Assembly (NCBI GenBank): GCA_951406725.2
Contig: OX597814.1
Span: 142,910,001 to 142,974,000, forward strand
From: Octopus vulgaris
Lineage: Eukaryota
DNA: 64,000 nucleotides
Reading direction: 5' to 3'
Part shown: piece by piece, positions 1 through 64,000 of the stretch
Layout: every line of letters begins with the position of its first letter
Numbering within the stretch: the first letter of the stretch is position 1
Made by a program: the position numbers and the translations under genes
The notes under the pieces: generated by a model
Seen by the model: the letters and a program-made list of their open reading frames with translations, nothing else
Told to the model about the DNA's origin: nothing
Databases searched by the model: none

Positions 1-399
1 TCATTATTGACGGCACGTGGTAAGCTAGTTACATGATATGCACTTTACTGGGTTTTGTTACATGTGTGATTCCCAGATCTGTAGAAAAATTGTCTTGCAT
101 GAAACCTGTCTCTGGTACAAAAAATGTTGGAGAGAGTTGCACTAGACAATCTTCAATTTGAACGATAACTGGGGATCTTTACAGATACTACTACACCAAC
201 ACAGAGTGGACCTGGAAGTAGTGGTGACTAAGGGTTAACTCCCAAACTAGATGAAGCCTCACCACCTAGATACAGTTTAATGTTTTTCTTGATACATGGT
301 ACATCAATACACACTTGATTTATTATATTGCGAATGGCTTTCGCTTTCAATGATAAGATTCTAGGTATCTCTAGTTCCAGGTCTTTATACCTGGGTAGT

Positions 400-571
400 T
401 TCTCTTGGCGTGGCTGTGCGGTTAGTTTCAGATTCAGTCTTATTGCGCAGCACCTTGGGCAAGTGTCTTCTACTATAGTTTCGGATTGATCGATGCCTTG
501 TGAGGGAACTTGGTAAACGAAAACTGTATGGAAGCCCTCGTATATATACATATCTGTGTACGTGTGTATGT

Positions 572-608
<37 letters not shown>

Positions 609-706
609 ATCACCTTCCCCATTGCGTAACAACCGGAGTTGGTTCTTTACATTCCCATAACATAGCAGTTTGGCAAAAGAATTCTGTTAGAATAAGTACC
701 AGACTT

Positions 707-710
<4 letters not shown>
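400..710 (+). mobile_element. tRNA-derived SINE, family S1 (degenerate copy)
   Basis: GGCTGTGCGGTTAG head, CACCTTGGGCAAGTGTCTTCTACTATAG core and (TG)n tract; matches copies at 2484 and 3021. Confidence 0.7.
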
Positions 711-752
<42 letters not shown>

Positions 753-1317
753 ATATATTGATTAAAATGGTAGAACAACAAAAGAAAGAAAGAGACCTCG
801 ATCATGGCTACCGAATAATTGTCACATATTACATTTACAGATACATATACATATAAACAGCTGCAAGAAGTGATTTTAATGATTTCAATAATTTATTAGG
901 ATTTTTAAAATTTGTATTCTTATCTTATATGTATTGAATTATAAGATATATATGTATGCTATTAAGGTTTTCATTTTGCTAAATGAATAAATAATCCAAC
1001 ATTCTAAAATCTGTAAGTTGATGAACAAACTAAATTTGTTTCTCCATTTTCTTATATATATATACCACCAAGTAAGTTAGGGGTTGTGGATACAAACCTC
1101 TAGGCTGAAACAGCTGTAAGTGATTTCAATGATTCTAACAATTTATATTAATGTTTTTTTTAATAACTACTTGTATTCTTATCTTAAATGTATTGAATTT
1201 TATACTGTATATATGTATGTTATTATGGTTGTAGTTTTGATTATTAAATAAGGCAACATTCTAATATCCTAAAGCTGATAAACCAACTAATGTGTTTCTC
1301 CATTTTCTTATTTGTAA

Positions 1318-1328
1318 TTATATATATA

Positions 1329-1397
<69 letters not shown>
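1318..1397. repeat. (TA)n microsatellite
   Basis: Directly visible. Confidence 0.95.
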
Positions 1398-1399
<2 letters not shown>

Positions 1400-2483
1400 G
1401 GTTCGATTTATTCGATTAAACCATTCAAGGCGGTACCCCAGCATGGGCCGCAGTCCACAGTCCACAGACTAAAACAAGTAGGAGATAAAAGATATTTTTC
1501 AGAGCTACATTGTCGTCTGTTGGAATTGAAGTATCGATTGCTTTGTTTTATTCATCAGTTTTTACAGGTGAATGGAAACATCGGTAAAGATAAAAACAAA
1601 ACACCGTGTAGCATCTTAGTTACGTCTGTTTCTGCTTAACTTGATTTCAGATCCTGTCAGAATCGACTCTGCTTTTCAATCTTTCAGGATCGTTAAAATA
1701 TAAAGTCAGACAAGAACTGAAATCGGTTTAATCGACTGTTTCTTTTACCAAACGTCAATGTTATGGACGTACGTAAGAAATATATTTTCTTTAGACTAAC
1801 AGTTAATTAGTTTCAGATTCTGGTAAATTTGTTTAGCAGTAAGAATTGTAAAGTGAACAATGATTAAGAATTCGAACTGTTAAGTATGTGTAAACATATT
1901 TAATGGCTGAACCATGAAAAGAAAATTAGAGGGCTTATATGCCCCTAAATTAGACTATTTTCTTTAGTCAGTAAACAGTGATCGCTTATAAGCTTTAAGC
2001 TTATGAAATATTATCAATATTTACAGAATTTTAACTCGGTACCGCTTATCAAATCATCGCAGAAAACGCCCATGCTTGTTTTTGTTTGTTTAATTGGAAA
2101 TAATGAAGTAGTGAGGCGAGTGGGGCAGGGGGGGACACACAACAACAGACGGACTAACGATATGATTATTAATATTTCCTTTCTCTTTTTGACAAGTACG
2201 GGTAATAACTCTGGAATGTGTCGATTTTATTTTGACATCAGCGGGGACCAATGACATTTGCTGTATTCGCAGAAGACGTTGTAAAAGAATCACCTAGTAA
2301 CTGTATAAGATTGTACATTGGTTGACGTTGGAAAATACAATTAAGAATTTAACAATTCAAATAATTCAAAGACACCATCTGCATGTAAAAGCAATAATCT
2401 TCTTTAATAATCACACATATATTTACGCTGACAAGAGACACACACAAATACGCATACATATATATACACACTATATACATATA

Positions 2484-2775
2484 TAGGCGTAGGAGTGGCT
2501 GTGTGGTAAGTAGCTTGCTTACGAACCACATGGTTCCGGGTTCAATCCCACTGCGTGGCACCTTGGGCAAGTGTCTTCTACTATAGCCTCGGGGCCGACC
2601 AAAGCCTTGTGAGTGAATTTGGTAGACGGAAACTGAAAGAAGGCCGTCGTATATATGTATATATGTATATATATATATGTGTGTGCGTGTGTGCGTGCGT
2701 GCGTATGTGTGTGTGTGTATGTATGTATGTCTGTGTGTCTGTGTTTGTCCCCCCAACATCGCTTGACAGCCAATG
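2484..2775 (+). mobile_element. SINE S1, uninterrupted copy with an empty target site
   Basis: GGCGTAGGAGTGGCTGTGTGGTAAGTAGCTTGCTTACGAACCACATGGTTCCGGGTTCAATCCC carries Pol III A/B-box-like motifs, followed by the core. Confidence 0.85.
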
Positions 2776-3062
2776 CCTTCGCTAAGCAGAATAATGTCTT
2801 TACCACTTTACCCTTCTAACCTCTTCTATGCCACTAGGGGCTGGATTGGAGATAACAGACCTCCAACGAAATCATTTATTCTCAACAATATGTCTATCCT
2901 TCTGGCTGCTTTTCGATAGTTTTAAAAACAAGAGCTCCGTAAGCTAAAGGCATTTATTGAGAGCAACCAGTTATTATTGCACTTTCTTCAAACACTTCCT
3001 TCATATATTTATATACATACATAGGCGCAGGAGTGGCTGTGTGGTAAGTAGCTTGCTTACCA

Positions 3063-5240
3063 GACAGACGTGTTGTTTTTTGCTCCTGCAAATGTCACGT
3101 GTTTGAACGTGAAATGTTGAACTTTTGACTCGGTGACAGGTAAGACGTTCTGTATTTTTAGAAGCATAGTGAGGTTTATTGCTTGCTTAATGTTATTTAG
3201 CAGTTAACGTTATCTAGCATTAATATTTTTTTGCGGGTAATAGACTTCACTTTACTTCAGATATATTTCTCTGCCTGTTGTCGTGTCTAAGGTCTCACTC
3301 TTTAGTGAGAATTGTGCTTTTTGAGGAGGCGTAGCCCCTCCGCAAAAATTAATTTGTTTGCTTGTGTTTTACTACTTCGCAAGAAAATTATAAAAATAAG
3401 CCACTATTGGATTACCTTTCGGACCCATTTTTGTGGAGGTTGTGTTGCAGTTGCGGCGTTCCAGGTTCAACCCAGGCCGGGAGTACCGCAAGGCCAGAAT
3501 ATTTTTGCTGTGGTTTTTCTGTTTATTAACTTTCTTTTGAACTTCATTTAACCCCCCCCTTTTGTTTTTTTTTCTTTATTGCGACTTTCCTCCCTTCTGT
3601 TGTACTTTCTCCTTTTTGTTTTTTCAAAAATCTATCAAATTTTATTTAGACTTTTGAACTTTTTTCTTCCTGCTTTTGAGTTTAATTTGAATATATTTTT
3701 AAAAAAACATGGCAATGAAAAATAACAAAATTTTGGAGTGGGAAATCATACCACCCAAAAAGTGGTTAAAAGACCGTGAAGATAGGACGGTGGTGTTGAG
3801 AACCTACTCCAAGGCACTTGACACCATCGCCCTATTCGAAAAGACGGCAATTGAGGAGGAGTTGGAAGAGTATTTGCCAACAATTAAATTCATTTCCAGG
3901 GGTGTCAAATATGCAACGGTGTGGTTGCTATTTGACACCCCTGAAGAGGCTTGCATATTTGCTAGCAAACCCTTGGAGGGTAAGGAAATCTTATTCCTGC
4001 CCACGTACAAAAAAAGAAATTGATGAAAGCTTGGATCTGCGGACTGCCACCCGACATAGAACCCGAGTGGATAGAGGAGACTATCCGCCGGGGTCTGGGT
4101 GACAGCGAAACTAAGCTCCTCAATGTAAAAGTTCTTCCTGCGGCTGCTTGGGTTGGGTCGAAAGCAATTTTGACTCTGTGGACACAATCAGCCAATCTGG
4201 TTCTTCCAGATTTTTTGAAAATGGCCGGGTGCAGGTACCCGGTGATGCTTGAGGGTCGCCCCCCTAAGTGTCATCGGTGCTTGGAGTCCGGCCACATAAA
4301 GAAGAACTGTCCTCGGGAACAAAATAGGATCCCGGAACAGTTAAGTAAAACCCCTCTAGAAGAGGGAACGATAACGGCAGAGGACTCCTCAAACAGAGGC
4401 CGAAAGAGGAAGGTGAGCAACAATGGGTGCTCACCAAAGGATAATAGGGATGAGGAGAGGAAGGCGAATCTTCCAGCCACGGAGTAGACGCACCCTCCCT
4501 CAGTTGAAAAGGGAAAAAAAAGAAAAAGAGGAAGAAAAACGGGACATTACCGGCTGTCAGTGTAGCACCGGAATGTCGCGGAACTACGTCGGTTGGGGTT
4601 GTGCCACCGACAAGAGAAGGAATACCGTTGGCGGAAACTGTGCCGCCAACGAAAGAACTAAATGTGTTGGTCCTCTTCTATAGAGGAGGAGAAATTGAAA
4701 AAGTGATGGAAGAGCACTACAAGGGAGCACCTTTAGCCTTCACACAGGACCCCGAATGGCCTCCGCAGGTAGCTGTGGAGGCCGTGGCGTTCGACGTGAC
4801 GCTAGGGCTAAAGGAGCTCAACGAAGATTATAACTTGGTCCCGGGCGACGCGAACTCGGAACTTGACTACGTTCTGAGGGAGGCGTGGTTGATGGTGGAG
4901 GGCGCGGGCACAAGCTATTTCGAGGACGATATGTATTATTAGTAATGGACTTAAGTCCAAAAATTGAAAAATTGTAAGAGGATTAATACCTCGTTTTGTA
5001 TTAATAATGGACTGCTAAGCCCAAAAATTGGGAAAAATTGTAAGAGGTTTTATACCTCGTATTGTGTTTATCTTTTTAAAAAGAACAATGTTTTAGAGAA
5101 GCAAAAGTCGGCGGGCGCTTTCTGTCTTCTCCCATCCTTATCATCTTTCTTTCATTATCATTCACTTCATTAATGTCCTCGTCCAGCCCGCAAAGCTAAC
5201 TTAATCTGTGTACTGCCTTTATGGCAAATGTTTTGAAATA
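3063..5240 (+). mobile_element. ORF1-only (HAL1-like) Tx1-clade non-autonomous retroelement, family F
   Basis: Complete between TSDs; 5' motif ACGTGTTGTTTTTTGCTCCTG; 3' hairpin TGCC-TTTAT-GGCA then AATAAA; no RT or APE coding sequence. Confidence 0.85.
3709..4942 (+). pseudogene. Frameshifted ORF1/gag-like protein
   Basis: ORFs 3709-4023, 4020-4487 and 4601-4942; EGRPPKCHRCLESGHIKKNC is a CX2CX4HX4C knuckle; RGVKYATV and LPTY motifs shared with other ORF1s here. Confidence 0.85.
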
Positions 5241-5624
5241 AAGTAGCTTGCTTACCAACCATATGGTTTCGGGTTCATTCCCACTGCGTGACACCTTGGG
5301 CATGTGTCTTCTACTATAGCGTCGGGCAGACCAAAGCCTTGTGAGTGGATTTGGTAGACGGAAACTGAACTAAACCCGTCGAACATATGTATATGTATGT
5401 GTGTGTATATATTTGTGTATCTGTGTTTGTACACCCACCAGCATCGCTTGATAACCGATGTTGGTGTGTTTACATCCCCGTAAATGTTTTGTACATTTTC
5501 GTCATAGAAAATACACCTTTTGTGACATTTGTAACGAAATTACTTTCTTATATCAGAGGAATAAGGCGTTTCAATAGAACATCTTTATCCCCGGGAATTA
5601 CCGGGTATACCAGCTAATATATAC

Positions 5625-5995
5625 CTATATATGTTATATGTACATACATACACATATATATATATATACATATATATATATACATAGATATATATACATA
5701 GATATATACCTATACATATATATATATATACATATACATATATATATACATAGATATATACCTATACATATATATATATACATATATATACATATATGTA
5801 TACATATATATACATATATACATATATATGTATACATATATATATATATGTACACATACATATATGTGTATATATATATATATATACACACATACATATA
5901 TTTATATATCATCATCATCGTTTAACGTCCGCTTTCCTATTATATATATACACATACATATATGTATGTATGTATGTATGTATGTATATGTATAT
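5625..5995. repeat. Complex (TA)/(CATA)/(TATG) microsatellite
   Basis: Directly visible. Confidence 0.9.
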
Positions 5996-6952
5996 GAGTG
6001 CTTATAAGAGAAATATAAAAGCTACAAAAGCACAAAATACATTTACAACATTTCCCTAAAGTTAGGGAAACAACTAGTACATAATTTATTAAAAACGAAT
6101 GGATGCATGTTACTGTCAGTTAGGTAAAATAATCGTTTAAAGTTCCATGCATATATGAATTTAATTGGTAGAAAAAACAACAGCGAAATCTTCATTAAAT
6201 TATACACTACTGTCCTGAAAAAACGAAGGACATGTTACAGTGTTGAGGTAATTGTATCTAAAAAGACTGGATGATCTCTGCTAGAATGTTATTTATCATG
6301 GACCTTCTTGGCCTTAAAAAGCATAATTTTGTAGGCAATGAGTGAAAATGTTTTATTGTTTAATTTGGAAAGCTGGAATAGTTTAAATACTTTTTTTTTT
6401 GGAAAGCTGGAATAGTTCAAAGTTTATAAATATACTTAGATAAGAAACATAATTCGAACATCTCCGTTCCCTACCATAGAACGGTCCGGGAATCGAACTC
6501 ACTACCTCATGATTGTGAGTTCGACGTTCTAGCTACTGAGCCATGCACCTTCACAGTTTTATACTCTTGAGCAAGACACTTTATTTCACGTTGCTTTAGT
6601 TCATTCAGCTGCTGGTATGCATGGGCGACTGCTGGTTTTCCATAAACAAACTTTCCCGGATTTGTGCCTCGGTGGTGAAATTTCTCGGTGCAAACTGATG
6701 GTCATTCATTTACGATAAAACACGGAGAACGGCTTGAATATAGACACATAAGTAAATTTGTTTTTCGTTTTTTCTATGTCATCCTTTGGTGAAACTTTAA
6801 ACTTAATTTTCGCCATAAAAATGGATGTTTGCAGAAAAAAGATCCGATGGAAGCCATTGAACCTAAATCTCTGTGTGGACGTTCACTTAGAAATGAGGAA
6901 AACAATTAAAACGGATGTTAGCGCTAGATTTAAGCATGCATTATAAATACAT

Positions 6953-7280
6953 GAAGGAGCGTGGCTTAGTGGTTAGGGTGCTCGGCTCATGATCACAAGG
7001 TCGTGAGTTCAATTATCGACCGCGCGTTGTGTCCTTGAGCAAAACATTTTATTTCACGTTACTCCAGTTCATTCAGCTGGCAAAAATGAGTAGCACCTGT
7101 ATTTTAAGGGGCCAGTCATGTTACATTCTGTATCACGCTGAATCTCCCCGAGAACTAACTACGTTAAGGGTACATGTATCCCTGGAGTGCTCAGCTACTT
7201 GCACATTTATTTCACGAACAGGCTGTTCCGTTGATCGGATCAACTGGAACCCTCGTCGTCGTAACCGATGGAGTGTCAGT
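6953..7280 (+). mobile_element. tRNA-derived SINE, family S3
   Basis: GTGGCTTAGTGGTTAGGG...GTGAGTTCAATT head and TTGTGTCCTTGAGCAAAACA core; related pieces at 6470-6710, 11400-11600 and 62780-62915. Confidence 0.8.
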
Positions 7281-7539
7281 TATAAATACATATACCAATA
7301 CGAGCCATTGAGTCGCGTCTACTTGGTAAGTAGATCAGCTAGAAATAGGAGCTAAATCTCCCCCAAGTCACTCTATTTTCTTAAAAAAAGAAAGGATACA
7401 CTGGAAACAATGGGCGTTTAAGACTACGTGCAAGATGGATTGGTGGTTATTACTCGATGGCAGACACTTGAATGACTATCCTTCACTAAGGAGGTTAAAA
7501 TCCTCTCTAGTGGAAGTACAAGTTTTCAGTTTTTGGAGG

Positions 7540-7900
7540 AAGGGATTAAGTCGATTACATCTACCCCAGTGCGTAACTGGTATTAATTTTATTGATCCCG
7601 AAACGATGAAAGGCAAAGTCAACCTCGGCGGAATCTGAACTCAGAACGTAAAGACAGACGAAATACCTATTTCTTTACTACCTACAAGGGGCTAAACACA
7701 GAGAGAACAAACAAGGAAGACAAACGGATTAAATCGATTACATCGACCCCAGTGCGTAACTGATACTCATTCAATCGACTCCGAAAGGATGAAAGGCAAA
7801 GTCGACCTCGGTGGAATTTGAACTTAGAACGTAGCGGCAGACGAAATACCGCTAAGCATCTCGCCCGCCGTGCTAACGTTTCTGCCAGCTCGCCGCCTAA
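7540..7900 (-). mobile_element. SINE family S2, tandem/nested copies with a Tx1-type tail
   Basis: Reverse complement of the 9501-9900 family; same internal junction AAAGAAATA|GGTATTTCGTC. Confidence 0.8.
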
Positions 7901-8270
7901 CTAAGGAGGCTAAAATAAAATCGAGATATGCTTGGAGTTGTCACTGTGTCTCTGGAATGACTGAGAGAATTTAGTAACTTTAGGATGTTTGTTGTATTAG
8001 TGCCTGTAGATGTTTCAGGGTGATTCTTCATGTATTGGCAGGAACTGTGATGTTGGAGTTTGCTGTAGCGGCAAACTGTGACCCTTGTATGTGCAGGTGA
8101 TCTTTCATTTCAAAGACACTTTTTCATTGTTTTGACCACCTACGATGGCGCGAGGTTTGTTGCTTTGTGAACTTTGTAGTTTATTGTGATTTGTTATAGA
8201 GATATGAGAACCAGACATGGTTAGTATAATCCAATGATGAATACAATACAATCTTTGTACACCAACATCC

Positions 8271-8689
8271 GGATCTTTTCGGTTTGAACGGCAGTTTTTT
8301 CTAGCGGTGTCATGAAATTGTCACACATAATTATGACCCTAGTATCGATCTATTACATTTCAATCTGTTTTAAGGTTAGGGTTAGGGGTGGGGGGAAGGG
8401 TATCTTGTTTTCTTCACAAATGTAAACAAACCCAATCTGTTTCTTAAACGAGGGACATATTCATACGGCACAGAATGTTTTTTTTTTTTACCTCAATGGA
8501 CGTATCTGATTTGTTGAAATTGCAGAAATTGAAGAAAAAACAACAAATATCTTACAAACTATAGAATTTTCTCAATAAAGCCAAGAGAAAAAGATGTTTT
8601 ATAAACACATTCTACCAGTATACGAAGTTTAAATTTTTTTAGTTACCTAGAAATTATGTTAAAAACTGCCGTTCAAACCGAAAAGATCC
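8271..8689. mobile_element. MITE with perfect 29-bp TIRs
   Basis: GGATCTTTTCGGTTTGAACGGCAGTTTTT at 8271-8299 and its reverse complement at 8661-8689; no clear TSD. Confidence 0.85.
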
Positions 8690-9500
8690 AATCATTCTCT
8701 TAGTGTAGTATACAAAGTACACTAAGAGGATGCTGATGTTAGTGTTTTGTTCGGCATTTTGCTTCTTTACTATGTTCCCTACGTGTTCTATTGATTTATG
8801 ATGTTGTTTTATCATCCTAAGTATGTTTAAGTCTAGACTTGTTTTGTTTCTTATGTCTTCCATATATGCTATAAATGTTGTAAATGCGTCATATGCATCT
8901 CCAAATAATATCTGTTCCTTGCGTGTGTAATGTGCTTATGCTGTTGTTTGGTTCCTGATCAGCTTTGATTGTACAAATCCACGATCAAAGACCTTCTCAT
9001 CAATTTTAGACAGCGCGTCAAAGACATTATCCGATGTGTTCTATCTTTTTTAAGTCGCATGCTATAAGCCGAGTAAGATCTGGCTACTATTTCTAGCATA
9101 TCGAACAACTATGCAAAGATCTGCTCGTTCAGATTGTGGTATATACATGTCGTTGAGTATTATAGTCGCTGGCGTTGCTGGTAAAAATGTTGTAATTTCA
9201 AGGTGATTGTTAAGTTCAAATAGCAGTGCAGCAGTGTCTCGGGGCTGGTTGGATGAAAAATATTGTTTTTCTATGGAAGCTGCATCTACTGGAAGTGGCA
9301 GCTAAATATCTGAAATCATATTTAAGAAAAAAAAAAGTCACATTAGTTAATTTAGTCGTGGTTGCACTTCACCTGAATAATAAAAGCGGGAGATCATTAT
9401 TGGAATACCTCTGATGATATGTCAGTTCGCTTAGGACTGACCTGGAGCTAAACAACAACACCAGCAATTACCTTACAGCCATTAATATATATCGCTTTTC

Positions 9501-10095
9501 CAAGGCGGCGAGCTGGCCGAATCGTTAGTACACCGGGCGAAATGCTTATCGGTATTTCGTCTGCCGCTACTTTCTGAGTTCAAATTCCGCCGAGGTCGAC
9601 TTTGCCTTTCATCCTTTTGGGGTCGATTAAATAGGTACCAGTTATGCACTGGGGTCGATATAATCGACTTTATCCGTTTGTCTGTCTTTGTTTGTCCCCT
9701 CTGTGTTTAGCCCCTTGTGGGTAGTAAAGAAATAGGTATTTCGTCTGCCGCTACGTTCTGAATTCAAATTCCGCCGAGGTTGACTTTGCCTTTCATCCTT
9801 TCGGGATTGATTAAATAAGTACCACTGAGGTCGATATAATCGACTTAATCCGTTTGTTTGTCCTTGTTTAGCCCCTTGTGGGTAGTAAAGAAATAAGAAT
9901 GTCAGCACGCAGAGCAAAATGTTGAGCAGCATTTCATCGGTCTACATGCTCTGAGTTCAAATTCCGCCGAGGTCGACTTTACCTTTCATCCTTTCGAAGT
10001 CGAACAAAATAAGTACCAGTTGCACACAAAGGGAGATGATGTAATCGACTAGCCCCTCTCCCAAAACTGTTGGCCTTGTGCCAAAATTTAAAATC
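9501..10095 (+). mobile_element. SINE family S2, three tandem/nested units
   Basis: AAGGCGGCGAGCTGGC head; repeated GAGTTCAAATTCCGCCGAGGTCGACTTTGCCTTTCATCC core; tails GCCCCTTGTGGGTAGTAAAGAAATA end near 9734 and 9895. Confidence 0.85.
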
Positions 10096-10395
10096 AGCAA
10101 ATTGCTTTTTCTTATTAACTCATTTAGTTAGCAAATATGATCGATTTGATAATATAAAGTCAGCCAAAGAATTGCACACATGCACAAACACACATATACA
10201 TGCATGAATCGATGCATATGTTTGTTTTTCAAATTTGCTTATTTATACATGCACGAATATGTACTGTATGTATATACATGTATGCTGTATGTGTGTAATG
10301 TATGTGGAAAGAATTGAAGTTTTGTAATAAATTTTACACAGAATACTGTGTGTATACATGTGTATACATGTAATATATATATGGGTGTATACATG

Positions 10396-10433
<38 letters not shown>

Positions 10434-12268
10434 TTTATTGTATTGAATTAAATTAGAGTCTTCTCATAGTTCTCGAGTATTCATTGAGAAGCTTTCTACT
10501 ACTTTTGTGGTAGAAAGATGTCAAAAAAAATCTGAAAAAATACTTTTTTTTTCTCCTACTGTGTATCGTTTATGTCTTGCCATACAAGATCGATATCTAC
10601 TTCTGTCTGCTTATCAATTTAGAGCAAGAATTTCTATATTTACAAAATATTTTTAACAAAATATGTTTATTTCTATCGTAGTAATTTTTTATTTTTTGTT
10701 AAATAAATAACACTTTTGGAAACGACCGATTTTACTGAATTCTTTGCTGTTGTTTCGTTCTTAGTTAACCATGATCAGACTGAGGATGAGAGGTTTTCTA
10801 TCCATAACCAGCTCATCTGTCTTTGTTTTTTTTTTCTTTCACTTAAGATAATTTAATCCTGTCTAGCAATACATTATATGATAATTGTGGCCTTCCCGTT
10901 TTTAAGGTGGTAGAATGTAATTTAAGGGATGTTTGTCTACAATTTCGTATATAGCGTATCTCGGCTTGAAAATGAAAAATAATATGTTTATGCAACATGA
11001 AGACGTTAGAAATTTTATTATATACAAAATGAATTTGTACAGCATATTACTCACTTAGTCTTCTGAGATTATGTTACTGGTAGATGTGCTTTAACAGCAA
11101 TACTGTATTGTACTAGTTTAATTCGTTTTCATTTACTATACTCCATTGTTTTAAGTTAGTCTCTGTTGTTGACACGTTATATATTTTCTTTTAACACATA
11201 CTCGAAATATTTCTTATATTCAATTTGTTGTTGGAAGGCATATAAGTTTTTAAATATATTTTACATAGAACATGTTTATTCGAAATTACTGCTGTCATTG
11301 GTTTACAAACTAAACTGTATGAGAATATCGTATATTTTGTGGCATGATATATTCGGAAGTGCACAATCTCCCAGTTTGTGGTTTAATCTCCCAGATTGTA
11401 GTTTCGTTTCCTGGACCGGGCTACGCGTTATGTTCTTGAGAAAAACACTTCATTTCACGTTACTGCAGTCCACCCAGCTGGCAAAAATGTGTAACGCTGC
11501 GATGGACCGGTGTCCAGTCCAGCTGGAGAACACATACACCAGTAAAACCGGGAAACCGGGCCCATGAGCCTGGCCAGGCTTTAAAAGGGCGCAGTTATTA
11601 TTTATTTTTTTTTAGTTCAAAACACTATTGTATATAACTGTTCTCTCCAGCAAAGCTATCTTTTTATTTTATATACCATATTTACTGTTGTATAAATTGC
11701 ACCATTAATTTTGTGCTAAATCTTCGTTAAAATCTTTTTCCCTTCATATTTTTGTTTTGACCCGTGTATAAGTGGCATCAAGATTTTCAGCTAAAATCAA
11801 GTATTACATAGTGCGCCTTATACACGAATAAATAGGGTATATATTTATACTACACGTCGTATTCCACCCTAGACAATCTTTTTGATTATATATTTTACTT
11901 GCTTCAGTCATTACACTACGGCCATGGTGGAGCACCATTTGAAGGGTTTAGTCGAACAAATCGCCCCCGGTACTTTTTCTTTATAATCTGTTACTTATTC
12001 TATCGATATCCTTTGTCGAACCGCTAAGTTGTGGGGGATACAGAATAAAAATAATACAGTGGTTGTCATGTGACGACAAACGCGTAAAAATACGCGCGCA
12101 CACACACACACACACACACATATATATCTTTGTACAACGGGCTTTTTTCAGTTTCCGTCTATCAAATTCACTCCAAGCTTTGATCGTCCCGGGGCTATTG
12201 CAGATGAGATTTGTCCAAGTAGCCACACAGTGAGACTGAACTCAGAACCATGTGGTTGAATAGCAAGC

Positions 12269-14516
12269 ATTTATTTCTTTTAAATTGCCATAAAGGCATT
12301 ACATAGAGGGGGACACTACAACACATGTGGGGACATATCTTTATATATAAAAGTCAAGTTGTGTGTCTGTCTCCTACGATTTAGATTCCTAACTACTCCC
12401 ACATTTTGCGGTGCAGTGTAACCAAAAGCGGGTATCTTATAGTCGTGATTTATATCGAGCCCTTCTGGGTATTAGCGCGCGTCTACGATGAGTCTACGAT
12501 TTTAAAAATAATTTACCATCATTTTTTTTCCATTTTAATGCATTTTTTCTCTATTATATAAGGGAAGTAATTCTCTAAAAATGTCTACGATGAGTCAACG
12601 ATTTAAAAAAAAAATTACCATCATTTTTTTCCATTTTTAGTGCATTTTCTTGCTATTTTTTGGGATATAACTCTCTAAAAATGCTTATATAGTTATTTCC
12701 CTTACAAATCCGAGCAACGCCGGGCGATACTGCTAGTAACAAAATAAAAATATGATGCTATGAATGACATATGAAAAACATTAAAATTAAAATATTAAAA
12801 TAATGATACATGAATGATAACTTGAGAAATGAGAATATGAAAAGTGTGTTACTCACCCCACACTGAGTAACACCACTCGCCACCTCTGAGTCCTGAGTCC
12901 TCTTTAGTCTTTGATCTAGTCTTTCGTTTACCGTTTTCCTCATCACTGAGTGACAACACTCTCTCCTCCATGTACACGTAAACTTTTTCACCTGTTGAGG
13001 GGTTTTGTAAATTTTGTGTCTGTTCTTTCTTCTTTTTTTTCCTGTAGGAAAAGGGGGTGGGTGAGTTTGGTGTCTGTATGGAGAGGGTGGGTCTGAGTGG
13101 TCTTGGGTGAGATGGAGTTGGTCTGGGGTCCCACATCACACTGACTGTTCTTCCTCTTCTTTCGTTTTTTCTTTTATTCTCTGTCATTCATCTATCCTTC
13201 CATCTATCTGTACTTCTTCCTTTTTCTTCTTCGTCTCCAGCACCGCTTCTTCTGTCGTTTTCCTCTGTGGAGGGCAGTGAGCTCTAATGTAGCCTTTTTG
13301 GCAACATTTAAAGCATCGCGGAACTCTGCCCTCTGCCCATACTCTTAATACTATTTCTCTCAACGTCACCGTCTCTGCCAAATTTTCCTGTTGCTTCGCC
13401 TCCGCTTGTATGATGATTTCCAATGTTTTTCCTTTATATCCTTCTTCCTCCGTCTCTGTGGTTTGGAGGACAGCCACCTCCTCATTACCAACGAGGACGG
13501 CTGCCGCAACCCAAGCCACTTCTATATCGGGTGGAATTCCTTCTACCCTCACCATAGAAGTCTTTCTTCCAAGGTACGTGTGTAGAAGTACTACTTCCTC
13601 CGTTCTTACTGTTGTACTCGCCAGCCTCTTTGCCTCCTCCACTGACCTAAACTGGACAACCACCGTCCCATATCCATTTCCTTTCGCTATATATGTCACT
13701 TCCTTCGAAAGCCCCTTCAATGCGTTTTCTACTTTTTCCATCTCCATCCGCTCCACTTTCCTACTCTCCATTGAGTACACCTTGTAGGTAATGATCTTCT
13801 TTTCCATATTTTCCATGACCCTTTTCGGGGATAATAACTTTACGTCACCGCCCACCTTCTGTGTCATCTTACACAGCTCCATCAGTCCAGCTATGTGAGG
13901 GAAAGAAGCAATCCCACTTGAGATAGAAGTGGCTTGGGTGACGGCATCTGTCCTTGTTTGAAGTGAGGAGAAAGTGGCTGTCCTTCAAGCCACAGAAACG
14001 GAAGAAGGAGGGTGTTTTCACCGCCACACTCGCCAGTCTCCTCGCCTCCTCTACTGTCTTAAATTGGACGACCATTGTCCCATATCTCCGTCCTTTAGTT
14101 ATGTATATTATTTCCTTTGACCGCTCCCTTAGCGCCTTTTCCGTTTCAGCTTCCACCTGCTCAGACTTTTTCCTTTTAACGAGAACACCTTATAGGTGAT
14201 CGTTTTTCTCGCCATCCGCTCCATAATTTCTTTGGTGGACGACAATCTCAACGTCACCTGCCACCTTCTGTACCATCTTCTCATACTACTTCAGACCAGC
14301 CAAGTCCAACTCCCTTCGCTTCATCTACATGGCCTCAGCAAAACTCCTTGTCTTCTCTAACACTCCGCCTATCTTTATAACCGCCCTTACCAGCTCCTCC
14401 TCTGCTGAAGACAACTCAGACTCGCTAAAGTCTGAGTACATCATCTCTAGCCTCAAAGCAACAAAAAACAAGCACAAACGACAAACCAAATGCACTCTGT
14501 GTGACGCATGAGCGGG
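12269..14516 (-). mobile_element. ORF1-only element family D, rearranged/composite
   Basis: 3' tail at 12269-12337; ORF 13184-13882 with EGRVPRCFKC knuckle remnant; a second 5' ORF1 portion at 14013-14440. Confidence 0.8.
12338..12736 (+). mobile_element. Non-autonomous Helitron-like element
   Basis: 5' TC start, 3' GC-rich hairpin plus CTAG, inserted between A and T with no TSD; the empty site GGACATA|TAACAA is visible in the paralogue at about 14590. Confidence 0.85.
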
Positions 14517-14526
14517 AGCAAGCTTC

Positions 14527-15985
14527 TTTATTTCTTTTAAATTGCCATAAAGACATTACACAGAGGGGGACACTACAACACATGTGGGGACATATAACAA
14601 TTAAAAATTTAAAAATAAAATTTGATATAATGAATGACACATAGAAATGAACATGAAAACAAATTAAAATATGATAATATGAATGATATCTGAAAATGAT
14701 ATCATGAAGAGTGTGCTACTCACCCCACACTGAGTAACATCACTCGCCGCCTCTGGGTCCTAAGTCCTTTTACTCCTTCAGTCCAATCCTTTTTCCCTAT
14801 TCTCTATCGCTTAGTGACATCATTCTCTCGGTCATGCATTCGTAACCTTTTTCACTGGGGGGAGGGTCTTCTAAATTTTTATAGTGTCTGTTCTTTCTTT
14901 TTCTTCTTTTTTTTCTTGTGGGGAAATGGGGTGGGTGGGTTTGGTGTCTGTATGGGGAGGGTGGGTCTGAGTGGTTTTTGGTGGGATGGAGTTGGACTGG
15001 GGTACCACATCATACTCAGTGCTTTTTCTTTTTTCTCTTTCTCCTTCAGTAACTTTCCATTCTTCCTCCTTTTCCTCCTTTCCGTCGTCTATCTTTTCTT
15101 CCTCTCTTTTCTCTTCCATCTCCACAACTCTATCCTCAGCCATTGTCCTCTGTAGAGGACAGTGTGTTCTAATGTGGCCCTTTTGGCCACATTGAAAACA
15201 ACAAGGTACTCTGCCCTCTGCCTACACCCTCAGCACGATTTGCCCCAACGTCATCGTCTCTGCCAAGTTCTCCAGTTGTCCCTCCTCCGCCTGGATAATT
15301 ATTTCAAGTGTCCTTCCTTTCCACCCTCCTTCTGTTTCTGTGGCTTGGAGGACAGCTACCTTCTCCTTGCTTCCAAAAAGGTGAGCTGCCGCTATCCAAG
15401 CCACTTCTATATCCGGTGGAATTTCTTCTACTCTCACCTTGGAACTCTTTCTTCCAAGGTATGTGGGCAGAAGTACTACTTCCTCTGTTTTCACTACCAC
15501 ACTCACCAGCCTCCTCGCCTCCTCTACTGTCCTAAATTGGACGACCATTGTCCCATATCTTCTTCCTTTGGTTATGTACGTTATCTTCTTTGTATGTTCC
15601 CCTCAGCGCCTTTTCCACTTCTGCTTCCACCTGTTCTGCCTTTTTTCCTTCCAACAAGTACACCTTATAGGTGATCGTTTTCTTCTCCATCCTTTCCATA
15701 ATTCCTTTGGAGAGCGAAATCTTCACGTTGCCGCCCACCTTCTGAGCCATCTTCTCGTACTCCTTCAGACCAGCCAAGTCCAGCTCCCTTCGCTTCATCT
15801 CCGAGGCTTCAGCAAAACTCCTTGTCTTCAACACTTCGTCCATCTTTATAACCGCCCTTACCAGCTCTTCCACCTCCTCCGACAACTCAGACCCGTCAAG
15901 GTCTGAGTACATCTTCTAAGCAAGACAAAAACTACGTCCGACTCTTACAAAATCCAAACAGCAAATAACCGGACGCATGCACGGA
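14527..15985 (-). mobile_element. ORF1-only element family D, frameshifted
   Basis: ORFs 15532-15912, 15222-15548 and 14871-15143; knuckle remnant at 15160-15200; tail at 14527-14600. Confidence 0.85.
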
Positions 15986-17191
15986 AGCAACCTTCTTACC
16001 ACGCAGCTACACCTGTAGAAGACAGCTTCCTTCAAATTCGAACTTGGAATGTTTAAGTTCGAAGCACAAAACCGTCGTTACTATATTTGGTAACACTGAA
16101 GTGAGATACGAATGATTAACAACATTGTATATATTAATGTTGACCAGAGTTAATTTTGCCTATTTTTCTTGAGCTCTGTTGTAAAGTCTTCATTATTTAT
16201 GGTAGTTTTAGATGGGCGTTGACAAGCAAAAAGACAAGTTTCATTTCGTGCCTAGAAGCCACATGGAACATTCTGGACCCTTGAATTTTAAACACTCTGG
16301 TGTTTAACTCTCCAAAGGAATACTTTCTATTGCTGCTGGAGAACTTGTTTTTAACATCAATTCTATTGTATATTGCACTAGCTTTAGTTTGTTTCATTTA
16401 CTATATTCCATTGTTTTAATTTAGTCTCTTTATCGTTGACACGTTATATATTTTCTTTTATTACATCCTCGAAATATTTCCTATATTTAATTTGTTGTTG
16501 GAAGGCATATAAATTTTTTAATATATTTTACACAGAACATGTGGTTTATTCGAAATTACTGTTGTCATTGGTTTGCAAACTAAACTGTATGAGAATATAT
16601 ATTTTGTGGCATAATATATTTGGAAGAGCACATCTCCCAGTTTGTAGTTTCATTTTATTGACTATCAGTTGTGACACGTAATCCTTGAGAACCTTCTGCA
16701 GATATTAAATATATTTTCTGTAGTTCAAAACACTATTGTATATAACTGTTCTCTCCAATAAAGCCATCCTTTTATTTTATATACCATATTTACTGTTGTA
16801 TAAATTGCACCATTAATTTAGTGTTAAATCTTCGTTAAAAATCATTTTCCTTTCATAGTTTTTGTTTTGACCCGTGGCATCAAGATTTTCAGCTAAAATC
16901 AAGTATGAGATAGTGCGCCTTATACACGAATAAATAAGGTGTATATTTACATTACACGTCGTATCCCACTTTAGACAATCTCTTTAATTATATCTTTTAT
17001 CTTTCGCTTGTTTCAGTCATTATAATACGGCCATGCTGGAGCACCATTTTGAAGGGTTTAGTCCAACAAATCGACCCCAGTACTTTTTCTTTATAGTCTG
17101 TTAATTATTCTATCGATATCTTTTGCCGAACCGTCAATGTTGCGGGGGATGCAAAATAAAAAAAAGTGGTTATCATGTGACGAAAAACCTG

Positions 17192-17226
<35 letters not shown>

Positions 17227-17404
17227 ACAACGGGCATTATTCTGTTTCCGTGTATTAAATTTTTGTCCAGCAGGCTTCTTTCAGTCACCGTCTATCAAAT
17301 TCACTCAAGGCTTTAATCGTCCTGGGTCTATTGCAGATGACATTTGTCCAAGTAGCCACAGAGTAGGACTGAACTCAGAACCATGTGATTGAATAGCAAA
17401 CTTC

Positions 17405-19044
17405 TTTATTTCACGATATTTGGCTATGAAAGCCGTACACAGAGGGGACAGCACAAGGTGGGGACAAAAAAAGAAAACGAATAGAAAGGATGAATTAAAT
17501 ATAATGAAAAATGAAATGAAGCCGTTCGGCTCCCACCTCCGAGTGACTTCATTGAACCTGTTAATACAAGGTTTTTCTTTAAACCTAGTTTATAACACAA
17601 TTATTAGCGACAGCTAATTATCAAATACTCCGAAGGATGTTTACATTGTGCTTCTTTAAAATATCAGAAACACTTATTTGTTTAGCATTGAGCTAGTGTC
17701 CACTTTCTTGATCCAGCACTCATAGTCATGGTTTTCTTCAAAGTCCTTTAATCTTGATATATATTCTGGGTCTGCCACTACACAGAAGGTACTCGAGTAT
17801 CCCTTTCACGCCTGATACATCCTCTTTTATAACACTGTCCCACGAGTCTATTTTGTTATACAATTCTTCATTGTCTCCACTGTACGTTATAACATAGTTT
17901 TCCAAGGGCGAGGGTGGAGAAATTTGGGGCTCCCGTGTGTTTGTGCTTGTGTTTATGTCCTGTAGGGTATGGAGGGGGCTGGTGTCTGTAGGGAGTGGTT
18001 GGGGTAGAGTGGGTATGGGTGGGAGCTTGGTGGGTGTGGGTCATCCTTTACAGCATGTGCCTTTTTCTCTTTCTTCTCTTTTCCCAGCTGTTTCCCATTC
18101 ATTATCCATCTCCTCTTCTTCGACGCTAAACTGGTCTTTATTTGTATTGCCGCCTCACTCCTTTTCCTCAACATACACGGGTAGTGGAGCACCAGCTACT
18201 TTCTCATTCTCTTGTCTCTCTTTAGCCTTCAGGACAATCCGCTCTATTGTGGTCTTTTAGGCCACATTTATAGCACCGCGGAATCCTCCCTTCCACTCTG
18301 AATTTCAGTGTTGCGTCTCCGACCGTGATTGTCTCTACCATATTTTCGATATCTTCCACGGCAACCTGTGCTACCATATCGAGGCTTTGTCCTTGCCAGT
18401 TCCTGTGGAGTGTTCTGGTGGCGTGGAGGACCACCATCTTCTCCTCCATGCCTAGCACTATGGCAGCTACCTGCCAGACTACATCCACTTCTGGGGGTAT
18501 GTCTTCTACCCTAACCCTGGAAGCACGTCTCCCAAGGTATACGGTTAGATGCACCACTTCTTTGGTTTTTAACGGTGTAACTGAGTGCAGCCTGGCAGTA
18601 GCTACCTCCCGAAACCGCACCAACACTGTCCCAAATTTTCTTCCTCTGGCTGCCCCCGAATATGTTCTGTAATTATGGCTTTCTCATTTTTCTATTCGTT
18701 TACCTCCCCATTAATCGTTTCCTTGAATTTACTTATATCCTCCAGCCTTACGTCTTCGCTTCTTTCATTCGTAACCTCTGCATAATTTTTCGTCTCCATC
18801 ACTTCATCTATCCTCTTCAAACACTCCACCATTTCTTCCTCAGTCGACACAAAGTCTGAAGGAGAATAGTTTACAATGTCTGAAGAAGAAGAATTAAAAT
18901 TCCTCACACGACGTCCCTCCATTAAACAAGAGAGAAAACGTCGCACCGCTAAGACAGCCAAAAAAAACAAACAAAAAAAACAAAAACAAAAACACGTGTG
19001 TTACTCACAAAACCAACAATTCAACTAGCAAACGTTGTACAGGA
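17405..19044 (-). mobile_element. ORF1-only element family E, degenerate
   Basis: ORF 18222-18626 with EGRIPRCYKCGLKDHNRADC; tail hairpin GGCT-TTCAT-AGCC then AATAAA. Confidence 0.85.
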
Positions 19045-19054
19045 ATCAAGCTTC

Positions 19055-21010
19055 TTTATTTCATAAATATTTGCTATACTAGCATTACAAAGAGGGGACA
19101 AACAAGGACAGACAAACGTAAAATGGTGAAGAAGCTGCTACAATTTAAAAGTTCTTTGTTTCTTTTTAATGATAAATTACGATTAAAATTTACGATTAAA
19201 ATTACAGTAAAAATTTAAAAGTTCGATGGTATCACATTGTCACAGGCAATTTTTCTCCCAAAGGAAAGGCACCCGACTACCAGGGTAGAACCTCTGCTTT
19301 TTTTCCGGGGCTCCACTTACTTGGTGCCAATCACTCCCAGCTTTCTTGCCACAAACTTCCATCTTTTCTCGAATCCTTCTCGTGACAGGTACCTCTTATC
19401 AACTGAGGTGGTAATTAAAAAAGTTAACCAACACCTGGCCAGATACAAAGGTAACCGTCACTATTCTTTTCACACGCATCTTCCATACTCTTTCTTTCAG
19501 TATGGCTACTACGCAGAAAAAGCAAGCCTTCCTCTCCCTGTTGAGGGAAGGAGGCGCACAATCTCGATGATAGACTTAGCCGATAGCTGTACTCTTCCCA
19601 TCGATGACAACAGTTGTTCTGCGAAAGCTATTAGTCCCGTTAATTCCGGACACTTCACAAATGCGTGCAAGACGGTTTCCCTGTCCTGCCCGCATCTCGG
19701 ACATGTCGGCGAGACGGCACTTCTGTGCCTTGACAGTTTATCGCGAACAGGTAACGCCACACGGAAGCATTGCCAAGCCAAGGATTTCTGGTAATTATCT
19801 AGATAACCTGGCCCGAAAGCTCTCCTGAACAGGTTGATCAACTGATTTTAATCGTAGCTCAGGGTCTCCACAAGGCGTCTTCGGATATAATCTCTACTAA
19901 CCCGCTATAAAAACCGCGGTGGAACTCCTACTGCCGGCATTGCCCGCCCGAGAGAGCAACTGAAGTGCCTGACGGCACTCCAATGGCCAGTCCCCCAGCT
20001 TAGGTCTCTGCTTGATCCATATACCAATGCGCGTTAAGGACGTTAACTGCGGAAGATAGAACTGGACATGCGATGACCACACCTGCTCTCCATCCAAGTA
20101 AAGCCAGAGGTGCCTCAACCTTAGCGCGAATTTTCGCATCTTCAGCCAAGGCATCCCTATCCCACCCTTTAGTGATTTCTGGCAACAGATAGAGCGCTTC
20201 ACAAGTGGCTTACCTCCCTTCCACAAAAAGCGGAAAAGGATTCTCTCCAACTTGTTCAGTCACAAATCGGGGCAAGGCACCACGGTCAGACAGTAGGTGA
20301 TTACTGATGCTATAAACATCTGCACCACCTCCGCCCTCCCTAGCAAGGATATCGCCCGCCCAGACCAGGTCTGGGTTAGAGCAGTCACCTTGCTGGTCAC
20401 CTCACTCCAATTTTTCTCTATCTGGAGAAACCACTTCTATATCAGGTGGGATTGCTTCTACCCTTACCTTGGAAGTCTTTCTTCCAAGGTGTGAGGGCAG
20501 ATGAATTACTTCCTCTGTTTTTACTGCCACACTCGCCAGCCTCCTCGCCTCCTCTACTGTCCTAAATTGGACGACTATTGTCCTATATCTCCTTCCTTTA
20601 GTTATGTATATTATTTCTTTCGAATTCTCCCTAAGCACCTTTTCCGTTTCAGCTTCCACCTTTTAACGAGAACATCTTATAGGTGATCGTTTTTCTTTCC
20701 ATCCGCTCCATAATTCCTTTGGGGGGCGACAACCTCACGTCCCCTCCCACCTTCTGTACCATCTTATACTCCTTCAGACCAGCCAAGTCCAACTCCCTTC
20801 ACTTCATCTCCGTGGCCTCAGCAAAACTCCTTGTCTTCTCCAATACTCTGTCCATCTTTATGACCGCTCTTACCAGCTCGTCCTCTGCTGAAGACAGCTC
20901 CGACCCGCTAAAGTCTGAGTGCATTGTGTCTACCTTCAAAGCAGCACAAAAAACTTCCGACTTGCACAAAAACGACAAACTAAATGCACTCTGGGTGACG
21001 CATGCGCAGA
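19055..21010 (-). mobile_element. Internally deleted Tx1 LINE (D-type ORF1 5' part fused to ORF2 C-terminus)
   Basis: 20426-20920 is ORF1-like; 19330-20425 is homologous to ORF2 at 26283-27430 (LRLRHLWLYLDGE; CPRCG..ETVLHAFVKC). Confidence 0.85.
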
Positions 21011-21589
21011 AGCAAGCTTCTTACCACGTAGCGAAACCTTTAAAAGACAGCTTCCTTCAAATTCGAACTTGGAATGTTTAAGTTCGAAACTGAAAACCGT
21101 CGTTACTATATTTGGTAACACTGAAGTGAGATACTTATGACTAATGATTAACAACATTGTATATATTATTATTGACCAGAGTGAATTTTGCCTATTTTAC
21201 TTGAACTCTGTTGTAACGTCTGTTGCCATTTTTTGAAGTGAATCATTTTTGATGGACATTGACAAGCAAGACAAGTTTCATTTCGTGACTAGAAGCCTCA
21301 TGGAACATTCTGGACCTTTGAGTTATAAAAACTCTAGTGTTTAGCTCTCCCAAGGAATACTTTTTATTGCTGCAGGAGCCCTTGTGTCTTTAGTTCTATA
21401 TTTAATAAAAAATGTTCATCAACTTTCTCTCAAAGATATTACAGCTATTGTAACCGGAGACTGCCCTAAATGTATGGGACATTCAGCTCTCAGCTTTTTA
21501 CAATTTTAGTATTTCTTGCTTCGCACATATACAACAAATTGTACATTATGTATATCAAAGAGGTTTAGTATTATTACTAAATATTGGTT

Positions 21590-21770
21590 TCAAATTTTGG
21601 CCCAAAGCCGGCAAGTTTAAAGGAGGGGATAAGTCGAATGCATCGAATCCAGTGTTCAACTGGTACTTATTTTATCGACCTCCGAAAGGATAAAAAGCAA
21701 AGTCGACGTAAAGACGGATGAAATGCGCATTTTGCCCTCTGTCCCAACTATTCCGAGCTCACTGCCTTAG
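21590..21770 (-). mobile_element. SINE S2 relic
   Basis: CTGGTACTTATTTTATCGACC...GAAAGGATAAAAAGCAAAGTCGAC. Confidence 0.65.
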
Positions 21771-23004
21771 TTATTACTGTATATAATTTTTCCTCTTAAT
21801 TACAAAGTTGACTTCTATCATCTCAAAGTGATATAGACAGTCGACAAAACAAACTCCATTAACATTTTGGGTTTTTTAAATCTCTTTTTTGTCAGGGACT
21901 ATTTCACTGGTGTTACATCTGCAAGAAACCTACACCTTTAAGTCAAGCACTTTTGAGAAAGTAAACGAAAGCAATGCTCTTGCACTTGCTTGTCATACAG
22001 ATAGCATCTGCATCATTCCCGAAGACTCTGTAGCTACTTTGCCTGCATATAGGCTCCATTCATTCTAACAAATCATTACATTATGACGTGCACTGTTAGA
22101 TCTCTCCTTGTCCATTGCTATCAGCTTTAGCGGTTTCAGTTAGGTCCTTTAGACACTTCGTCAATGACCTTTACGATGTAATTTCTAACGACGCATACTC
22201 CTACATAGATAATCCGACCATACATTCCTCTTTAACTTTTCACAAGCAAGTGTCACCTGCAAGTCATTTAGACATTTGCCCTCTAAGTTTGCATCACTTT
22301 CGTGAACACACATCTATGTAAACTCCTACCTCTGGGGATAACGTTATTCGCCTAAATAGCAATTATTCAGCATTATCTTAAAATCACTAGTTTATTGAGC
22401 CAACGAGGGAACTTCTATATATATTTGCCCAACTAGAAATAACAGTCAAATTTTCATCAAAACACACCCCATCGTTTTAAAAGACACTTTAAATAATATT
22501 ATCTTGGGTGTACACAGACTGGAAAAAAGAGACAAGATTGTCACGGCTGAAGTGTCATTGATCATATGCGTCTCTCGTTAAACAGCAGTAATAACTACGA
22601 TCGTCACCATTAGTTTGTGGACAAACTATTTCGTTGCTGAGCTTTTTTTTTCCCATTATTATAAGCGTTGCTGCTTCTTTGGGCAACCAAACTCCATATT
22701 ATTGACTCTACCCTATTCCACGTATTTTCTTCTTTTGCAAACTTCCACCCAGCGTATCGCAGCCAACAAATCTCGCACTACACATTTTTCTTACTGTTTC
22801 CATCCTTACCGATGTGCTCGTTGAATGTCCAATACATTGATTTCATCAGCCCTGGAAGATTTGCAATGCTAAGATCATTACCCTTCGTTTAAATAATACC
22901 CATTGTATCCTGGATTATATACGTTTATATATAAACACGTGCGCGCGTACACACACACACACACTTAATAAACTGCGCAAATTTAGTTCTATAATACGTT
23001 AGGT

Positions 23005-23240
23005 AAAGCCGACGAGCTAACAGAATAGCTAGAACATCGGGAAAATGTCTTACGCTATTAGTTCAGGCTCTTTGCATTTTCAGTTCAGTTAGTTCAGATC
23101 TCAGCGACCAACTTTGCCTTTCATCCTTTCAGGGTCGATAAAATAAAGCGTCAATCAATTCAAGAACTGGGGTCGATGGCATCGACTAATACCCTCCCCT
23201 CAAAATCGTTGGCTTCGTGCCTAATTCAGAAACCATTATA
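23005..23240 (+). mobile_element. SINE S2 relic
   Basis: CTTTGCCTTTCATCCTTTCAGGGTCGATAAAATAA core. Confidence 0.65.
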
Positions 23241-25344
23241 GTACATTAGGTAAGTATTATTATATATATATAAAAACCAAGTTGACTGATGCAGTCAGCA
23301 TTGTTCATGTAGCGTTTCATTTATCTATCTTACTGTGACATAATCAATTGACCTCTTTTTGCTGGCCTTAAACTTCACTGTATTTCAACATTTTTATTTT
23401 CAAATGTTATATGTTAAGAAGATTAAGCTGGAGTGATTTTCGCGATAAGAAATAAATGTCTTTTGCTTTTGATTGCAAAGTGCTTTTGTTATAAGTTATG
23501 GAAAAGTTTTCTAAAGTGGGAAGGAAAAGACTAAGCAAAATTTAAGAATAGCTAGTTGCAGGTTTTTCTTCCCTTTGATTTTCAAACACGATTTCATAAT
23601 AATCGATATTTCAGAATTTGAAGTTTTCCAATTGAAAGAAGGAAAAATATTCACTTGTATACGCAGTTTTCCACAATGCAGCGATTGCATCCAATAAAAT
23701 GTTCCTAACTGCTATTGTAGAATAGTAAAACTTAAAATGATCCGTGTTATGTAGTAATTAACAACAACATTTTATTATTAATATTAAATATTTTTCAATA
23801 TATTTTATTCATTAAAACGTTATTGCTCAGTGTTAAATTATTTACATAACCAACACAATGATTTACTGATTTTGGCTAAAATCTCCTACTAAATTATCAC
23901 CATTTTAGTATAATGTTTTAAATACATAATATGAATAATTACAGCGTGGATTTCAAAGTATAATATTAAGGAATGGTTGTATGGTTAAGATGTTCGCGCG
24001 TAGCACGTTAGGCAAGTGTCTTCTCCTATAGCCTCTAGGCAGATCAAGACTGTGAGTGAATTTAGTATGAAAACTTCACAGAAACCACCTGTCTATCCAT
24101 ATGTCTGTCTGTCTGTCTGTCTGTCTGTGCTTGTGCTTCTGTTTGTCTTTGTTTCTTGACAACCGGTGCTTGTTTATTTGAATATTTGTGTATTAGCAGT
24201 ACGGCAAAAATAAAAATAAAAATAAAAGATTGTTAATATAAGTACCAGACTTAAAAAGAAGTAATGGGTTCTTCGAAAGTATCATACGATTGCCGCAAGG
24301 TTTTTGCTGGTTTTCCGTACTTGAAAGAAAGAACAATTAATTATTAATTTCTTTTATTAAATGTACTTATACGTCATCTAGTAGTTCAGCCATCGGCTTC
24401 AGTTATTTTCCTTTTTGTTTAAGATTCACTTACAAAACTAGGATTTACATCTGCTGCTGAGATATTTTTGTGGGCTCTAAAATGAGATGCTTTCTCGAGA
24501 TGAATACAGCAGTTTAGAAGGGTTTCAACAGTATGCACGCTTTAAGTATGATAACCATTTGAGATGGTTAATTTGCCTAGTTACTATGAATAATGTACAC
24601 AAGTATAAAATAGCATTATACACATTATAAATGAAGTAGTAACGAGTTTACTACATAGTAAAACTCGCTCCTCTCAACTTCATGTCTAAATATTTCTCTC
24701 TAATCTGTATTATGGGCTCCTATAATCTGTCTAATCTATTTGTTTTATCTGTCAGTTTAATCGGTTTGTTTTTAATATCCTTCACATATCTTAACTATAA
24801 ATGTTTGACCATTAAGTCCAATCTTCTTAAGCCGTCTGTTAGACTTGTCAATTTTAATGGTCTTTTAAATACTACTTATCTATCTGAAAAAGCTATTAAT
24901 TACAGACAGCCATAAGACACACGAAGAAAGCACGAACATCGCAGTCGACCTTCCTATGTGAATCTTAGCTATGATTACCATTTCTTAATGTTTTGTTTTG
25001 TTTTTTCGTTTTTATAAGATACGTTTTAGTCAGAAGGGAAAGCAGTGATTCGTTACAGGGACTCAAACAGGGATACGTGGGAGGGAGAAAACAAGATTTC
25101 CTCAAGCGAGAGGCCTGACCCGAATGCTTACAACAAAAGATGTCCAAGGTATCAGCGGGGTGTGTTTAACCACGATGCTATTTGAAACCAGAGCGCAAAG
25201 TACCGAACAAATATCACAAGATATCCTGTCTAAACTTTTTACAGTTCTACGAATGCACAATCATGAAATAATACGTTTATTAATCAACCTGGAATGTCAA
25301 AATAGCCAAAGAATTTAATTCTTTGGCAAATATGGGCGGAAATA

Positions 25345-25508
25345 CCAGGCGCATGTATGACTGTGTGGTCAAGAAGCTTGCTTTGCAATCTTGGTTTCGG
25401 GTTCAGTCCCATTGCGTGACACCTTGGGCAAGGGTCTTCTATTATAGTCCCACGCTGACCAAACTTTTCTGAGGGAATTGGTTTGACGGAAACTGTGTGA
25501 AAGTCCAT

Positions 25509-25510
<2 letters not shown>
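25345..25510 (+). mobile_element. SINE S1, partial
   Basis: TGTGTGGTCAAGAAGCTTGCT...ACCTTGGGCAAG; target site empty. Confidence 0.7.
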
Positions 25511-25557
<47 letters not shown>

Positions 25558-25704
25558 TAGCATTAAAGACCCGTCGTCGCCGGGTCATAGTGCTAGTGCA
25601 TGTATATATATGTGTACATATTACATGTACATCTATATATATACATCTACACATAAAATACAAAATACAAAGTTATATCTTGATATCGCTAGTGATAACA
25701 ATAC

Positions 25705-26035
25705 TCAAAATATATAACAGACTGGAATTGTTAGCCCGTCTCTTGTAATTTCGATCAATTGTATCTTGTCCTCCCTCTTGTATAGAAGTGTGGCTACAAT
25801 CCAGCCTACCTCTACTTCGGGGTGGGGGGCATTAAAAAATTTTTTTCCGGCACATCCTACGCCCCAGATATAAAGGTAAAAATAAAATATTTCTACTTTG
25901 CAAGTTCGAGTCGAGTACTCCCTTGCACGCTCCGTTGACTCGAACCTTGCTTCTATTGTGGCGAATTTACCGTCTCTGATTAGATACCCTTCATAGTCGC
26001 ACCAAGACATTTTTCGAAGGTGCTTTCTCCATGTT
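25705..26035 (-). pseudogene. Old ORF1 relic (family G), part downstream of the array insertion
   Basis: GYLIRDGKFATIEARF...PEVEVGWIVATLL...DKIQLI aligns with the ORF1 core of the other families. Confidence 0.7.
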
Positions 26036-26282
26036 GTTTTATTATTACCCACAAGGAGCGAACATAGATGGGACAATACAATCTGATGATGGGGTCAGAT
26101 ACACGATATGGGTTTTACAAAAAAGCGAATTTTAAAAATTTACAGAAAATTTACAAAAATAGACAGAAATCGAATGTTGGAACAGACCGGAAGACATTAC
26201 GGATGGAGTGGGTGCGGGTTTAGCTCGGACCCCACGAGCCCCGCCTCCCCACTGATACTTTTGGTTTCGTTTGGTTTTACAT

Positions 26283-29200
26283 TTATGTTGTATCATTCAC
26301 TCGCAACTTTCGTGCTACATCTTTCCATCGTTCTTCATACACTCTCTTAGTCAGGCATATTCTCTCCAGCCCTATCTTCCTTTTCAGGTGAAAGATGAAA
26401 TAATTCATCAAACCAGGGCCGGAGATGAACTTGCCTGACTGTAAACCTTTCATTCTTGTCTTCCATATCACCTCTTTCGCAATTGCTACTACAACGAGAA
26501 AATGAAACTTACCTTCATTCGCGAGGAAATCTGGTGGGTCAATTTTTGTAATCGACTCAGTCGACAGCTGTACTCTTCGTGTACTTGACAACAGCTGTTC
26601 GGCATAAACCCACACCTCAGACACGACCGGACAATGAACAATAGCGTGCGGGACGGTTTCCCTATCCCGCCCGCATCTTGGACATATCGGACTGTCTTGG
26701 CCACCGTGCCTTGCGAGTTTATCCCGAACAGGTAGAGCTCCTCTGTAGCATTGCCATGCCAGAGACTTCTGGAAATTGTCCAGTGTCTTCGGCTTGAACG
26801 TACGTCGGAACAGACTGGCCAGCTGATTATCATCGAGACCTAGGGTTTCCCCCAAGGTATCTTCACATTCCGCCTCTACCAACCCTCTATAGAAGAATGT
26901 GGTGGAACCCCCACCGCAGGCGTTGCCCGAGCGACGGAATAGCAGGAGAGCCTTGCGACACTCCGTGTACCAAGTACCAAGTTTCGATCTACGATTCAGC
27001 CAGGTTTCCCATCCACCGAAACTAGTGAACTTGGGAAACATCAGTTTTGCTAGCGGAGACCACAACCGTTCACCATCCAGGTAGAGCCACAGATGTCTTA
27101 ACCTCAGCGCATGTCTGCGCATCATCAGCCAAGGCATCCCTAGCCCACCCTTTAACGGTTGTTGACAGCAAGTAGAGCGTTTCACAAGTGGTTTCCCGCC
27201 CTTTCACAAGAAGTAGAAGAGCTGTCTTTCCAACTTGATCAACCACGAATCAGAGCAAGGAACGACGGAAAGGCGGTAGGTGATAACCGATGCGATAAAC
27301 ACATTGGCCACCTCCGCCCTCCCTTCCAGGGATAGCCACCGCCAAGACCAGGTCTTGGTTTCTGCAGCCACCCTGCTCGATACCTCGCCCCAATTCTTCT
27401 CTATTTGGAGGTCTGGACCGAACCAGACCCCTAGCAATTTAATCGGACCCTCCGTCCAACGTCCCACGACGCTGTCAGGAGGCATCGACTTGCCTCTCCA
27501 GGTGCCGAGTTGCAAGCCGACTGAGTTTTCGCGATTAACTTTTGCTCCTGTCACCGTCTCGTAAACCTCTATGACCTTGCCTACTTTACGTAGGTGGTCC
27601 ATTTCGGTTACGATGATGGTGATGTCATCCGCGTACGCTGACACCGATTTTCCACTACCTGGCTGTCTCGGGATGCCGCTCAGTTTTTGCAGTAATGGCT
27701 CAAGAGCCATCACATACAAAAGCGGGGAGAGCGGACACCCTTGACGAACCGAGCGCTTGATTTTGAACGGCTTCGACCCGAACTACCGAGTCGATGTTAT
27801 CGTAAATTTGGATAATCCATCTGAGGAAGCCAAGGCTCAGTCCGAACTGTGCCAGGGCAGATACCAGGTAACGATGGTCGACCCTATCAAATGCTTTAGA
27901 TTGGTCTAAATGGACCAGTGCCCCACCCTTGCCAGAATCACTATTAAACCCCTCTATAGTGTACCGCATAAGATGGAGATTATCCTGAATGGTTCTGCCA
28001 GGAACGGCACATGTCTGTGCCTCCCCGATCAGACCATCCGCGACACGCGCCAATCTTTTCGATAACACTTTGGCCAAAATCTTCAACTCTGTGTTTAGCA
28101 GAGTGATGGGCCTGAAATTATCAATGCACTCCCCCTTGTTCGGGTCCTTTCTGACGAGTGTCACTACTCCCCGGCGCACAGATCTGGGTATAAGCCCGTT
28201 CTGCTGCCAGTTCGCATAGACCTCCGCCAGTAGGTGCCCGAACAAGTCTGGCATACTCTTATATAACTCATAGGGTAGACCATCCAAACCCGGCGCCTTG
28301 CCCGCGCCGCAGTCCGCCATTGCCTCAACCACCTCCTCAGGCGTGATTGGCCCTTCACAGCCCTCCGCATCTCGCCCGGATAAGCGCGGCAGCCCGTCGA
28401 GTAGGTCCGTAAAGGCCCTCCTCCTATCCAGCCCGCCGCACTCACCGAAAAGCTGAGCGAAGTGCTCATGAAAGACCTCACACATCTCCTCGGGTTCGTT
28501 TATCAACTCACCTTGTTGGTTCGTCAAAGATCGAATCGTGGCATCATTACCATGCTGAGCTTCCACCACTCGGGCCCATCTCACGGCGTTGATTCCTTCA
28601 CAACCCATATGGCGGATCCTAGCCCTGACAATGCAGCCCATGTGTTTGGCCTCGAGGTGCTGGTTTAACACCAGTCTCTTGGACGCCACCTGAGCCGCAG
28701 AGCCAGTTTTCAAGGCTTCCTCTAATTCCTTAACTAGAGTAGTTTCCCTTCTAGCCTTTCTAGCCTCTCTAGCCACTACTCCTATGCTATATCTAATTGA
28801 CTCGAACTTGATGGCTCGTTTGAGGGCGTACCACCATTTGTTATTAATGATGGTACCAGATAGTGCCCTCTGTATTATATTCCTAATCCGGTCTTTGTAC
28901 TCCTTAATCGCCAAAAGGGACGTATTAAGTTTCCAGTAACCGGATCCTCTATTTTTAACCTTATCTATGTCAAGCTTACAGGTGACCATTTTATGATCAC
29001 TGTAGCTGATCGGGTAAAACTGTGGACACTTAGCTATTTTTCTGTCTACTTTTCTAATTAGTATTCTATCTAAATATGATCTGGAAGATCCGTCGCTGTT
29101 TGACCATGTCCACAATGGAGCGTTCGGAAATTCCAGCCTATAAGGATCTGCTAGCTCAAAGCGGCTTAGCAGTTCCATGAAGCCACTGTTACCTTTTCTA

Positions 29201-29561
29201 TCTGAACGCGAGCCAACACAATCTACATCCGCTTTGCAAATTGTGTTATAGTCTCCTAGCACAACTAATGAATGCGAAGTACCAAGAAAGTTTTCTAGTT
29301 CACGAAAATAATCACTTTGCCCTGTACTGTTGGGTGCGTAAATTGCAACCAGTCTGATAACTTTACCGTTACTGAACGTCAAATCCATGACGACCAGCCT
29401 ACCTTCTGGATCTGCAAAAATTAACTTTTTCTCAGAAACCCGGTTTCTGTAGCAACAATAACATCTAAATTACGCGACCTGATATCATGCAGGAAGCGAC
29501 CTTGCTTCCAGCCTGCTCCCAGGCCGCGCACATTCAAACAACCAACATAAATGCAATCCAT
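26283..29561 (-). pseudogene. ORF2: APE endonuclease, reverse transcriptase, C-terminal zinc finger
   Basis: MDCIYVGCLNVRGL start at 29561; AIYAPN, LGDYN, LDRIL, SDH, YWKLN; KAPGLDG, FRPITLLN, DQSKAFDRVDH, QGCPLSP, YADD; CPRCG..ETVPHAIVHC; split into frames 27700-29388, 27204-27719 and 26283-27185. Confidence 0.93.
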
Positions 29562-29599
29562 TACTTACCTTTATATCAGTGGTTCGGTTTTTTCTTTTT

Positions 29600-30961
29600 C
29601 TTCTTTGTTTATCTCTTTTTCTGGGCCTCGTGAGGGGGTCTGACGTAGGCCCTCGAATATATATGGGGATGTTAAATCCATTCTGAGCGGGCCTACGTCA
29701 TGAAAGAATTCGGACTTTATCCGCCCGTAATCCTTCCGGCCTATTCTGTAAACTATATAGTCATTCTTTTTCCTATTTTTTCCACTTTGGCCATAGCTGC
29801 CAACACGTTCCCGAGTCTGTTGTTTGATGCCTTAACGGCCATATATGAATTCATCGATTCTCTTTTCTTCTTTTGGATCACTCTGGGAGGGGTGGTTTCC
29901 GTTTTTCTTTTTTTTCTGGTGATTTTTGACCACCCCTCCTCATTGCTCTTTTTTTCCTCTGCCGCTGGTTCTGCTGCCTCTGTCACCTCCACACCTTCAG
30001 TCGTCCCTTCTGGGCCGCCCGGCGCTGCTTCTGGTGACACTTCATCTTCTTTTTCACCTGGCTGAGGTGCTTCCTGCGGTTTGGGTTGGGGTTGGCATTC
30101 CGCCCTTACATGACCCTTCTTGCCGCAGCCGAAGCACCTCGGCTTTCTGCCCTCTACGAAAACTTATTCTATCGTCTTCACTTATTTTTAGGGTTTCTGG
30201 AATCTCCTCCAGTGTTTGAATTTCTGCCTGAATGGCTATTACTATCCGCTGCTCTTTCCAGAATTCCTCCTCCTCTACTGTGGCCTGGAGGATGTTTATT
30301 TTTTCCTCCAGGCCTACCATGACTGCTGCCACCAGACATTCGGCATCTGCCTCTGGCGGAATGTTATTCATCGTGATTTTCGATGTTCTTTTTCCTCTAT
30401 ACAAGGGGAGGAGAACAATGTTCTCCACTTTTATTGGCTCCATCGACAGTTTTTTTGCTATCTCCTCTGTTGTGAAACGTACCTCTACTGTGCCGTATCT
30501 CTTTCCTCTGTTGATGTATGTGATCTTCTCCATTAATGGTTTTAAACAATTCTCGATTTTTTTTCCTCAATTTTTTGTATCATTTTGGTTGTCGTATTAA
30601 AGGTCTTATAGATTATTCTTCTTTTTTCGATTTCCTCATGTTTTTGGGCGTTTGAGACCACTGTCACTTCCGTGCCCTCTTTTGTAACACAGTCCGCATA
30701 TTTCTTTAAGTCTTCTACGTTTATTTTTTTGATTTTCTTACCAGCTACTTCTGAGAATTTTTTCGCTGGTGCTGGTGCTGGAGCAGGGGTTTCCTTTTTC
30801 TTTGGCGCCACCGCCTCTTTTTTCTTTGGCGACACCGCCTCTTTTTTCTTTGGCGACACCGCCTCTTTTTTCTTTGGCGACACCGCCTCTTTTTTCTTTG
30901 GCGACACCGCCGGAGATTCTTCTTCACTAGTCACGGGAGAATATGAGATGGGGGATTCCAT
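29600..30961 (-). pseudogene. LINE ORF1, frameshifted
   Basis: ORFs 30542-30961, 30054-30533 and 29753-30040; RGKRYGTVEVRF and IPPE motifs; knuckle in a shifted frame at about 30100-30150. Confidence 0.85.
30796..30912 (-). repeat. 24-bp coding minisatellite (AVSPKKKE repeated 4-5 times)
   Basis: TTTTTTCTTTGGCGACACCGCCTC repeated on the + strand. Confidence 0.95.
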
Positions 30962-31339
30962 CTCGAACAACAGGCTTAACAAGCCCTTGGTAAATCCAAG
31001 ATAAAGGATATTTTTCCCCCACGGAGGGGGGAACACCACCACGAAGTCCTCGCACGAAGGCTGACTTCAACAGTTGTACAGCAATAAACAAAGACAATTA
31101 GACACACAGAAAATTATAACGTAGAAAATATACACTAAGGAAAATTGTAATAACTTACTACACACGCGATTTGCGTTCCGCCATGTGATTTCTTTATTAC
31201 CCACTAAGGGGCTACGAAGAATGGCGGACATAACAAAACATGGGGACATAGAACATTATAATTAAACTTTATGAAAATGAATTGTTAAACGAAAAAAATG
31301 ATAAAATGAAAGCGATACCAACGGCCCCGTCCGTCAGCA

Positions 31340-32758
31340 TCACTTACCTGTCCTTTGTTTTTCATAGTCACTTGAATGTTCTTTGTCAATACGAATAAAT
31401 TCCATATCCATTCTTACTCCGAAATACTCATCCATATTTTCCACGAATTCATCGCTCATTCTTATATCTTTCACCTCCCAATTCTCCCTTTCACACCTCC
31501 CCATAAACTCACCTATGTTCTTCTTTTCAATCACAGCATACCTAGTCTCTCCAACATCATACCATTTATACTCTTCCATTAGACTTTTAACTTCTTTCTG
31601 TTCAGTCATAGTACAAATGTACGGCCTGGGTTCGATTTCAATCTCTTGTGTGTGTGTATTCTTTTTTTTCCTTTGTTTTCTTGTTGGGGGGGAGCGGGTG
31701 GGTTCAATGTCTGCATGGATAGGGTGGGACTCAGAGGGTGTGGGTGGTTTTGGGGTAGATTGGAGTTCCATATTATTTTCTTTTTTTCCACGTATTCTTC
31801 TCTTCCTCTTACTTCCAGCTTCCTTCCATTTCTGTGTATTCTCTTCCTCTGTTTCCTTCTCCTCTGGTTTCTGCTTCTCTCTCTCTGGTTCGGAATCCAT
31901 TTCTTTCCGTGGGGGAGGGCAGAAGGCTCTTATGTGACCCCTCAGGCCACACTTGTAACAACGTGGAGCCCTGCCCTCCACCCACACTCTCATGATCACG
32001 TCTCCCAGTCTGATGCTTTCCGTCAGGTCCACCAGTACCTCGGTCTCTGCCTGTACGTTCAGCTCCACCGTTACGCCTCTCCAGCCCTCGGACTTAACCG
32101 AGGCATGGAGAATATCCACTTCGTCCTCGTGGCCGCTGATCACAGCCGCCACAATCCATTCTGCCTCCACGTTTGGTGGCACTCCCTCCACCCTTATTCG
32201 TGTAATCCTCCTGTTTAAATACGTAGGTAATAGGGTTACCTTTTCTGACTTCACCGCCTTCGCCGCCATCTTCCTCGCTGCAGACTCAGTTTTGAAATGC
32301 ACAACTACGGTACCGTACTTGGATCCTCGAGTCAGAAAATTTATTTCCTCCTCAGTTCTTCGCAGGGCCTCCTCTATCCATTCCATGGTTACAACTTCTA
32401 CCCTCTTCCTTTCGTTTGCGAACACCCTGTAAATAATGGTCCTCTTATCATACCATTCCTTTCTCCTGGGTGTCGGTGATAGTTCCACCTCACCGCTTTC
32501 CTTTTTCATGTATTTCTGGTAACTTGGCAACTTGGCCATGTCTACCCCTTTCTCTTCCGCCTTCTTGGTTACACCGGCATAGGTATAACCCAGCTTCTCT
32601 TCCAAATTCCTTGCTGCCATTTCTAGCTCTTTCTCAGACGTAGGCAGGTCTGATAAAGACTCGAAAATTCCAGCCTTTTCTTCCATCAGCTTCATTGCAA
32701 TTGCCTGTTCCAGTTCCTCATCTGTCGTGGACAAGTCTGTTAGAGACTCATAGTCCAT
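31340..32758 (-). CDS. ORF1/gag-like protein, family A unit 1 (472 aa, intact)
   Basis: Acidic N-terminus, TYAGVT, RRM-like core, CYKCGLRGHIRAFC. Confidence 0.88.
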   Translation of the reverse strand: MDYESLTDLSTTDEELEQAIAMKLMEEKAGIFESLSDLPTSEKELEMAARNLEEKLGYTYAGVTKKAEEKGVDMAKLPSYQKYMKKESGEVELSPTPRRKEWYDKRTIIYRVFANERKRVEVVTMEWIEEALRRTEEEINFLTRGSKYGTVVVHFKTESAARKMAAKAVKSEKVTLLPTYLNRRITRIRVEGVPPNVEAEWIVAAVISGHEDEVDILHASVKSEGWRGVTVELNVQAETEVLVDLTESIRLGDVIMRVWVEGRAPRCYKCGLRGHIRAFCPPPRKEMDSEPEREKQKPEEKETEEENTQKWKEAGSKRKRRIRGKKENNMELQSTPKPPTPSESHPIHADIEPTRSPPTRKQRKKKNTHTQEIEIEPRPYICTMTEQKEVKSLMEEYKWYDVGETRYAVIEKKNIGEFMGRCERENWEVKDIRMSDEFVENMDEYFGVRMDMEFIRIDKEHSSDYEKQRTGK

Positions 32759-33073
32759 TTCCTTCTGTCTGACAGACCGAGAACGGCCGCCAAAATAGAA
32801 AAAGTGTAACGCGCTGAACGAGCGAAACGCGAAACCGCGTCAACGCCGTTCAGAACCTCCACAACAACAACAACGCTTCTTGTTCTTTTTTACCGAATTT
32901 CAGGAGCCGAAAAAAACACGTATTTCTTTATTACCCACTAAGGGGCTACGAAGAATGGCGGACATAACAAAACATGGGGACATAGAACATTATAATTAAA
33001 CTATATGAACATGAAGTGTTAAACGAAAAAAATGATAAAATGAAAGCGATACCAACGGCCCCGTCCGTCAGCA

Positions 33074-34492
33074 TCACTTACCTGTCCTTTGTTTTTCATA
33101 GTCACTTGAATGTTCTTTGCCAATACGAATAAATTCCATATCCATTCTTACTCCGAAATACTCATTCATATTTTCCACGAATTCATCGCTCATTCTTATA
33201 TCTTTCACCTCCCAATTCTCCCTTTCACACCTCCCCATAAACTCACCTATGTTCTTTTTTTCAATCACAGCATACCTAGTCTCTCCAACATCATACCGTT
33301 TATACTCTTCCATTAGACTTTTAACTTCCCTCTGTTCAGTCATAGTACAAATGTACGGCCTGGGTTCGATTTCAATCTCTTGTGTGTGTGTATTCTTTTT
33401 TTTCTTTTGTTTTCTTGTTGGGGGGGAGCGGGTGGGTTCAATGTCTGCATGGATAGGGTGGGACTCAGAGGGTGTGGGAGGTTTTGGGGTAGATTGGAGT
33501 TCCATATTATTTTCTTTTTTTCCACATATTCTTCTCTTCCTCTTACTTCCAGCTTCCTTCCATTTCTGTGTATTCTCTTCCTCTGTTTCCTTCTCCTCTG
33601 GTTTCTGCTTCTCTCTCTCTGGTTCGGGATCCATTTCTTTCCTTGGGGGAGGGCAGAAGGCTCTTATGTGACCCCTCAGGCCACACTTGTAACAACGTGG
33701 AGCCCTGCCCTCCACCCACACTCTCATGATCACTTCTCCCAGTCTGATGCTTTCCGTCAGGTCCACCAGTACCTCGGTCTCTGCCTGTACGTTCAGCTCC
33801 ACTGTTACGCCTCTCCAGCCCTCGGACTTAACCGAGGCATGGAGAATATCCACTTCGTCCTCGTGGCCGCTGATCACAGCCGCCACAATCCATTCTGCCT
33901 CCACGTTTGGTGGCACTCCCTCCACCCTTATTCGTGTAATCCTCCTGTTTAAATACGTAGGTAACAGTGTTACCTTTTCCGACTTCACCGCCTTCGCTGC
34001 CATCTTCCTCGCTGCAGATTCACTTTTAAAGTGCACAACTACGGTCCCGTACTTGGATCCTCGAGTCAGAAAATTTATTTCCTCCTCAGTTCTTCGCAGG
34101 GCCTCCTCTATCCATTCCATGGATACAACTTCTACCCTCTTCCTTTCGTTTGCGCACACCCTGTAAACAATGGTCCTCTTATCATACCATTCTTTTCTCC
34201 TGGGTGTCGGTGATAGTTCCACCTCACCGCTTTCCCCTTTCATGTATTTCTGGTAACTTGGCAACTTGGCCATGTCGACCCCTTTCTCTTCCGCCTTCTT
34301 GGTTACACCGGCATAGGTATAACTCAGCTTGTCTTCCAATTTCCTTGCTGCCATTTCTAGCTCCTTCTCAGACATAGGCAAGTCTGATAAAGACTCAAAA
34401 ACTCCAGCGTTTTCCTCCATCAGCTTCACTGCAATTGCCTGTTCCAGTTCCTCATCCGTCGTGGACAAGTCTGTTAGAGACTCATAGTCCAT
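33074..34492 (-). CDS. ORF1 family A unit 2 (472 aa, intact)
   Basis: Near-identical to unit 1. Confidence 0.88.
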   Translation of the reverse strand: MDYESLTDLSTTDEELEQAIAVKLMEENAGVFESLSDLPMSEKELEMAARKLEDKLSYTYAGVTKKAEEKGVDMAKLPSYQKYMKGESGEVELSPTPRRKEWYDKRTIVYRVCANERKRVEVVSMEWIEEALRRTEEEINFLTRGSKYGTVVVHFKSESAARKMAAKAVKSEKVTLLPTYLNRRITRIRVEGVPPNVEAEWIVAAVISGHEDEVDILHASVKSEGWRGVTVELNVQAETEVLVDLTESIRLGEVIMRVWVEGRAPRCYKCGLRGHIRAFCPPPRKEMDPEPEREKQKPEEKETEEENTQKWKEAGSKRKRRICGKKENNMELQSTPKPPTPSESHPIHADIEPTRSPPTRKQKKKKNTHTQEIEIEPRPYICTMTEQREVKSLMEEYKRYDVGETRYAVIEKKNIGEFMGRCERENWEVKDIRMSDEFVENMNEYFGVRMDMEFIRIGKEHSSDYEKQRTGK

Positions 34493-34825
34493 TTCCTTCT
34501 GTCTGACAGACCGAAAACGGCCGCCAAAACAGAAAAAGTGTAACGCGCTGAACGAGCGAAACGCGAAACCGCGTCAACGCCGTTCAGAATTTCCACAACA
34601 ACAACAACGCTTTTTGTTCTTTTTTACCGAATTTTCAGGAGCCGAAAAAAAACACGGAGCCGAAAAAAACGTATTTCTTTATTACCCACTAAGGGGCTAC
34701 GAAGAGTGGCCGGACATCACAAAACATGGGGACATAGAACATTATAATTAAACTATATGAACATGAAGTGTTAAACGAAAAAAATGATAAAATGAAAGCG
34801 ATACCAACGGCCCCGTCCGTCAGCA

Positions 34826-36245
34826 TCACTTACCTGTCCTTTGTTTTTCATAGTCACTTGAATGTTCTTTGCCAATACGAATAAATTCCATATCCATTCT
34901 TACTCCGAAATACTCATTCATATTTTCCACGAATTCATCGCTCATTCTTATATCTTTCACCTCCCAATTCTCCCTTTCACACCTCCCCATAAACTCACCT
35001 ATGTTCTTTTTTTCAATCACAGCATACCTAGTCTCTCCAACATCATACCGTTTATACTCTTCCATTAGACTTTTAACTTCCCTCTGTTCAGTCATAGTAC
35101 AAATGTACGGCCTGGGTTCGATTTCAATCTCTTGTGTGTGTGTATTCTTTTTTTTCTTTTGTTTTCTTGTTGGGGGGGGAGCGGGTGGGTTCAATGTCTG
35201 CATGGATAGGGTGGGACTCAGAGGGTGTGGGAGGTTTTGGGGTAGATTGGAGTTCCATATTATTTTCTTTTTTTCCACATATTCTTCTCTTCCTCTTACT
35301 TCCAGCTTCCTTCCATTTCTGTGTATTCTCTTCCTCTGTTTCCTTCTCCTCTGGTTTCTGCTTCTCTCTCTCTGGTTCGGGATCCATTTCTTTCCCTGGG
35401 GGAGGGCAGAAGGCTCTTATGTGACCCCTCAGGCCACACTTGTAACAACGTGGAGCCCTGCCCTCCACCCACACTCTCATGATCACTTCTCCCAGTCTGA
35501 TGCTTTCCGTCAGGTCCACCAGTACCTCGGTCTCTGCCTGTACGTTCAGCTCCACTGTTACGCCTCTCCAGCCCTCGGACTTAACCGAGGCATGGAGAAT
35601 ATCCACTTCGTCCTCGTGGCCGCTGATCACAGCCGCCACAATCCATTCTGCCTCCACGTTTGGTGGCACTCCCTCCACCCTTATTCGTGTAATCCTCCTG
35701 TTTAAATACGTAGGTAACAGTGTTACCTTTTCCGACTTCACCGCCTTCGCTGCCATCTTCCTCGCTACAGATTCACTTTTAAAGTGCACAACTACGGTCC
35801 CGTACTTGGATCCTCGAGTCAGAAAATTTATTTCCTCCTCAGTTCTTCGCAGGGCCTCCTCTATCCATTCCATGGTTACAACTTCTACCCTCTTCCTTTC
35901 GTTTGCGAACACCCTGTAAACAATGGTCCTCTTATCATACCATTCTTTTCTCCTGGGTGTCGGTGATAGTTCCACCTCACCGCTTTCCTTTTTCATGTAT
36001 TTCTGGTAACTTGGCAACTTGGCCATGTCGACCCCTTTCTCTTCCGCCTTCTTGGTTACACCGGCATAGGTATAACCCAGCTTCTGATCCATTTTCCTCA
36101 CTGCTATTTCTAGCTCCTCCTCAGATGTAGACAAGTCTGATAAAGACTCGAAAACTCCAGCCTTTTCCTCCATCAGCTTCACTGCAATTGCCTGTTCCAG
36201 TTCCTCATCCGTCGTGGACAAGTCTGTTAGAGACTCATAGTCCAT
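34826..36245 (-). pseudogene. ORF1 family A unit 3, 1-nt frameshift in a G run
   Basis: Extra G at about 35172-35179; may be a sequencing error. Confidence 0.8.
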
Positions 36246-36594
36246 TTCCTTCTGTCTGACAGACCGAAAACGGCCGCCAAAACAGAAAAAGTGTAACGCG
36301 CTGAACGAGCGAAACGCGAAACCGCGTCAACGCCGTTCAGAATTTCCACAACAACAACAACGCTTTTTGTTCTTTTTTACCGAATTTTCAGGAGCCGAAA
36401 AAAAAAAAAACACAGAGCCGAAAAAAAACGTGATTTTTTATTACCCACAAGGGGCCAACGAAGAGGGGGACATTACAAGACATGGGGACATGGAACATCA
36501 CAATTACATATATATGAGCAAAATGGAATATGAAAAATGATATATGAGAGTGATACCGACGGCCCCATCCGCCAGCATCACTTGTCTGTCCTTC

Positions 36595-37921
36595 TTCACC
36601 CATTTCAATTAGTATTCCTGTTTCACCTATCACAACATTCGTTTTTCTTTTAGCCCTCTCTATCCATTCATCTTTCATTTCACTGACTTCCAACACACAC
36701 CCTCTTCCTCTAACCTTGTCGCCAATATACCCGTATCATCACTATCCACAGCCGTGTAGCTCCAATCTTCGTGTTCGTACCACTTGGTTAACACCAGTTT
36801 TTTAACGTTTTGTATGTCTTTCCCATGTATAACAAATAAAAAATGGGTCTTGGGACTTTCTTTGCTCTGTGTGTCTGTTTTTATTTTTCTTGTAGGCGGG
36901 GAGTGGGTGGAATTACTGTTTGCAGGGGAAGGATGGGACTCCAAGGGTATGGGTGGTGTCGGGGTGGGTTGGGGCTTCGCACAGTTTTTCTTTTTCCTTC
37001 TTTTTCTCTTTGTTCCCGCTTCTTTCCACTCTTGTTGCATCTCCTCTTCTTCTGTCGTTTCCTTCTCTGTTTGTTTCTGTTTATTTTCTTCCTCTCCCGA
37101 GGCTTCCTCAACGCTTTCCTTTTCTTTTTCCTTTGGTGGGGGAGGGCAGTAGGCTCTTATGTGACCCCTTTGGCCACACTTGTAGCACCTGGGCGCCCTA
37201 CCCTCCACCCACACTCTCATAATAATATTTCCAGTCTTTATGCTGTCCGTAATCTCTCTATAACATCCGCCTCCGTTTGAATGTTCATAACCAGTGTGGC
37301 ACCTCTCACGCCTTCATACTTCATACTGGCGTGGAGGATGTCCACCTTATCCTCATTTCCTTTTATAACCGCAGCCGTTATTACTTCGCCCTCTAGGTGT
37401 GGAGGTATTCCCTCCACCCTAATTCTAGTTGTCCGCCTATTCAGATACGAGGGTAACAAGTAAATCTTTTCTGTACTCACCACCTTGGCTGCTACATTCC
37501 TGGCTGCTTTTTCACTTTTAAATTGCACCGTTATGGTTCCGTATTGTAATCCTTTCGTCATGTACACAATTTCCTCTCCCGTCTGCTTAAGAGCCTCTTC
37601 AATTGCTTCCATGTTAATTACTTCCATCTTTCTACCTCCATTCATAAATACTTTATATTTAATGGTTCTACGATGGAACCAGTCTCCGCACCCTACTGGA
37701 TGCAGCAGCTCAACTTCACCGTTCTCGTCCTCCTTCACAAATTCCTGGAGGCCCGCCAACTTAGCCAAGTCTATCTCTCTTTCCGTTGACTTCTTCGTTA
37801 CACCTGCGTAGGTGCCTTCCATCTTTTTCACCGCCAACTCCTCCTCAGATGTCGATACTTCCGTCGAAATTTCAGAGTAAATTCTCCCTTCCATCTCCTC
37901 CGCTTGATGGAGGCGGCTCAT
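36595..37921 (-). pseudogene. ORF1 family B unit 1, frameshifted
   Basis: ATG (MSRLHQ) at 37921; small indels near 37255 and in the 3' part. Confidence 0.8.
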
Positions 37922-38267
37922 AGTCGCCTCCGGCCGAGAAACGGCCTCCCGAACCGAAAAAGTGTAACGCGCAGAACCAGTGAGACGCGAAACCGCATTA
38001 ACTATGTTCAAAATTTTACACCAACAACCATTCACTTTTTGTTCTTTTTTCTTTTTACCGAATTTCACAGAGAGCAAAAAACCACAGAGCCGAAAAAACC
38101 ACGTGATTTTTTATTACCCACAAGGGGCCAACGAAGAGGGGGACATTACAAGACATGGGGACATGGAACATCACAATTACATATATATGAGCAAAATGGA
38201 ATATGAAAATGATATATGAGAGCGATACCGACGGCCCCATCCGCCAGCATCACTTATCTGTCCTTCT

Positions 38268-39596
38268 TCACCCATTTTCAATTAGTATTCCTGTTTTAAC
38301 CATCACAACATTCGTTTTTCTTTTAGCCCTCTCTATCCATTCATCTTTCATTTCCACTGTCTTCCAACACACACCCTCTTCCTCTAACCTTGTCGCCAAT
38401 ATACCCGTATCATCACCATCCACAGCCGTGTAGCTCCAATCTTCGTGTTCGTACCACTTGGTTAACACCAGTTTTTTAACGTTTTGTACGTCTCTCCCAT
38501 GTATAACAAATAAAAAATGGGTCTTGGGACTTTCTTTGCTCTGTGTGTCTGTTTTTATTCTTCTTGTAGGCGGGGAGTGGGTGGAATTACTGTTTGCATG
38601 GGAAGGATGGGACTCCAAGGGTATGGGTGGTGTCGGGGTGGGTTGGGGCTTCGCACAGTTTTTCTTTTTCCTTCTTTTTCTCTTTGTTCCCGCTTCTTTC
38701 CACTCTTGTTGCATCTCCTCTTCTTCTGTCGTTTCCTTCTCTGTTTGTTTCTGTTTATTTTCTTCCTCTCCCGAGGCTTCCTCAACGCTTTCCTTTTCTT
38801 TTTCCTTTGGTGGGGGAGGGCAGTAGGCTCTTATGTGACCCCTTTGGCCACACTTGTAGCACCTGGGCGCCCTACCCTCCACCCACACTCTCATAATAAT
38901 ATTTCCAGTCTTTATGCTGTCCGTAATCTTCTCTATAACATCCGCCTCCGTTTGAATGTTCATAACCAGTGTGGCACCTCTCACGCCTTCATACTTCATA
39001 CTGGCGTGGAGGATGTCCACCTTATCCTCATTTCCTTTTATAACCGCAGCCGTTATTACTTCGCCCTCTAGGTGTGGAGGTATTCCCTCCACCCTAATTC
39101 TAGTTGTCCGCCTATTCAGATACGAGGGTAACAAGTAAATCTTTTCTGTACTCACCACCTTGGCTGCTACATTCCTGGCTGCTTTTTCACTTTTAAATTG
39201 CACCGTTATGGTTCCGTATTGTAATCCTTTCGTCATGTACACAATTTCCTCTCCCGTCTGCTTAAGAGCCTCTTCAATTGCTTCCATGTTAATTACTTCC
39301 ATCTTTCTACCTCCATTCATAAATACTTTATATTTAATGGTTCTACGATGGAACCAGTCTCCGCACCCTACTGGATGCAGCAGCTCAACTTCACCGTTCT
39401 CGTCCTCCTTCACAAATTCCTGGAGGCCCGCCAACTTAGCCAAGTCTATCTCTCTTTCCGTTGACTTCTTCGTTACACCTGCGTAGGTGCCTTCCATCTT
39501 TTTCACCGCCAACTCCTCCTCAGATGTCGATACTTCCGTCGAAATTTCAGAGTAAATTCTCCCTTCCATCTCCTCCGCTTGATGGAGGCGGCTCAT
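38268..39596 (-). CDS. ORF1 family B unit 2 (442 aa from MSRLHQ)
   Basis: CYKCGQRGHIRAYC; the upstream extension in the ORF track runs through the neighbouring unit's UTR. Confidence 0.85.
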   Translation of the reverse strand: MSRLHQAEEMEGRIYSEISTEVSTSEEELAVKKMEGTYAGVTKKSTEREIDLAKLAGLQEFVKEDENGEVELLHPVGCGDWFHRRTIKYKVFMNGGRKMEVINMEAIEEALKQTGEEIVYMTKGLQYGTITVQFKSEKAARNVAAKVVSTEKIYLLPSYLNRRTTRIRVEGIPPHLEGEVITAAVIKGNEDKVDILHASMKYEGVRGATLVMNIQTEADVIEKITDSIKTGNIIMRVWVEGRAPRCYKCGQRGHIRAYCPPPPKEKEKESVEEASGEEENKQKQTEKETTEEEEMQQEWKEAGTKRKRRKKKNCAKPQPTPTPPIPLESHPSHANSNSTHSPPTRRIKTDTQSKESPKTHFLFVIHGRDVQNVKKLVLTKWYEHEDWSYTAVDGDDTGILATRLEEEGVCWKTVEMKDEWIERAKRKTNVVMVKTGILIENG

Positions 39597-39942
39597 AGTC
39601 GCCTCCGGCCGAGAAACGGCCTCCCGAACCGAAAAAGTGTAACGCGCAGAACCAGTGAGACGCGAAACCGCATTAACTATGTTCAAAATTTTACACCAAC
39701 AACCATTCACTTTTTGTTCTTTTTTCTTTTTACCGAATTTCACAGAGAGCAAAAAACACAGAGCCGAAAAAACCACGTGATTTTTTATTACCCACAAGGG
39801 GCCAACGAAGAGGGGGACATTACAAGACATGGGGACATGGAACATCACAATTACATATATATGAGCAAAATGGAATATGAAAAATGATATATGAGAGCGA
39901 TACCGACGGCCCCATCCGCCAGCATCACTTATCTGTCCTTCT

Positions 39943-41271
39943 TCACCCATTTTCAATTAGTATTCCTGTTTCACCTATCACAACATTCGTTTTTCTTTTA
40001 GCCCTCTCTATCCATTCATCTTTCATTTTCACTGACTTCCAATACACACCCTCTTCCTCTAACCTTGTCGCCAATATACCCGTATCATCACTATCCACAG
40101 CCGTGTAGCTCCAATCTTCGTGTTCGTACCACTTGGTTAACACCAGTTTTTTAACGTTTTGTATGTCTTTCCCATGTATAACAAATAAAAAATGGGTCTT
40201 GGGACTTTCTTTGCTCTGTGTGTCTGTTTTTATTTTTCTTGTAGGCGGGGAGTGGGTGGAATTACTGTTTGCAGGGGAAGGATGGGACTCCAAGGGTATG
40301 GGTGGTGTCGGGGTGGGTTGGGGCTTCGCACAGTTTTTCTTTTTCCTTCTTTTTCTCTTTGTTCCCGCTTCTTTCCACTCTTGTTGCATCTCCTCTTCTT
40401 CTGTCGTTTCCTTCTCTGTTTGTTTCTGTTTATTTTCTTCCATCTCCGAGGCTTCCTCAACGCTTTCCTTTTCTTTTTCCTTTGGTGGGGGAGGGCAGTA
40501 GGCTCTTATGTGACCCCTTTGGCCACACTTGTAGCACCTGGGCGCCCTACCCTCCACCCACACTCTCATAATAATATTTCCAGTCTTTATGCTGTCCGTA
40601 ATCTTCTCTATAACATCCGCCTCCGTTTGAATGTTCATAACCAGTGTGGCACCTCTCACGCCTTCATACTTCATACTGGCGTGGAGGATGTCCACCTTAT
40701 CCTCATTTCCTTTTATAACCGCAGCCGTTATTACTTCGCCCTCTAGGTGTGGAGGTATTCCCTCCACCCTAATTCTAGTTGTCCGCCTATTCAGATACGA
40801 GGGTAACAAGTAAATCTTTTCTGTACTCACCACCTTGGCTGCTACATTCCTGGCTGCTTTTTCACTTTTAAATTGCACCGTTATGGTTCCGTATTGTAAT
40901 CCTTTCGTCATGTACACAATTTCCTCTCCCGTCTGCTTAAGAGCCTCTTCAATTGCTTCCATGTTAATTACTTCCATCTTTCTACCTCCATTCATAAATA
41001 CTTTATATTTAATGGTTCTACGATGGAACCAGTCTCCGCACCCTACTGGATGCAGCAGCTCAACTTCACCGTTCTCGTCCTCCTTCACAAATTCCTGGAG
41101 GCCCGCCAACTTAGCCAAGTCTATCTCTCTTTCCGTTGACTTCTTCGTTACACCTGCGTAGGTGCCTTCCATCTTTTTCACCGCCAACTCCTCCTCAGAT
41201 GTCGATACTTCCGTCGAAATTTCAGAGTAAATTCTCCCTTCCATCTCCTCCGCTTGATGGAGGCGGCTCAT
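39943..41271 (-). CDS. ORF1 family B unit 3 (442 aa)
   Basis: Intact copy. Confidence 0.85.
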   Translation of the reverse strand: MSRLHQAEEMEGRIYSEISTEVSTSEEELAVKKMEGTYAGVTKKSTEREIDLAKLAGLQEFVKEDENGEVELLHPVGCGDWFHRRTIKYKVFMNGGRKMEVINMEAIEEALKQTGEEIVYMTKGLQYGTITVQFKSEKAARNVAAKVVSTEKIYLLPSYLNRRTTRIRVEGIPPHLEGEVITAAVIKGNEDKVDILHASMKYEGVRGATLVMNIQTEADVIEKITDSIKTGNIIMRVWVEGRAPRCYKCGQRGHIRAYCPPPPKEKEKESVEEASEMEENKQKQTEKETTEEEEMQQEWKEAGTKRKRRKKKNCAKPQPTPTPPIPLESHPSPANSNSTHSPPTRKIKTDTQSKESPKTHFLFVIHGKDIQNVKKLVLTKWYEHEDWSYTAVDSDDTGILATRLEEEGVYWKSVKMKDEWIERAKRKTNVVIGETGILIENG

Positions 41272-41616
41272 AGTCGCCTCCGGCCGAGAAACGGCCTCCC
41301 GAACCGAAAAAGTGTAACGCGCAGAACCAGTGAGACGCGAAACCGCATTAACTATGTTCAAAATTTTACACCAACAACCATTCACTTTTTGTTCTTTTTT
41401 CTTTTTACCGAATTTCACAGAGAGCAAAAACCACAGAGCCGAAAAAACCACGTGATTTTTTATTACCCACAAGGGGCCAACGAAGAGGGGGACATTACAA
41501 GACATGGGGACATGGAACATCACAATTACATATATATGAGCAAAATGGAATATGAAAATGATATATGAGAGCGATACCGACGGCCCCATCCGCCAGCATC
41601 ACTTATCTGTCCTTCT

Positions 41617-42943
41617 TCACCCATTTTCAATTAGTATTCCTGTTTTAACCATCACAACATTCGTTTTTCTTTTAGCCCTCTCTATCCATTCATCTTTCAT
41701 TTCCACTGTCTTCCAACACACACCCTCTTCCTCTAACCTTGTCGCCAATATACCCGTATCATCACCATCCACAGCCGTGTAGCTCCAATCTTCGTGTTCG
41801 TACCACTTGGTTAACACCAGTTTTTTAACGTTTTGTACGTCTCTCCCATGTATAACAAATAAAAAATGGGTCTTGGGACTTTCTTTGCTCTGTGTGTCTG
41901 TTTTTATTCTTCTTGTAGGCGGGGAGTGGGTGGAATTACTGTTTGCATGGGAAGGATGGGACTCCAAGGGTATGGGTGGTGTCGGGGTGGGTTGGGGCTT
42001 CGCACAGTTTTTCTTTTTCCTTCTTTTTCTCTTTGTTCCCGCTTCTTTCCACTCTTGTTGCATCTCCTCTTCTTCTGTCGTTTCCTTCTCTGTTTGTTTC
42101 TGTTTATTTTCTTCCTCTCCCGAGGCTTCCTCAACGCTTTCCTTTTCTTTTTCCTTTGGTGGGGGAGGGCAGTAGGCTCTTATGTGACCCCTTTGGCCAC
42201 ACTTGTAGCACCTGGGCGCCCTACCCTCCACCCACACTCTCATAATAATATTTCCAGTCTTTATGCTGTCCGTAATCTTCTCTATAACATCCGCCTCCGT
42301 TTGAATGTTCATAACCAGTGTGGCACCTCTCACGCCTTCATACTTCATACTGGCGTGGAGGATGTCCACCTTATCCTCATTTCCTTTTATAACCGCAGCC
42401 GTTATTACTTCGCCCTCTAGGTGTGGAGGTATTCCCTCCACCCTAATTCTAGTTGTCCGCCTATTCAGATACGAGGGTAACAAGTAAATCTTTTCTGTAC
42501 TCACCACCTTGGCTGCTACATTCCTGGCTGCTTTTTCACTTTTAAATTGCACCGTTATGGTTCCGTATTGTAATCCTTTCGTCATGTACACAATTTCCTC
42601 TCCCGTCTGCTTAAGAGCCTCTTCAATTGCTTCCATGTTAATTACTTCCATCTTTCTACCTCCATTCATAAATACTTTATATTTAATGGTTCTACGATGG
42701 AACCAGTCTCCGCACCCTACTGGATGCAGCAGCTCAACTTCACCGTTCTCGTCCTCCTTCACAAATTCCTGGAGGCCCGCCAACTTAGCCAAGTCTATCT
42801 CTTTCCGTTGACTTCTTCGTTACACCTGCGTAGGTGCCTTCCATCTTTTTCACCGCCAACTCCTCCTCAGATGTCGATACTTCCGTCGAAATTTCAGAGT
42901 AAATTCTCCCTTCCATCTCCTCCGCTTGATGGAGGCGGCTCAT
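41617..42943 (-). pseudogene. ORF1 family B unit 4, 2-nt deletion in a (CT)n run
   Basis: Frameshift near 42800. Confidence 0.8.
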
Positions 42944-43289
42944 AGTCGCCTCCGGCCGAGAAACGGCCTCCCGAACCGAAAAAGTGTAACGCGCAGAACC
43001 AGTGAGACGCGAAACCGCATTAACTATGTTCAAAATTTTACACCAACAACCATTCACTTTTTGTTCTTTTTTCTTTTTACCGAATTTCACAGAGAGCAAA
43101 AACCACAGAGCCGAAAAAACCACGTGATTTTTTATTACCCACAAGGGGCCAACGAAGAGGGGGACATTACAAGACATGGGGACATGGAACATCACAATTA
43201 CATATATATGAGCAAAATGGAATATGAAAAATGATATATGAGAGCGATACCGACGGCCCCATCCGCCAGCATCACTTATCTGTCCTTCT

Positions 43290-44616
43290 TCACCCATTTT
43301 CAATTAGTATTCCTGTTTCACCTATCACAACATTCGTTTTTCTTTTAGCCCTCTCTATCCATTCATCTTTCATTTTCACTGACTTCCAACACACCCTCTT
43401 CCTCTAACCTTGTCGCCAATATACCCGTATCATCACTATCCACAGCCGTGTAGCTCCAATCTTCGTGTTCGTACCACTTGGTTAACACCAGTTTTTTAAC
43501 GTTTTGTATGTCTTTCCCATGTATAACAAATAAAAAATGGGTCTTGGGACTTTCTTTGCTCTGTGTGTCTGTTTTTATTTTTCTTGTAGGCGGGGAGTGG
43601 GTGGAATTACTGTTTGCAGGGGAAGGATGGGACTCCAAGGGTATGGGTGGTGTCGGGGTGGGTTGGGGCTTCGCACAGTTTTTCTTTTTCCTTCTTTTTC
43701 TCTTTGTTCCCGCTTCTTTCCACTCTTGTTGCATCTCCTCTTCTTCTGTCGTTTCCTTCTCTGTTTGTTTCTGTTTATTTTCTTCATCTCCCGAGGCTTC
43801 CTCAACGCTTTCCTTTTCTTTTTCCTTTGGTGGGGGAGGGCAGTAGGCTCTTATGTGACCCCTTTGGCCACACTTGTAGCACCTGGGCGCCCTACCCTCC
43901 ACCCACACTCTCATAATAATATTTCCAGTCTTTATGCTGTCCGTAATCTTCTCTATAACATCCGCCTCCGTTTGAATGTTCATAACCAGTGTGGCACCTC
44001 TCACGCCTTCATACTTCATACTGGCGTGGAGGATGTCCACCTTATCCTCATTTCCTTTTATAACCGCAGCCGTTATTACTTCGCCCTCTAGGTGTGGAGG
44101 TATTCCCTCCACCCTAATTCTAGTTGTCCGCCTATTCAGATACGAGGGTAACAAGTAAATCTTTTCTGTACTCACCACCTTGGCTGCTACATTCCTGGCT
44201 GCTTTTTCACTTTTAAATTGCACCGTTATGGTTCCGTATTGTAATCCTTTCGTCATGTACACAATTTCCTCTCCCGTCTGCTTAAGAGCCTCTTCAATTG
44301 CTTCCATGTTAATTACTTCCATCTTTCTACCTCCATTCATAAATACTTTATATTTAATGGTTCTACGATGGAACCAGTCTCCGCACCCTACTGGATGCAG
44401 CAGCTCAACTTCACCGTTCTCGTCCTCCTTCACAAATTCCTGGAGGCCCGCCAACTTAGCCAAGTCTATCTCTCTTTCCGTTGACTTCTTCGTTACACCT
44501 GCGTAGGTGCCTTCCATCTTTTTCACCGCCAACTCCTCCTCAGATGTCGATACTTCCGTCGAAATTTCAGAGTAAATTCTCCCTTCCATCTCCTCCGCTT
44601 GATGGAGGCGGCTCAT
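43290..44616 (-). pseudogene. ORF1 family B unit 5, late frameshift
   Basis: 2-nt loss in an (AC)n run near 43390. Confidence 0.8.
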
Positions 44617-44961
44617 AGTCGCCTCCGGCCGAGAAACGGCCTCCCGAACCGAAAAAGTGTAACGCGCAGAACCAGCGAGACGCGAAACCTCATCAACTAT
44701 GTTCAAAATTTTACACCAACAACCATTCACTTTTTGTTCTTTTTTCTTTTTACCGAATTTCACAGAGAGCAAAAAACACAGAGCCGAAAAAACCACGTGA
44801 TTTTTTATTACCCACAAGGGGCCAACGAAGAGGGGGACATTACAAGACATGGGGACATGGAACATCACAATTACATATATATGAGCAAAATGGAATATGA
44901 AAATGATATATGAGAGCGATACCGACGGCCCCATCCGCCAGCATCACTTATCTGTCCTTCT

Positions 44962-46290
44962 TCACCCATTTTCAATTAGTATTCCTGTTTCACCTATCAC
45001 AACATTCGTTTTTCTTTTAGCCCTCTCTATCCATTCATCTTTCATTTTCACTGACTTCCAACACACACCCTCTTCCTCTAACCTTGTCGCCAATATACCC
45101 GTATCATCACTATCCACAGCCGTGTAGCTCCAATCTTCGTGTTCGTACCACTTGGTTAACACCAGTTTTTTAACGTTTTGTATGTCTTTCCCTTGTATAA
45201 CACATAAAAAATGGGTCTTGGGACTTTCTTTGCTCTGTGTGTCTGTTTTTGTTTTTCTTGTAGGCGGGGAGTGGGTGGAATCACTGTTTGCAGGGGAAGG
45301 ATGGGACTCCAAGGGTATGGGTGGTGTCGGGGTGGGTTGGGGTTTCGCACAGTTTTTCTTTTTCTTTCTCTTTCTCTTTGTTCCCACTTCTTTCCACTCT
45401 TGTTGCATCTCCTCTTCTTCTGTCGTTTCCTTCTCTGTTTGTTTCTGTTTATTTTCTTCCTCTCCTGAGGCTTCCTCAACTCTTTCCTTTTCTTTTTCCT
45501 TTGGTGGGGGAGGGCAGTAGGCTCTTATGTGACCCCTTTGGCCACACTTGTAGCACCTGGGCGCCCTACCCTCCACCCACACTCTCATAATAATATTTCC
45601 AGTTTTTATGCTGTCCGTAATCCTCTCTATAACATCCGCCTCCGCTTGAACGTTCATAACTAGTGTGGCACCTCTCACGCCTTCATACTTCATAATGGCG
45701 TGGAGGATGTCCACTTTATCTTCATTTCCTTTTATAACCGCAGCCGTTATTAATTCGCCCTCTAGGTGTGGAGGTATTCCCTCCACCCTAATTCTAGTTG
45801 TCCGCCTATTCAGATACGAGGGTAACAAGTAAATCTTTTCTGTACTCACCACCTTGGCTGCTACATTCCTGGCTGCTTTTTCGCTTTTAAATTGCACCGT
45901 TATCGTTCCGTATTGTAATCCTTTTGTCATGTACACAATTTCCTCTCCTGTCTGCTTGAGAGCCTCTTCAATTGCTTCCATGTTGATTACTTCCATCTTT
46001 CTACCTCCATTCATAAATACTTTATATTTAATGGTTCTACGATGGAACCAGTCTCCGCGCCCTACTGGATGCAGCAGCTCGACTTCACCGTTCTCGTCCT
46101 CCTTCACAAACTCCTGGAGGCCCGCCAACTTAGCCAAGTCTATCTCTCTTTCCGTTGACTTCTTCGTTACACCTGCGTAGGTGCCTTCCATCTTTTTCAC
46201 CGCCAACTCCTCCTCAGATGTCGATACTTCCGTCGAAATTTCAGAGTAAATTCTCCCTTCCATCTCCTCCGCTTGATGGAGGCGGCTCAT
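44962..46290 (-). CDS. ORF1 family B unit 6 (442 aa, diverged variant)
   Basis: Intact; several private substitutions. Confidence 0.85.
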   Translation of the reverse strand: MSRLHQAEEMEGRIYSEISTEVSTSEEELAVKKMEGTYAGVTKKSTEREIDLAKLAGLQEFVKEDENGEVELLHPVGRGDWFHRRTIKYKVFMNGGRKMEVINMEAIEEALKQTGEEIVYMTKGLQYGTITVQFKSEKAARNVAAKVVSTEKIYLLPSYLNRRTTRIRVEGIPPHLEGELITAAVIKGNEDKVDILHAIMKYEGVRGATLVMNVQAEADVIERITDSIKTGNIIMRVWVEGRAPRCYKCGQRGHIRAYCPPPPKEKEKERVEEASGEEENKQKQTEKETTEEEEMQQEWKEVGTKRKRKKKKNCAKPQPTPTPPIPLESHPSPANSDSTHSPPTRKTKTDTQSKESPKTHFLCVIQGKDIQNVKKLVLTKWYEHEDWSYTAVDSDDTGILATRLEEEGVCWKSVKMKDEWIERAKRKTNVVIGETGILIENG

Positions 46291-46812
46291 AGTCGCCTCC
46301 GGCCGAGAAACGGCCTCCCGAACCGAAAAAGTGTAACGCGCAGAACCAGTGAGACGCGAAACCGCATCAACTATGTTCAAAATTTTACAACAACAACCAT
46401 TCACTTTTTGTTCTTTTTTCTTTTTACCGAATTCCACAGAGAGCAAAAAACACAGAGCCGAAAAAAACACGATTTTTTTTTTTTTTTTTTTTTTTATTAC
46501 CCACAAGGGGCCACGAAGAGGGGGACATTACAAGACGGGACATGGGGTACATAAAGTAAAAATAAAATATGAAGTAAAAGATGAATTTATATGTAATGAG
46601 ATGGAACGGCTTACGAACCCCCAACTCGCAGTTCCGTTTAAAATACAATTATACATTTCATATATTCCAGTTCAAAATACAATTTTACAGTTACATATAT
46701 TCCAGTTCACAGTACAATAATTTTACAATTTTACATGTTAACATTACATATATTCCTGTTCAAAAACACAACTTTACATCAAATAATTTTACAAGTAACA
46801 ATTCTAATTCTT

Positions 46813-48145
46813 TTACATTAGACACTCGTCCGTCATATAATCCAATAGGTCCGTTTGATCTATTACATCTGGTAATTTATCATACCGTACATAATGCATT
46901 ATATGCATAGCATGATATATCTTTTTTAATTTTGTGTATGTCTCCTTGTCTATAATGACGCCTTTTACATCTTCACCATACAGTTTTGGGTTCACCTTCA
47001 CCCTGACCAACCCTTTCTTACCTACAAGTCTCTTTTCCACTTCTGTATTCTTGATATACATCACAACTGCCTTCAAGTTTTTTCCTGTAGGCCTTCTTCC
47101 ATATTTACACGATTCCAATTGTTCGTTCACTCTTGTCTCCCATTCTTGTTCAAACTCTGTCCTTGGTCGCTCTCTCACCTTTTCTTTTACTTCCTGTTCT
47201 TTTTTCTCTTCTCTCTCTTCTGCTATCTTGCTTTTTTGATTTTTTCTTTTTTATATCTTTCGGTGGTGATTCCACCCTTGATCTCTTCTTGTCTTCTGTT
47301 TTTTCCTCTTCTGCACTTGCTCGTTCTTCCTCATTTAACTGCTCCTCCATTTGTGTTTCCTCCGCTTTCGCTTCCTCCACACACGCTTCTTTACACTCCT
47401 CTATCACAACCTCTGGTGCTTTTGTTTTTTCTCGCGGGCACACATCCTTCATGTGGCCCCTCGATTTACAGTTATAGCAAATTGGGGGTCTTCCCTCTAC
47501 CACAACTCGGAGCCGTGTTTCGTCAGGGTAGACCAACTCCTCCGGGATGTTGTACAGGTCTCGCACGGTTATGTGTGCCAGAACCTGCACCGTATATCCC
47601 CACCACTTCACCTCTGCTGACTTCTCCACCTTCAGTACCTCCACATCATCCTTGCAGTTAAACAGCACTGCTGCCAGCAACCTTTCCATATTAAATTCGG
47701 GTGAGATTCTATTGATTCTCATCCTCACTGCTCTCCTTCCGCAGTAACTTGGTAGCAAAGTCCACTTATCCGATTTCAAAATTCTTGTAGCGTTCTTTTT
47801 TGCCTCCTCTTCTGTTTTAAAATACACCACTACCGTGGCATACTTCCTTCCTCTTTTAAAAAATGCTGGTTCACCCTCAATTTCCTTCAGACACCTTTCC
47901 ACTTCTTCCATTTCCGCTACTTCAATCTTCTTCGACTCCACGCACCACGTCCTGTACGTTATAGTACGCTTCTCTGCACTGCTTTCCTCCTCCTCGGACG
48001 GTGTGACTATCACACAGTCACCCTCCCTCTTTAAACTGTCGAAATACTTCTGTAAAGTCTTCTGTTCGACCATCACCTCCTCCATTTCCAGTTCACCGGC
48101 AACCAGGCCTCTGCCTGCCGCTCGCGCGTAAGTCTGCTCTTGCAT
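46813..48145 (-). pseudogene. ORF1 family C, one frameshift in an A-rich tract
   Basis: TYARAA, RGRKYATVVVYF, CYNCKSRGHMKDVC; the unit has a true poly(A) tail (T run at 46473-46495). Confidence 0.85.
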
Positions 48146-48436
48146 TTTCAAGAAAAAATTATTCCACGTCCTCCAACGAACTCGAACTCACAACCTCTTT
48201 ACTCGAAATAAACACACCAGAATAAACACACCAGAATAACTCAAAAAAAACACGGGAGCCGAAAAAAACACGTGATTTTTTATTACCCACAAGGGGCCAA
48301 CGAAGAGGGGGACATTACAAGACATGGGGACATGGAACATCACAATTACATATATATGAGCAAAATGGAATATGAAAATGATATATGAGAGCGATACCGA
48401 CGGCCCCATCCGCCAGCATCACTTATCTGTCCTTCT

Positions 48437-49765
48437 TCACCCATTTTCAATTAGTATTCCTGTTTTAACCATCACAACATTCGTTTTTCTTTTAGCCCTC
48501 TCTATCCATTCATCTTTCATTTCCACTGTCTTCCAACACACACCCTCTTCCTCTAACCTTGTCGCCAATATACCCGTATCATCACCATCCACAGCCGTGT
48601 AGCTCCAATCTTCGTGTTCGTACCACTTGGTTAACACCAGTTTTTTAACGTTTTGTACGTCTCTCCCATGTATAACAAATAAAAAATGGGTCTTGGGACT
48701 TTCTTTGCTCTGTGTGTCTGTTTTTATTCTTCTTGTAGGCGGGGAGTGGGTGGAATTACTGTTTGCATGGGAAGGATGGGACTCCAAGGGTATGGGTGGT
48801 GTCGGGGTGGGTTGGGGCTTCGCACAGTTTTTCTTTTTCCTTCTTTTTCTCTTTGTTCCCGCTTCTTTCCACTCTTGTTGCATCTCCTCTTCTTCTGTCG
48901 TTTCCTTCTCTGTTTGTTTCTGTTTATTTTCTTCCTCTCCCGAGGCTTCCTCAACGCTTTCCTTTTCTTTTTCCTTTGGTGGGGGAGGGCAGTAGGCTCT
49001 TATGTGACCCCTTTGGCCACACTTGTAGCACCTGGGCGCCCTACCCTCCACCCACACTCTCATAATAATATTTCCAGTCTTTATGCTGTCCGTAATCTTC
49101 TCTATAACATCCGCCTCCGTTTGAACGTTCATAACTAGTGTGGCACCTCTCACGCCTTCATACTTCATAATGGCGTGGAGGATGTCCACTTTATCTTCAT
49201 TTCCTTTTATAACCGCAGCCGTTATTAATTCGCCCTCTAGGTGTGGAGGTATTCCCTCCACCCTAATTCTAGTTGTCCGCCTATTCAGATACGAGGGTAA
49301 CAAGTAAATCTTTTCTGTACTCACCACCTTGGCTGCTACATTCCTGGCTGCTTTTTCGCTTTTAAATTGCACCGTTATCGTTCCGTATTGTAATTCTTTT
49401 GTCATGTACACAATTTCCTCTCCTGTCTGCTTGAGAGCCTCTTCAATTGCTTCCATGTTGATTACTTCCATCTTTCTACCTCCATTCATAAATACTTTAT
49501 ATTTAATGGTTCTACGATGGAACCAGTCTCCGCACCCTACTGGATGCAGCAGCTCAACTTCACCGTTCTCGTCCTCCTTCACAAATTCCTGGAGGCCCGC
49601 CAACTTAGCCAAGTCTATCTCTCTTTCCGTTGACTTCTTCGTTACACCTGCGTAGGTGCCTTCCATCTTTTTCACCGCCAACTCCTCCTCAGATGTCGAT
49701 ACTTCCGTCGAAATTTCAGAGTAAATTCTCCCTTCCATCTCCTCCGCTTGATGGAGGCGGCTCAT
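48437..49765 (-). CDS. ORF1 family B unit 7 (442 aa)
   Basis: Intact; mosaic of variants. Confidence 0.85.
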   Translation of the reverse strand: MSRLHQAEEMEGRIYSEISTEVSTSEEELAVKKMEGTYAGVTKKSTEREIDLAKLAGLQEFVKEDENGEVELLHPVGCGDWFHRRTIKYKVFMNGGRKMEVINMEAIEEALKQTGEEIVYMTKELQYGTITVQFKSEKAARNVAAKVVSTEKIYLLPSYLNRRTTRIRVEGIPPHLEGELITAAVIKGNEDKVDILHAIMKYEGVRGATLVMNVQTEADVIEKITDSIKTGNIIMRVWVEGRAPRCYKCGQRGHIRAYCPPPPKEKEKESVEEASGEEENKQKQTEKETTEEEEMQQEWKEAGTKRKRRKKKNCAKPQPTPTPPIPLESHPSHANSNSTHSPPTRRIKTDTQSKESPKTHFLFVIHGRDVQNVKKLVLTKWYEHEDWSYTAVDGDDTGILATRLEEEGVCWKTVEMKDEWIERAKRKTNVVMVKTGILIENG

Positions 49766-50095
49766 AGTCGCCTCCGGCCGAGAAACGGCCTCCCGAACCG
49801 AAAAAGTGTAACGCGCAGAACCAGTGAGACGCGAAACCTCATCAACTATGTTCAAAATTTTACACCAACAACCATTCACTTTTTGTTCTTTTTTCTTTTT
49901 ACCGAATTTCACAGAGAGCAAAAAACACAGAGCCGAAAAAAACACGTGATTTTTTATTACCCACAAGGGGCCAACGAAGAGGGGGACATTACAAAACATG
50001 GGGACATAGAACATTATAATTAAACTTTATGAACATGAATTGTTAAACGAAAAATGATAAAATGAAAGTGATACCAACGGCCCCGTCCGTCAGCA

Positions 50096-51511
50096 TCACT
50101 TACCTGTCCTTTGTTTTTCATAGTCACTTGAATGTTCTTTGTCAATACGAATAAATTCCATATCCATTCTTACTCCGAAATACTCATCCATATTTTCCAC
50201 GAATTCATCGCTCATTCTTATATCTTTCACCTCCCAATTCTCCCTTTCACACCTCCCCATAAACTCACCTATGTTCTTCTTTTCCATCACAGCATACCTA
50301 GTCTCTCCAACATCATACCATTTATACTCTTCCATTAGACTTTTAACTTCTTTCTGTTCAGTCATAGTACAAATGTACGGCCTGGGTTCGATTTCAATCT
50401 CTTGTGTATGTGTATTCTTTTTTTTTCTTTTGTTTTCTTGTTGGGGGGAGCGGGTGGGTTCAATGTCTGCATGGATAGGGTGGGACTCAGAGGGTGTGGG
50501 TGGTTTTGGGGTAGATTGGAGTTCCATATTATTTTCTTTTCCATGAATTCTTCTCTTCCTCTTACTTCCAGCTTCCTTCCATTTCTGTGTATTCTCTTCC
50601 TCTGTTTCCTTCTCCTCTGGTTTCTGCTTCTCTCTCTCTGGTTCGGAATCCGTTTCTTTCCCTGGGGGAGGGCAGAAGGCTCTTATGTGACCCCTCAGGC
50701 CACACTTGTAACAACGTGGAGCCCTGCCCTCCACCCACACTCTCATGATCACTTCTCCCAGTCTGATGCTTTCCGTCAGGTCCACCAGTACCTCGGTCTC
50801 TGCCTGTACGTTCAGCTCCACTGTTACGCCTCTCCAGCCCTCGGACTTAACCGAGGCATGGAGAATATCCACTTCGTCCTCGTGGCCGCTGATCACAGCC
50901 GCCACAATCCATTCTGCCTCCACGTTTGGTGGCACTCCCTCCACCCTTATTCGTGTAATCCTCCTGTTTAAATACGTAGGTAACAGTGTTACCTTTTCCG
51001 ACTTCACCGCCTTCGCTGCCATCTTCCTCGCTGCAGATTCACTTTTAAAGTGCACAACTACGGTCCCGTACTTGGATCCTCGAGTCAGAAAATTTATTTC
51101 CTCCTCAGTTCTTCGCAGGGCTTCCTCTATCCATTCCATGGATACAACTTCTACCCTCTTCCTTTCGTTTGCGCACACCCTGTAAACAATGGTCCTCTTA
51201 TCATACCATTCTTTTCTCCTGGGTGTCGGTGATAGTTCCACCTCACCGCTTTCCTTTTTCATGTATTTCTGGTAACTTGGCAACTTGGCCATGTCGACCC
51301 CTTTCTCTTCCGCCTTCTTGGTTACACCGGCATAGGTATAACTCAGCTTGTCTTCCAATTTCCTTGCTGCCATTTCTAGCTCCTTCTCAGACATAGGCAA
51401 GTCTGATAAAGACTCAAAAACTCCAGCCTTTTCCTCCATCAGCTTCACTGCAATTGCCTGTTCCAGTTCCTCATCTGTCGTGGACAAGTCTGTTAGAGAC
51501 TCATAGTCCAT
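50096..51511 (-). CDS. ORF1 family A unit 4 (471 aa)
   Basis: Open frame; homologous to A1. Confidence 0.87.
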   Translation of the reverse strand: MDYESLTDLSTTDEELEQAIAVKLMEEKAGVFESLSDLPMSEKELEMAARKLEDKLSYTYAGVTKKAEEKGVDMAKLPSYQKYMKKESGEVELSPTPRRKEWYDKRTIVYRVCANERKRVEVVSMEWIEEALRRTEEEINFLTRGSKYGTVVVHFKSESAARKMAAKAVKSEKVTLLPTYLNRRITRIRVEGVPPNVEAEWIVAAVISGHEDEVDILHASVKSEGWRGVTVELNVQAETEVLVDLTESIRLGEVIMRVWVEGRAPRCYKCGLRGHIRAFCPPPGKETDSEPEREKQKPEEKETEEENTQKWKEAGSKRKRRIHGKENNMELQSTPKPPTPSESHPIHADIEPTRSPQQENKRKKKNTHTQEIEIEPRPYICTMTEQKEVKSLMEEYKWYDVGETRYAVMEKKNIGEFMGRCERENWEVKDIRMSDEFVENMDEYFGVRMDMEFIRIDKEHSSDYEKQRTGK

Positions 51512-51675
51512 CTCCTTCTGTCTGACAGACCGAAAACGGCCGCCAAAACAGAAAAAGTGTAACGCGCTGAACGAGCGAAACGCGAAACCGCGTCAACGCC
51601 GTTCAGAATTTCCACAACAACAACAACGCTTTTTGTTCTTTTTTACCGAATTTTCAGGAGCCGAAAAAAACACGT

Positions 51676-51770
51676 CCCTTTTTCTCTACATTCTATACTT
51701 TATAGACAATAGTCTTTTCTTTAATTTAATTTTTTATTATCCATCTGGACTATTCCATTTCTGCACGCGA
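51676..51770 (-). pseudogene. Old ORF1 relic (family G), part upstream of the array insertion
   Basis: Minus strand translates KEKTIVYKV*NVEKKG; compare EKKTITYKVYLLEGKK in family D. Confidence 0.6.
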
Positions 51771-52195
51771 ATTTTATGTTTAATTTATTCCCATTCATGT
51801 GAAACCACTTATTCAAGTTCAAATCATTGATGCAATTTTATACCAATTGCTATTTTTACTTTTGTTCTGTTACGATTATATTATACTTTAGTTTGATTTT
51901 AATTATTACTTAGTACATATAATTCAATTGTTATTATTATTTTTATTGTTAAAGTGAAAGTATCTGACATAAAATAGAGAAACGTTTTTGTTTCACTTTT
52001 AATACGTAATACTGAAATAGTGGAGAAGATATGATATTGCTATGGGCTCAAGTTGAACATTTTTTTGCCCTTGAAACTACATGGACCCTAAGTAAGGCAT
52101 GTGTAAAATTTGAATGAAATTGGTTGTGTAGATCTCAAGTTTTAGGGAAACACACAGACAGACAGACGCACATTCTCAGTTTTATATATATAAAG

Positions 52196-52231
<36 letters not shown>

Positions 52232-52246
52232 CTCTCTCTCTCTCTG

Positions 52247-53330
52247 TATGGTCATCCCATAAGTTCTGACCGATTTTACCTTTTTTAAAATTGAATGAAA
52301 TTTAATAGCATTTTGGAATGTCTAATGGAATTAAAAATTATTTTTATGTATTTGTGTACATTTAAACTAATTAAATATTATTTTATAGAATAACAGAATT
52401 GAAATTTCTTTGATTAAAACCCTTTCTAACATGGAAGTATCCAAAGAGCATTTAAGGCACATAATGCTTTATGAGTACAAAAAAGGAAACTCTGCAGCCA
52501 AAGCGACTCGAAAATAGACTCAGCTTATGGGAAAGAATGCTTGAATGAAAGAACTTGCAAAATGGTTTGCAAAATTCAGAAGTGGAGATTTCAGTTCAGT
52601 TGAGTTAGATGATAAGCTCATTGTGACATTACTTGAAGAAAATCCTGTATTATCAGTTGAAGAATTGGCAATAAGCTTAGCTCAAACCATACAACTGTTC
52701 ATCTTCATCTTCAACAACTTCGAAAAATTCCTAAACTTGTAAAATGGGTGCCTCATGTATTGTCCGAAAGCAAACGCAAATCCCGAGTTGAGATCTGCTC
52801 TTCTCTCCATTCTCACGAACTCATTTCACCCTTTTTGGATAGACTTGTGACTGGTGATGAAAAATGGATTTCTAACGAAATGTTAAATGTCGTAAACAGT
52901 GGCTTGGTAAAAGGAAAAAAACTCAACCACAACCGAGAAGGGAACTTCATGACAAAAAGGTTCTTCTCTCTATCTAGTGGGATTGCAAAGGAGTAAATCA
53001 CTTTGAATTGTTACCCACTAATGCAACAAACAATGCTCAAGTCTACTGTCAGCAATTAGAGCGTTTGAACCAAGATTTGAAGAAAAAGAGAGCCGCTTTA
53101 TTGAATCGAAAAATAGTGATGTTTCATCAGGACAATGCGTGACCCCACACTGCAAAGATCACATCACAGAAGATCGAAGAGTTTTGTTGGGAAAAAATTC
53201 CTCATCCGCCTTATTCTCCCAACCTTGCTCCTTCAAACTACCATTTGTTTCGTAGTTTACAGAAATATTTGGGGGACATAACTTTCGCAAGCCAGGAGGA
53301 GGTCGAAACTGACATTTTAGAGTTCTTCAG
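52247..53330 (+). mobile_element. mariner transposon relic (transposase pseudogene), 3'-truncated
   Basis: MEVSKEHLRHIMLYEY, WVPHVL, VTGDEKW, HQDNA*PH, HPPYSPNLAPSNYHLF; left TIR-like TATGGTCATCCCATAAGTTC. Confidence 0.9.
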
Positions 53331-53965
53331 AGCAGAGGCCAAGAACTACAGACATATCCCTCAACCTCGCACATCAGCAAGGTCATGGAACGAATAGTCA
53401 GAAGAAAACTAATCGCTTTCCTTGAAGAAAATGGCTTGCTACCTGACTCAGCTCTTACAACACTATGACTGGGTGCTGAAACAGCTGCTCAACCACTCAA
53501 ATGTGGAAGAGATATATCTCGGGTTTGCAAAGGCCTTTGATAAAGTCGATCATGGAATGATATGTCACAAACTGCGTGATCTCGGCACAGTTGGAAAATT
53601 GGGAGAATGGCTTCATGACTTTCTGAACGATAGAAGTCAGGTGGTAGTAGCTAATAGGGCAACCTCCAATGACACGCAAATAGTGAGCGGTGTTCTGCAA
53701 AGCACTGTTTTGGGACCACTACTGTTCATAATAGCCCTCTCAGATATGCCCTCAGCCACACAGAGAGCCACGATCACAAGTTATGCAGATGATACAAAAG
53801 TCTCACAGGTAATACAGAACCCCGAAGACACTATAGACCTGCAATGTGAGCTGGATGAAATATAAGTGGGCTGAAAAGAATAGCATGCAGTTTAATGTTG
53901 AAAAGTTTCAAGCCTTGTGCTATAAGCATGCAAAACTAAATGCAATACCCAATAAATACACTGGA
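53331..53965 (+). mobile_element. CR1/Jockey-group LINE RT fragment
   Basis: FAKAFDKVDH, SGVLQSTVLGPLLF, YADD. Confidence 0.85.
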
Positions 53966-55135
53966 CCTGTCCGACCTATCCACTTCGCACATCTTCCCTA
54001 ACAGACCCCTCCCCTCCTTCAAACGAGCCCACAACCTACGAGACCTCTTGACCCACAGCTTCTTCCCTAACCCAACCTCCCAACCCCAGCTCCTTCCTCT
54101 GCTCCCGCCCACGCTGCCGCACTTGTCCTTACCTCTTCATCACCACCCTCCTCACAGGCACCCATCATATTCCTGACTCCTTCACCTGCACTTCTAGCAA
54201 CGTCATCTACTGCATCTCCTGCTCTCTCTGTCCTTCTCTTTACAGTGGTCAAACAGGATGCCGCTTGGCTGACCGGTTCACGGAACACCTCCGAGACACC
54301 AGTTTCAGCAACGCCACCCCGGTCTCGCGCCATTTCCGCTCTATCGGTCATTCTTTACAACGCCTGTGTTCGGATTGTCCTTGCACAGAGGCCATCCGGA
54401 CTCGCGTTTTCGCCGTGATCAGGGATTAATCTTCTCTTTCGCTCCTTTGCGTCACATGGGCTTAACTCTCTTCCCCTCTTCATCTAACCTTCCTCCACTC
54501 TCCTCTCTTGCTCTGACACCTACTTCCTCTCTTCACTCCTACCCACCTGCCTTCCACCCTCTCCTTTCATCGTCAACCACTCGTCACCTCACTCCTACAC
54601 ATTCCAACCCCACCATCCCTATACATTCCACCCCACACCCCATCCCTTACACACTACACTTACTTCCCCCATTCTCGCCTCTCCCACACCACACACCACC
54701 ACACCACATCACACCACCCCGCACACACTAGCACAGAGCATTTCCAAGCACCCACACCACCGCACACACTAGCACTGACAACTTCCCAGCACCTACACCA
54801 TAACCCACACACCTACATATGCAAACACGTGCATTTCAAGGTCACCAGCACCCTTCAATACGCACGTACAAGCTCTCACATACACAGGCACGCGCACCTT
54901 CATTTTGGGATCACCACTATTTTATTATATCCCCTTCATCCTAGCCCTCCTGTGTGACCCTCTGTCCGGCATTCGCCATGATAGGTCGCTAGGCACTAAA
55001 CTATCTTTATTTTCTCTCCCTGTTTGATACTGTGTTCTTTTCCGGCGAAGAATGTAAAACACTTTCTCACTTCCCGAGCATTAAACTAATACATCTGTTT
55101 GTTGTTTACACACCCGTCTTTTGGTTTTTTGAAAA
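53966..55135 (+). mobile_element. Penelope-like element 3' part (GIY-YIG endonuclease relic plus C-rich UTR)
   Basis: FKRAHNLRDLL, CSRPRCRTC, FTCTSSNVIYCISCSLC..LYSGQT..RLADRFTEH. Confidence 0.8.
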
Positions 55136-55142
55136 TTCTCAC

Positions 55143-55161
55143 TATACATACATATACAGAT

Positions 55162-55206
<45 letters not shown>

Positions 55207-55235
55207 AACATATGTATATATATATATATATAAAT

Positions 55236-55285
<50 letters not shown>

Positions 55286-55290
55286 GTATT

Positions 55291-55339
<49 letters not shown>

Positions 55340-55393
55340 ATACACACATACACACACATATATATATATATACATATATACACACACATTTAT

Positions 55394-55491
<98 letters not shown>

Positions 55492-55530
55492 ACGGACACA
55501 CGTACGCACACAAATTGTATATGTATGTAT
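55143..55530. repeat. (TA)/(CA) compound microsatellite
   Basis: Directly visible. Confidence 0.95.
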
Positions 55531-56027
55531 TTATTTTCTAAATTTTTCTTGCTAAAATTTTTACTGTAAAGCATTTTTTTAACCGTCTATATATACAGTG
55601 TGCTTGTAATTTTTATTTTTTATTTTGCGTTCACCAAGAAGTGAGAAACACGGAAACACCTTCATTTATGCAGGCAATATACAAACAGCCATAAATTTAG
55701 GCTACTCTGTTGAAAATATAACCACTTTTCAATGAAAAATACGTTAAAATAATTTGAGAAACCGAACAAATCAATATAACCGACTGACCCAATTAATATA
55801 AACTAGACCTATACGTACAAAAATCAAAAATAAATAATAAACATAGTTCCATAGCTCAGATTTTGTTACTATTGATTATTCAATGAATATCTGATATAAA
55901 GACTGAAAAATAGAAGATAGGTGATATTACATCTGATGTGTTTCTACGTGCACAAAATAGAAGGCAAAAATCAGATAGATTCAGCATTTTAATTCTACCA
56001 GACTAATGTTTTTTTAAATTATAGAAA

Positions 56028-56430
56028 CTAGCAGTATCGCGCGGCGTTGCTCGGGTTTCTTTCGACCCTTTAGAATTGAAATTTTGAAAAGTAAGAATTT
56101 TGCATTATGTAGCTTGTTATTCTCTTTAAGTGAACATTTTTCTGGTTGAAATAAACCGAAAAATGGCGACACAGCAGTCAAAAAATCGTAAAAAAATAGG
56201 GATTTTCATAGAAAAAAAGCACCCTGTTGATGTAAATAATTTTTGGTGTTAACATGGTCCGATTTGAATTTTTTCTTCTACGGAAGGAAGAGCAAGCCTT
56301 CTTCTATCATACTCTCAATTTTGGTCAACTTGCGCCACAGGGTCTCGGAGGAGATAATGTTAGTTGAAGGCTACCAAACCTGCCATACACAGACAACTTA
56401 AGCTTTATATATATATATAATATATATAGA
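56028..56430 (-). mobile_element. Non-autonomous Helitron-like element
   Basis: Same termini as 12338-12736 in reverse (CTAGCAGTATCGC...TATATAGA); flanked by A and T. Confidence 0.8.
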
Positions 56431-56456
56431 TTTTGGGTTATGCAAGTGTTCCATTA

Positions 56457-56876
56457 ACTTTATTTCTTCACAACTTTCAGAAAAATGGGTGTTTTTAAAT
56501 AAATTTTCTACAAATACCTTTCAAACGGTGTGAATTATGACCGTATCGGAATTTAATGTGAAGAAAGAGTAAAAAAAGAACACTGGTGGGTGTTCACACA
56601 TACATACTGACACACGTCGCATGGTTGTTTTCAAAATTTCAAGTTTCATTTTGTAGATATATATAAGATGTGTGTCAGTGTGTATGAATCACACCCACCA
56701 AGTATCCTTTGCACTACCAAATCACACCCTCCAAGTATCCTTTTCACCACTAAATCACACCTACCAGGTATCCTTTTCACGTTTTTTTAATGGTAATCTC
56801 TACCATCCGAAAGGTATATGTAGAAAACTTTATTTAAAAATACTCATTTTTCTGAAAGTTGTGAGGAAACAAAGTC
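56457..56876. mobile_element. MITE-like element with imperfect TIRs of about 75 bp and internal 30-bp repeats
   Basis: 56457-56530 is reverse-complementary to 56801-56876; three AATCACACC..GTATCCTTT units at 56687-56780. Confidence 0.75.
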
Positions 56877-57004
56877 TATTCGTCTAAATTTTCTGAAACA
56901 CTTGTTCGCTCCTCCGAAAAATTCTGCAGAACAAATTCCAATATAGTTGGAATCTATACCATCTGTAAGATATCTGTAGAAAATTTCACGGAAAATATCC
57001 AGTT

Positions 57005-57890
57005 TTTGTAAATAAATATATTGTCGCACTCATGTCAATACATTTAAACCGAATCAAAGAAAATTAAAAGGAAGTATTTTAGAGGTAATATTGTCAGGAG
57101 TGGAAGAGGAAGAGAACATTTAGGAGTGGTAGTAAGGTAAATTTGTTAGAAGAGAAGGAGAAAGAGGGGGAGGTGAGAGATAAAATTTCTGGTCAGTTCT
57201 AGGTAAATTGGTGGTTTATCACTTAACATTAAAACTATACACAAATATATTCGCGCGCACGAGTATATTTTTCCAATGCACCTGTAGTATTCTATAGGTA
57301 CGCGCGCGTACGCGCCTCTATATTCTCGTGTGCAGAGAGGAAGATTTTGGGATTTCACAAGATTAAAAATATATAAAGGTAGTTAGAAACATTTTCTGTT
57401 ATAAATACGTGGAAGAGCTGCAAATGGGGGCGGAGGAATAACTAGGGAAGAATGAGGAGGGGGCTATTATTTGTATTTTCAGAATGTGTTACATAATCGG
57501 TGTTTACAATTAAAAATTAGATGGTTCCGTTCATTAAGACAGTTGGTGGATTGTATAACAGAAAAGACTATCGTGGTGCATAGATCGCAATTGTTGTTAT
57601 AACCGTTGTAGGGTTTAGCATGAGTAGCTATGGACAATTTAAAATTATGTGGGTGGTGCTGCACAAGTCGATGTATGTATAATTGGAATTTTCAGTTGAC
57701 ACCGTGCATTTTTATACAGTATTTTTTGTTACGCATATATTATCTATGGGGCAGGAGGTGGGGCGTCTACAGCTGCTTAGGATTCTAGAAGGTGGTAAAG
57801 TGGAATTTACGGAGTTATTATTATCTAGGGTTAACCTGGTGTTATATTCATTACGATTAGTATTTTTTGAGAGTGCCGAGGGAGTTGTCT
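57005..57890 (-). mobile_element. Penelope-like relic
   Basis: KPYN....CDLC....CLNER...NCKHR C-terminus; 57005-57150 recurs inverted at 61715-61860. Confidence 0.65.
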
Positions 57891-57949
<59 letters not shown>

Positions 57950-60444
57950 GCATACATGCATACATACATACGTAAAAATGGGTCATTACATGTCAAGAAG
58001 TATAAAGATAAGAAAGATTGCAAATGCCTTTTTCAGACATTACGTTATGATCCGTTAGATCGTTATCTATTATCTTATTCCTGTATATGCATATGGTCTC
58101 AGACTAAATTCAAATTTTAATAACTCCTCTTAAACATTATTTAAATATATTATATTTTTGTCATGGCACCACCCGTCACTCGTCCTAGATGGAAGAAGTG
58201 GCGGGTAGAGGTTTGTGGAAAATTATTCTCAAACCGGAAACTAGGCCCGAATGCTTGCAACTGAGTGAAATCTGCTAAAAGCACTCAAGGATTGGTGTAA
58301 AGCCGAGTGATGAATTAAGTTTTCCGTCATAAAACCGAACAAAAGACTTATTTAGAAATACATTTTATGACCATGGACATGAAGAGTTAACTGAAGATTT
58401 TTCATTGTTGCAAAGATGTCTAAGAGAGTTTTACTGATAAATCGCCAGAAAATCACTGATCGCTTGTTCAGTCCAAGAATGAAAACCAGTATCGACTCCG
58501 GTTTGATTTGAACATGGAAACGCTTGCATTATAATAATAAAGCAATAATGAATCGATAATAAATTAAATATAGGTTTCTAAATTTGTATTAAACTAAACT
58601 ACCCGTGACCCGTTGGGTCACTGACGGTTCAGGTTATAAAACATTAAAGCTGATTTCAACCTTGTATTGAAATGAAAGTTGATTTTATGATGGTTCAGTT
58701 AAATATTTCAATTCGTTCGTGTTAGCATAGGTTTGGTTTACAAGTTCATGTTTCAGGTTTTACTGATTATTTACAACATCTAATAGAAATAAAACTTCCG
58801 GGATAAACCTGAACTCCTGTAACAGCACTTACTTATGGTATATGTGCACACGTCTACAAAAAGAGCAAAAGGAATGGTCATATAACGAAAACAAGATTAG
58901 TGGAAACAATTTTCACAGTATTATATATTCCCATTTCAGGGTTCTGTTACTTTCGGAGTATTTTCTCATTATGTGCCGTTTTAACTATTTATGAAGGTAC
59001 CCCCCCACACCAAAAAAACCCCGCGTATCTCGGGAATCCATGGCCCGATTTACGCGAAACTTGTTTTATTCCGTTTGTATTCACATTTCAGGGATACCTT
59101 TAATTTCAAAATATTTTCCCATTATGCGCCAGTTTGGCGGTATCAAATTACAGACAAGCACGCAAGCAAGTAAGCAATGACAGTTTTAGTAGAATACAGA
59201 TTATATTTTATTATGTTTACCATATTGAGCAAATGAAAAAAGATAATCCTGACAAGAAAAAAGGTTGACATATTTCCATGAGTCTCTCGAGTAAATGTCA
59301 ATGAAGGTCATTCAATTTCCTGTTAGTGTTCATTTTCTTTTCTTTATCACTTAGTCAAAGGAAGAAACACAGCGCCCACAATAGGCTTTCTGAGTCGCTC
59401 GAAACTTTTGGGAAGTTATCGTCCGATCGGACCTTTTGTCTGACTTCCTATAACCCAGTGTACTCTTATAAAGGTAGCTAAGGGCCTCCATACAGTTTCT
59501 CTCAGCCAAAATTTTACTCAGCTTTAATTGACCTGAGGCTATAGTAAAAGGCACTTGATGTGATACAGAAGGGGAATGAACTTAAAACCCACGTAATTGC
59601 AAACCGAACTTGGAAATCATACAGCTATGTCTGTTAGCTATGTTGGTGACGTCTTTATTAACAAACTCTAGAACGGCAAGCTGCCAGACTGGTTAACAGC
59701 ATTTATTTCGGTTATTTATGTTCTGAATTTAAATCCCGCAGATGTCATCTTAACCTTTCACTCTTTTGAGGTCGATAAAATAAGTAGCAGTTGAATACTG
59801 AGGTCGTTTTAATCGACTTACTTCTTCCCTCAAACTAGTTGACCTTGTGGAAAAATTAGAAAGAATTTATTAACTACTTCTTCACAGAGATAACTTTAGA
59901 TCTAGATATCCCTAAATAGATGGGGATATTCACGACTGGAATGACTTTGATCATAGATCTGCTCAGTTAGCGCTGAGATAAAACAACATTAAGAAGCTCT
60001 AACATTATAAGCAACGAGTTAACTACTTCGATGATATTTTAAAATGGCCTGATATTTACAAAACAGATTTACATTATTTTAATCTTTTTAATATGTTGTC
60101 TGTTTTCAAAAACTGCTTTCGGTTTTAAATGATCAGGTGTTCCACGAGAAAACATTGTTAACGGCATATGTAATGTGAATTAATATTTTGAAAGTTGAAT
60201 ATTATTTTAGAAGTTTAATACTCCACTTTGTCAAAATACTGTTAAAAAACCTATATCTATAATCAAATTAAATGCTGAATATGAAATTCAAATTCAGATA
60301 CGTTGAACATTTGGCTCGTCAAACGTTATGTAAACTTCAAATAAAGCATGCAACACAGGAAAAATCAGCATGAGTCATCAAACGTAACATTTTAATTCCA
60401 GTGGGTGTATTTTAAAGAACTGATCTTCAGGACCCCTTAAAAGG

Positions 60445-60642
60445 TCACAGTGGTGGATAGGGGCTTGCGGGGCCAAAAGCAGAGCCCGTTTCCCACTTCA
60501 TTGTTTTTTGTAATTTGTATTATTATTTCATCCGATTTTTAGTATCATTAATTTTTATTCGATTTATCATATTCTTATGTTTTTCATCTTGGCCCCTGAT
60601 TTTTGTATTGTCCCCTCTGTGTTTGGCCCCCTGTTAATAATA
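60445..60642 (+). mobile_element. 5'-truncated Tx1 LINE 3' UTR
   Basis: Similar to the 26040-26255 UTR (CAGTGG..GGGGCT..GGGG..CCCAC; TGTATTGTCCC..GGCCCC..TAATAATA). Confidence 0.65.
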
Positions 60643-60644
60643 GT

Positions 60645-60990
60645 ACAAGTGTTGTTTTCAGTCGTGTTTGTTTGTTTGTCCGTGGACAAGATATCTCAAA
60701 AACCACTGGATGGATTCGGATGAAACTTTCAGACATGTTTGGCCTCGTGACTGGCACGAGCTGATTAGATTTTGGGATCGATCCGGGACCGAACAAAGAT
60801 TCTGGATTATTTTTCCGGATTTTTTACTTAATCTTTGAGAGCGGTCGGGTTCGTTTTTAGTATTCTCGTTTGTGAGAGCAGTCGAGTTTACTTTAGATAA
60901 TCTCATTTTAATAATCATCTCTGGCTAAGCGTTGAGAAGACTTTGGTGTTGCCTTGGAGGAGGTTTGCACTTTCTGAGTGCTCGTGTTTT
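60645..60990 (+). mobile_element. Helentron/HINE-like non-autonomous element
   Basis: (GTTT)n near the 5' end and CCTTGGAGGAGGTTTGCACTTTCTGAGTGC subterminal hairpin; family assignment from recall. Confidence 0.55.
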
Positions 60991-61029
60991 GTTTTATTTT
61001 CAATATGATCTATTTTTATTGTTTATTCG

Positions 61030-61410
61030 TTCCACTTCTTTTACTGCGGCCATGCTGGGGCATCACTATGTAAAGTTTAGCCGAAGAAATCGACCCCAGT
61101 ATTTATTCTGTTAAGTCTAGTGCTTATTCTATCGGTTTCTTTTGACGAACCGCTGGATTACGTATAAATAAACAAATCAGTATTGTCAAGCGATGGAGGC
61201 GGTGGTGGCAAACACACGAAGACATATACATATATAAATATAAACGACGAACTTCCTCGTAGTTTCCGTCTACCAATTCTATCACAAGGATTTGGTTGGC
61301 CATTGTTGGTTCCATTGTAGAAGAAACTTGCCTGAGATGTCACAAATGGGACTGAAACTACGTGATTCTAAAGAGAGCTTTTTAATCATACAGCCTTGGT
61401 TGCACCTATT
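61030..61410 (-). mobile_element. SINE S1 relic
   Basis: GCGGCCATGCTGGGGCA tail; AGTTTCCGTCTACCAA core. Confidence 0.65.
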
Positions 61411-62039
61411 AAGTATGTTTTTCTGAAGAGTATTACTTTCAAAATACAAATACAAATTTAAGATCTTGGTAATGTTTAGTATAAATAATTGATTTTTGCT
61501 TTTCCATAACCCTGGAATACTTTAGTTTATATATGGATGTACAAGAGAGTAATAAAAGATACATAATCTTTTTCTTTTTCTCCCTCATAGAAAGAAGTAA
61601 AAGGTAATATAATCTTTATTTCTCCCTACTACAGTCATACATAAATTTCTGCATAACTACACAAGTCTGCCTCCCCCCTAGCACTGCTGCTGTCGCTATC
61701 CCACCGATTTTGCTTCCTAACAAGTTCACCTTACTACCACTCTTAAATTTTCTCTTCTTCTTGCACTCCTGACAATATTACCTCTAAAATTCTTCCCTTT
61801 AATTTTCTTTGATTCGGTTTAAATGTATATACATGAGTGCGACAATATATTTATTTACAGTTGACTTAGTAAATGAACTCCAGCCTTATATTCACAGAGC
61901 TTCAATCTAACCAAGATTCTCCCCTCTTCCCCTCACCTTTTCTTTCATTCTTTTATTTTTTTCTTGACAACTTTAGACATTTTCCCACTCCCATATCCTA
62001 TTTCTTCATGCATGTTTTTCTTAATTTAACTAAGGTATC

Positions 62040-62129
62040 TTCAGCCTGATGAGTAGCTAGTCGAGTACTCCTCGTTGAATAATTATGACTTCCGAGGTTC
62101 TGCTAGCTAGGAAACATATGTAGCCTGGA
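62040..62129 (+). ncRNA. Putative type I hammerhead ribozyme (Penelope-associated)
   Basis: CTGATGA-G-TAGCTAG..CTAGCTA-G-GAAAC-ATAT-GTA; stem I TTCAGC/GC(C)TGGA. Confidence 0.6.
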
Positions 62130-62196
62130 TTTTACCTGGCCATTCCTTCAATTTAGTTATATAATATTTGTTTCTCTCCTTGTTTTTTCTGTGTCC

Positions 62197-62232
62197 CTTT
62201 CTGTAGAAGAGCGTAGGCTCGAAACGTAAAAT
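62197..62232 (+). ncRNA. Variant minimal hammerhead-like motif
   Basis: CTGTAGA-A-GAGC-GTAG-GCTC-GAAACGTA; core has U in place of the conserved A6. Confidence 0.4.
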
Positions 62233-62278
62233 ACTTTTTCTGTTACTGAGCGTTATACTAATACATCTGTTTTGTACA

Positions 62279-62292
62279 CCACCTGTCTTGGC

Positions 62293-62341
<49 letters not shown>

Positions 62342-62353
62342 ACCTGTCTTCGC

Positions 62354-62400
<47 letters not shown>

Positions 62401-62432
62401 ACCTGTCTTCGCGTATATATATATATATATAC
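62279..62432. repeat. CCACCTGTCTT(C/G)GCG plus (TA)n, three units
   Basis: Directly visible. Confidence 0.9.
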
Positions 62433-62979
62433 ACGCGCGCGCATACGTAAGCAAGGAGAATGGAGTGGGCAACACATTTTACCGCATAATTCAACAATTG
62501 TTTCATCAACGCTTTACCAGAAGTTTATTGCTGAGATATTATATGATATACAAAATGATACATTGTATCAGTATTATTTCGACAACCCTAGAAAACTTCA
62601 ACTTCTCAGGCGTATGGATACACCAGATTGCTCCAGTCTCCTTGTTAATATTCATATAAACACCACGGATACTCAGTGATTTTCCGATATATCTTCAGTA
62701 AAACGATCTGTTTTCGCCGTAAACTCTATCTGATAGCCGATACCCGTGGACTGGCTTTCTTAAGCAAACTACAAGATGAATCTCCCTGAGAATTACGTTA
62801 GGGGTACACGTGTCTGTGGATTGCTCAGTCACTGGCACGTTAATTTCACGAGCAAGCTATTCCGTTGATCGTATCAGCTGGGACCCTCGTCGTCGTAACC
62901 AACGGAGTGCTCCTTTATGTATGTATGTATGTATGTATGTATGTATATACGTACGTATGTATTTGTGTATGTATGCATG

Positions 62980-63015
<36 letters not shown>

Positions 63016-64000
63016 ATAATATGCTTTTTTTCTTTTGAAAAGATGTTGCCTGTTTAAAAATCAAGTCGCCTAAATGCAAAACCCTATCTCATAACTTTAG
63101 ACTTAGCTATATACATATATTCACTTTTATGTATCAAGTTATGCATTTTCAAAAACCTGGTTTTGAATGTAGAATATTGTAAATCTTAAAACAATTTCGG
63201 AAATTTCAAATTCACTAACTTCCTATTGTAGGTAGAATCCTATTTCAAGGCGAATAATTACGCAGTGTTTGAATAGAAAGGAATCTTAAAAAATGTCTCT
63301 TGATAATATAATTTTGGCATTTTAAGGTTGCATACTTCGTTCTTTTACTTCTTTATTTATCGTTTTTGAAATTCCAATTAACGCTTTGTAAGCTATACCA
63401 TTATTCAATGTTATTATATTAAGACATTCCAGTGGACTAAAAGACATTTTTCTTTCATGTCGCAACGCCATTATTTTTGCAACAGATGCCATGAATGCTC
63501 TTAATTTACGTCAATGGCACCAGAAGTGTCTTAAATACAGGTGATAAATATTTCACTATATAATTCGATTCACGTCTTTTTTCTCGCTCTTTCTTCTCAA
63601 AGGCAGACGATAAATTCGATATATTTACTGCAGAGCACCTTCGATGAATATACAAACATTACCACCAGAGCAGTATTACACATCAAACCTTAAACAACAT
63701 GTTTTGCAATGGAAGAAACATTAGATCATTATTGTGTTTCTTCTATTACTTGTATTCCACTACAAACATCGCCACCACTATCCCACCGAAATAACCGCGA
63801 CCACCACTACTACTGCGGTTGCTGTTGCTGCCATATGAAGAGCGGTATAGAATTTACCACAAAATATATTGACAAGGTTAGTGGTGATAAAAGGCTAAAA
63901 TTATTTTTGTAGCCACACCTAATGTCGTCATCCTTGAATGCTCGCTAATTTTCCATAGACATTAGTATATTAGTAAAATAAATGATCCTCCTTCGGTTTC

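Follow-up and report, generated by a model that had tools for sequence, protein, structure and literature searches.

Several LINEs of the Tx1 clade are known to land in other mobile elements, namely Xenopus Tx1 in Tx1D, crocodilian Tx1-Mar in Mariner-N4_AMi, Tx1-8_Crp and Tx1-4_AMi in LTR elements, and Tx1-9_AMi in Harbinger; in the sections of that source available to us, a target counts as sequence-specific when it makes up more than 20% of the flanks (PMC4494074). Ancestral-type R1 of Drosophila leaves a 14-bp duplication, with microhomology at truncated 5′ ends and arrays at the 5′ duplication, and in melanogaster-type R1 the transcript bears target bases through which it anneals at the 5′ junction (PMC2718515, excerpts). 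Furthermore, mammalian HAL1 (half-L1) elements are non-autonomous LINE derivatives encoding ORF1p only (PMC5753468, excerpts).

The system described here, found in a window of 64,000 nucleotides of Octopus vulgaris (contig OX597814.1, positions 142,910,001 to 142,974,000), resembles each of these in part. As in the Tx1 cases, an endonuclease-reverse transcriptase LINE of the L1/Tx1 group lands in another mobile element and has non-autonomous dependants with the same target and tandem insertions; unlike in those cases, the target is one base of a tRNA-type SINE head and the dependants code for ORF1 instead of being SINEs, while an element-borne leader and subfamily tracking, as proposed here for the octopus elements, are not mentioned in the available sections of PMC4494074. 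With R1, as excerpted in PMC2718515, it appears to share the 14-bp duplication, 5′ microhomology, arrays at the 5′ copy and target bases on the transcript, whereas R1 belongs to another clade and targets 28S rDNA, and the target bases it carries are located upstream of the nick, with a deletion as the result; those of the octopus elements would lie downstream, inside the duplication, which they overwrite. The passengers are non-autonomous and ORF1-only like HAL1 in the excerpts of PMC5753468, but their ORF1 is of the CCHC-knuckle type, their families are many and deeply diverged, and they end in a common hairpin without a long poly(A) and are target-specific. They work like HAL1 but are not HAL1, and no Pfam match to the mammalian L1 ORF1 family was found, so descent from mammalian L1 is not indicated. 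Since Tx1 elements targeting other transposons are already published, the SINE target is what the octopus case adds; our literature search found no SINE as a Tx1 target, although Repbase or Dfam may already record one.

Results

A first-pass annotation had proposed that three S1 SINE copies of the window are interrupted at one site, and every junction it gave was recovered, as were the empty S1 sites (at 2509 and 25372). The sequence GAAATAAAGWAGCTTGCT is present in four window copies, 5235-5252 (+) and 14517-14534, 17395-17412 and 19045-19062 (-), with 0.13 expected by chance, and target cores lie at 3047, 15986 and 21011. The features are as follows (the A box at locus A was assigned by eye from the A-box consensus).

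2486-2690, +, empty S1 SINE with uninterrupted head, target and body
3024-3046, +, locus A SINE head, A-box-like TGGCTGTGTGG at 3034-3044
3047-3062, +, locus A 5′ target copy, target flap plus element leader
3063-5241, +, locus A ORF1-only element of family F2, 0.8% from the family majority
5242-5385, +, SINE body of locus A together with the 3′ target copy, B-box-like GGGTTCATTCCC at 5271-5282
12100-12270, -, locus B SINE body of an old subfamily, decayed target start
12271-14513, -, locus B element D, ORF1-only and a mosaic made up of two E-like segments
14514-14527, -, locus B target copy that separates D from E
14528-15982, -, locus B ORF1-only element E
15983-16016, -, locus B decayed SINE head and 5′ target copy
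17270-17405, -, locus C SINE body, duplicate of the locus B body, 89% identical
17406-19041, -, locus C ORF1-only element D2, a family of its own
19042-19055, -, locus C target copy that separates D2 from the deleted LINE
19056-21007, -, locus C chimera, an E-like 5′ part (577 bases) joined to the final 1.37 kb of the autonomous LINE
21008-21041, -, locus C decayed SINE head and 5′ target copy
25347-25549, +, empty, older S1 SINE of the AGAAG type

At locus A, the insertion point lies 2 bases past the A-box-like motif, the ORF1 (about 3709-4942, with a CCHC knuckle) is broken into pieces, and the element's 3′ end carries the hairpin TGCC-N5-GGCA and a terminal GAAATAA. The duplication flanking it had been called a clean 17-bp one; 3046-3062 and 5241-5257 are indeed identical over 17 bases, but the case is atypical; the first base matches by chance owing to the element's terminal A. 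Its 5′ copy has a G at position 9, seen in 2 of 64 family copies. At this locus, SINE copies overwhelmed the contigs from four sequencing runs: a join across the element looked no different from other empty SINEs, and neither an empty allele nor an RNA start was legible. As suspected, locus B (12.1-16.0 kb) and locus C (17.3-21.0 kb) represent one duplicated SINE locus with flanks about 90% identical, and their 3′-most cargo differs. Both hold the tandem arrays reported earlier, with a target-like repeat per junction, except at 12262, where the start of the target has decayed. Their 5′ copy reads GCTTCC or GCTTCT and the SINE's own 3′ copy GCTATTC, and thus no plain duplication took place there. 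The LINE part of the locus C chimera matches the autonomous LINE L063 at 82% and covers ORF2 residues 771-1150. A second lineage at 26-52 kb was rejected as part of the system, as no S1 target occurs at its 12 listed junctions.

Genome-wide, the LINE and its shorter passengers sit at one exact base of the abundant SINE head in about 1,400 places: the exact element-SINE junction has 1,395 genome copies (control 0) against 129,250 SINE heads, of which about 1% are occupied. Site-specific insertion as first proposed from the window therefore holds at the 3′ junction across the genome, and the SINE may act as a safe harbour, as suggested then. When 30 F-type and 30 D/E-type 3′ ends were chosen by element sequence alone, ignoring the target, it came next in 30/30 and 30/30, and after 960 element ends the bases were AG in 883, AH in 28 and B in 49; the flanks are non-random, far above the 20% level, and we estimate target fidelity at 92-97%. 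Targeting is not absolute, because 17 of 58 examined non-AG ends (19 of the 49 B-type ends being left out) were by eye real element ends at non-SINE sites; moreover, a pattern search recognised no SINE head within 9.4 kb upstream in about half of 40 long loci. Nor is the motif simply the elements' own terminus: the downstream target varies by SINE subfamily and predates the elements, but the 5′ copy is largely the element's in full-length copies.

The autonomous partner, L063, is a 5.44-kb element of the L1/Tx1 group with an ORF1 bearing a CCHC knuckle and an intact 1,150-codon ORF2 with endonuclease, reverse transcriptase and zf-RVT; a second copy, L100, is 99.4% identical. Its ORF2 protein (P0001) matched Exo_endo_phos, RVT_1 and zf-RVT in Pfam, in line with a Tx1-clade ORF2, which has an apurinic-like endonuclease, a reverse transcriptase and a C-terminal zinc motif. 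Tx1-clade ORF1 carries a CCHC zinc knuckle, and the ORF1 protein (P0002) has zf-CCHC at the Pfam cut-off. In phmmer, P0001 scored 234-316 bits to three fish proteins named TX1, at only 27-35% identity, and 331 bits to Tetraodon BAC82605.1, which we take to be a Tx1-group element, versus 229 bits for human L1 ORF2p, its best solved relative (R2 about 70). Domains and scores thus uphold the L1/Tx1 group; membership in Tx1 itself, as annotated at first, is likely, judging from scores and not from a rooted tree. The R1 clade is not indicated, as the target is a dispersed SINE and the nearest solved protein L1 ORF2p.

The cargo consists of this 5.4-kb LINE and many roughly 2-kb ORF1-only families with a common 3′ hairpin. 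It differs between loci, as noted earlier (families F, D, E and a deleted LINE), yet most of it is ORF1-only and must rely on a separate autonomous element. Among 40 junction loci, ORF1 alone was present in 22, ORF2 in 12 and neither in 6. ORF1 was matched in all 65 F1 copies and an ORF2 remnant in none; 14 of them retain an ORF of at least 400 codons, and their ORF1 matches P0002 at 29%. A 4-bp 3′ hairpin scores in 26 of 40 distinct ends (shuffled mean 4.3), with paired changes (TGCC/GGCA, CGCC/GGCG, TGTC/GACA, GGCT/AGCC, TGCT/AGCA). The common end and target suggest that the autonomous LINE (A1) likely mobilises the ORF1-only families. F1 copies lie about 0.6-0.7% from their majority, and F2 is older, with a median of 1.5% (its mean of 11% is an artefact of the way in which internally deleted copies align). 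Dropped before these counts were four F1 loci (L017, 106 bases and internally deleted; L159, L270 and L299, 3′ end not found), and 10 of 52 F2 5′ junctions were dropped for want of a 3′ end in the retrieved stretch.

Discussion

It is quite probable that the LINE and its ORF1-only passengers are inserted at one SINE base by an endonuclease nick, copying of a hairpin RNA and pairing of a leader with a flap; nick positions, trimming and RNA start are read from the junctions. The LINE endonuclease would nick the SINE head on the bottom strand at GGTA^AG(T/A)AGC, and its reverse transcriptase would likely copy any RNA ending in the common 3′ hairpin. The top strand would then be cut 14-15 bases downstream, and the resulting flap would pair with the new cDNA and prime the second strand. 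In truncated copies this pairing may come about by chance microhomology and leave a true duplication of 14-15 bp. Full-length RNAs, instead, would start within the upstream target copy, so that their cDNA ends in a family-specific leader of 8-10 bases pairing with the flap; where flap and leader mismatch, the flap would be trimmed to about base 8-11 and the leader sequence stay. As the upstream copy would remain a target, arrays can grow.

Which SINE copies are hit may be decided by other means. Tentatively, the targeting could be real and the choice of subfamily and occupied site depend mainly on RNA-DNA pairing, whether through the 5′ leader or through 3′ read-through, rather than on the endonuclease. 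F1, with its TAAC leader, occupies TA targets in 51 of 65 cases and F2, with a TTAC-type leader, in 16 of 41 (Fisher p 7e-5), compared with 22 of 100 in the background; the old AGAAG subfamily was hit by F1 and F2 in 0/107 versus 23/100, and the older D/E family has non-TAG targets in 23/30. Occupied SINE sites are also re-hit: of the 37 X ends without a following X, 22 stand before the leader of another element, though only about 1% of heads are occupied. However, F2 is older than F1 (1.5% vs 0.6%) and the TA subfamily is young, hence timing can explain part of the preference, and the two families may use different partner enzymes; the re-hitting is explained equally well by open chromatin at SINE copies that are young or transcribed, and the background, counted by eye, comprises the first 100 matches on one contig. 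A co-transposed X-F1 dimer was rejected, since the nine F1 copies that have X upstream fall in different parts of a poorly resolved tree. In its broadest form, which we regard as possible but doubtful, the RNA ends of the LINE swarm would be a memory of the last target: captured leaders and read-through, not the endonuclease alone, would pick the subfamily and favour occupied heads, tracking the succession of SINE subfamilies and splitting the promoter of the youngest copies.

In full-length copies, the 5′ target copy is largely the element's own leader. Quite unlikely, uniform 5′ copies could instead reflect gene conversion within a family after insertion, true duplications having been 15-17 bp throughout; the copies are young and numerous, and a few full-length ones, the window's included, do have perfect 15-17-bp matches. 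F1 5′ copies read TAAC in 65/65, with 14 targets reading T at that base, and F2 5′ copies have a 1-bp deletion in 56/64, as opposed to none of the SINE-side 3′ copies among 33 pairs; four of the eight F2 copies lacking it match neither leader nor target at base 9. Against conversion, the switch from target-derived to family-derived sequence falls in a narrow zone (bases 7-11) at dozens of unlinked loci. L295 has a private change common to both copies at base 6, yet a mismatch at base 12. Retention of the target allele tracks the leader match as well: among 42 pairs, the 5′ and 3′ copies are equal in 4/7 whose target agrees with the leader at bases 10-15, against 0/34 whose target differs from it there. 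Third, an extra T recurs at the F1 join in 9/65 copies scattered on the tree, which leaves an inherited variant unsupported, albeit on a tree with 9 of 62 inner branches well supported. Truncated copies, by comparison, have true 14-15-bp duplications (a handful were paired), and in L048 and L170 private variants are common to both target copies across 14 bases. Full-length copies carry their own piece of the landing site, which likely helps to complete insertion.

We presume that the S1 SINE resembles octopus OR2/CORE-SINE. OR2 has been named as an octopus CORE SINE (PMC4758252). In the empty copy at 2486, TGGCTGTGTGG and GGGTTCARTCCC form, by eye, A and B boxes at tRNA spacing, although neither Rfam (E up to 10) nor ARAGORN found a tRNA in the S1 head (a relaxed ARAGORN run with introns gave noise and was discarded), and several genomic tRNAs aligned weakly (z up to 5.9) with no clear parent. 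That a tRNA gene is the true target and the SINE a mere look-alike is highly unlikely, even though the insertion site directly follows an A-box-like motif and Dada DNA transposons, in the available text, likewise insert sequence-specifically at the A box of a Pol III promoter, but as DNA transposons, in real tRNA genes and inside the box (PMC8869645). Real tRNA genes, suggested earlier as possible further targets, have the target at the equivalent place in 0/30 (up to 3 mismatches; seven amino-acid types, 63 of about 656,000 candidates scored), one has a 3-mismatch match elsewhere, and no non-SINE flank among the 58 examined ends is tRNA-like by eye.

Barely conceivable, and largely refuted, is the copying of SINE head, cargo and SINE body as one composite unit without targeting, which would suit the 51/65 F1 copies in one young SINE subfamily and the uniform 5′ copy within a family, but F1 elements lie 0.7% from their majority and the SINE bodies behind them 2.5% (26 TA loci) or 4-37% (five TT loci), empty copies of the same subfamily have an equal median of 2.5-2.9%, TT-target copies are scattered on the F1 tree, truncated inserts of 51-355 bases lie between intact head and body, and unrelated families share the site.

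Conclusions

A dispersed, fast-evolving SINE thus joins the known landing sites of LINEs. Insertion separates the A and B boxes by kilobases, so the SINE copies hit are likely silenced, but the SINE as a whole is probably little affected, as about 1% of its heads are occupied. The apparently intact L063, together with its 99.4% identical copy, is a candidate site-specific endonuclease-reverse transcriptase, and the many ORF1-only families raise the question of why passengers keep ORF1. Finally, the octopus genome offers one site with natural allelic variation and hundreds of insertions that are independent of each other and can be dated, through which second-strand joining becomes readable from the genome, namely which strand wins when target and cDNA disagree.

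Targeting of the SINE head

An L1/Tx1-group LINE and a swarm of elements carrying only ORF1 target the head of the abundant tRNA-type SINE S1 precisely and genome-wide. In the window, where three S1 copies (loci A, B and C) are interrupted at one base, the junction motif occurs five times at up to three mismatches, against 0.13 expected, and four of these lie where the first-pass annotation had claimed them; target cores were found at 3047, 15986 and 21011, as were empty sites at 2509 and 25372. Locus A consists of a 2.18-kb element with a 16-base target copy on its 5' side, preceded by the SINE head, and a further target copy on its 3' side, followed by the SINE body.

Loci B and C are, as had been proposed, duplicates of one SINE (flanks 90 %, SINE bodies 89 %), each being a two-element array. 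Their cargo does differ, since the ORF1-only families D and D2, 3'-most in B and C, lack any DNA match to each other. The supposed deleted LINE of locus C is not simply deleted but a chimera in which a 5' part like family E is joined to the 1.37-kb 3' end of the autonomous LINE.

The genome, 2.8 Gb in 227 contigs, is probably that of an octopus, as suggested by its SINE and by a 65 % match to an Argonauta protein. Across it, 1,395 exact junctions were found and none in the control; the exact SINE head matches 129,250 times, so roughly 1 % of heads, as a lower bound, have been hit. The target continues in all of the first 30 junction loci and the SINE body in 29, behind diverse element ends. 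When ends were chosen by element sequence only, the target came next in 30/30 F-type ends (first 30 of 399) and 30/30 D/E-type ends (first 30 of 34), some of the targets being decayed. A looser end pattern was followed by AG in 883 cases, AH in 28 and B in 49. Of 58 non-AG cases read by eye, 27 still resembled the target and 14 were chance matches; the other 17 were genuine element ends off target, several of which begin TGTA or TGTG. If the AG class is taken to be on target, fidelity is thus 92 % on the strict count and comes to about 97 % on extrapolation.

Hitchhiking of the elements with the SINE was rejected in favor of independent insertion, as SINE bodies are more diverged than their F1 cargo (2.5 % versus 0.7 % from the majority for 26 copies of this family in the young subfamily; 4-37 % for the bodies around five copies in TT-type SINEs) and some inserts, 51-355 bases long, separate a SINE head and body that are both intact. 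Empty young SINEs show median divergences of 2.5 % (n = 14) and 2.9 % (n = 15).

The S1 head is taken to derive from a tRNA on the strength of its A and B boxes, identified by eye; an Rfam search of the head did not detect tRNA. As to whether real tRNA genes are also hit, the target stood at the equivalent place in none of a small sample of 30 genomic tRNA genes.

Six near-identical junction loci on two contigs (L193-L198; C31, C39) carry identical private variants and are likely segmental copies or assembly duplicates.

The autonomous element and its ORF1-only relatives

The intact LINE L063 measures 5.44 kb, has a 15-base match at both ends, and encodes an ORF1 of 488 codons (stop to stop) with a CCHC knuckle and an open ORF2 of 1,150 codons with endonuclease, RT and zf-RVT domains. 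A second locus, L064, has an ORF2 of equal length, and another, L100, is 99.4 % identical to L063. Within 2.4 kb of 40 junctions, ORF2 was present in 12, ORF1 only in 22 and neither in 6. Family F1 matched ORF1 in 65/65 copies and ORF2 in 0/65, keeping at least 400 codons in 14.

Common to the families are the last ~35 bases, in which a hairpin (stem of 4 bp showing paired substitutions, loop of 5 bases) precedes GAAATAA. The hairpin score was passed by 26 of 40 distinct ends versus 4.3 in shuffles, which is not a probability because the ends are related. We infer that this hairpin is the handle of the RT, and that an L063-type ORF2 mobilises the ORF1-only families.

Many families start with a GCGCATGCG-like palindrome or ACTTCCGG directly after the leader, the family-specific 8-10-base 5' end proposed for full-length elements:

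14513, 5' end of D
15982, 5' end of E
21007, 5' end of the chimera
5' ends at genomic loci L077, L086, L096, L087 and L065

These starts resemble NRF-1 and ETS sites and could possibly be internal Pol II promoters.

The 5' target copy

In full-length elements, the 5' target copy is mostly not a duplication. Duplications of 14-15 bases are seen in truncated copies, with private variants on both sides in two loci (L048, L170). Among 64 5' junctions of F2, the family of locus A, 56 carry a 1-base deletion, the others having A (4), T (2) or G (2) at that place. The clean duplication ascribed to locus A is atypical, its 5' copy being one of the two with G. Of 42 F2 pairs, a sample including all 8 non-deletion copies but only part of the 56 deletion copies, 34 have the deletion on the 5' side; it recurs in 0/33 of their SINE-side 3' copies, and in the remaining pair a second F2 comes next. 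Where the target matches the leader at bases 10-15, both copies agree in 4/7 pairs; without such a match they agree in 0/34. Likewise, paired 5' copies of F1 read TAAC in 65/65, though 14 targets carry T at base 12. In one F1 locus (L295) both copies have a private change at base 6 yet differ at base 12; another (L271), whose target matches the leader, has a private base-10 change on both sides. In nine F1 copies the join holds one additional T, and loci B and C show the same kind of mismatch between 5' and 3' copies.

The simplest reading would be that the transcript starts inside the upstream target copy, and that a flap pairing with the cDNA end would be kept and a non-pairing one trimmed. 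Four F2 5' copies, whose base fits neither leader nor target, are not accounted for by the leader reading. L362 and L366 carry, some 1,480 bases before the junction on its upstream side, two stacked leaders, TAACC type then an older GCTTCC type. This suggests that a change of SINE subfamily is accompanied by the capture of a new leader.

Subfamily choice and repeated insertion

Exact heads number 97,008 in this search, and the first 100 included 22 of TAACC and 23 of the old AGAAG type (counted by eye). Young TA targets were used by 51/65 F1 copies (two being another element's leader) versus 16/41 of F2 (p = 7e-5), a comparison confounded by age (F1 0.6 %, F2 1.5 %); AGAAG was used by 0/107 of both together. 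The D/E family, older at 7.8 % from its majority, has non-TAG targets in 23/30, mostly AGAAG.

Behind 54 on-target ends of the further family X stood plain SINE body (15), X (17), an F1-type leader (11), an autonomous leader (4) or others (7), read by eye with a pattern that misses F2 leaders. Occupied sites thus receive far more insertions than their 1 % share would predict. Possible explanations are RNA pairing, an enzyme that has changed over time, and open chromatin. Runs of five to seven X elements, one every 2 kb, occupy single sites at three places in the searched genome (G000):

C1:223694753-223706775, X run
C5:78746228-78754200, X run
C10:101175563-101186095, X run

L062 is nested twice: an S1 head holds an F-type element, which in turn contains a complete S1 SINE some 2,480 bases upstream of the junction.

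A second lineage with its own SINE

The window also contains a 25-kb head-to-tail array:

26100-51680, minus strand, one decayed LINE and about 13 ORF1-only units

The ORF2 of this LINE is 59-64 % identical to that of L063 (P0001), and the units, of at least three families and many with open frames near 500 codons, are joined directly after GGGTAATAAA without the S1 target. Their 3' motif has 23,491 genome matches, which in the loci read are tails of a second SINE of roughly 270 bases. Among 28 loci listed from L369-L398, 10 were followed by a site in the head of that second SINE, and others by RGTA-like sites where duplications of about 15 bases were discerned by eye. These elements form a related lineage that is less strict about its target and has a SINE partner of its own.

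Relation to known elements

Assignment to Tx1 is likely by score: ORF2 reaches 234-316 bits against fish proteins named TX1, versus 229 for human L1. Known Tx1 targets include Tx1D, U2, U5, 5S, satellites, microsatellites, and Mariner, LTR and Harbinger elements (PMC4494074), with no SINE among those given in the accessible part of that source. For R1, a 14-bp duplication, arrays that form at the 5' copy and transcripts carrying target bases are described (PMC2718515), and HAL1 is defined in PMC5753468. Octopus vulgaris L1-Tx1 families are counted in PMC13282606, in whose accessible text a term search met neither "target" nor "nested"; L1-Tx1 is mentioned, without targets in the available text, in PMC8967140. 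A SINE-targeting LINE was not found in the literature searched, which excluded primary Tx1 papers, Repbase and Dfam. The habit of targeting transposons is already known; the SINE as a target class and the junctions overwritten by the leader appear to be new within that literature.

Follow-up and report, generated by a model that had tools for sequence, protein, structure and literature searches.

Elements with ORF1 but no ORF2 lie upstream of a LINE that has both in the 64,000-nt stretch of Octopus vulgaris contig OX597814.1 analysed here (hereafter the window, within which all coordinates are positions), and this raises the question of whether their 3' UTRs have an RNA structure in common and, if so, which function it could serve. 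A first-pass annotation had proposed a covarying pseudoknot between the G-rich loop of a hairpin and a box further downstream. The features concerned are the following.

26207..26253, minus strand: 3' UTR hairpin P1 of LINE1, with a G-rich apical loop at 26228-26234
26090..26096, minus strand: LINE1 box, a 7-bp complement of that loop, 133 nt downstream of it
26036..26075, minus strand: LINE1 terminal module (conserved 'hinge' box and A-rich end), common to the SINE
26047-26059, minus strand: small terminal hairpin of LINE1, part of the terminal module
26283..31188, minus strand: body of LINE1, Tx1-like, with ORF1 and ORF2, both broken here
31340..51600, minus strand: ORF1-only array upstream of LINE1, with head-to-tail units A, B and C and a period of 1.67-1.75 kb
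31240..31345, minus strand: family A, loop 31325-31330, box 31240-31245, one C-A mismatch
38155..38254, minus strand: family B, 14-bp hairpin, loop 38235-38240, box 38155-38160
46543..46640, minus strand: family C, loop ~46618-46624, box ~46543-46548, 5-bp helix
14582..14745, minus strand: intact copy of family D, loop 14723-14730, box 14582-14589, 8-bp helix
12325..12880, minus strand: second copy of family D, loop 12856-12863, box 12325-12332, with an insert of ~400 nt that widens the spacer
17456..17556, minus strand: family E, loop 17532-17538, box 17456-17462
3064..5239, plus strand: family F, young and ORF1-only, loop 5111-5116, box 5186-5191
5193-5203, plus strand: target-complementary segment of family F, at the position of the hinge
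60440..60640, plus strand: 'relic', a 5'-truncated LINE copy, loop 60469-60476, box 60589-60596, 8-bp helix
19047..20430, minus strand: old LINE2 copy, without G-loop/C-box, whose tail is nearest to the SINE tail
19129-19136, minus strand: 8-nt box of LINE2, complementary to the start of the LINE2 target

Presence and layout of the loop-box pair

All six pairs for which the first-pass annotation gave coordinates (LINE, B, D, E, the relic and F) match the sequence, families A and C and the intact D copy were located as well, and A has, as it had stated, a single mismatch. The loop of family B recurs in 7 units of the window segment from 36.5 to 48.4 kb, and further A units stand at ~33.06, 34.81 and 50.08 kb. 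The loop-box helix of family D ends in a G-U pair, and that of L233, the medoid of family E, counts 8 bp. In the ORF1-only elements, ORF1 is directly followed by the 3' UTR, no ORF2 is present and the unit is mobile, as in HAL1; family F, for its part, sits within a SINE head with a target duplication of ~17 bp. The ORF2 of LINE1 comprises APE endonuclease, RT and zf-RVT domains, and 1132-aa frames are open at other genome sites. Regarding the relic, the loop-box pair is confirmed but the element itself proved to belong to another LINE lineage with ORF2, of which it is a 5'-truncated copy; since its relatives run on into a divergent ORF2, the idea of a short element whose 5' end is fixed was rejected.

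Genome-wide, the same layout is found in many further Tx1-like families of both kinds, in line with the claim of an element common to LINE and ORF1-only families, the Tx1-like assignment being based on domains and target preference, with trees that contained no named Tx1 references. The stop codon is followed by the hairpin, a U-rich and G-poor linker (53% U, 9% G), the box, the hinge, the terminal hairpin and the A-rich end; across families, loop and box are separated by 54-143 nt and complementary over 5-8 bp. The ORF1-only families with this layout are of several origins and do not form one group on the ORF1 tree, and L168, a locus read after the test set, displays a loop-box match of 6 bp. 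Besides, eight more LINE loci (ORF2 73-77% identical) retain loop and box though their hinge box was replaced, four of them having open frames of >1100 aa. The boxes of A, B, D and E resemble a duplicate of the hinge immediately downstream.

When folded alone and compared with shuffles, the hairpins of A (z -4.9), B (14 bp, z -3.6), D (z -3.5 and -4.2) and E (z -2.2) differ from those of the LINE, the relic and F, which fold as drawn, yet no better than shuffles (z about -1). Owing to competition from an alternative local fold, blind folding recovered the cognate loop for no more than about half of the families with several copies; blind minimum-energy hairpin picking gave noisy results for old copies and for families in which such a fold competes, and was dropped as a test. 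An additional long helix, joining the region 5' of the hairpin to the hinge, was weakly predicted by RNAalifold (-2.6 kcal/mol; 1 of 10 pairs with two-sided change, mostly G-U) and rejected as well.

Covariation and constraint

In a swap test excluding the G/C core, with hand-pinned loop apices, flank positions picked after the sequences had been seen and related rows, cognate loops and boxes formed 83 of 200 possible flanking Watson-Crick pairs, compared to 62.4±5.7 when boxes were permuted (n=40, p≈2.5e-4), and 36 of 70, compared to 22.4±3.4, for 14 lineage representatives (p≈8e-5). Families absent from the list of the first-pass annotation gave p≈0.02, the sole out-of-sample statistic. An unguided alignment of 22 LINE UTRs contains a compensatory C-G/U-A pair (7 versus 6 rows), with a covariation score equalled by 3 of 500 shuffles, and in that of 18 ORF1-only UTRs the helix is 86% paired, shows two-sided change in 3 of 6 pairs and reaches 0.197 versus 0.170 for a control slid by 3 columns, although these controls remove kinship among the rows only in part.

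Loop and box are under purifying selection. Among young LINE1 copies, subfamily variants affect 37 of 107 linker sites and none of the 14 loop and box sites; within the hairpin, they affect 1 of 44 stem sites and none of the 7 loop sites. A, C8, D and E show contrasts of the same direction, though weak ones, and a similarly weak indication comes from sequencing runs of four organisms that carry the LINE as contigs, where none of the variants listed (40 of 60) falls in the loop or the box. Among the carriers listed there was no RNA data set, which has no bearing on expression. Two metagenome scans for the element in other species returned no match.

Taken together, the swap test, the compensatory pairs in the unguided alignments and the constraint on loop and box support a conserved, covarying RNA element, and the predicted pairing of hairpin loop and box would give an H-type pseudoknot of the long-loop kind. 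In nearly all cases the core joins a run of G to a run of C, so that some of the conservation may concern the sequence itself. That G-rich hairpin loops would simply meet C runs of a duplicated tail by chance is the least probable of the explanations considered here: while the homopolymer core, the related rows and the hand-pinned apices lend themselves to it, the excess of cognate over permuted pairs persists in the flanks, two-sided changes appear without guidance, and both partners are constrained.

Related elements without the pseudoknot

A tRNA-type SINE with ~33,000 tail matches has the same terminal ~55 nt, a shared tail of the stringent SINE/LINE type, and the pseudoknot lies outside the shared stretch: hairpin and box were absent from the SINE at 30 of 30 loci examined. 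The structure was not found in the old LINE2 copy at 19.0-20.4 kb either, and LINE2 and LINE4, both protein-coding LINEs, are without a clear version of it. A G-loop/C-box candidate in LINE2 was discarded, its conserved stretch suiting other hairpins with no consistent covariation, while in LINE4 a conserved match of 7-8 bp between a G/U-rich and an A/C-rich segment ~100 nt apart folds locally in the energy model. Families D, E and F retain the pseudoknot yet insert at the target of LINE2; of 30 insertions sampled at this target, 4 bear ORF2, all of them LINE2-type. The partner enzyme of the SINE could come from a pseudoknot-less lineage.

The tails also differ in their relation to the target. 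The 8-nt box of LINE2 is complementary to its target, a SINE, and in 20 of 20 copies it changes together with the variant of that target, and in family F a target-matching segment of its own replaces the hinge.

Possible functions of the pseudoknot

The explanation that we tentatively prefer is that the pseudoknot may act as a clamp with an accessory role in mRNA/RNP assembly, the terminal ~55 nt being the putative minimal ORF2 signal. The loop-box pair would form in vivo, probably upon opening of the hairpin's uppermost base pair, and would loop out the linker, placing the post-stop hairpin beside the terminal module. For a Pol II transcript that is translated, the benefit of such a clamp would be protection of the 3' end or loading of ORF1p near the ORF2 docking site, and the short Pol III SINE would have no need of it. 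The proposal of the first-pass annotation, an ORF2 recognition signal for trans-mobilisation, is weakened as far as the minimal signal is concerned, given the SINE tails without pseudoknot and the use of LINE2's target by D, E and F; by analogy with R2, an accessory role in ORF2 docking may be envisaged.

In a stronger form of this proposal, possible but rather unlikely, ORF2p would, as in A-clade R2, initiate target-primed reverse transcription by binding the pseudoknot itself, which the ORF1-only elements would retain in order to recruit ORF2p in trans. The parts follow the R2 order of pseudoknot, hinge and stem, the pseudoknot outlives the hinge box in intact LINEs and, according to the accessible text of two sources (10.1101/2024.11.11.623112; PMC12222951), disrupting the R2 pseudoknot cut insertion while compensation restored it. 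Since R2Bm is described in part of the latter source as being without the pseudoknot needed by R2Tg (PMC12222951), pseudoknot-less sister lineages are no bar to such binding. The structure is nevertheless missing from the SINE, D, E and F use the target of LINE2, whose RNA does without it (target choice is held to be mainly endonuclease-driven in the accessible part of PMC4494074), and the compact R2 module of ~65 nt contrasts with the 54-143 variable nt spanned in octopus. An unlikely reading would be a bipartite 3' UTR, in which a pseudoknot scaffold presents a tail segment that pairs with the target top strand and aids insertion-site choice; it arises because the LINE2 box covaries with its target and family F possesses a target-matching segment. 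If true, an L1/Tx1-type element would be selecting its target with the help of RNA, and, should the target-complementary box steer insertion, the elements would amount to site-specific integrators of natural origin that can be reprogrammed in part.

It is improbable that the box is a folding safeguard which absorbs the G-rich loop and leaves the C-rich hinge and any target-pairing segment single-stranded. The hinge-like boxes and the linker composition would fit, but the pair survives where the hinge box was replaced, and the loop is retained although dropping it would be the cheaper fix. Very improbable is a 5'-3' exonuclease block or a self-cleaving ribozyme freeing a short 3' RNA: the short copies relic, L144, L157, L170 and L208 start, by eye, ~5-20 nt 5' of the hairpin, but other short copies begin within the arm or the linker, 0 of 19 tail-sampled F copies start at the hairpin, and beyond the G/C core no unpaired residues are invariant. 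The ribozyme suggested by the first-pass annotation finds no support: fixed ends are lacking near the structure, and an Rfam covariance-model scan of the window with E up to 1, which bears on known classes such as HDV-like, hammerhead, twister and xrRNA, gave 74 matches, none at gathering score and none on these UTRs. Finally, ENE-type poly(A) triple helices combine a U-rich internal loop between helices with a poly(A) tail; the octopus linker is U-rich but long and variable, and most copies end in a short A-rich motif, the A runs of family C being longer.

RNA choice by L1-clade proteins outside mammals is poorly known, and the young, active Tx1-like lineage with its covarying pseudoknot offers a ready natural experiment, with a contrast set of intact LINEs with the pseudoknot, sister LINEs without it, ORF1-only parasites keeping it and a SINE dropping it. 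Compensatory mutants can tell ORF2 docking from mRNA-level roles.

Comparison with known systems

A literature search, with subscription papers largely outside its scope, gave no match for a pseudoknot in a Tx1 retrotransposon, for Tx1 target specificity via a complementary UTR or on ORF1-only terms. The accessible text on A-clade R2 (R2Tg, R2Pm) likewise describes a pseudoknot, a conserved single-stranded hinge and a small 3' stem-loop at the RNA end, kept while the sequence diverges (10.1101/2024.11.11.623112; PMC12222951). As presented there, R2 is RLE-type, with a single ORF and a compact ~65-nt module shown to bind protein, whereas the octopus elements are APE-type, two-ORF and Tx1-like, with a loop of 54-143 nt; they share the order of the parts but not the compactness, a likeness in layout for which homology is not claimed.

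Stringent LINE tails with a small stem-loop common to a SINE are also reported for UnaL2, SART1, maize ZmSINE/L1 and Chlamydomonas SINEX-3_CR/L1-1_CR, while mammalian L1 depends on poly(A); the accessible part of this source mentions a single terminal stem-loop and no pseudoknot (PMC3747384), whereas the octopus long-range pair lies 5' of the shared part. The ORF1-only families recall HAL1 (half-L1), described in the text available as ORF1-only, non-autonomous and of several independent origins (PMC5753468), but they are Tx1-like, target-biased, arranged in tandem arrays and endowed with a structured 3' UTR.

Lastly, one distant match carries the name TX1. Tx1L, Keno, Kibi, Koshi and Tx1-Mar likewise combine an APE-RT-zinc-finger ORF2, a zinc-knuckle ORF1 and insertion into repeats, at targets common to non-autonomous partners; the accessible text credits mainly the endonuclease for target choice and mentions no target-complementary tail segment (PMC4494074). 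The octopus elements share with them the target preference and the APE, RT and C-terminal zinc domains, as well as a zinc-knuckle ORF1, the knuckle scoring just below the Pfam cut-off.

Composition of the window

The window contains a nest of non-LTR elements, among them the following.

Features of the nest
26283-31188, minus strand: LINE1, a two-ORF Tx1-like LINE with APE endonuclease, RT and zf-RVT domains
31.2-51.6 kb (array junctions), adjoining LINE1: ORF1-only array, unit length 1.67-1.75 kb

LINE1 and the array have other ORF1-only families and an older LINE (LINE2) as neighbours, and the closest named homologues come from Octopus sinensis and Argonauta hians. LINE1 is young (92-100% identity over 150 scored matches, many with open 1132-aa frames), as are the ORF1-only families A (96-100%, 150 scored) and F (98-100%, 40 scored). 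The ORF1-only units A, B, C and C8 abut, in head-to-tail order, either the LINE1 5' start (31175-31188) or that of a preceding unit, and the altered hinge of A, a box of its 3' UTR (31220-31230), has a 7-8 base match to the LINE1/unit 5' start at the array junctions. On its 3' side LINE1 is most often flanked by a repeat (25740-26030, minus strand) that weakly resembles ORF1 (28-31%), apparently a decayed relative that served as target or was carried along. A further RT fragment (53413-53862, plus strand; Pfam RVT_1) was unmatched by Tx1-like queries, and the ~400-nt insert in the spacer of the ORF1-only family D (12340-12740) contains an internal 102-bp repeat.

A loop/box pair in the 3' UTR

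The loop/box pair, a G-rich hairpin loop and a complementary downstream box predicted to form an H-type pseudoknot, is a real RNA element under selection. The first-pass annotation had given coordinates for six such pairs, whose letters stand exactly as claimed, and the pair was also located in families A and C and in the second copy of D. The order is constant: stop codon, hairpin with the G-rich loop, linker, box, conserved hinge, small terminal hairpin and A-rich end. The hairpins fold as drawn, and five of the eight correctly cut ones do so better than shuffles (z -2.2 to -4.9), the other three not. When hairpins were picked blind by folding, only about half of the multi-copy families yielded the cognate loop, since the G run can instead pair locally with the 3' arm. 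An Rfam search of these UTRs gave no match. The linker is 53% U and 9% G; UCAU is over-represented in the linkers of 40 UTRs, many of them related (112 versus 76±6 in shuffles), an enrichment that resembles Nova/Pasilla YCAY clusters. Immediately before the hairpin, A (~31345, minus strand) and LINE2 (19320, minus strand) carry a strong 5' splice-site-like motif that overlaps the stop codon region, and no conserved acceptor matching it was found.

Among 29 distinct LINE1 copies, variants present in at least three copies fall on 37 of the 107 sites in the linker, on one of 44 in the stem and on none of the 14 in loop and box; a similar but weak contrast is seen in A, C8, D and E. Loop and box are also kept at eight loci of further LINE families despite a replaced hinge box, four of them with open frames above 1100 aa. 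In one of these families a G-C pair has become G-U and the helix is extended to 8 bp. Locus L168, examined after the others, has a 6-bp helix.

Covariation between loop and box

Across the genome, a tail pattern that shuts out the tail-sharing tRNA-type SINE described below has 959 matches. This pattern, with DNA and protein searches, gave 56 tail clusters, from which 14 were removed (false hits, SINEs, duplicates and copies truncated below the hairpin) and to which nine missed by the pattern were added, giving 51. Boxes were then permuted among 40 rows, leaving out eight LINE2 rows, two degenerate copies with no recognisable apex and one with no C run; the register aligned the 3'-most loop G with the 5'-most box C, and the core of four pairs was excluded. 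With p values that are not strict probabilities, the apices being hand-pinned and many rows kin, flanking Watson-Crick pairs number 83/200 in cognate pairs versus 62.4±5.7 with permuted boxes (p≈2.5e-4), 36/70 versus 22.4 in 14 lineage representatives (p≈8e-5), 23/55 versus 15.6 in 11 multi-copy medoids (p=0.009), and 62/160 versus 49.9 in the 32 rows beyond the families first annotated (p=0.016; 0.046 using all eight flank positions).

When 22 LINE UTRs were aligned with MAFFT, unguided, the pair lying directly 3' of the G run came out as C-G in seven rows, U-A in six, U-G in one and broken in six; no slid control matches the whole-structure score, and 3 of 500 shuffles do. The C-G form is restricted to one supported clade of a quick ORF2 tree, so that the C-G/U-A switch was probably a single event; the other variants lie on separate branches. 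The helix is 86% paired across 18 ORF1-only UTRs, and three of its six pairs show two-sided changes, though a control slid by three columns comes close (0.170 versus 0.197).

Elements carrying the predicted pseudoknot

Another tail pattern has 32,922 genome matches and its control none. Each of 30 sampled loci proved to be a tRNA-type SINE sharing its last ~55 nt with the LINEs, and by eye no hairpin or box of this kind is present in any of the 30. The upstream part of this OR-type tRNA SINE (L031-L060) is nearest LINE2 and its terminal hairpin nearest LINE1. The pair is absent from LINE2. LINE4, a young family with a 1145-aa ORF2 that inserts into (TTA)n, carries at most a divergent version, folding locally; it occurs in 5.9-kb tandem arrays (L286-L315, L331-L333), and its 3' UTR is of another kind, with several hairpins.

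LINE2 inserts at exactly the same point as D, E and F, in the tRNA-like head of a second, abundant SINE, and the accompanying duplication is 15-18 bp long.

Insertions at the head of the second SINE in the window
3024-3063 and 5240-5260 (flanks)
12.3 kb
14.5 kb
17.4 kb
19.05 kb

Such junctions have 263 pattern matches in the genome; 30 sampled with this pattern, which is biased towards F and LINE2 tails, comprise 19 F, four with ORF2 (all LINE2-type) and seven short tails. An ORF1 tree built with 22 of 28 rows, of modest support and with a long F branch, does not unite the ORF1-only families and sets D, E and F apart from the LINE2 ORF1. Taken together, this distribution and the tree indicate that the pseudoknot goes with the ORF1-coding body rather than with the tail or the target.

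Target-complementary tail segments

About 70 nt before its 3' end, LINE2 has an 8-nt box (19129-19136, minus strand) whose reverse complement opens the target duplication; tail segments complementary to the duplication's top strand were seen at loci L121-L140, L338-L361 and L366-L385. The one variable position of the box has two states and agrees with the SINE target variant in the 3' flank in 20/20 copies (9 and 11). In a re-read set overlapping these 20 it was found at 19/20 loci and agrees at 19/19; among 5' duplication halves, at pattern-picked putative junctions, six of seven candidates agree and one has a third base. On a quick tree, in which the placement of some rows is unsure, the box state changes three times. 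In F, its own target-matching segment replaces the hinge (5193-5203, plus strand), with the matching variant in 23/23 copies of the displayed flank classes (28 in all). By eye, A and LINE3 have apparent matches of 7-8 bp with the flanks in which they usually lie, and none was seen in D and E. Read-through RNA pairing or the age of SINE subfamilies would account for the agreement between box and target without DNA guiding.

Possible function and comparison with known systems

Earlier reports describe ORF1-only derivatives (HAL1; PMC5753468), target-specific Tx1 elements having partners (PMC4494074) and, in a recent repeat annotation of O. vulgaris, 13 recently active L1-Tx1 families (PMC13282606), the main text of the last containing neither "pseudoknot" nor "UTR"; the available part of PMC4758252 names no partner for octopus SINEs. 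A literature search lying largely outside subscription papers found no Tx1 pseudoknot.

We infer the function of the loop/box structure as follows. By analogy with stringent SINE/LINE pairs (PMC3747384), the terminal module would be the minimal ORF2 signal, and the pseudoknot an accessory clamp which, with the linker looped out, would place the post-stop hairpin beside that module, either to shield the 3' end or to load ORF1p. This clamp is our preferred reading, held tentatively and at somewhat less than even confidence. A safeguard of folding fits more poorly and seems improbable; a ribozyme or exonuclease block, also a poorer fit, is less probable again, and chance complementarity, fitting no better, appears the least likely.

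The close rival to the clamp, rather unlikely in our estimate, is that ORF2 might bind the pseudoknot directly, as in A-clade R2. According to the R2 reports (10.1101/2024.11.11.623112; PMC12222951), the A-clade R2 protein binds a pseudoknot-hinge-stem and compensatory mutants restore insertion; R2Bm works without a pseudoknot.

Follow-up and report, generated by a model that had tools for sequence, protein, structure and literature searches.

Can a retrotransposon lineage take the first bases of its own members as its target? The question is raised by a locus of Octopus vulgaris at which twelve full-length units coding only for an ORF1-like protein (four of family A, seven of B, one of C) stand head-to-tail on the minus strand at 31186-51674 of the window, by which we mean the whole stretch of 64,000 nucleotides that was analysed. 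A preliminary description had read the short segment at the unit junctions as a target-site duplication (TSD) of the family A 5' end, by which each insertion regenerates its target and the array grows in place, or else as a HeT-A-like tag. From our analysis, the segment of 15-17 nt is probably indeed a TSD of the A 5' end, made by a borrowed ORF2 protein of L1/Tx1 type, and the array would then be the product of insertions together with enlargement at the DNA level.

The array and its junction segment

The units measure 1.67-1.80 kb, lack ORF2 and are never truncated (0/12; Table 1). On the minus strand they precede an adjoining broken LINE with APE and RT, element D, whose tail type they share, and the whole order lies inside one site of an older repeat. 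Indeed, the array is flanked by the two halves of one interrupted internal repeat, and more than 12 kb of the window extend past its 5' end. The tail type of the lineage is CCCCTTGTGGGTAATAAA. The A units are numbered here in the reverse order of the preliminary description.

Table 1. Features of the window (positions of the whole stretch)
Feature	Positions	Strand	Remarks
Solo sibling F	3046..5256	+	ORF1-only (3062-5240) in tRNA-type SINE; perfect 16-bp TSD, 3046-3061 = 5241-5256
Second older chain	12250..16020	-	same SINE segment at 15997, 14528 and 12274 (degenerate); old segmental relative of the 17-21 kb chain
Older chain of ORF1/LINE pieces	17375..21044	-	in same SINE as F; 14-16-nt SINE segment at 3/3 junctions (21022, 19056, 17406)
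Host repeat, right half	25747..26038	-	decayed ORF1 (profile positions 119-197); in other copies the loose end after the left flank agrees with its first ~20 nt
Element D	26036..31185	-	two-ORF LINE, full-length but broken by stops and frameshifts; ORF1 from 30961; ORF2 29561-26283 (APE, RT, zf-RVT); tail type as A/B/C
Unit A4	31186..32920	-	5' motif single; CATGG (D start) after tail; presumed founder A copy
Unit A3	32921..34671	-	5' motif doubled: 15-nt lead, then own copy
Unit A2	34672..36430	-	5' motif doubled: 16-nt lead, then own copy with long T run; ORF frameshifted
Units B3-B7	36431..44797	-	starts 44797, 43124, 41452, 39777, 38103; lead G variant in all; 0-8 clean differences; 3' halves alternate
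Unit B2	44798..46471	-	run-wide majority allele at 4 sites, unlike the other six B units
Unit C1	46472..48272	-	ORF1-only, ORF 48145-47150, 331 aa; A23 tail; exact 17-nt direct repeats 48256-48272 and 46455-46471
Unit B1	48273..49946	-	ORF1-only, ORF 49765-48437, 442 aa; 17-nt lead, then diverged own 5' end
Unit A1	49947..51674	-	ORF1-only, ORF 51511-50096, 471 aa; 5' motif single; B-type tail over last ~45 nt
Outermost 17-nt segment copy	51658..51674	-	GGGA and left host flank before segment
Host repeat, left half	51679..51760	-	resembles decayed ORF1 (...EKTIVYKV...); 27 contigs with loose end here

All 12 A, B and C starts carry CGTG(T/G)T6CGGCTC or a variant of 15-16 nt. The motif CGTGNTTTTTTCGGCTC has 10 exact occurrences, every one on the minus strand and at a unit start; in shuffles its mean count is 0.04, and 0/100 reach 10. 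Shortened forms lie at 36415-36430 (16 nt) and 34657-34671 (15 nt). As described before, the motif is single in the two outer A units (51674 and 32920), doubled in A2 and A3 (36392-36430 and 34639-34671), and precedes TGTG(G)TTTTTTGCTCTC in 7/7 B units and CCGTGTTTTTTTTGAG in C (48272). The statement that tails are followed by the motif holds for 11 of the 13 tails, not all of which need be separate insertions; after the two innermost tails (at 31186, and that of D at ~26036) we find CATGG. All 14 junctions have C-R-T-G/T at the unit start or at most 3 bases from the tail end (10 CGTG, 2 CGTT, 2 CATG). A SINE-derived unit of the same tail type has GGTATTTCG after its tail, not CRTG.

For the segment, previously put at 17-20 bp, the best register is 17 nt counted from CGTG, with the preceding A assigned to the tail. 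The palindrome CACGTG, which had been counted as part of the segment, is present at 7 of the 12 junctions only and forms across the tail boundary, its CA coming from the end of a B-type tail; an E-box function was hence rejected. No Rfam family reached its gathering score anywhere in the window, with sub-threshold matches alone in 46300-52400 and none on the junction motif, and ARAGORN gave no tRNA, so that the segment cannot be recognised as the target of a small RNA. Metagenome scans matched neither the junction pattern nor the C-terminal part of D ORF2. We disregarded a joint at 49209-49950 (21-nt side, run contigs) as probably a tail look-alike.

Relatives inside and outside the array

The ORF2 of D contains an N-terminal APE, an RT and a C-terminal zinc-binding region (PF03372, PF00078, PF13966). 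Its best solved relative is L1 ORF2p (E 2.5e-40, with R2 at 1e-12), the best relatives are 38-41% identical, and one fungal match at 26% is labelled Transposon TX1. An intact ORF2 of the D/A/B/C lineage was not found. The ORF1 proteins of A, B and C are 33-38% identical to that of D, and the D tail aligns with the tails of the three families. C had been called unrelated, which proved to be wrong: its ORF is 33-39% identical to ORF1 of A and B, and over the last ~55 nt of the unit the identity to the B tail reaches 93%. In the Tx1 clade, ORF1 has RRM-type folds and a CCHC knuckle. Here zf-CCHC stays below cut-off in B and C; atlas neighbours of the ORF1 at 0.90-0.92 carry zf-CCHC and ZCCHC3-type RNA-binding domains, and an ORF1 model of low confidence (pLDDT 55) finds its matches among tandem-RRM proteins (best E 9.6e-4). 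In the ORF1 tree A and B are sisters (100/99); C, D, F and the host repeat sit on long branches of unsettled placement, and we claim no order of target switches.

Outside the array, the window contains a solo sibling, F, and two older chains, which have the SINE head on their left and the SINE body on their right. The 5' end of F agrees with that of A at 22/26 positions, the sole 40-nt window of 7612 outside the array with that score. F carries this homologous motif once, behind an unrelated TSD. Match and single copy together mark the motif as an ancestral own 5' end, which fits the reading of the extra copy in the array as a TSD.

Insertion, inheritance or amplification

Before B1, C1 and B2 the segment is identical to the family A 5' end (17/17). 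The own first 17 nt agree with it at 10/17 positions in B and 8/17 in C, and past these the B 5' UTR matches A at 114 of 138 columns; in the alignment, the counterpart of the A 5' end is the second segment of B, not the first. C1, whose tail lacks the final CA of the tail type and ends in A23 between exact 17-nt repeats, looks like a clean insertion, and it is only for C1 that an independent insertion is well shown. The proposal of a TSD fits best, because of the A-identical leads, the poly(A) and repeats of C1, and the TSD and chains of the siblings. It does not hold for the founder events: these hit a non-self site (CATGG), with loss of ~10 nt at the outer ends, and a TSD is absent both where A4 meets D and at the outer left end.

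These two bare ends would also agree with an inherited 5' extension, in which the B and C masters took up the first 17 nt of A once, by a template jump or an old insertion, and the order of units came about by end-to-end template jumping with no duplication per insertion. Heads of one subfamily joined to another SINE subfamily by a template jump are described in the available text of Kojima 2015 (section 17, PMC4494074); the full length of 12/12 units also suits this explanation, as does A1, an A body with a B tail, which fits template switching. However, separate captures of the same 17-nt length would be needed in B, in C and twice in A, the leads of B1, C1 and B2 still equal the A sequence in full, and triple copies are absent. 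Moreover, the 3' junction of C1, shifted by one base and with A23, equals its 5' lead exactly, and TSDs in the sibling lineage are equally long. We therefore consider inheritance unlikely.

For the host site, the left flank runs on in 27 contigs of run X1 with letters that agree with the flank beyond D in 18 of 21 columns. At this place, which had been named beforehand, the score was reached by 8 of 20000 shuffles; the loose-end consensus agrees at 0.63 only, and in a search of the whole window 14 of 30 shuffles reached the score somewhere, so that it is not significant there.

If the segment is a TSD, the array could have arisen as follows. D would have entered the host repeat at a CATGG site, and the first A copy (A4) would have followed at the CATGG opening D, with ~10 nt of host sequence lost. 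Since A itself begins with CGTG and a T run, these first bases would have become the next target. The borrowed ORF2 protein would nick just before the CGTG opening an existing copy and again ~17 nt on, so that each later A, B or C would go in front, 17 nt would be duplicated, and the older copy would stay whole and still targetable. An A copy would show the segment once, when the new cDNA anneals to the identical overhang, or else twice. Finally, the B run would have been enlarged and scrambled at the DNA level via unequal exchange or conversion.

Several observations weigh against this scheme, among them the loss at the outer ends and the SINE-derived unit whose tail meets GGTATTTCG. The target preference is read from one array, and A1, with its B-type tail, has one segment copy where two are expected, so that the extra annealing step is needed. 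Additionally, among 24 of the 1450 loose-end rows of run X8, a different T-rich sequence comes after the tail in at least two contigs, and in at least two the A 5' end stands behind another T-rich sequence, showing that other targets exist. That X8 is RNA is a guess, and the run was not taken as expression evidence.

Growth in place by insertion, as proposed before, was not the only process, as the B run shows. There, B4 equals B6 at 39/39 clean variable sites, both alternate with B3, B5 and B7, and the differences form two incompatible blocks of shared sites, 10 uniting B1 with B2 and 5 uniting B1, B4 and B6. The A units are likewise recombinant mosaics, and the four differ by 15-44 clean substitutions. 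The 8 B-type tails have the same length, with no poly(A) variation, and 4 alleles common to six of the seven B units are not the majority in most runs. Given the tails of equal length, the B4/B6 identity and the locus-shared alleles, many junctions may be DNA-level copies and not separate insertions, and B3-B7 likely grew by DNA-level duplication.

Unequal exchange and conversion are therefore part of the explanation that we prefer. To hold that they suffice is another matter: in a satellite-like array, a few founders would have been amplified by unequal crossing-over, with gene conversion over tail and junction and no ongoing self-targeting. The B4/B6 identity, the alternation, the incompatible blocks, the A mosaics, the invariant tails and the locus-shared alleles all argue for this, and the tail switch of A1 and the B-like start of the second segment of A2 could mark the ends of a converted block. 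Yet this explains neither where the extra A-type segment in front of B and C comes from nor single-copy C1 with its poly(A) and flanking repeats, and the distances between the A units are unlike those of fresh duplication, which makes this explanation quite improbable. Part of the number and order of B units might even be a product of assembly, since B3-B7 differ mostly by indels and at homopolymer edges (25/64 variable columns were masked) and no run contig spans the stretch. Collapse or expansion alone cannot produce three families, distinct A units and unit-specific junction variants, however, and all 30 bins of the stretch are covered in 4/4 runs (summed contig depth not being taken as copy number); we give this hardly any credence.

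Known systems and meaning

The HeT-A tag is 3'-end sequence with oligo(A). In the analogous reading of our array, transcription would begin in the 3' end of the upstream unit and tag each new copy, as the HeT-A promoter lies in the 3' UTR of the upstream copy (PMC5537684). The units are ORF1-only and head-to-tail like HeT-A, and run X8 covers all 30 bins. The segment here is 5'-end sequence, however, with neither 3' UTR nor oligo(A), the doubled forms contain no tail bases, and an interrupted internal repeat surrounds the array. Such a tag is thus extremely improbable and was discarded. Drosophila HeT-A, TART and TAHRE do resemble the array in being mixed head-to-tail, with an ORF1(Gag)-only member that relies on the RT of another (PMC5537684). 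They lie at chromosome ends and use a 3' promoter, whereas the octopus array is internal and its junction segment is 5'-end sequence; it has neither a HeT-A-type 5' tag nor a chromosome-end location.

Closer parallels are the sequence-specific members of the Tx1 clade with their passengers (Tx1 in Tx1D, Keno, Kibi, Koshi, and the crocodilian Tx1-Mar and SINEU-3), which share an APE-type machinery, a fixed site in another repeat, tandem copies around a TSD and passengers with the same preference. Tandem SINEU-3 copies sandwich a TSD of 16 nt, which was read as sequential insertions by the Tx1 machinery (Kojima 2015, PMC4494074, available text). A fixed-site preference with a TSD of ~16 nt and tandem copies is likewise found within our window (the F TSD, the SINE chains, the C1 repeats). 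In the Tx1 clade, as far as described there, the targets are foreign (a DNA transposon, an snRNA gene, a microsatellite, an LTR element), whereas here the repeated segment is the conserved 5' end of the passengers themselves; the octopus passengers are also protein-coding, and three families are mixed in one 12-unit run. Tandem insertion around a TSD is thus known from Tx1-driven elements, and the proposed aim at the lineage's own 5' end would be new.

As ORF1p-only, non-autonomous LINE derivatives, A, B, C and F also resemble HAL1, a type that has arisen repeatedly (PMC5753468). HAL1 derives from mammalian L1, with no site preference or arrays described in the available text (PMC5753468). The octopus families work alike and are not members, but an independent parallel; the signs of HAL1-type retrotransposition here are the tail shared with D and the A23 and flanking repeats of C1.

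Zepp elements insert into Zepp. Clusters of LINEs are likewise formed by Zepp/ZeppL of green algae, but ZeppL is centromeric (10.1101/2022.06.16.496473, PMC11005252), and by Cnl1 of Cryptococcus, where many new copies land within existing ones (PMC9942834). The Cnl1 arrays are subtelomeric with many 5'-truncated copies (PMC9942834), in contrast to the octopus units, which are full-length in 12/12 cases, keep one register at the first base and leave the older copy whole.

It is possible, if rather doubtful, that the endonuclease of an octopus LINE lineage has turned from a foreign repeat to the conserved 5'-terminal, likely promoter, motif of the lineage itself. Each insertion would then come to lie directly before an older copy, restore the start of that copy through the TSD and supply a fresh target, and mixed arrays of intact ORF1-only families would grow autocatalytically at many internal sites, a self-made safe harbour like that of HeT-A/TART but distant from telomeres. 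If true genome-wide, a LINE lineage would target its own first 17 bases, nesting would be harmless to older copies and the arrays would feed themselves. The sibling lineage aiming at a SINE in the same window would then make target switching of an APE endonuclease directly comparable. If not, the locus is an ordinary Tx1-type TSD chain with tandem duplication. In the literature searched, neither these octopus arrays nor a LINE that targets its own 5' end is reported, but the families may already be contained in Repbase, in subscription journals, in the supplements of PMC4494074 or in the repeat library of PMC13282606, a paper that names 13 L1-Tx1 families with recent activity.

The ORF1 relatives that we found, 23 in all, are gene models of Octopus vulgaris. 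Ten of the 23, on contigs of 9 different lengths, splice 2-3 copies of the last exon of A and suggest clusters of A on 9 other contigs of this species; the count leaves out P0156, whose exons correspond in array order to A1, a B unit and A2/A3 and which probably represents this very locus. Self-targeting arrays, if real, would explain such spurious O. vulgaris gene models as products of repeated ORF1 exons.

Array anatomy and element families

The array combines three related ORF1-only families, A, B and C, and adjoins the broken two-ORF LINE D. Every A, B and C unit is 1.67–1.80 kb long and carries a single ORF without ORF2; the solved structure nearest to the ORF2 of D is L1 ORF2p. The ORFs of A and B are 44–47% identical, and all three families share 33–38% with the ORF1 of D. 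C, called unrelated in the preliminary description, is in fact 33–39% identical to A and B. A low-confidence model together with an atlas search pointed to tandem RRM-like folds and one CCHC knuckle in ORF1, and the tail alignment gave one tail type common to A, B, C and D. The sequence marks A, B and C as ORF1-only passengers of an L1/Tx1-group LINE and, as LINE derivatives of this kind, as a counterpart of HAL1. Tx1 membership of the lineage is likely. All ORF1 relatives found were O. vulgaris gene models, mostly 75–99% identical. At its start, the ORF1 of D has roughly five 24-nt repeats that encode SPKKKEAV (window -30795-30911).

Features of the array and of related elements in the window
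Feature	Position	Strand	Description
Array	51674 to 31186	-	In this order: A1, B1, C1, B2-B7, A2, A3, A4
D	31185 to about 26036	-	Two-ORF LINE, broken; carries APE, RT and zf-RVT; adjoins A4
F	3062-5240	+	Solo ORF1-only sibling; about 29% ORF1 identity
Older chain	17375-21044	-	ORF1/ORF2 fragments at one SINE site, TSD-linked
Second older chain	12250-16020	-	ORF1/ORF2 fragments at one SINE site, TSD-linked

The junction segment as a probable target-site duplication

The junction feature is real: the 17-mer CGTG(T/G)TTTTTTCGGCTC occurs 10 times against 0.04 by chance, and the segment stands at 12 of 12 unit starts, counting two shortened forms. The earlier statement that tails are followed by the segment holds for 11 of 13, while the tails of A4 and D run into CATGG. 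The E-box palindrome CACGTG, earlier described as part of the segment, is found at 7 of 12 junctions, only where a B-type tail supplies the CA.

The segment is A's own 5' end, as had been proposed; the first segment ahead of B1, C1 and B2 is A-type at 17 of 17 positions. In B, the alignment identifies the second segment, not the first, as the counterpart of A's 5' end; the own 5' end has drifted from A to 10/17 in B and to 8/17 in C. A foreign, undiverged, fixed-length copy at every junction is the outcome that a target-site duplication (TSD) would give. Because F starts with a 22/26 match to A's 5' end behind an unrelated TSD, we consider the 5' motif old and terminal; it is probably a start-site element.

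The clearest insertion is C1: its tail is A23, its 3' junction lacks the usual CA, and exact 17-nt repeats flank it. F serves as an internal control: its host is a tRNA-type SINE, and its 16-bp TSD is perfect (window +3026-5400). The long 5' region of F holds an apparent intron, whose donor lies near 3140 and whose pyrimidine tract lies near 3650. In both older chains, the SINE segment duplicated around F recurs at all junctions, and the chains are bordered by the SINE head on one side and by the SINE body on the other. An old duplication connects the two chains (11106-12092 resembles 16371-17199; 15398-16348 resembles 20428-21385).

Zepp clusters nest in themselves. The same is described for Cnl1 in an excerpt of PMC9942834, where copies are often truncated, whereas the octopus units are whole in 12 of 12 cases. 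In its working, the array resembles tandem insertion of the Tx1 type around a TSD; an excerpt of Kojima 2015 (PMC4494074) gives the same tandem sandwich for the Tx1-driven SINEU-3. Measured against an excerpt of PMC5537684, the array is unlike HeT-A in tag and in place, which speaks against the HeT-A-like tag offered earlier. The literature search, with Repbase and supplements outside its scope, returned no description of these octopus arrays; 13 recently active L1-Tx1 families are counted in an excerpt of PMC13282606, their targets being undescribed there. The best reading, which we regard as fairly probable, is that the segment is a TSD of A's 5' end with DNA-level amplification added. The TSD proposal is thus retained, but it probably does not suffice by itself.

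Probable founding of the array and possible target preference

The left flank (51679) is continued in 27 contigs of sequencing run X1, and 18 of 21 columns of their loose-end consensus (agreement 0.63) match the flank after D. At this place, named in advance, 8 of 20000 shuffles were as good; in a whole-window search 14 of 30 shuffles reach the score, so that the match is not significant there. Because this continuation matches and both flanks resemble halves of a decayed ORF1, we assign the whole 25.6-kb block to one site, where about 10 nt were lost and GGG was added without duplication. The GGG(A) ahead of A1's 5' end (window 51674-51678) is absent from the host consensus and may be untemplated or cap-derived.

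CATGG is present at the start of D and after D, and A4 adjoins D's CATGG. In the simplest order, D would have inserted first, A4 second at the same nick, and later copies at A's own CGTG. Taken together, these junctions and this order suggest that self-targeting may have arisen incidentally, when a short CRTG-type preference encountered a 5' end resembling it. Related, non-identical targets exist, because among 24 of 1450 loose-end rows of run X8, RNA by guess only, at least two contigs carry the tail followed by a different T-rich sequence ending in CTGCTC and at least two carry a similar T-rich sequence ahead of A's start.

A SINE-derived unit with the A/B/C/D tail type is followed by GGTATTTCG, not CRTG. 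A second SINE forms dimers and trimers (window -7500-7900 and +9500-10000), each unit having a body that extends from GGTATTTCG to TTAATCC and then an A/B/C/D-type LINE tail of about 60 nt, after which GGTATTTCG comes again; beginning with its own target, it is another self-targeting-like unit. In the SINE at window +2524-2535 and +5257-5268, CACATGG lies three bases beyond the F-type TSD end and could be a candidate ancestral site of the CRTG-cutting lineage.

Probable amplification of the B run and A copies elsewhere

With indel-adjacent columns masked and 39 of 64 variable columns kept, B4 equals B6 at all 39 sites, and B3, B5 and B7 differ by 2–5. Two site blocks conflict, 10 sites grouping B1+B2 and 5 grouping B1+B4+B6; the A units are likewise mosaics. 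The eight B-type tails are of equal length, and A1 has a B-type tail. At 4 of 17 listed B1 sites, B2 is the only B unit with the run-dominant allele, the remaining six having the alternative in common. In X1, one of these four sites stands at about half; contig depth is also a poor measure, and the animals differ. From these observations, B3-B7 likely stem largely from DNA-level duplication or one local master, and independent insertions may number as few as four or five. The strict alternation of three plus two types over five B units is suggestive only, because it has a 1-in-10 chance. Growth in place by insertion, as first described, is therefore upheld by C1 but probably does not account for most of B3-B7. 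Over bins 50022-51613, the A-to-B ratio of summed contig depth in X1 greatly exceeds that in runs X2 and X13, which could reflect library type or large between-animal differences in A copy number.

A's last exon is present in 2–3 copies in 11 of 23 O. vulgaris models. Leaving out P0156, which is probably this locus, 10 such models lie on contigs of 9 different lengths (41–216 Mb). This pattern suggests that many chromosomes carry A clusters with the copies on the same strand, the gene models showing neither adjacency nor junctions. The end of the A ORF (window -50096-50400) contains a splice-donor-like GGACAG/GTAAGT. In 23 models, splicing joins this A exon either to a host gene or to the following A copy, so that many of these models are likely annotation artefacts or exonisation.
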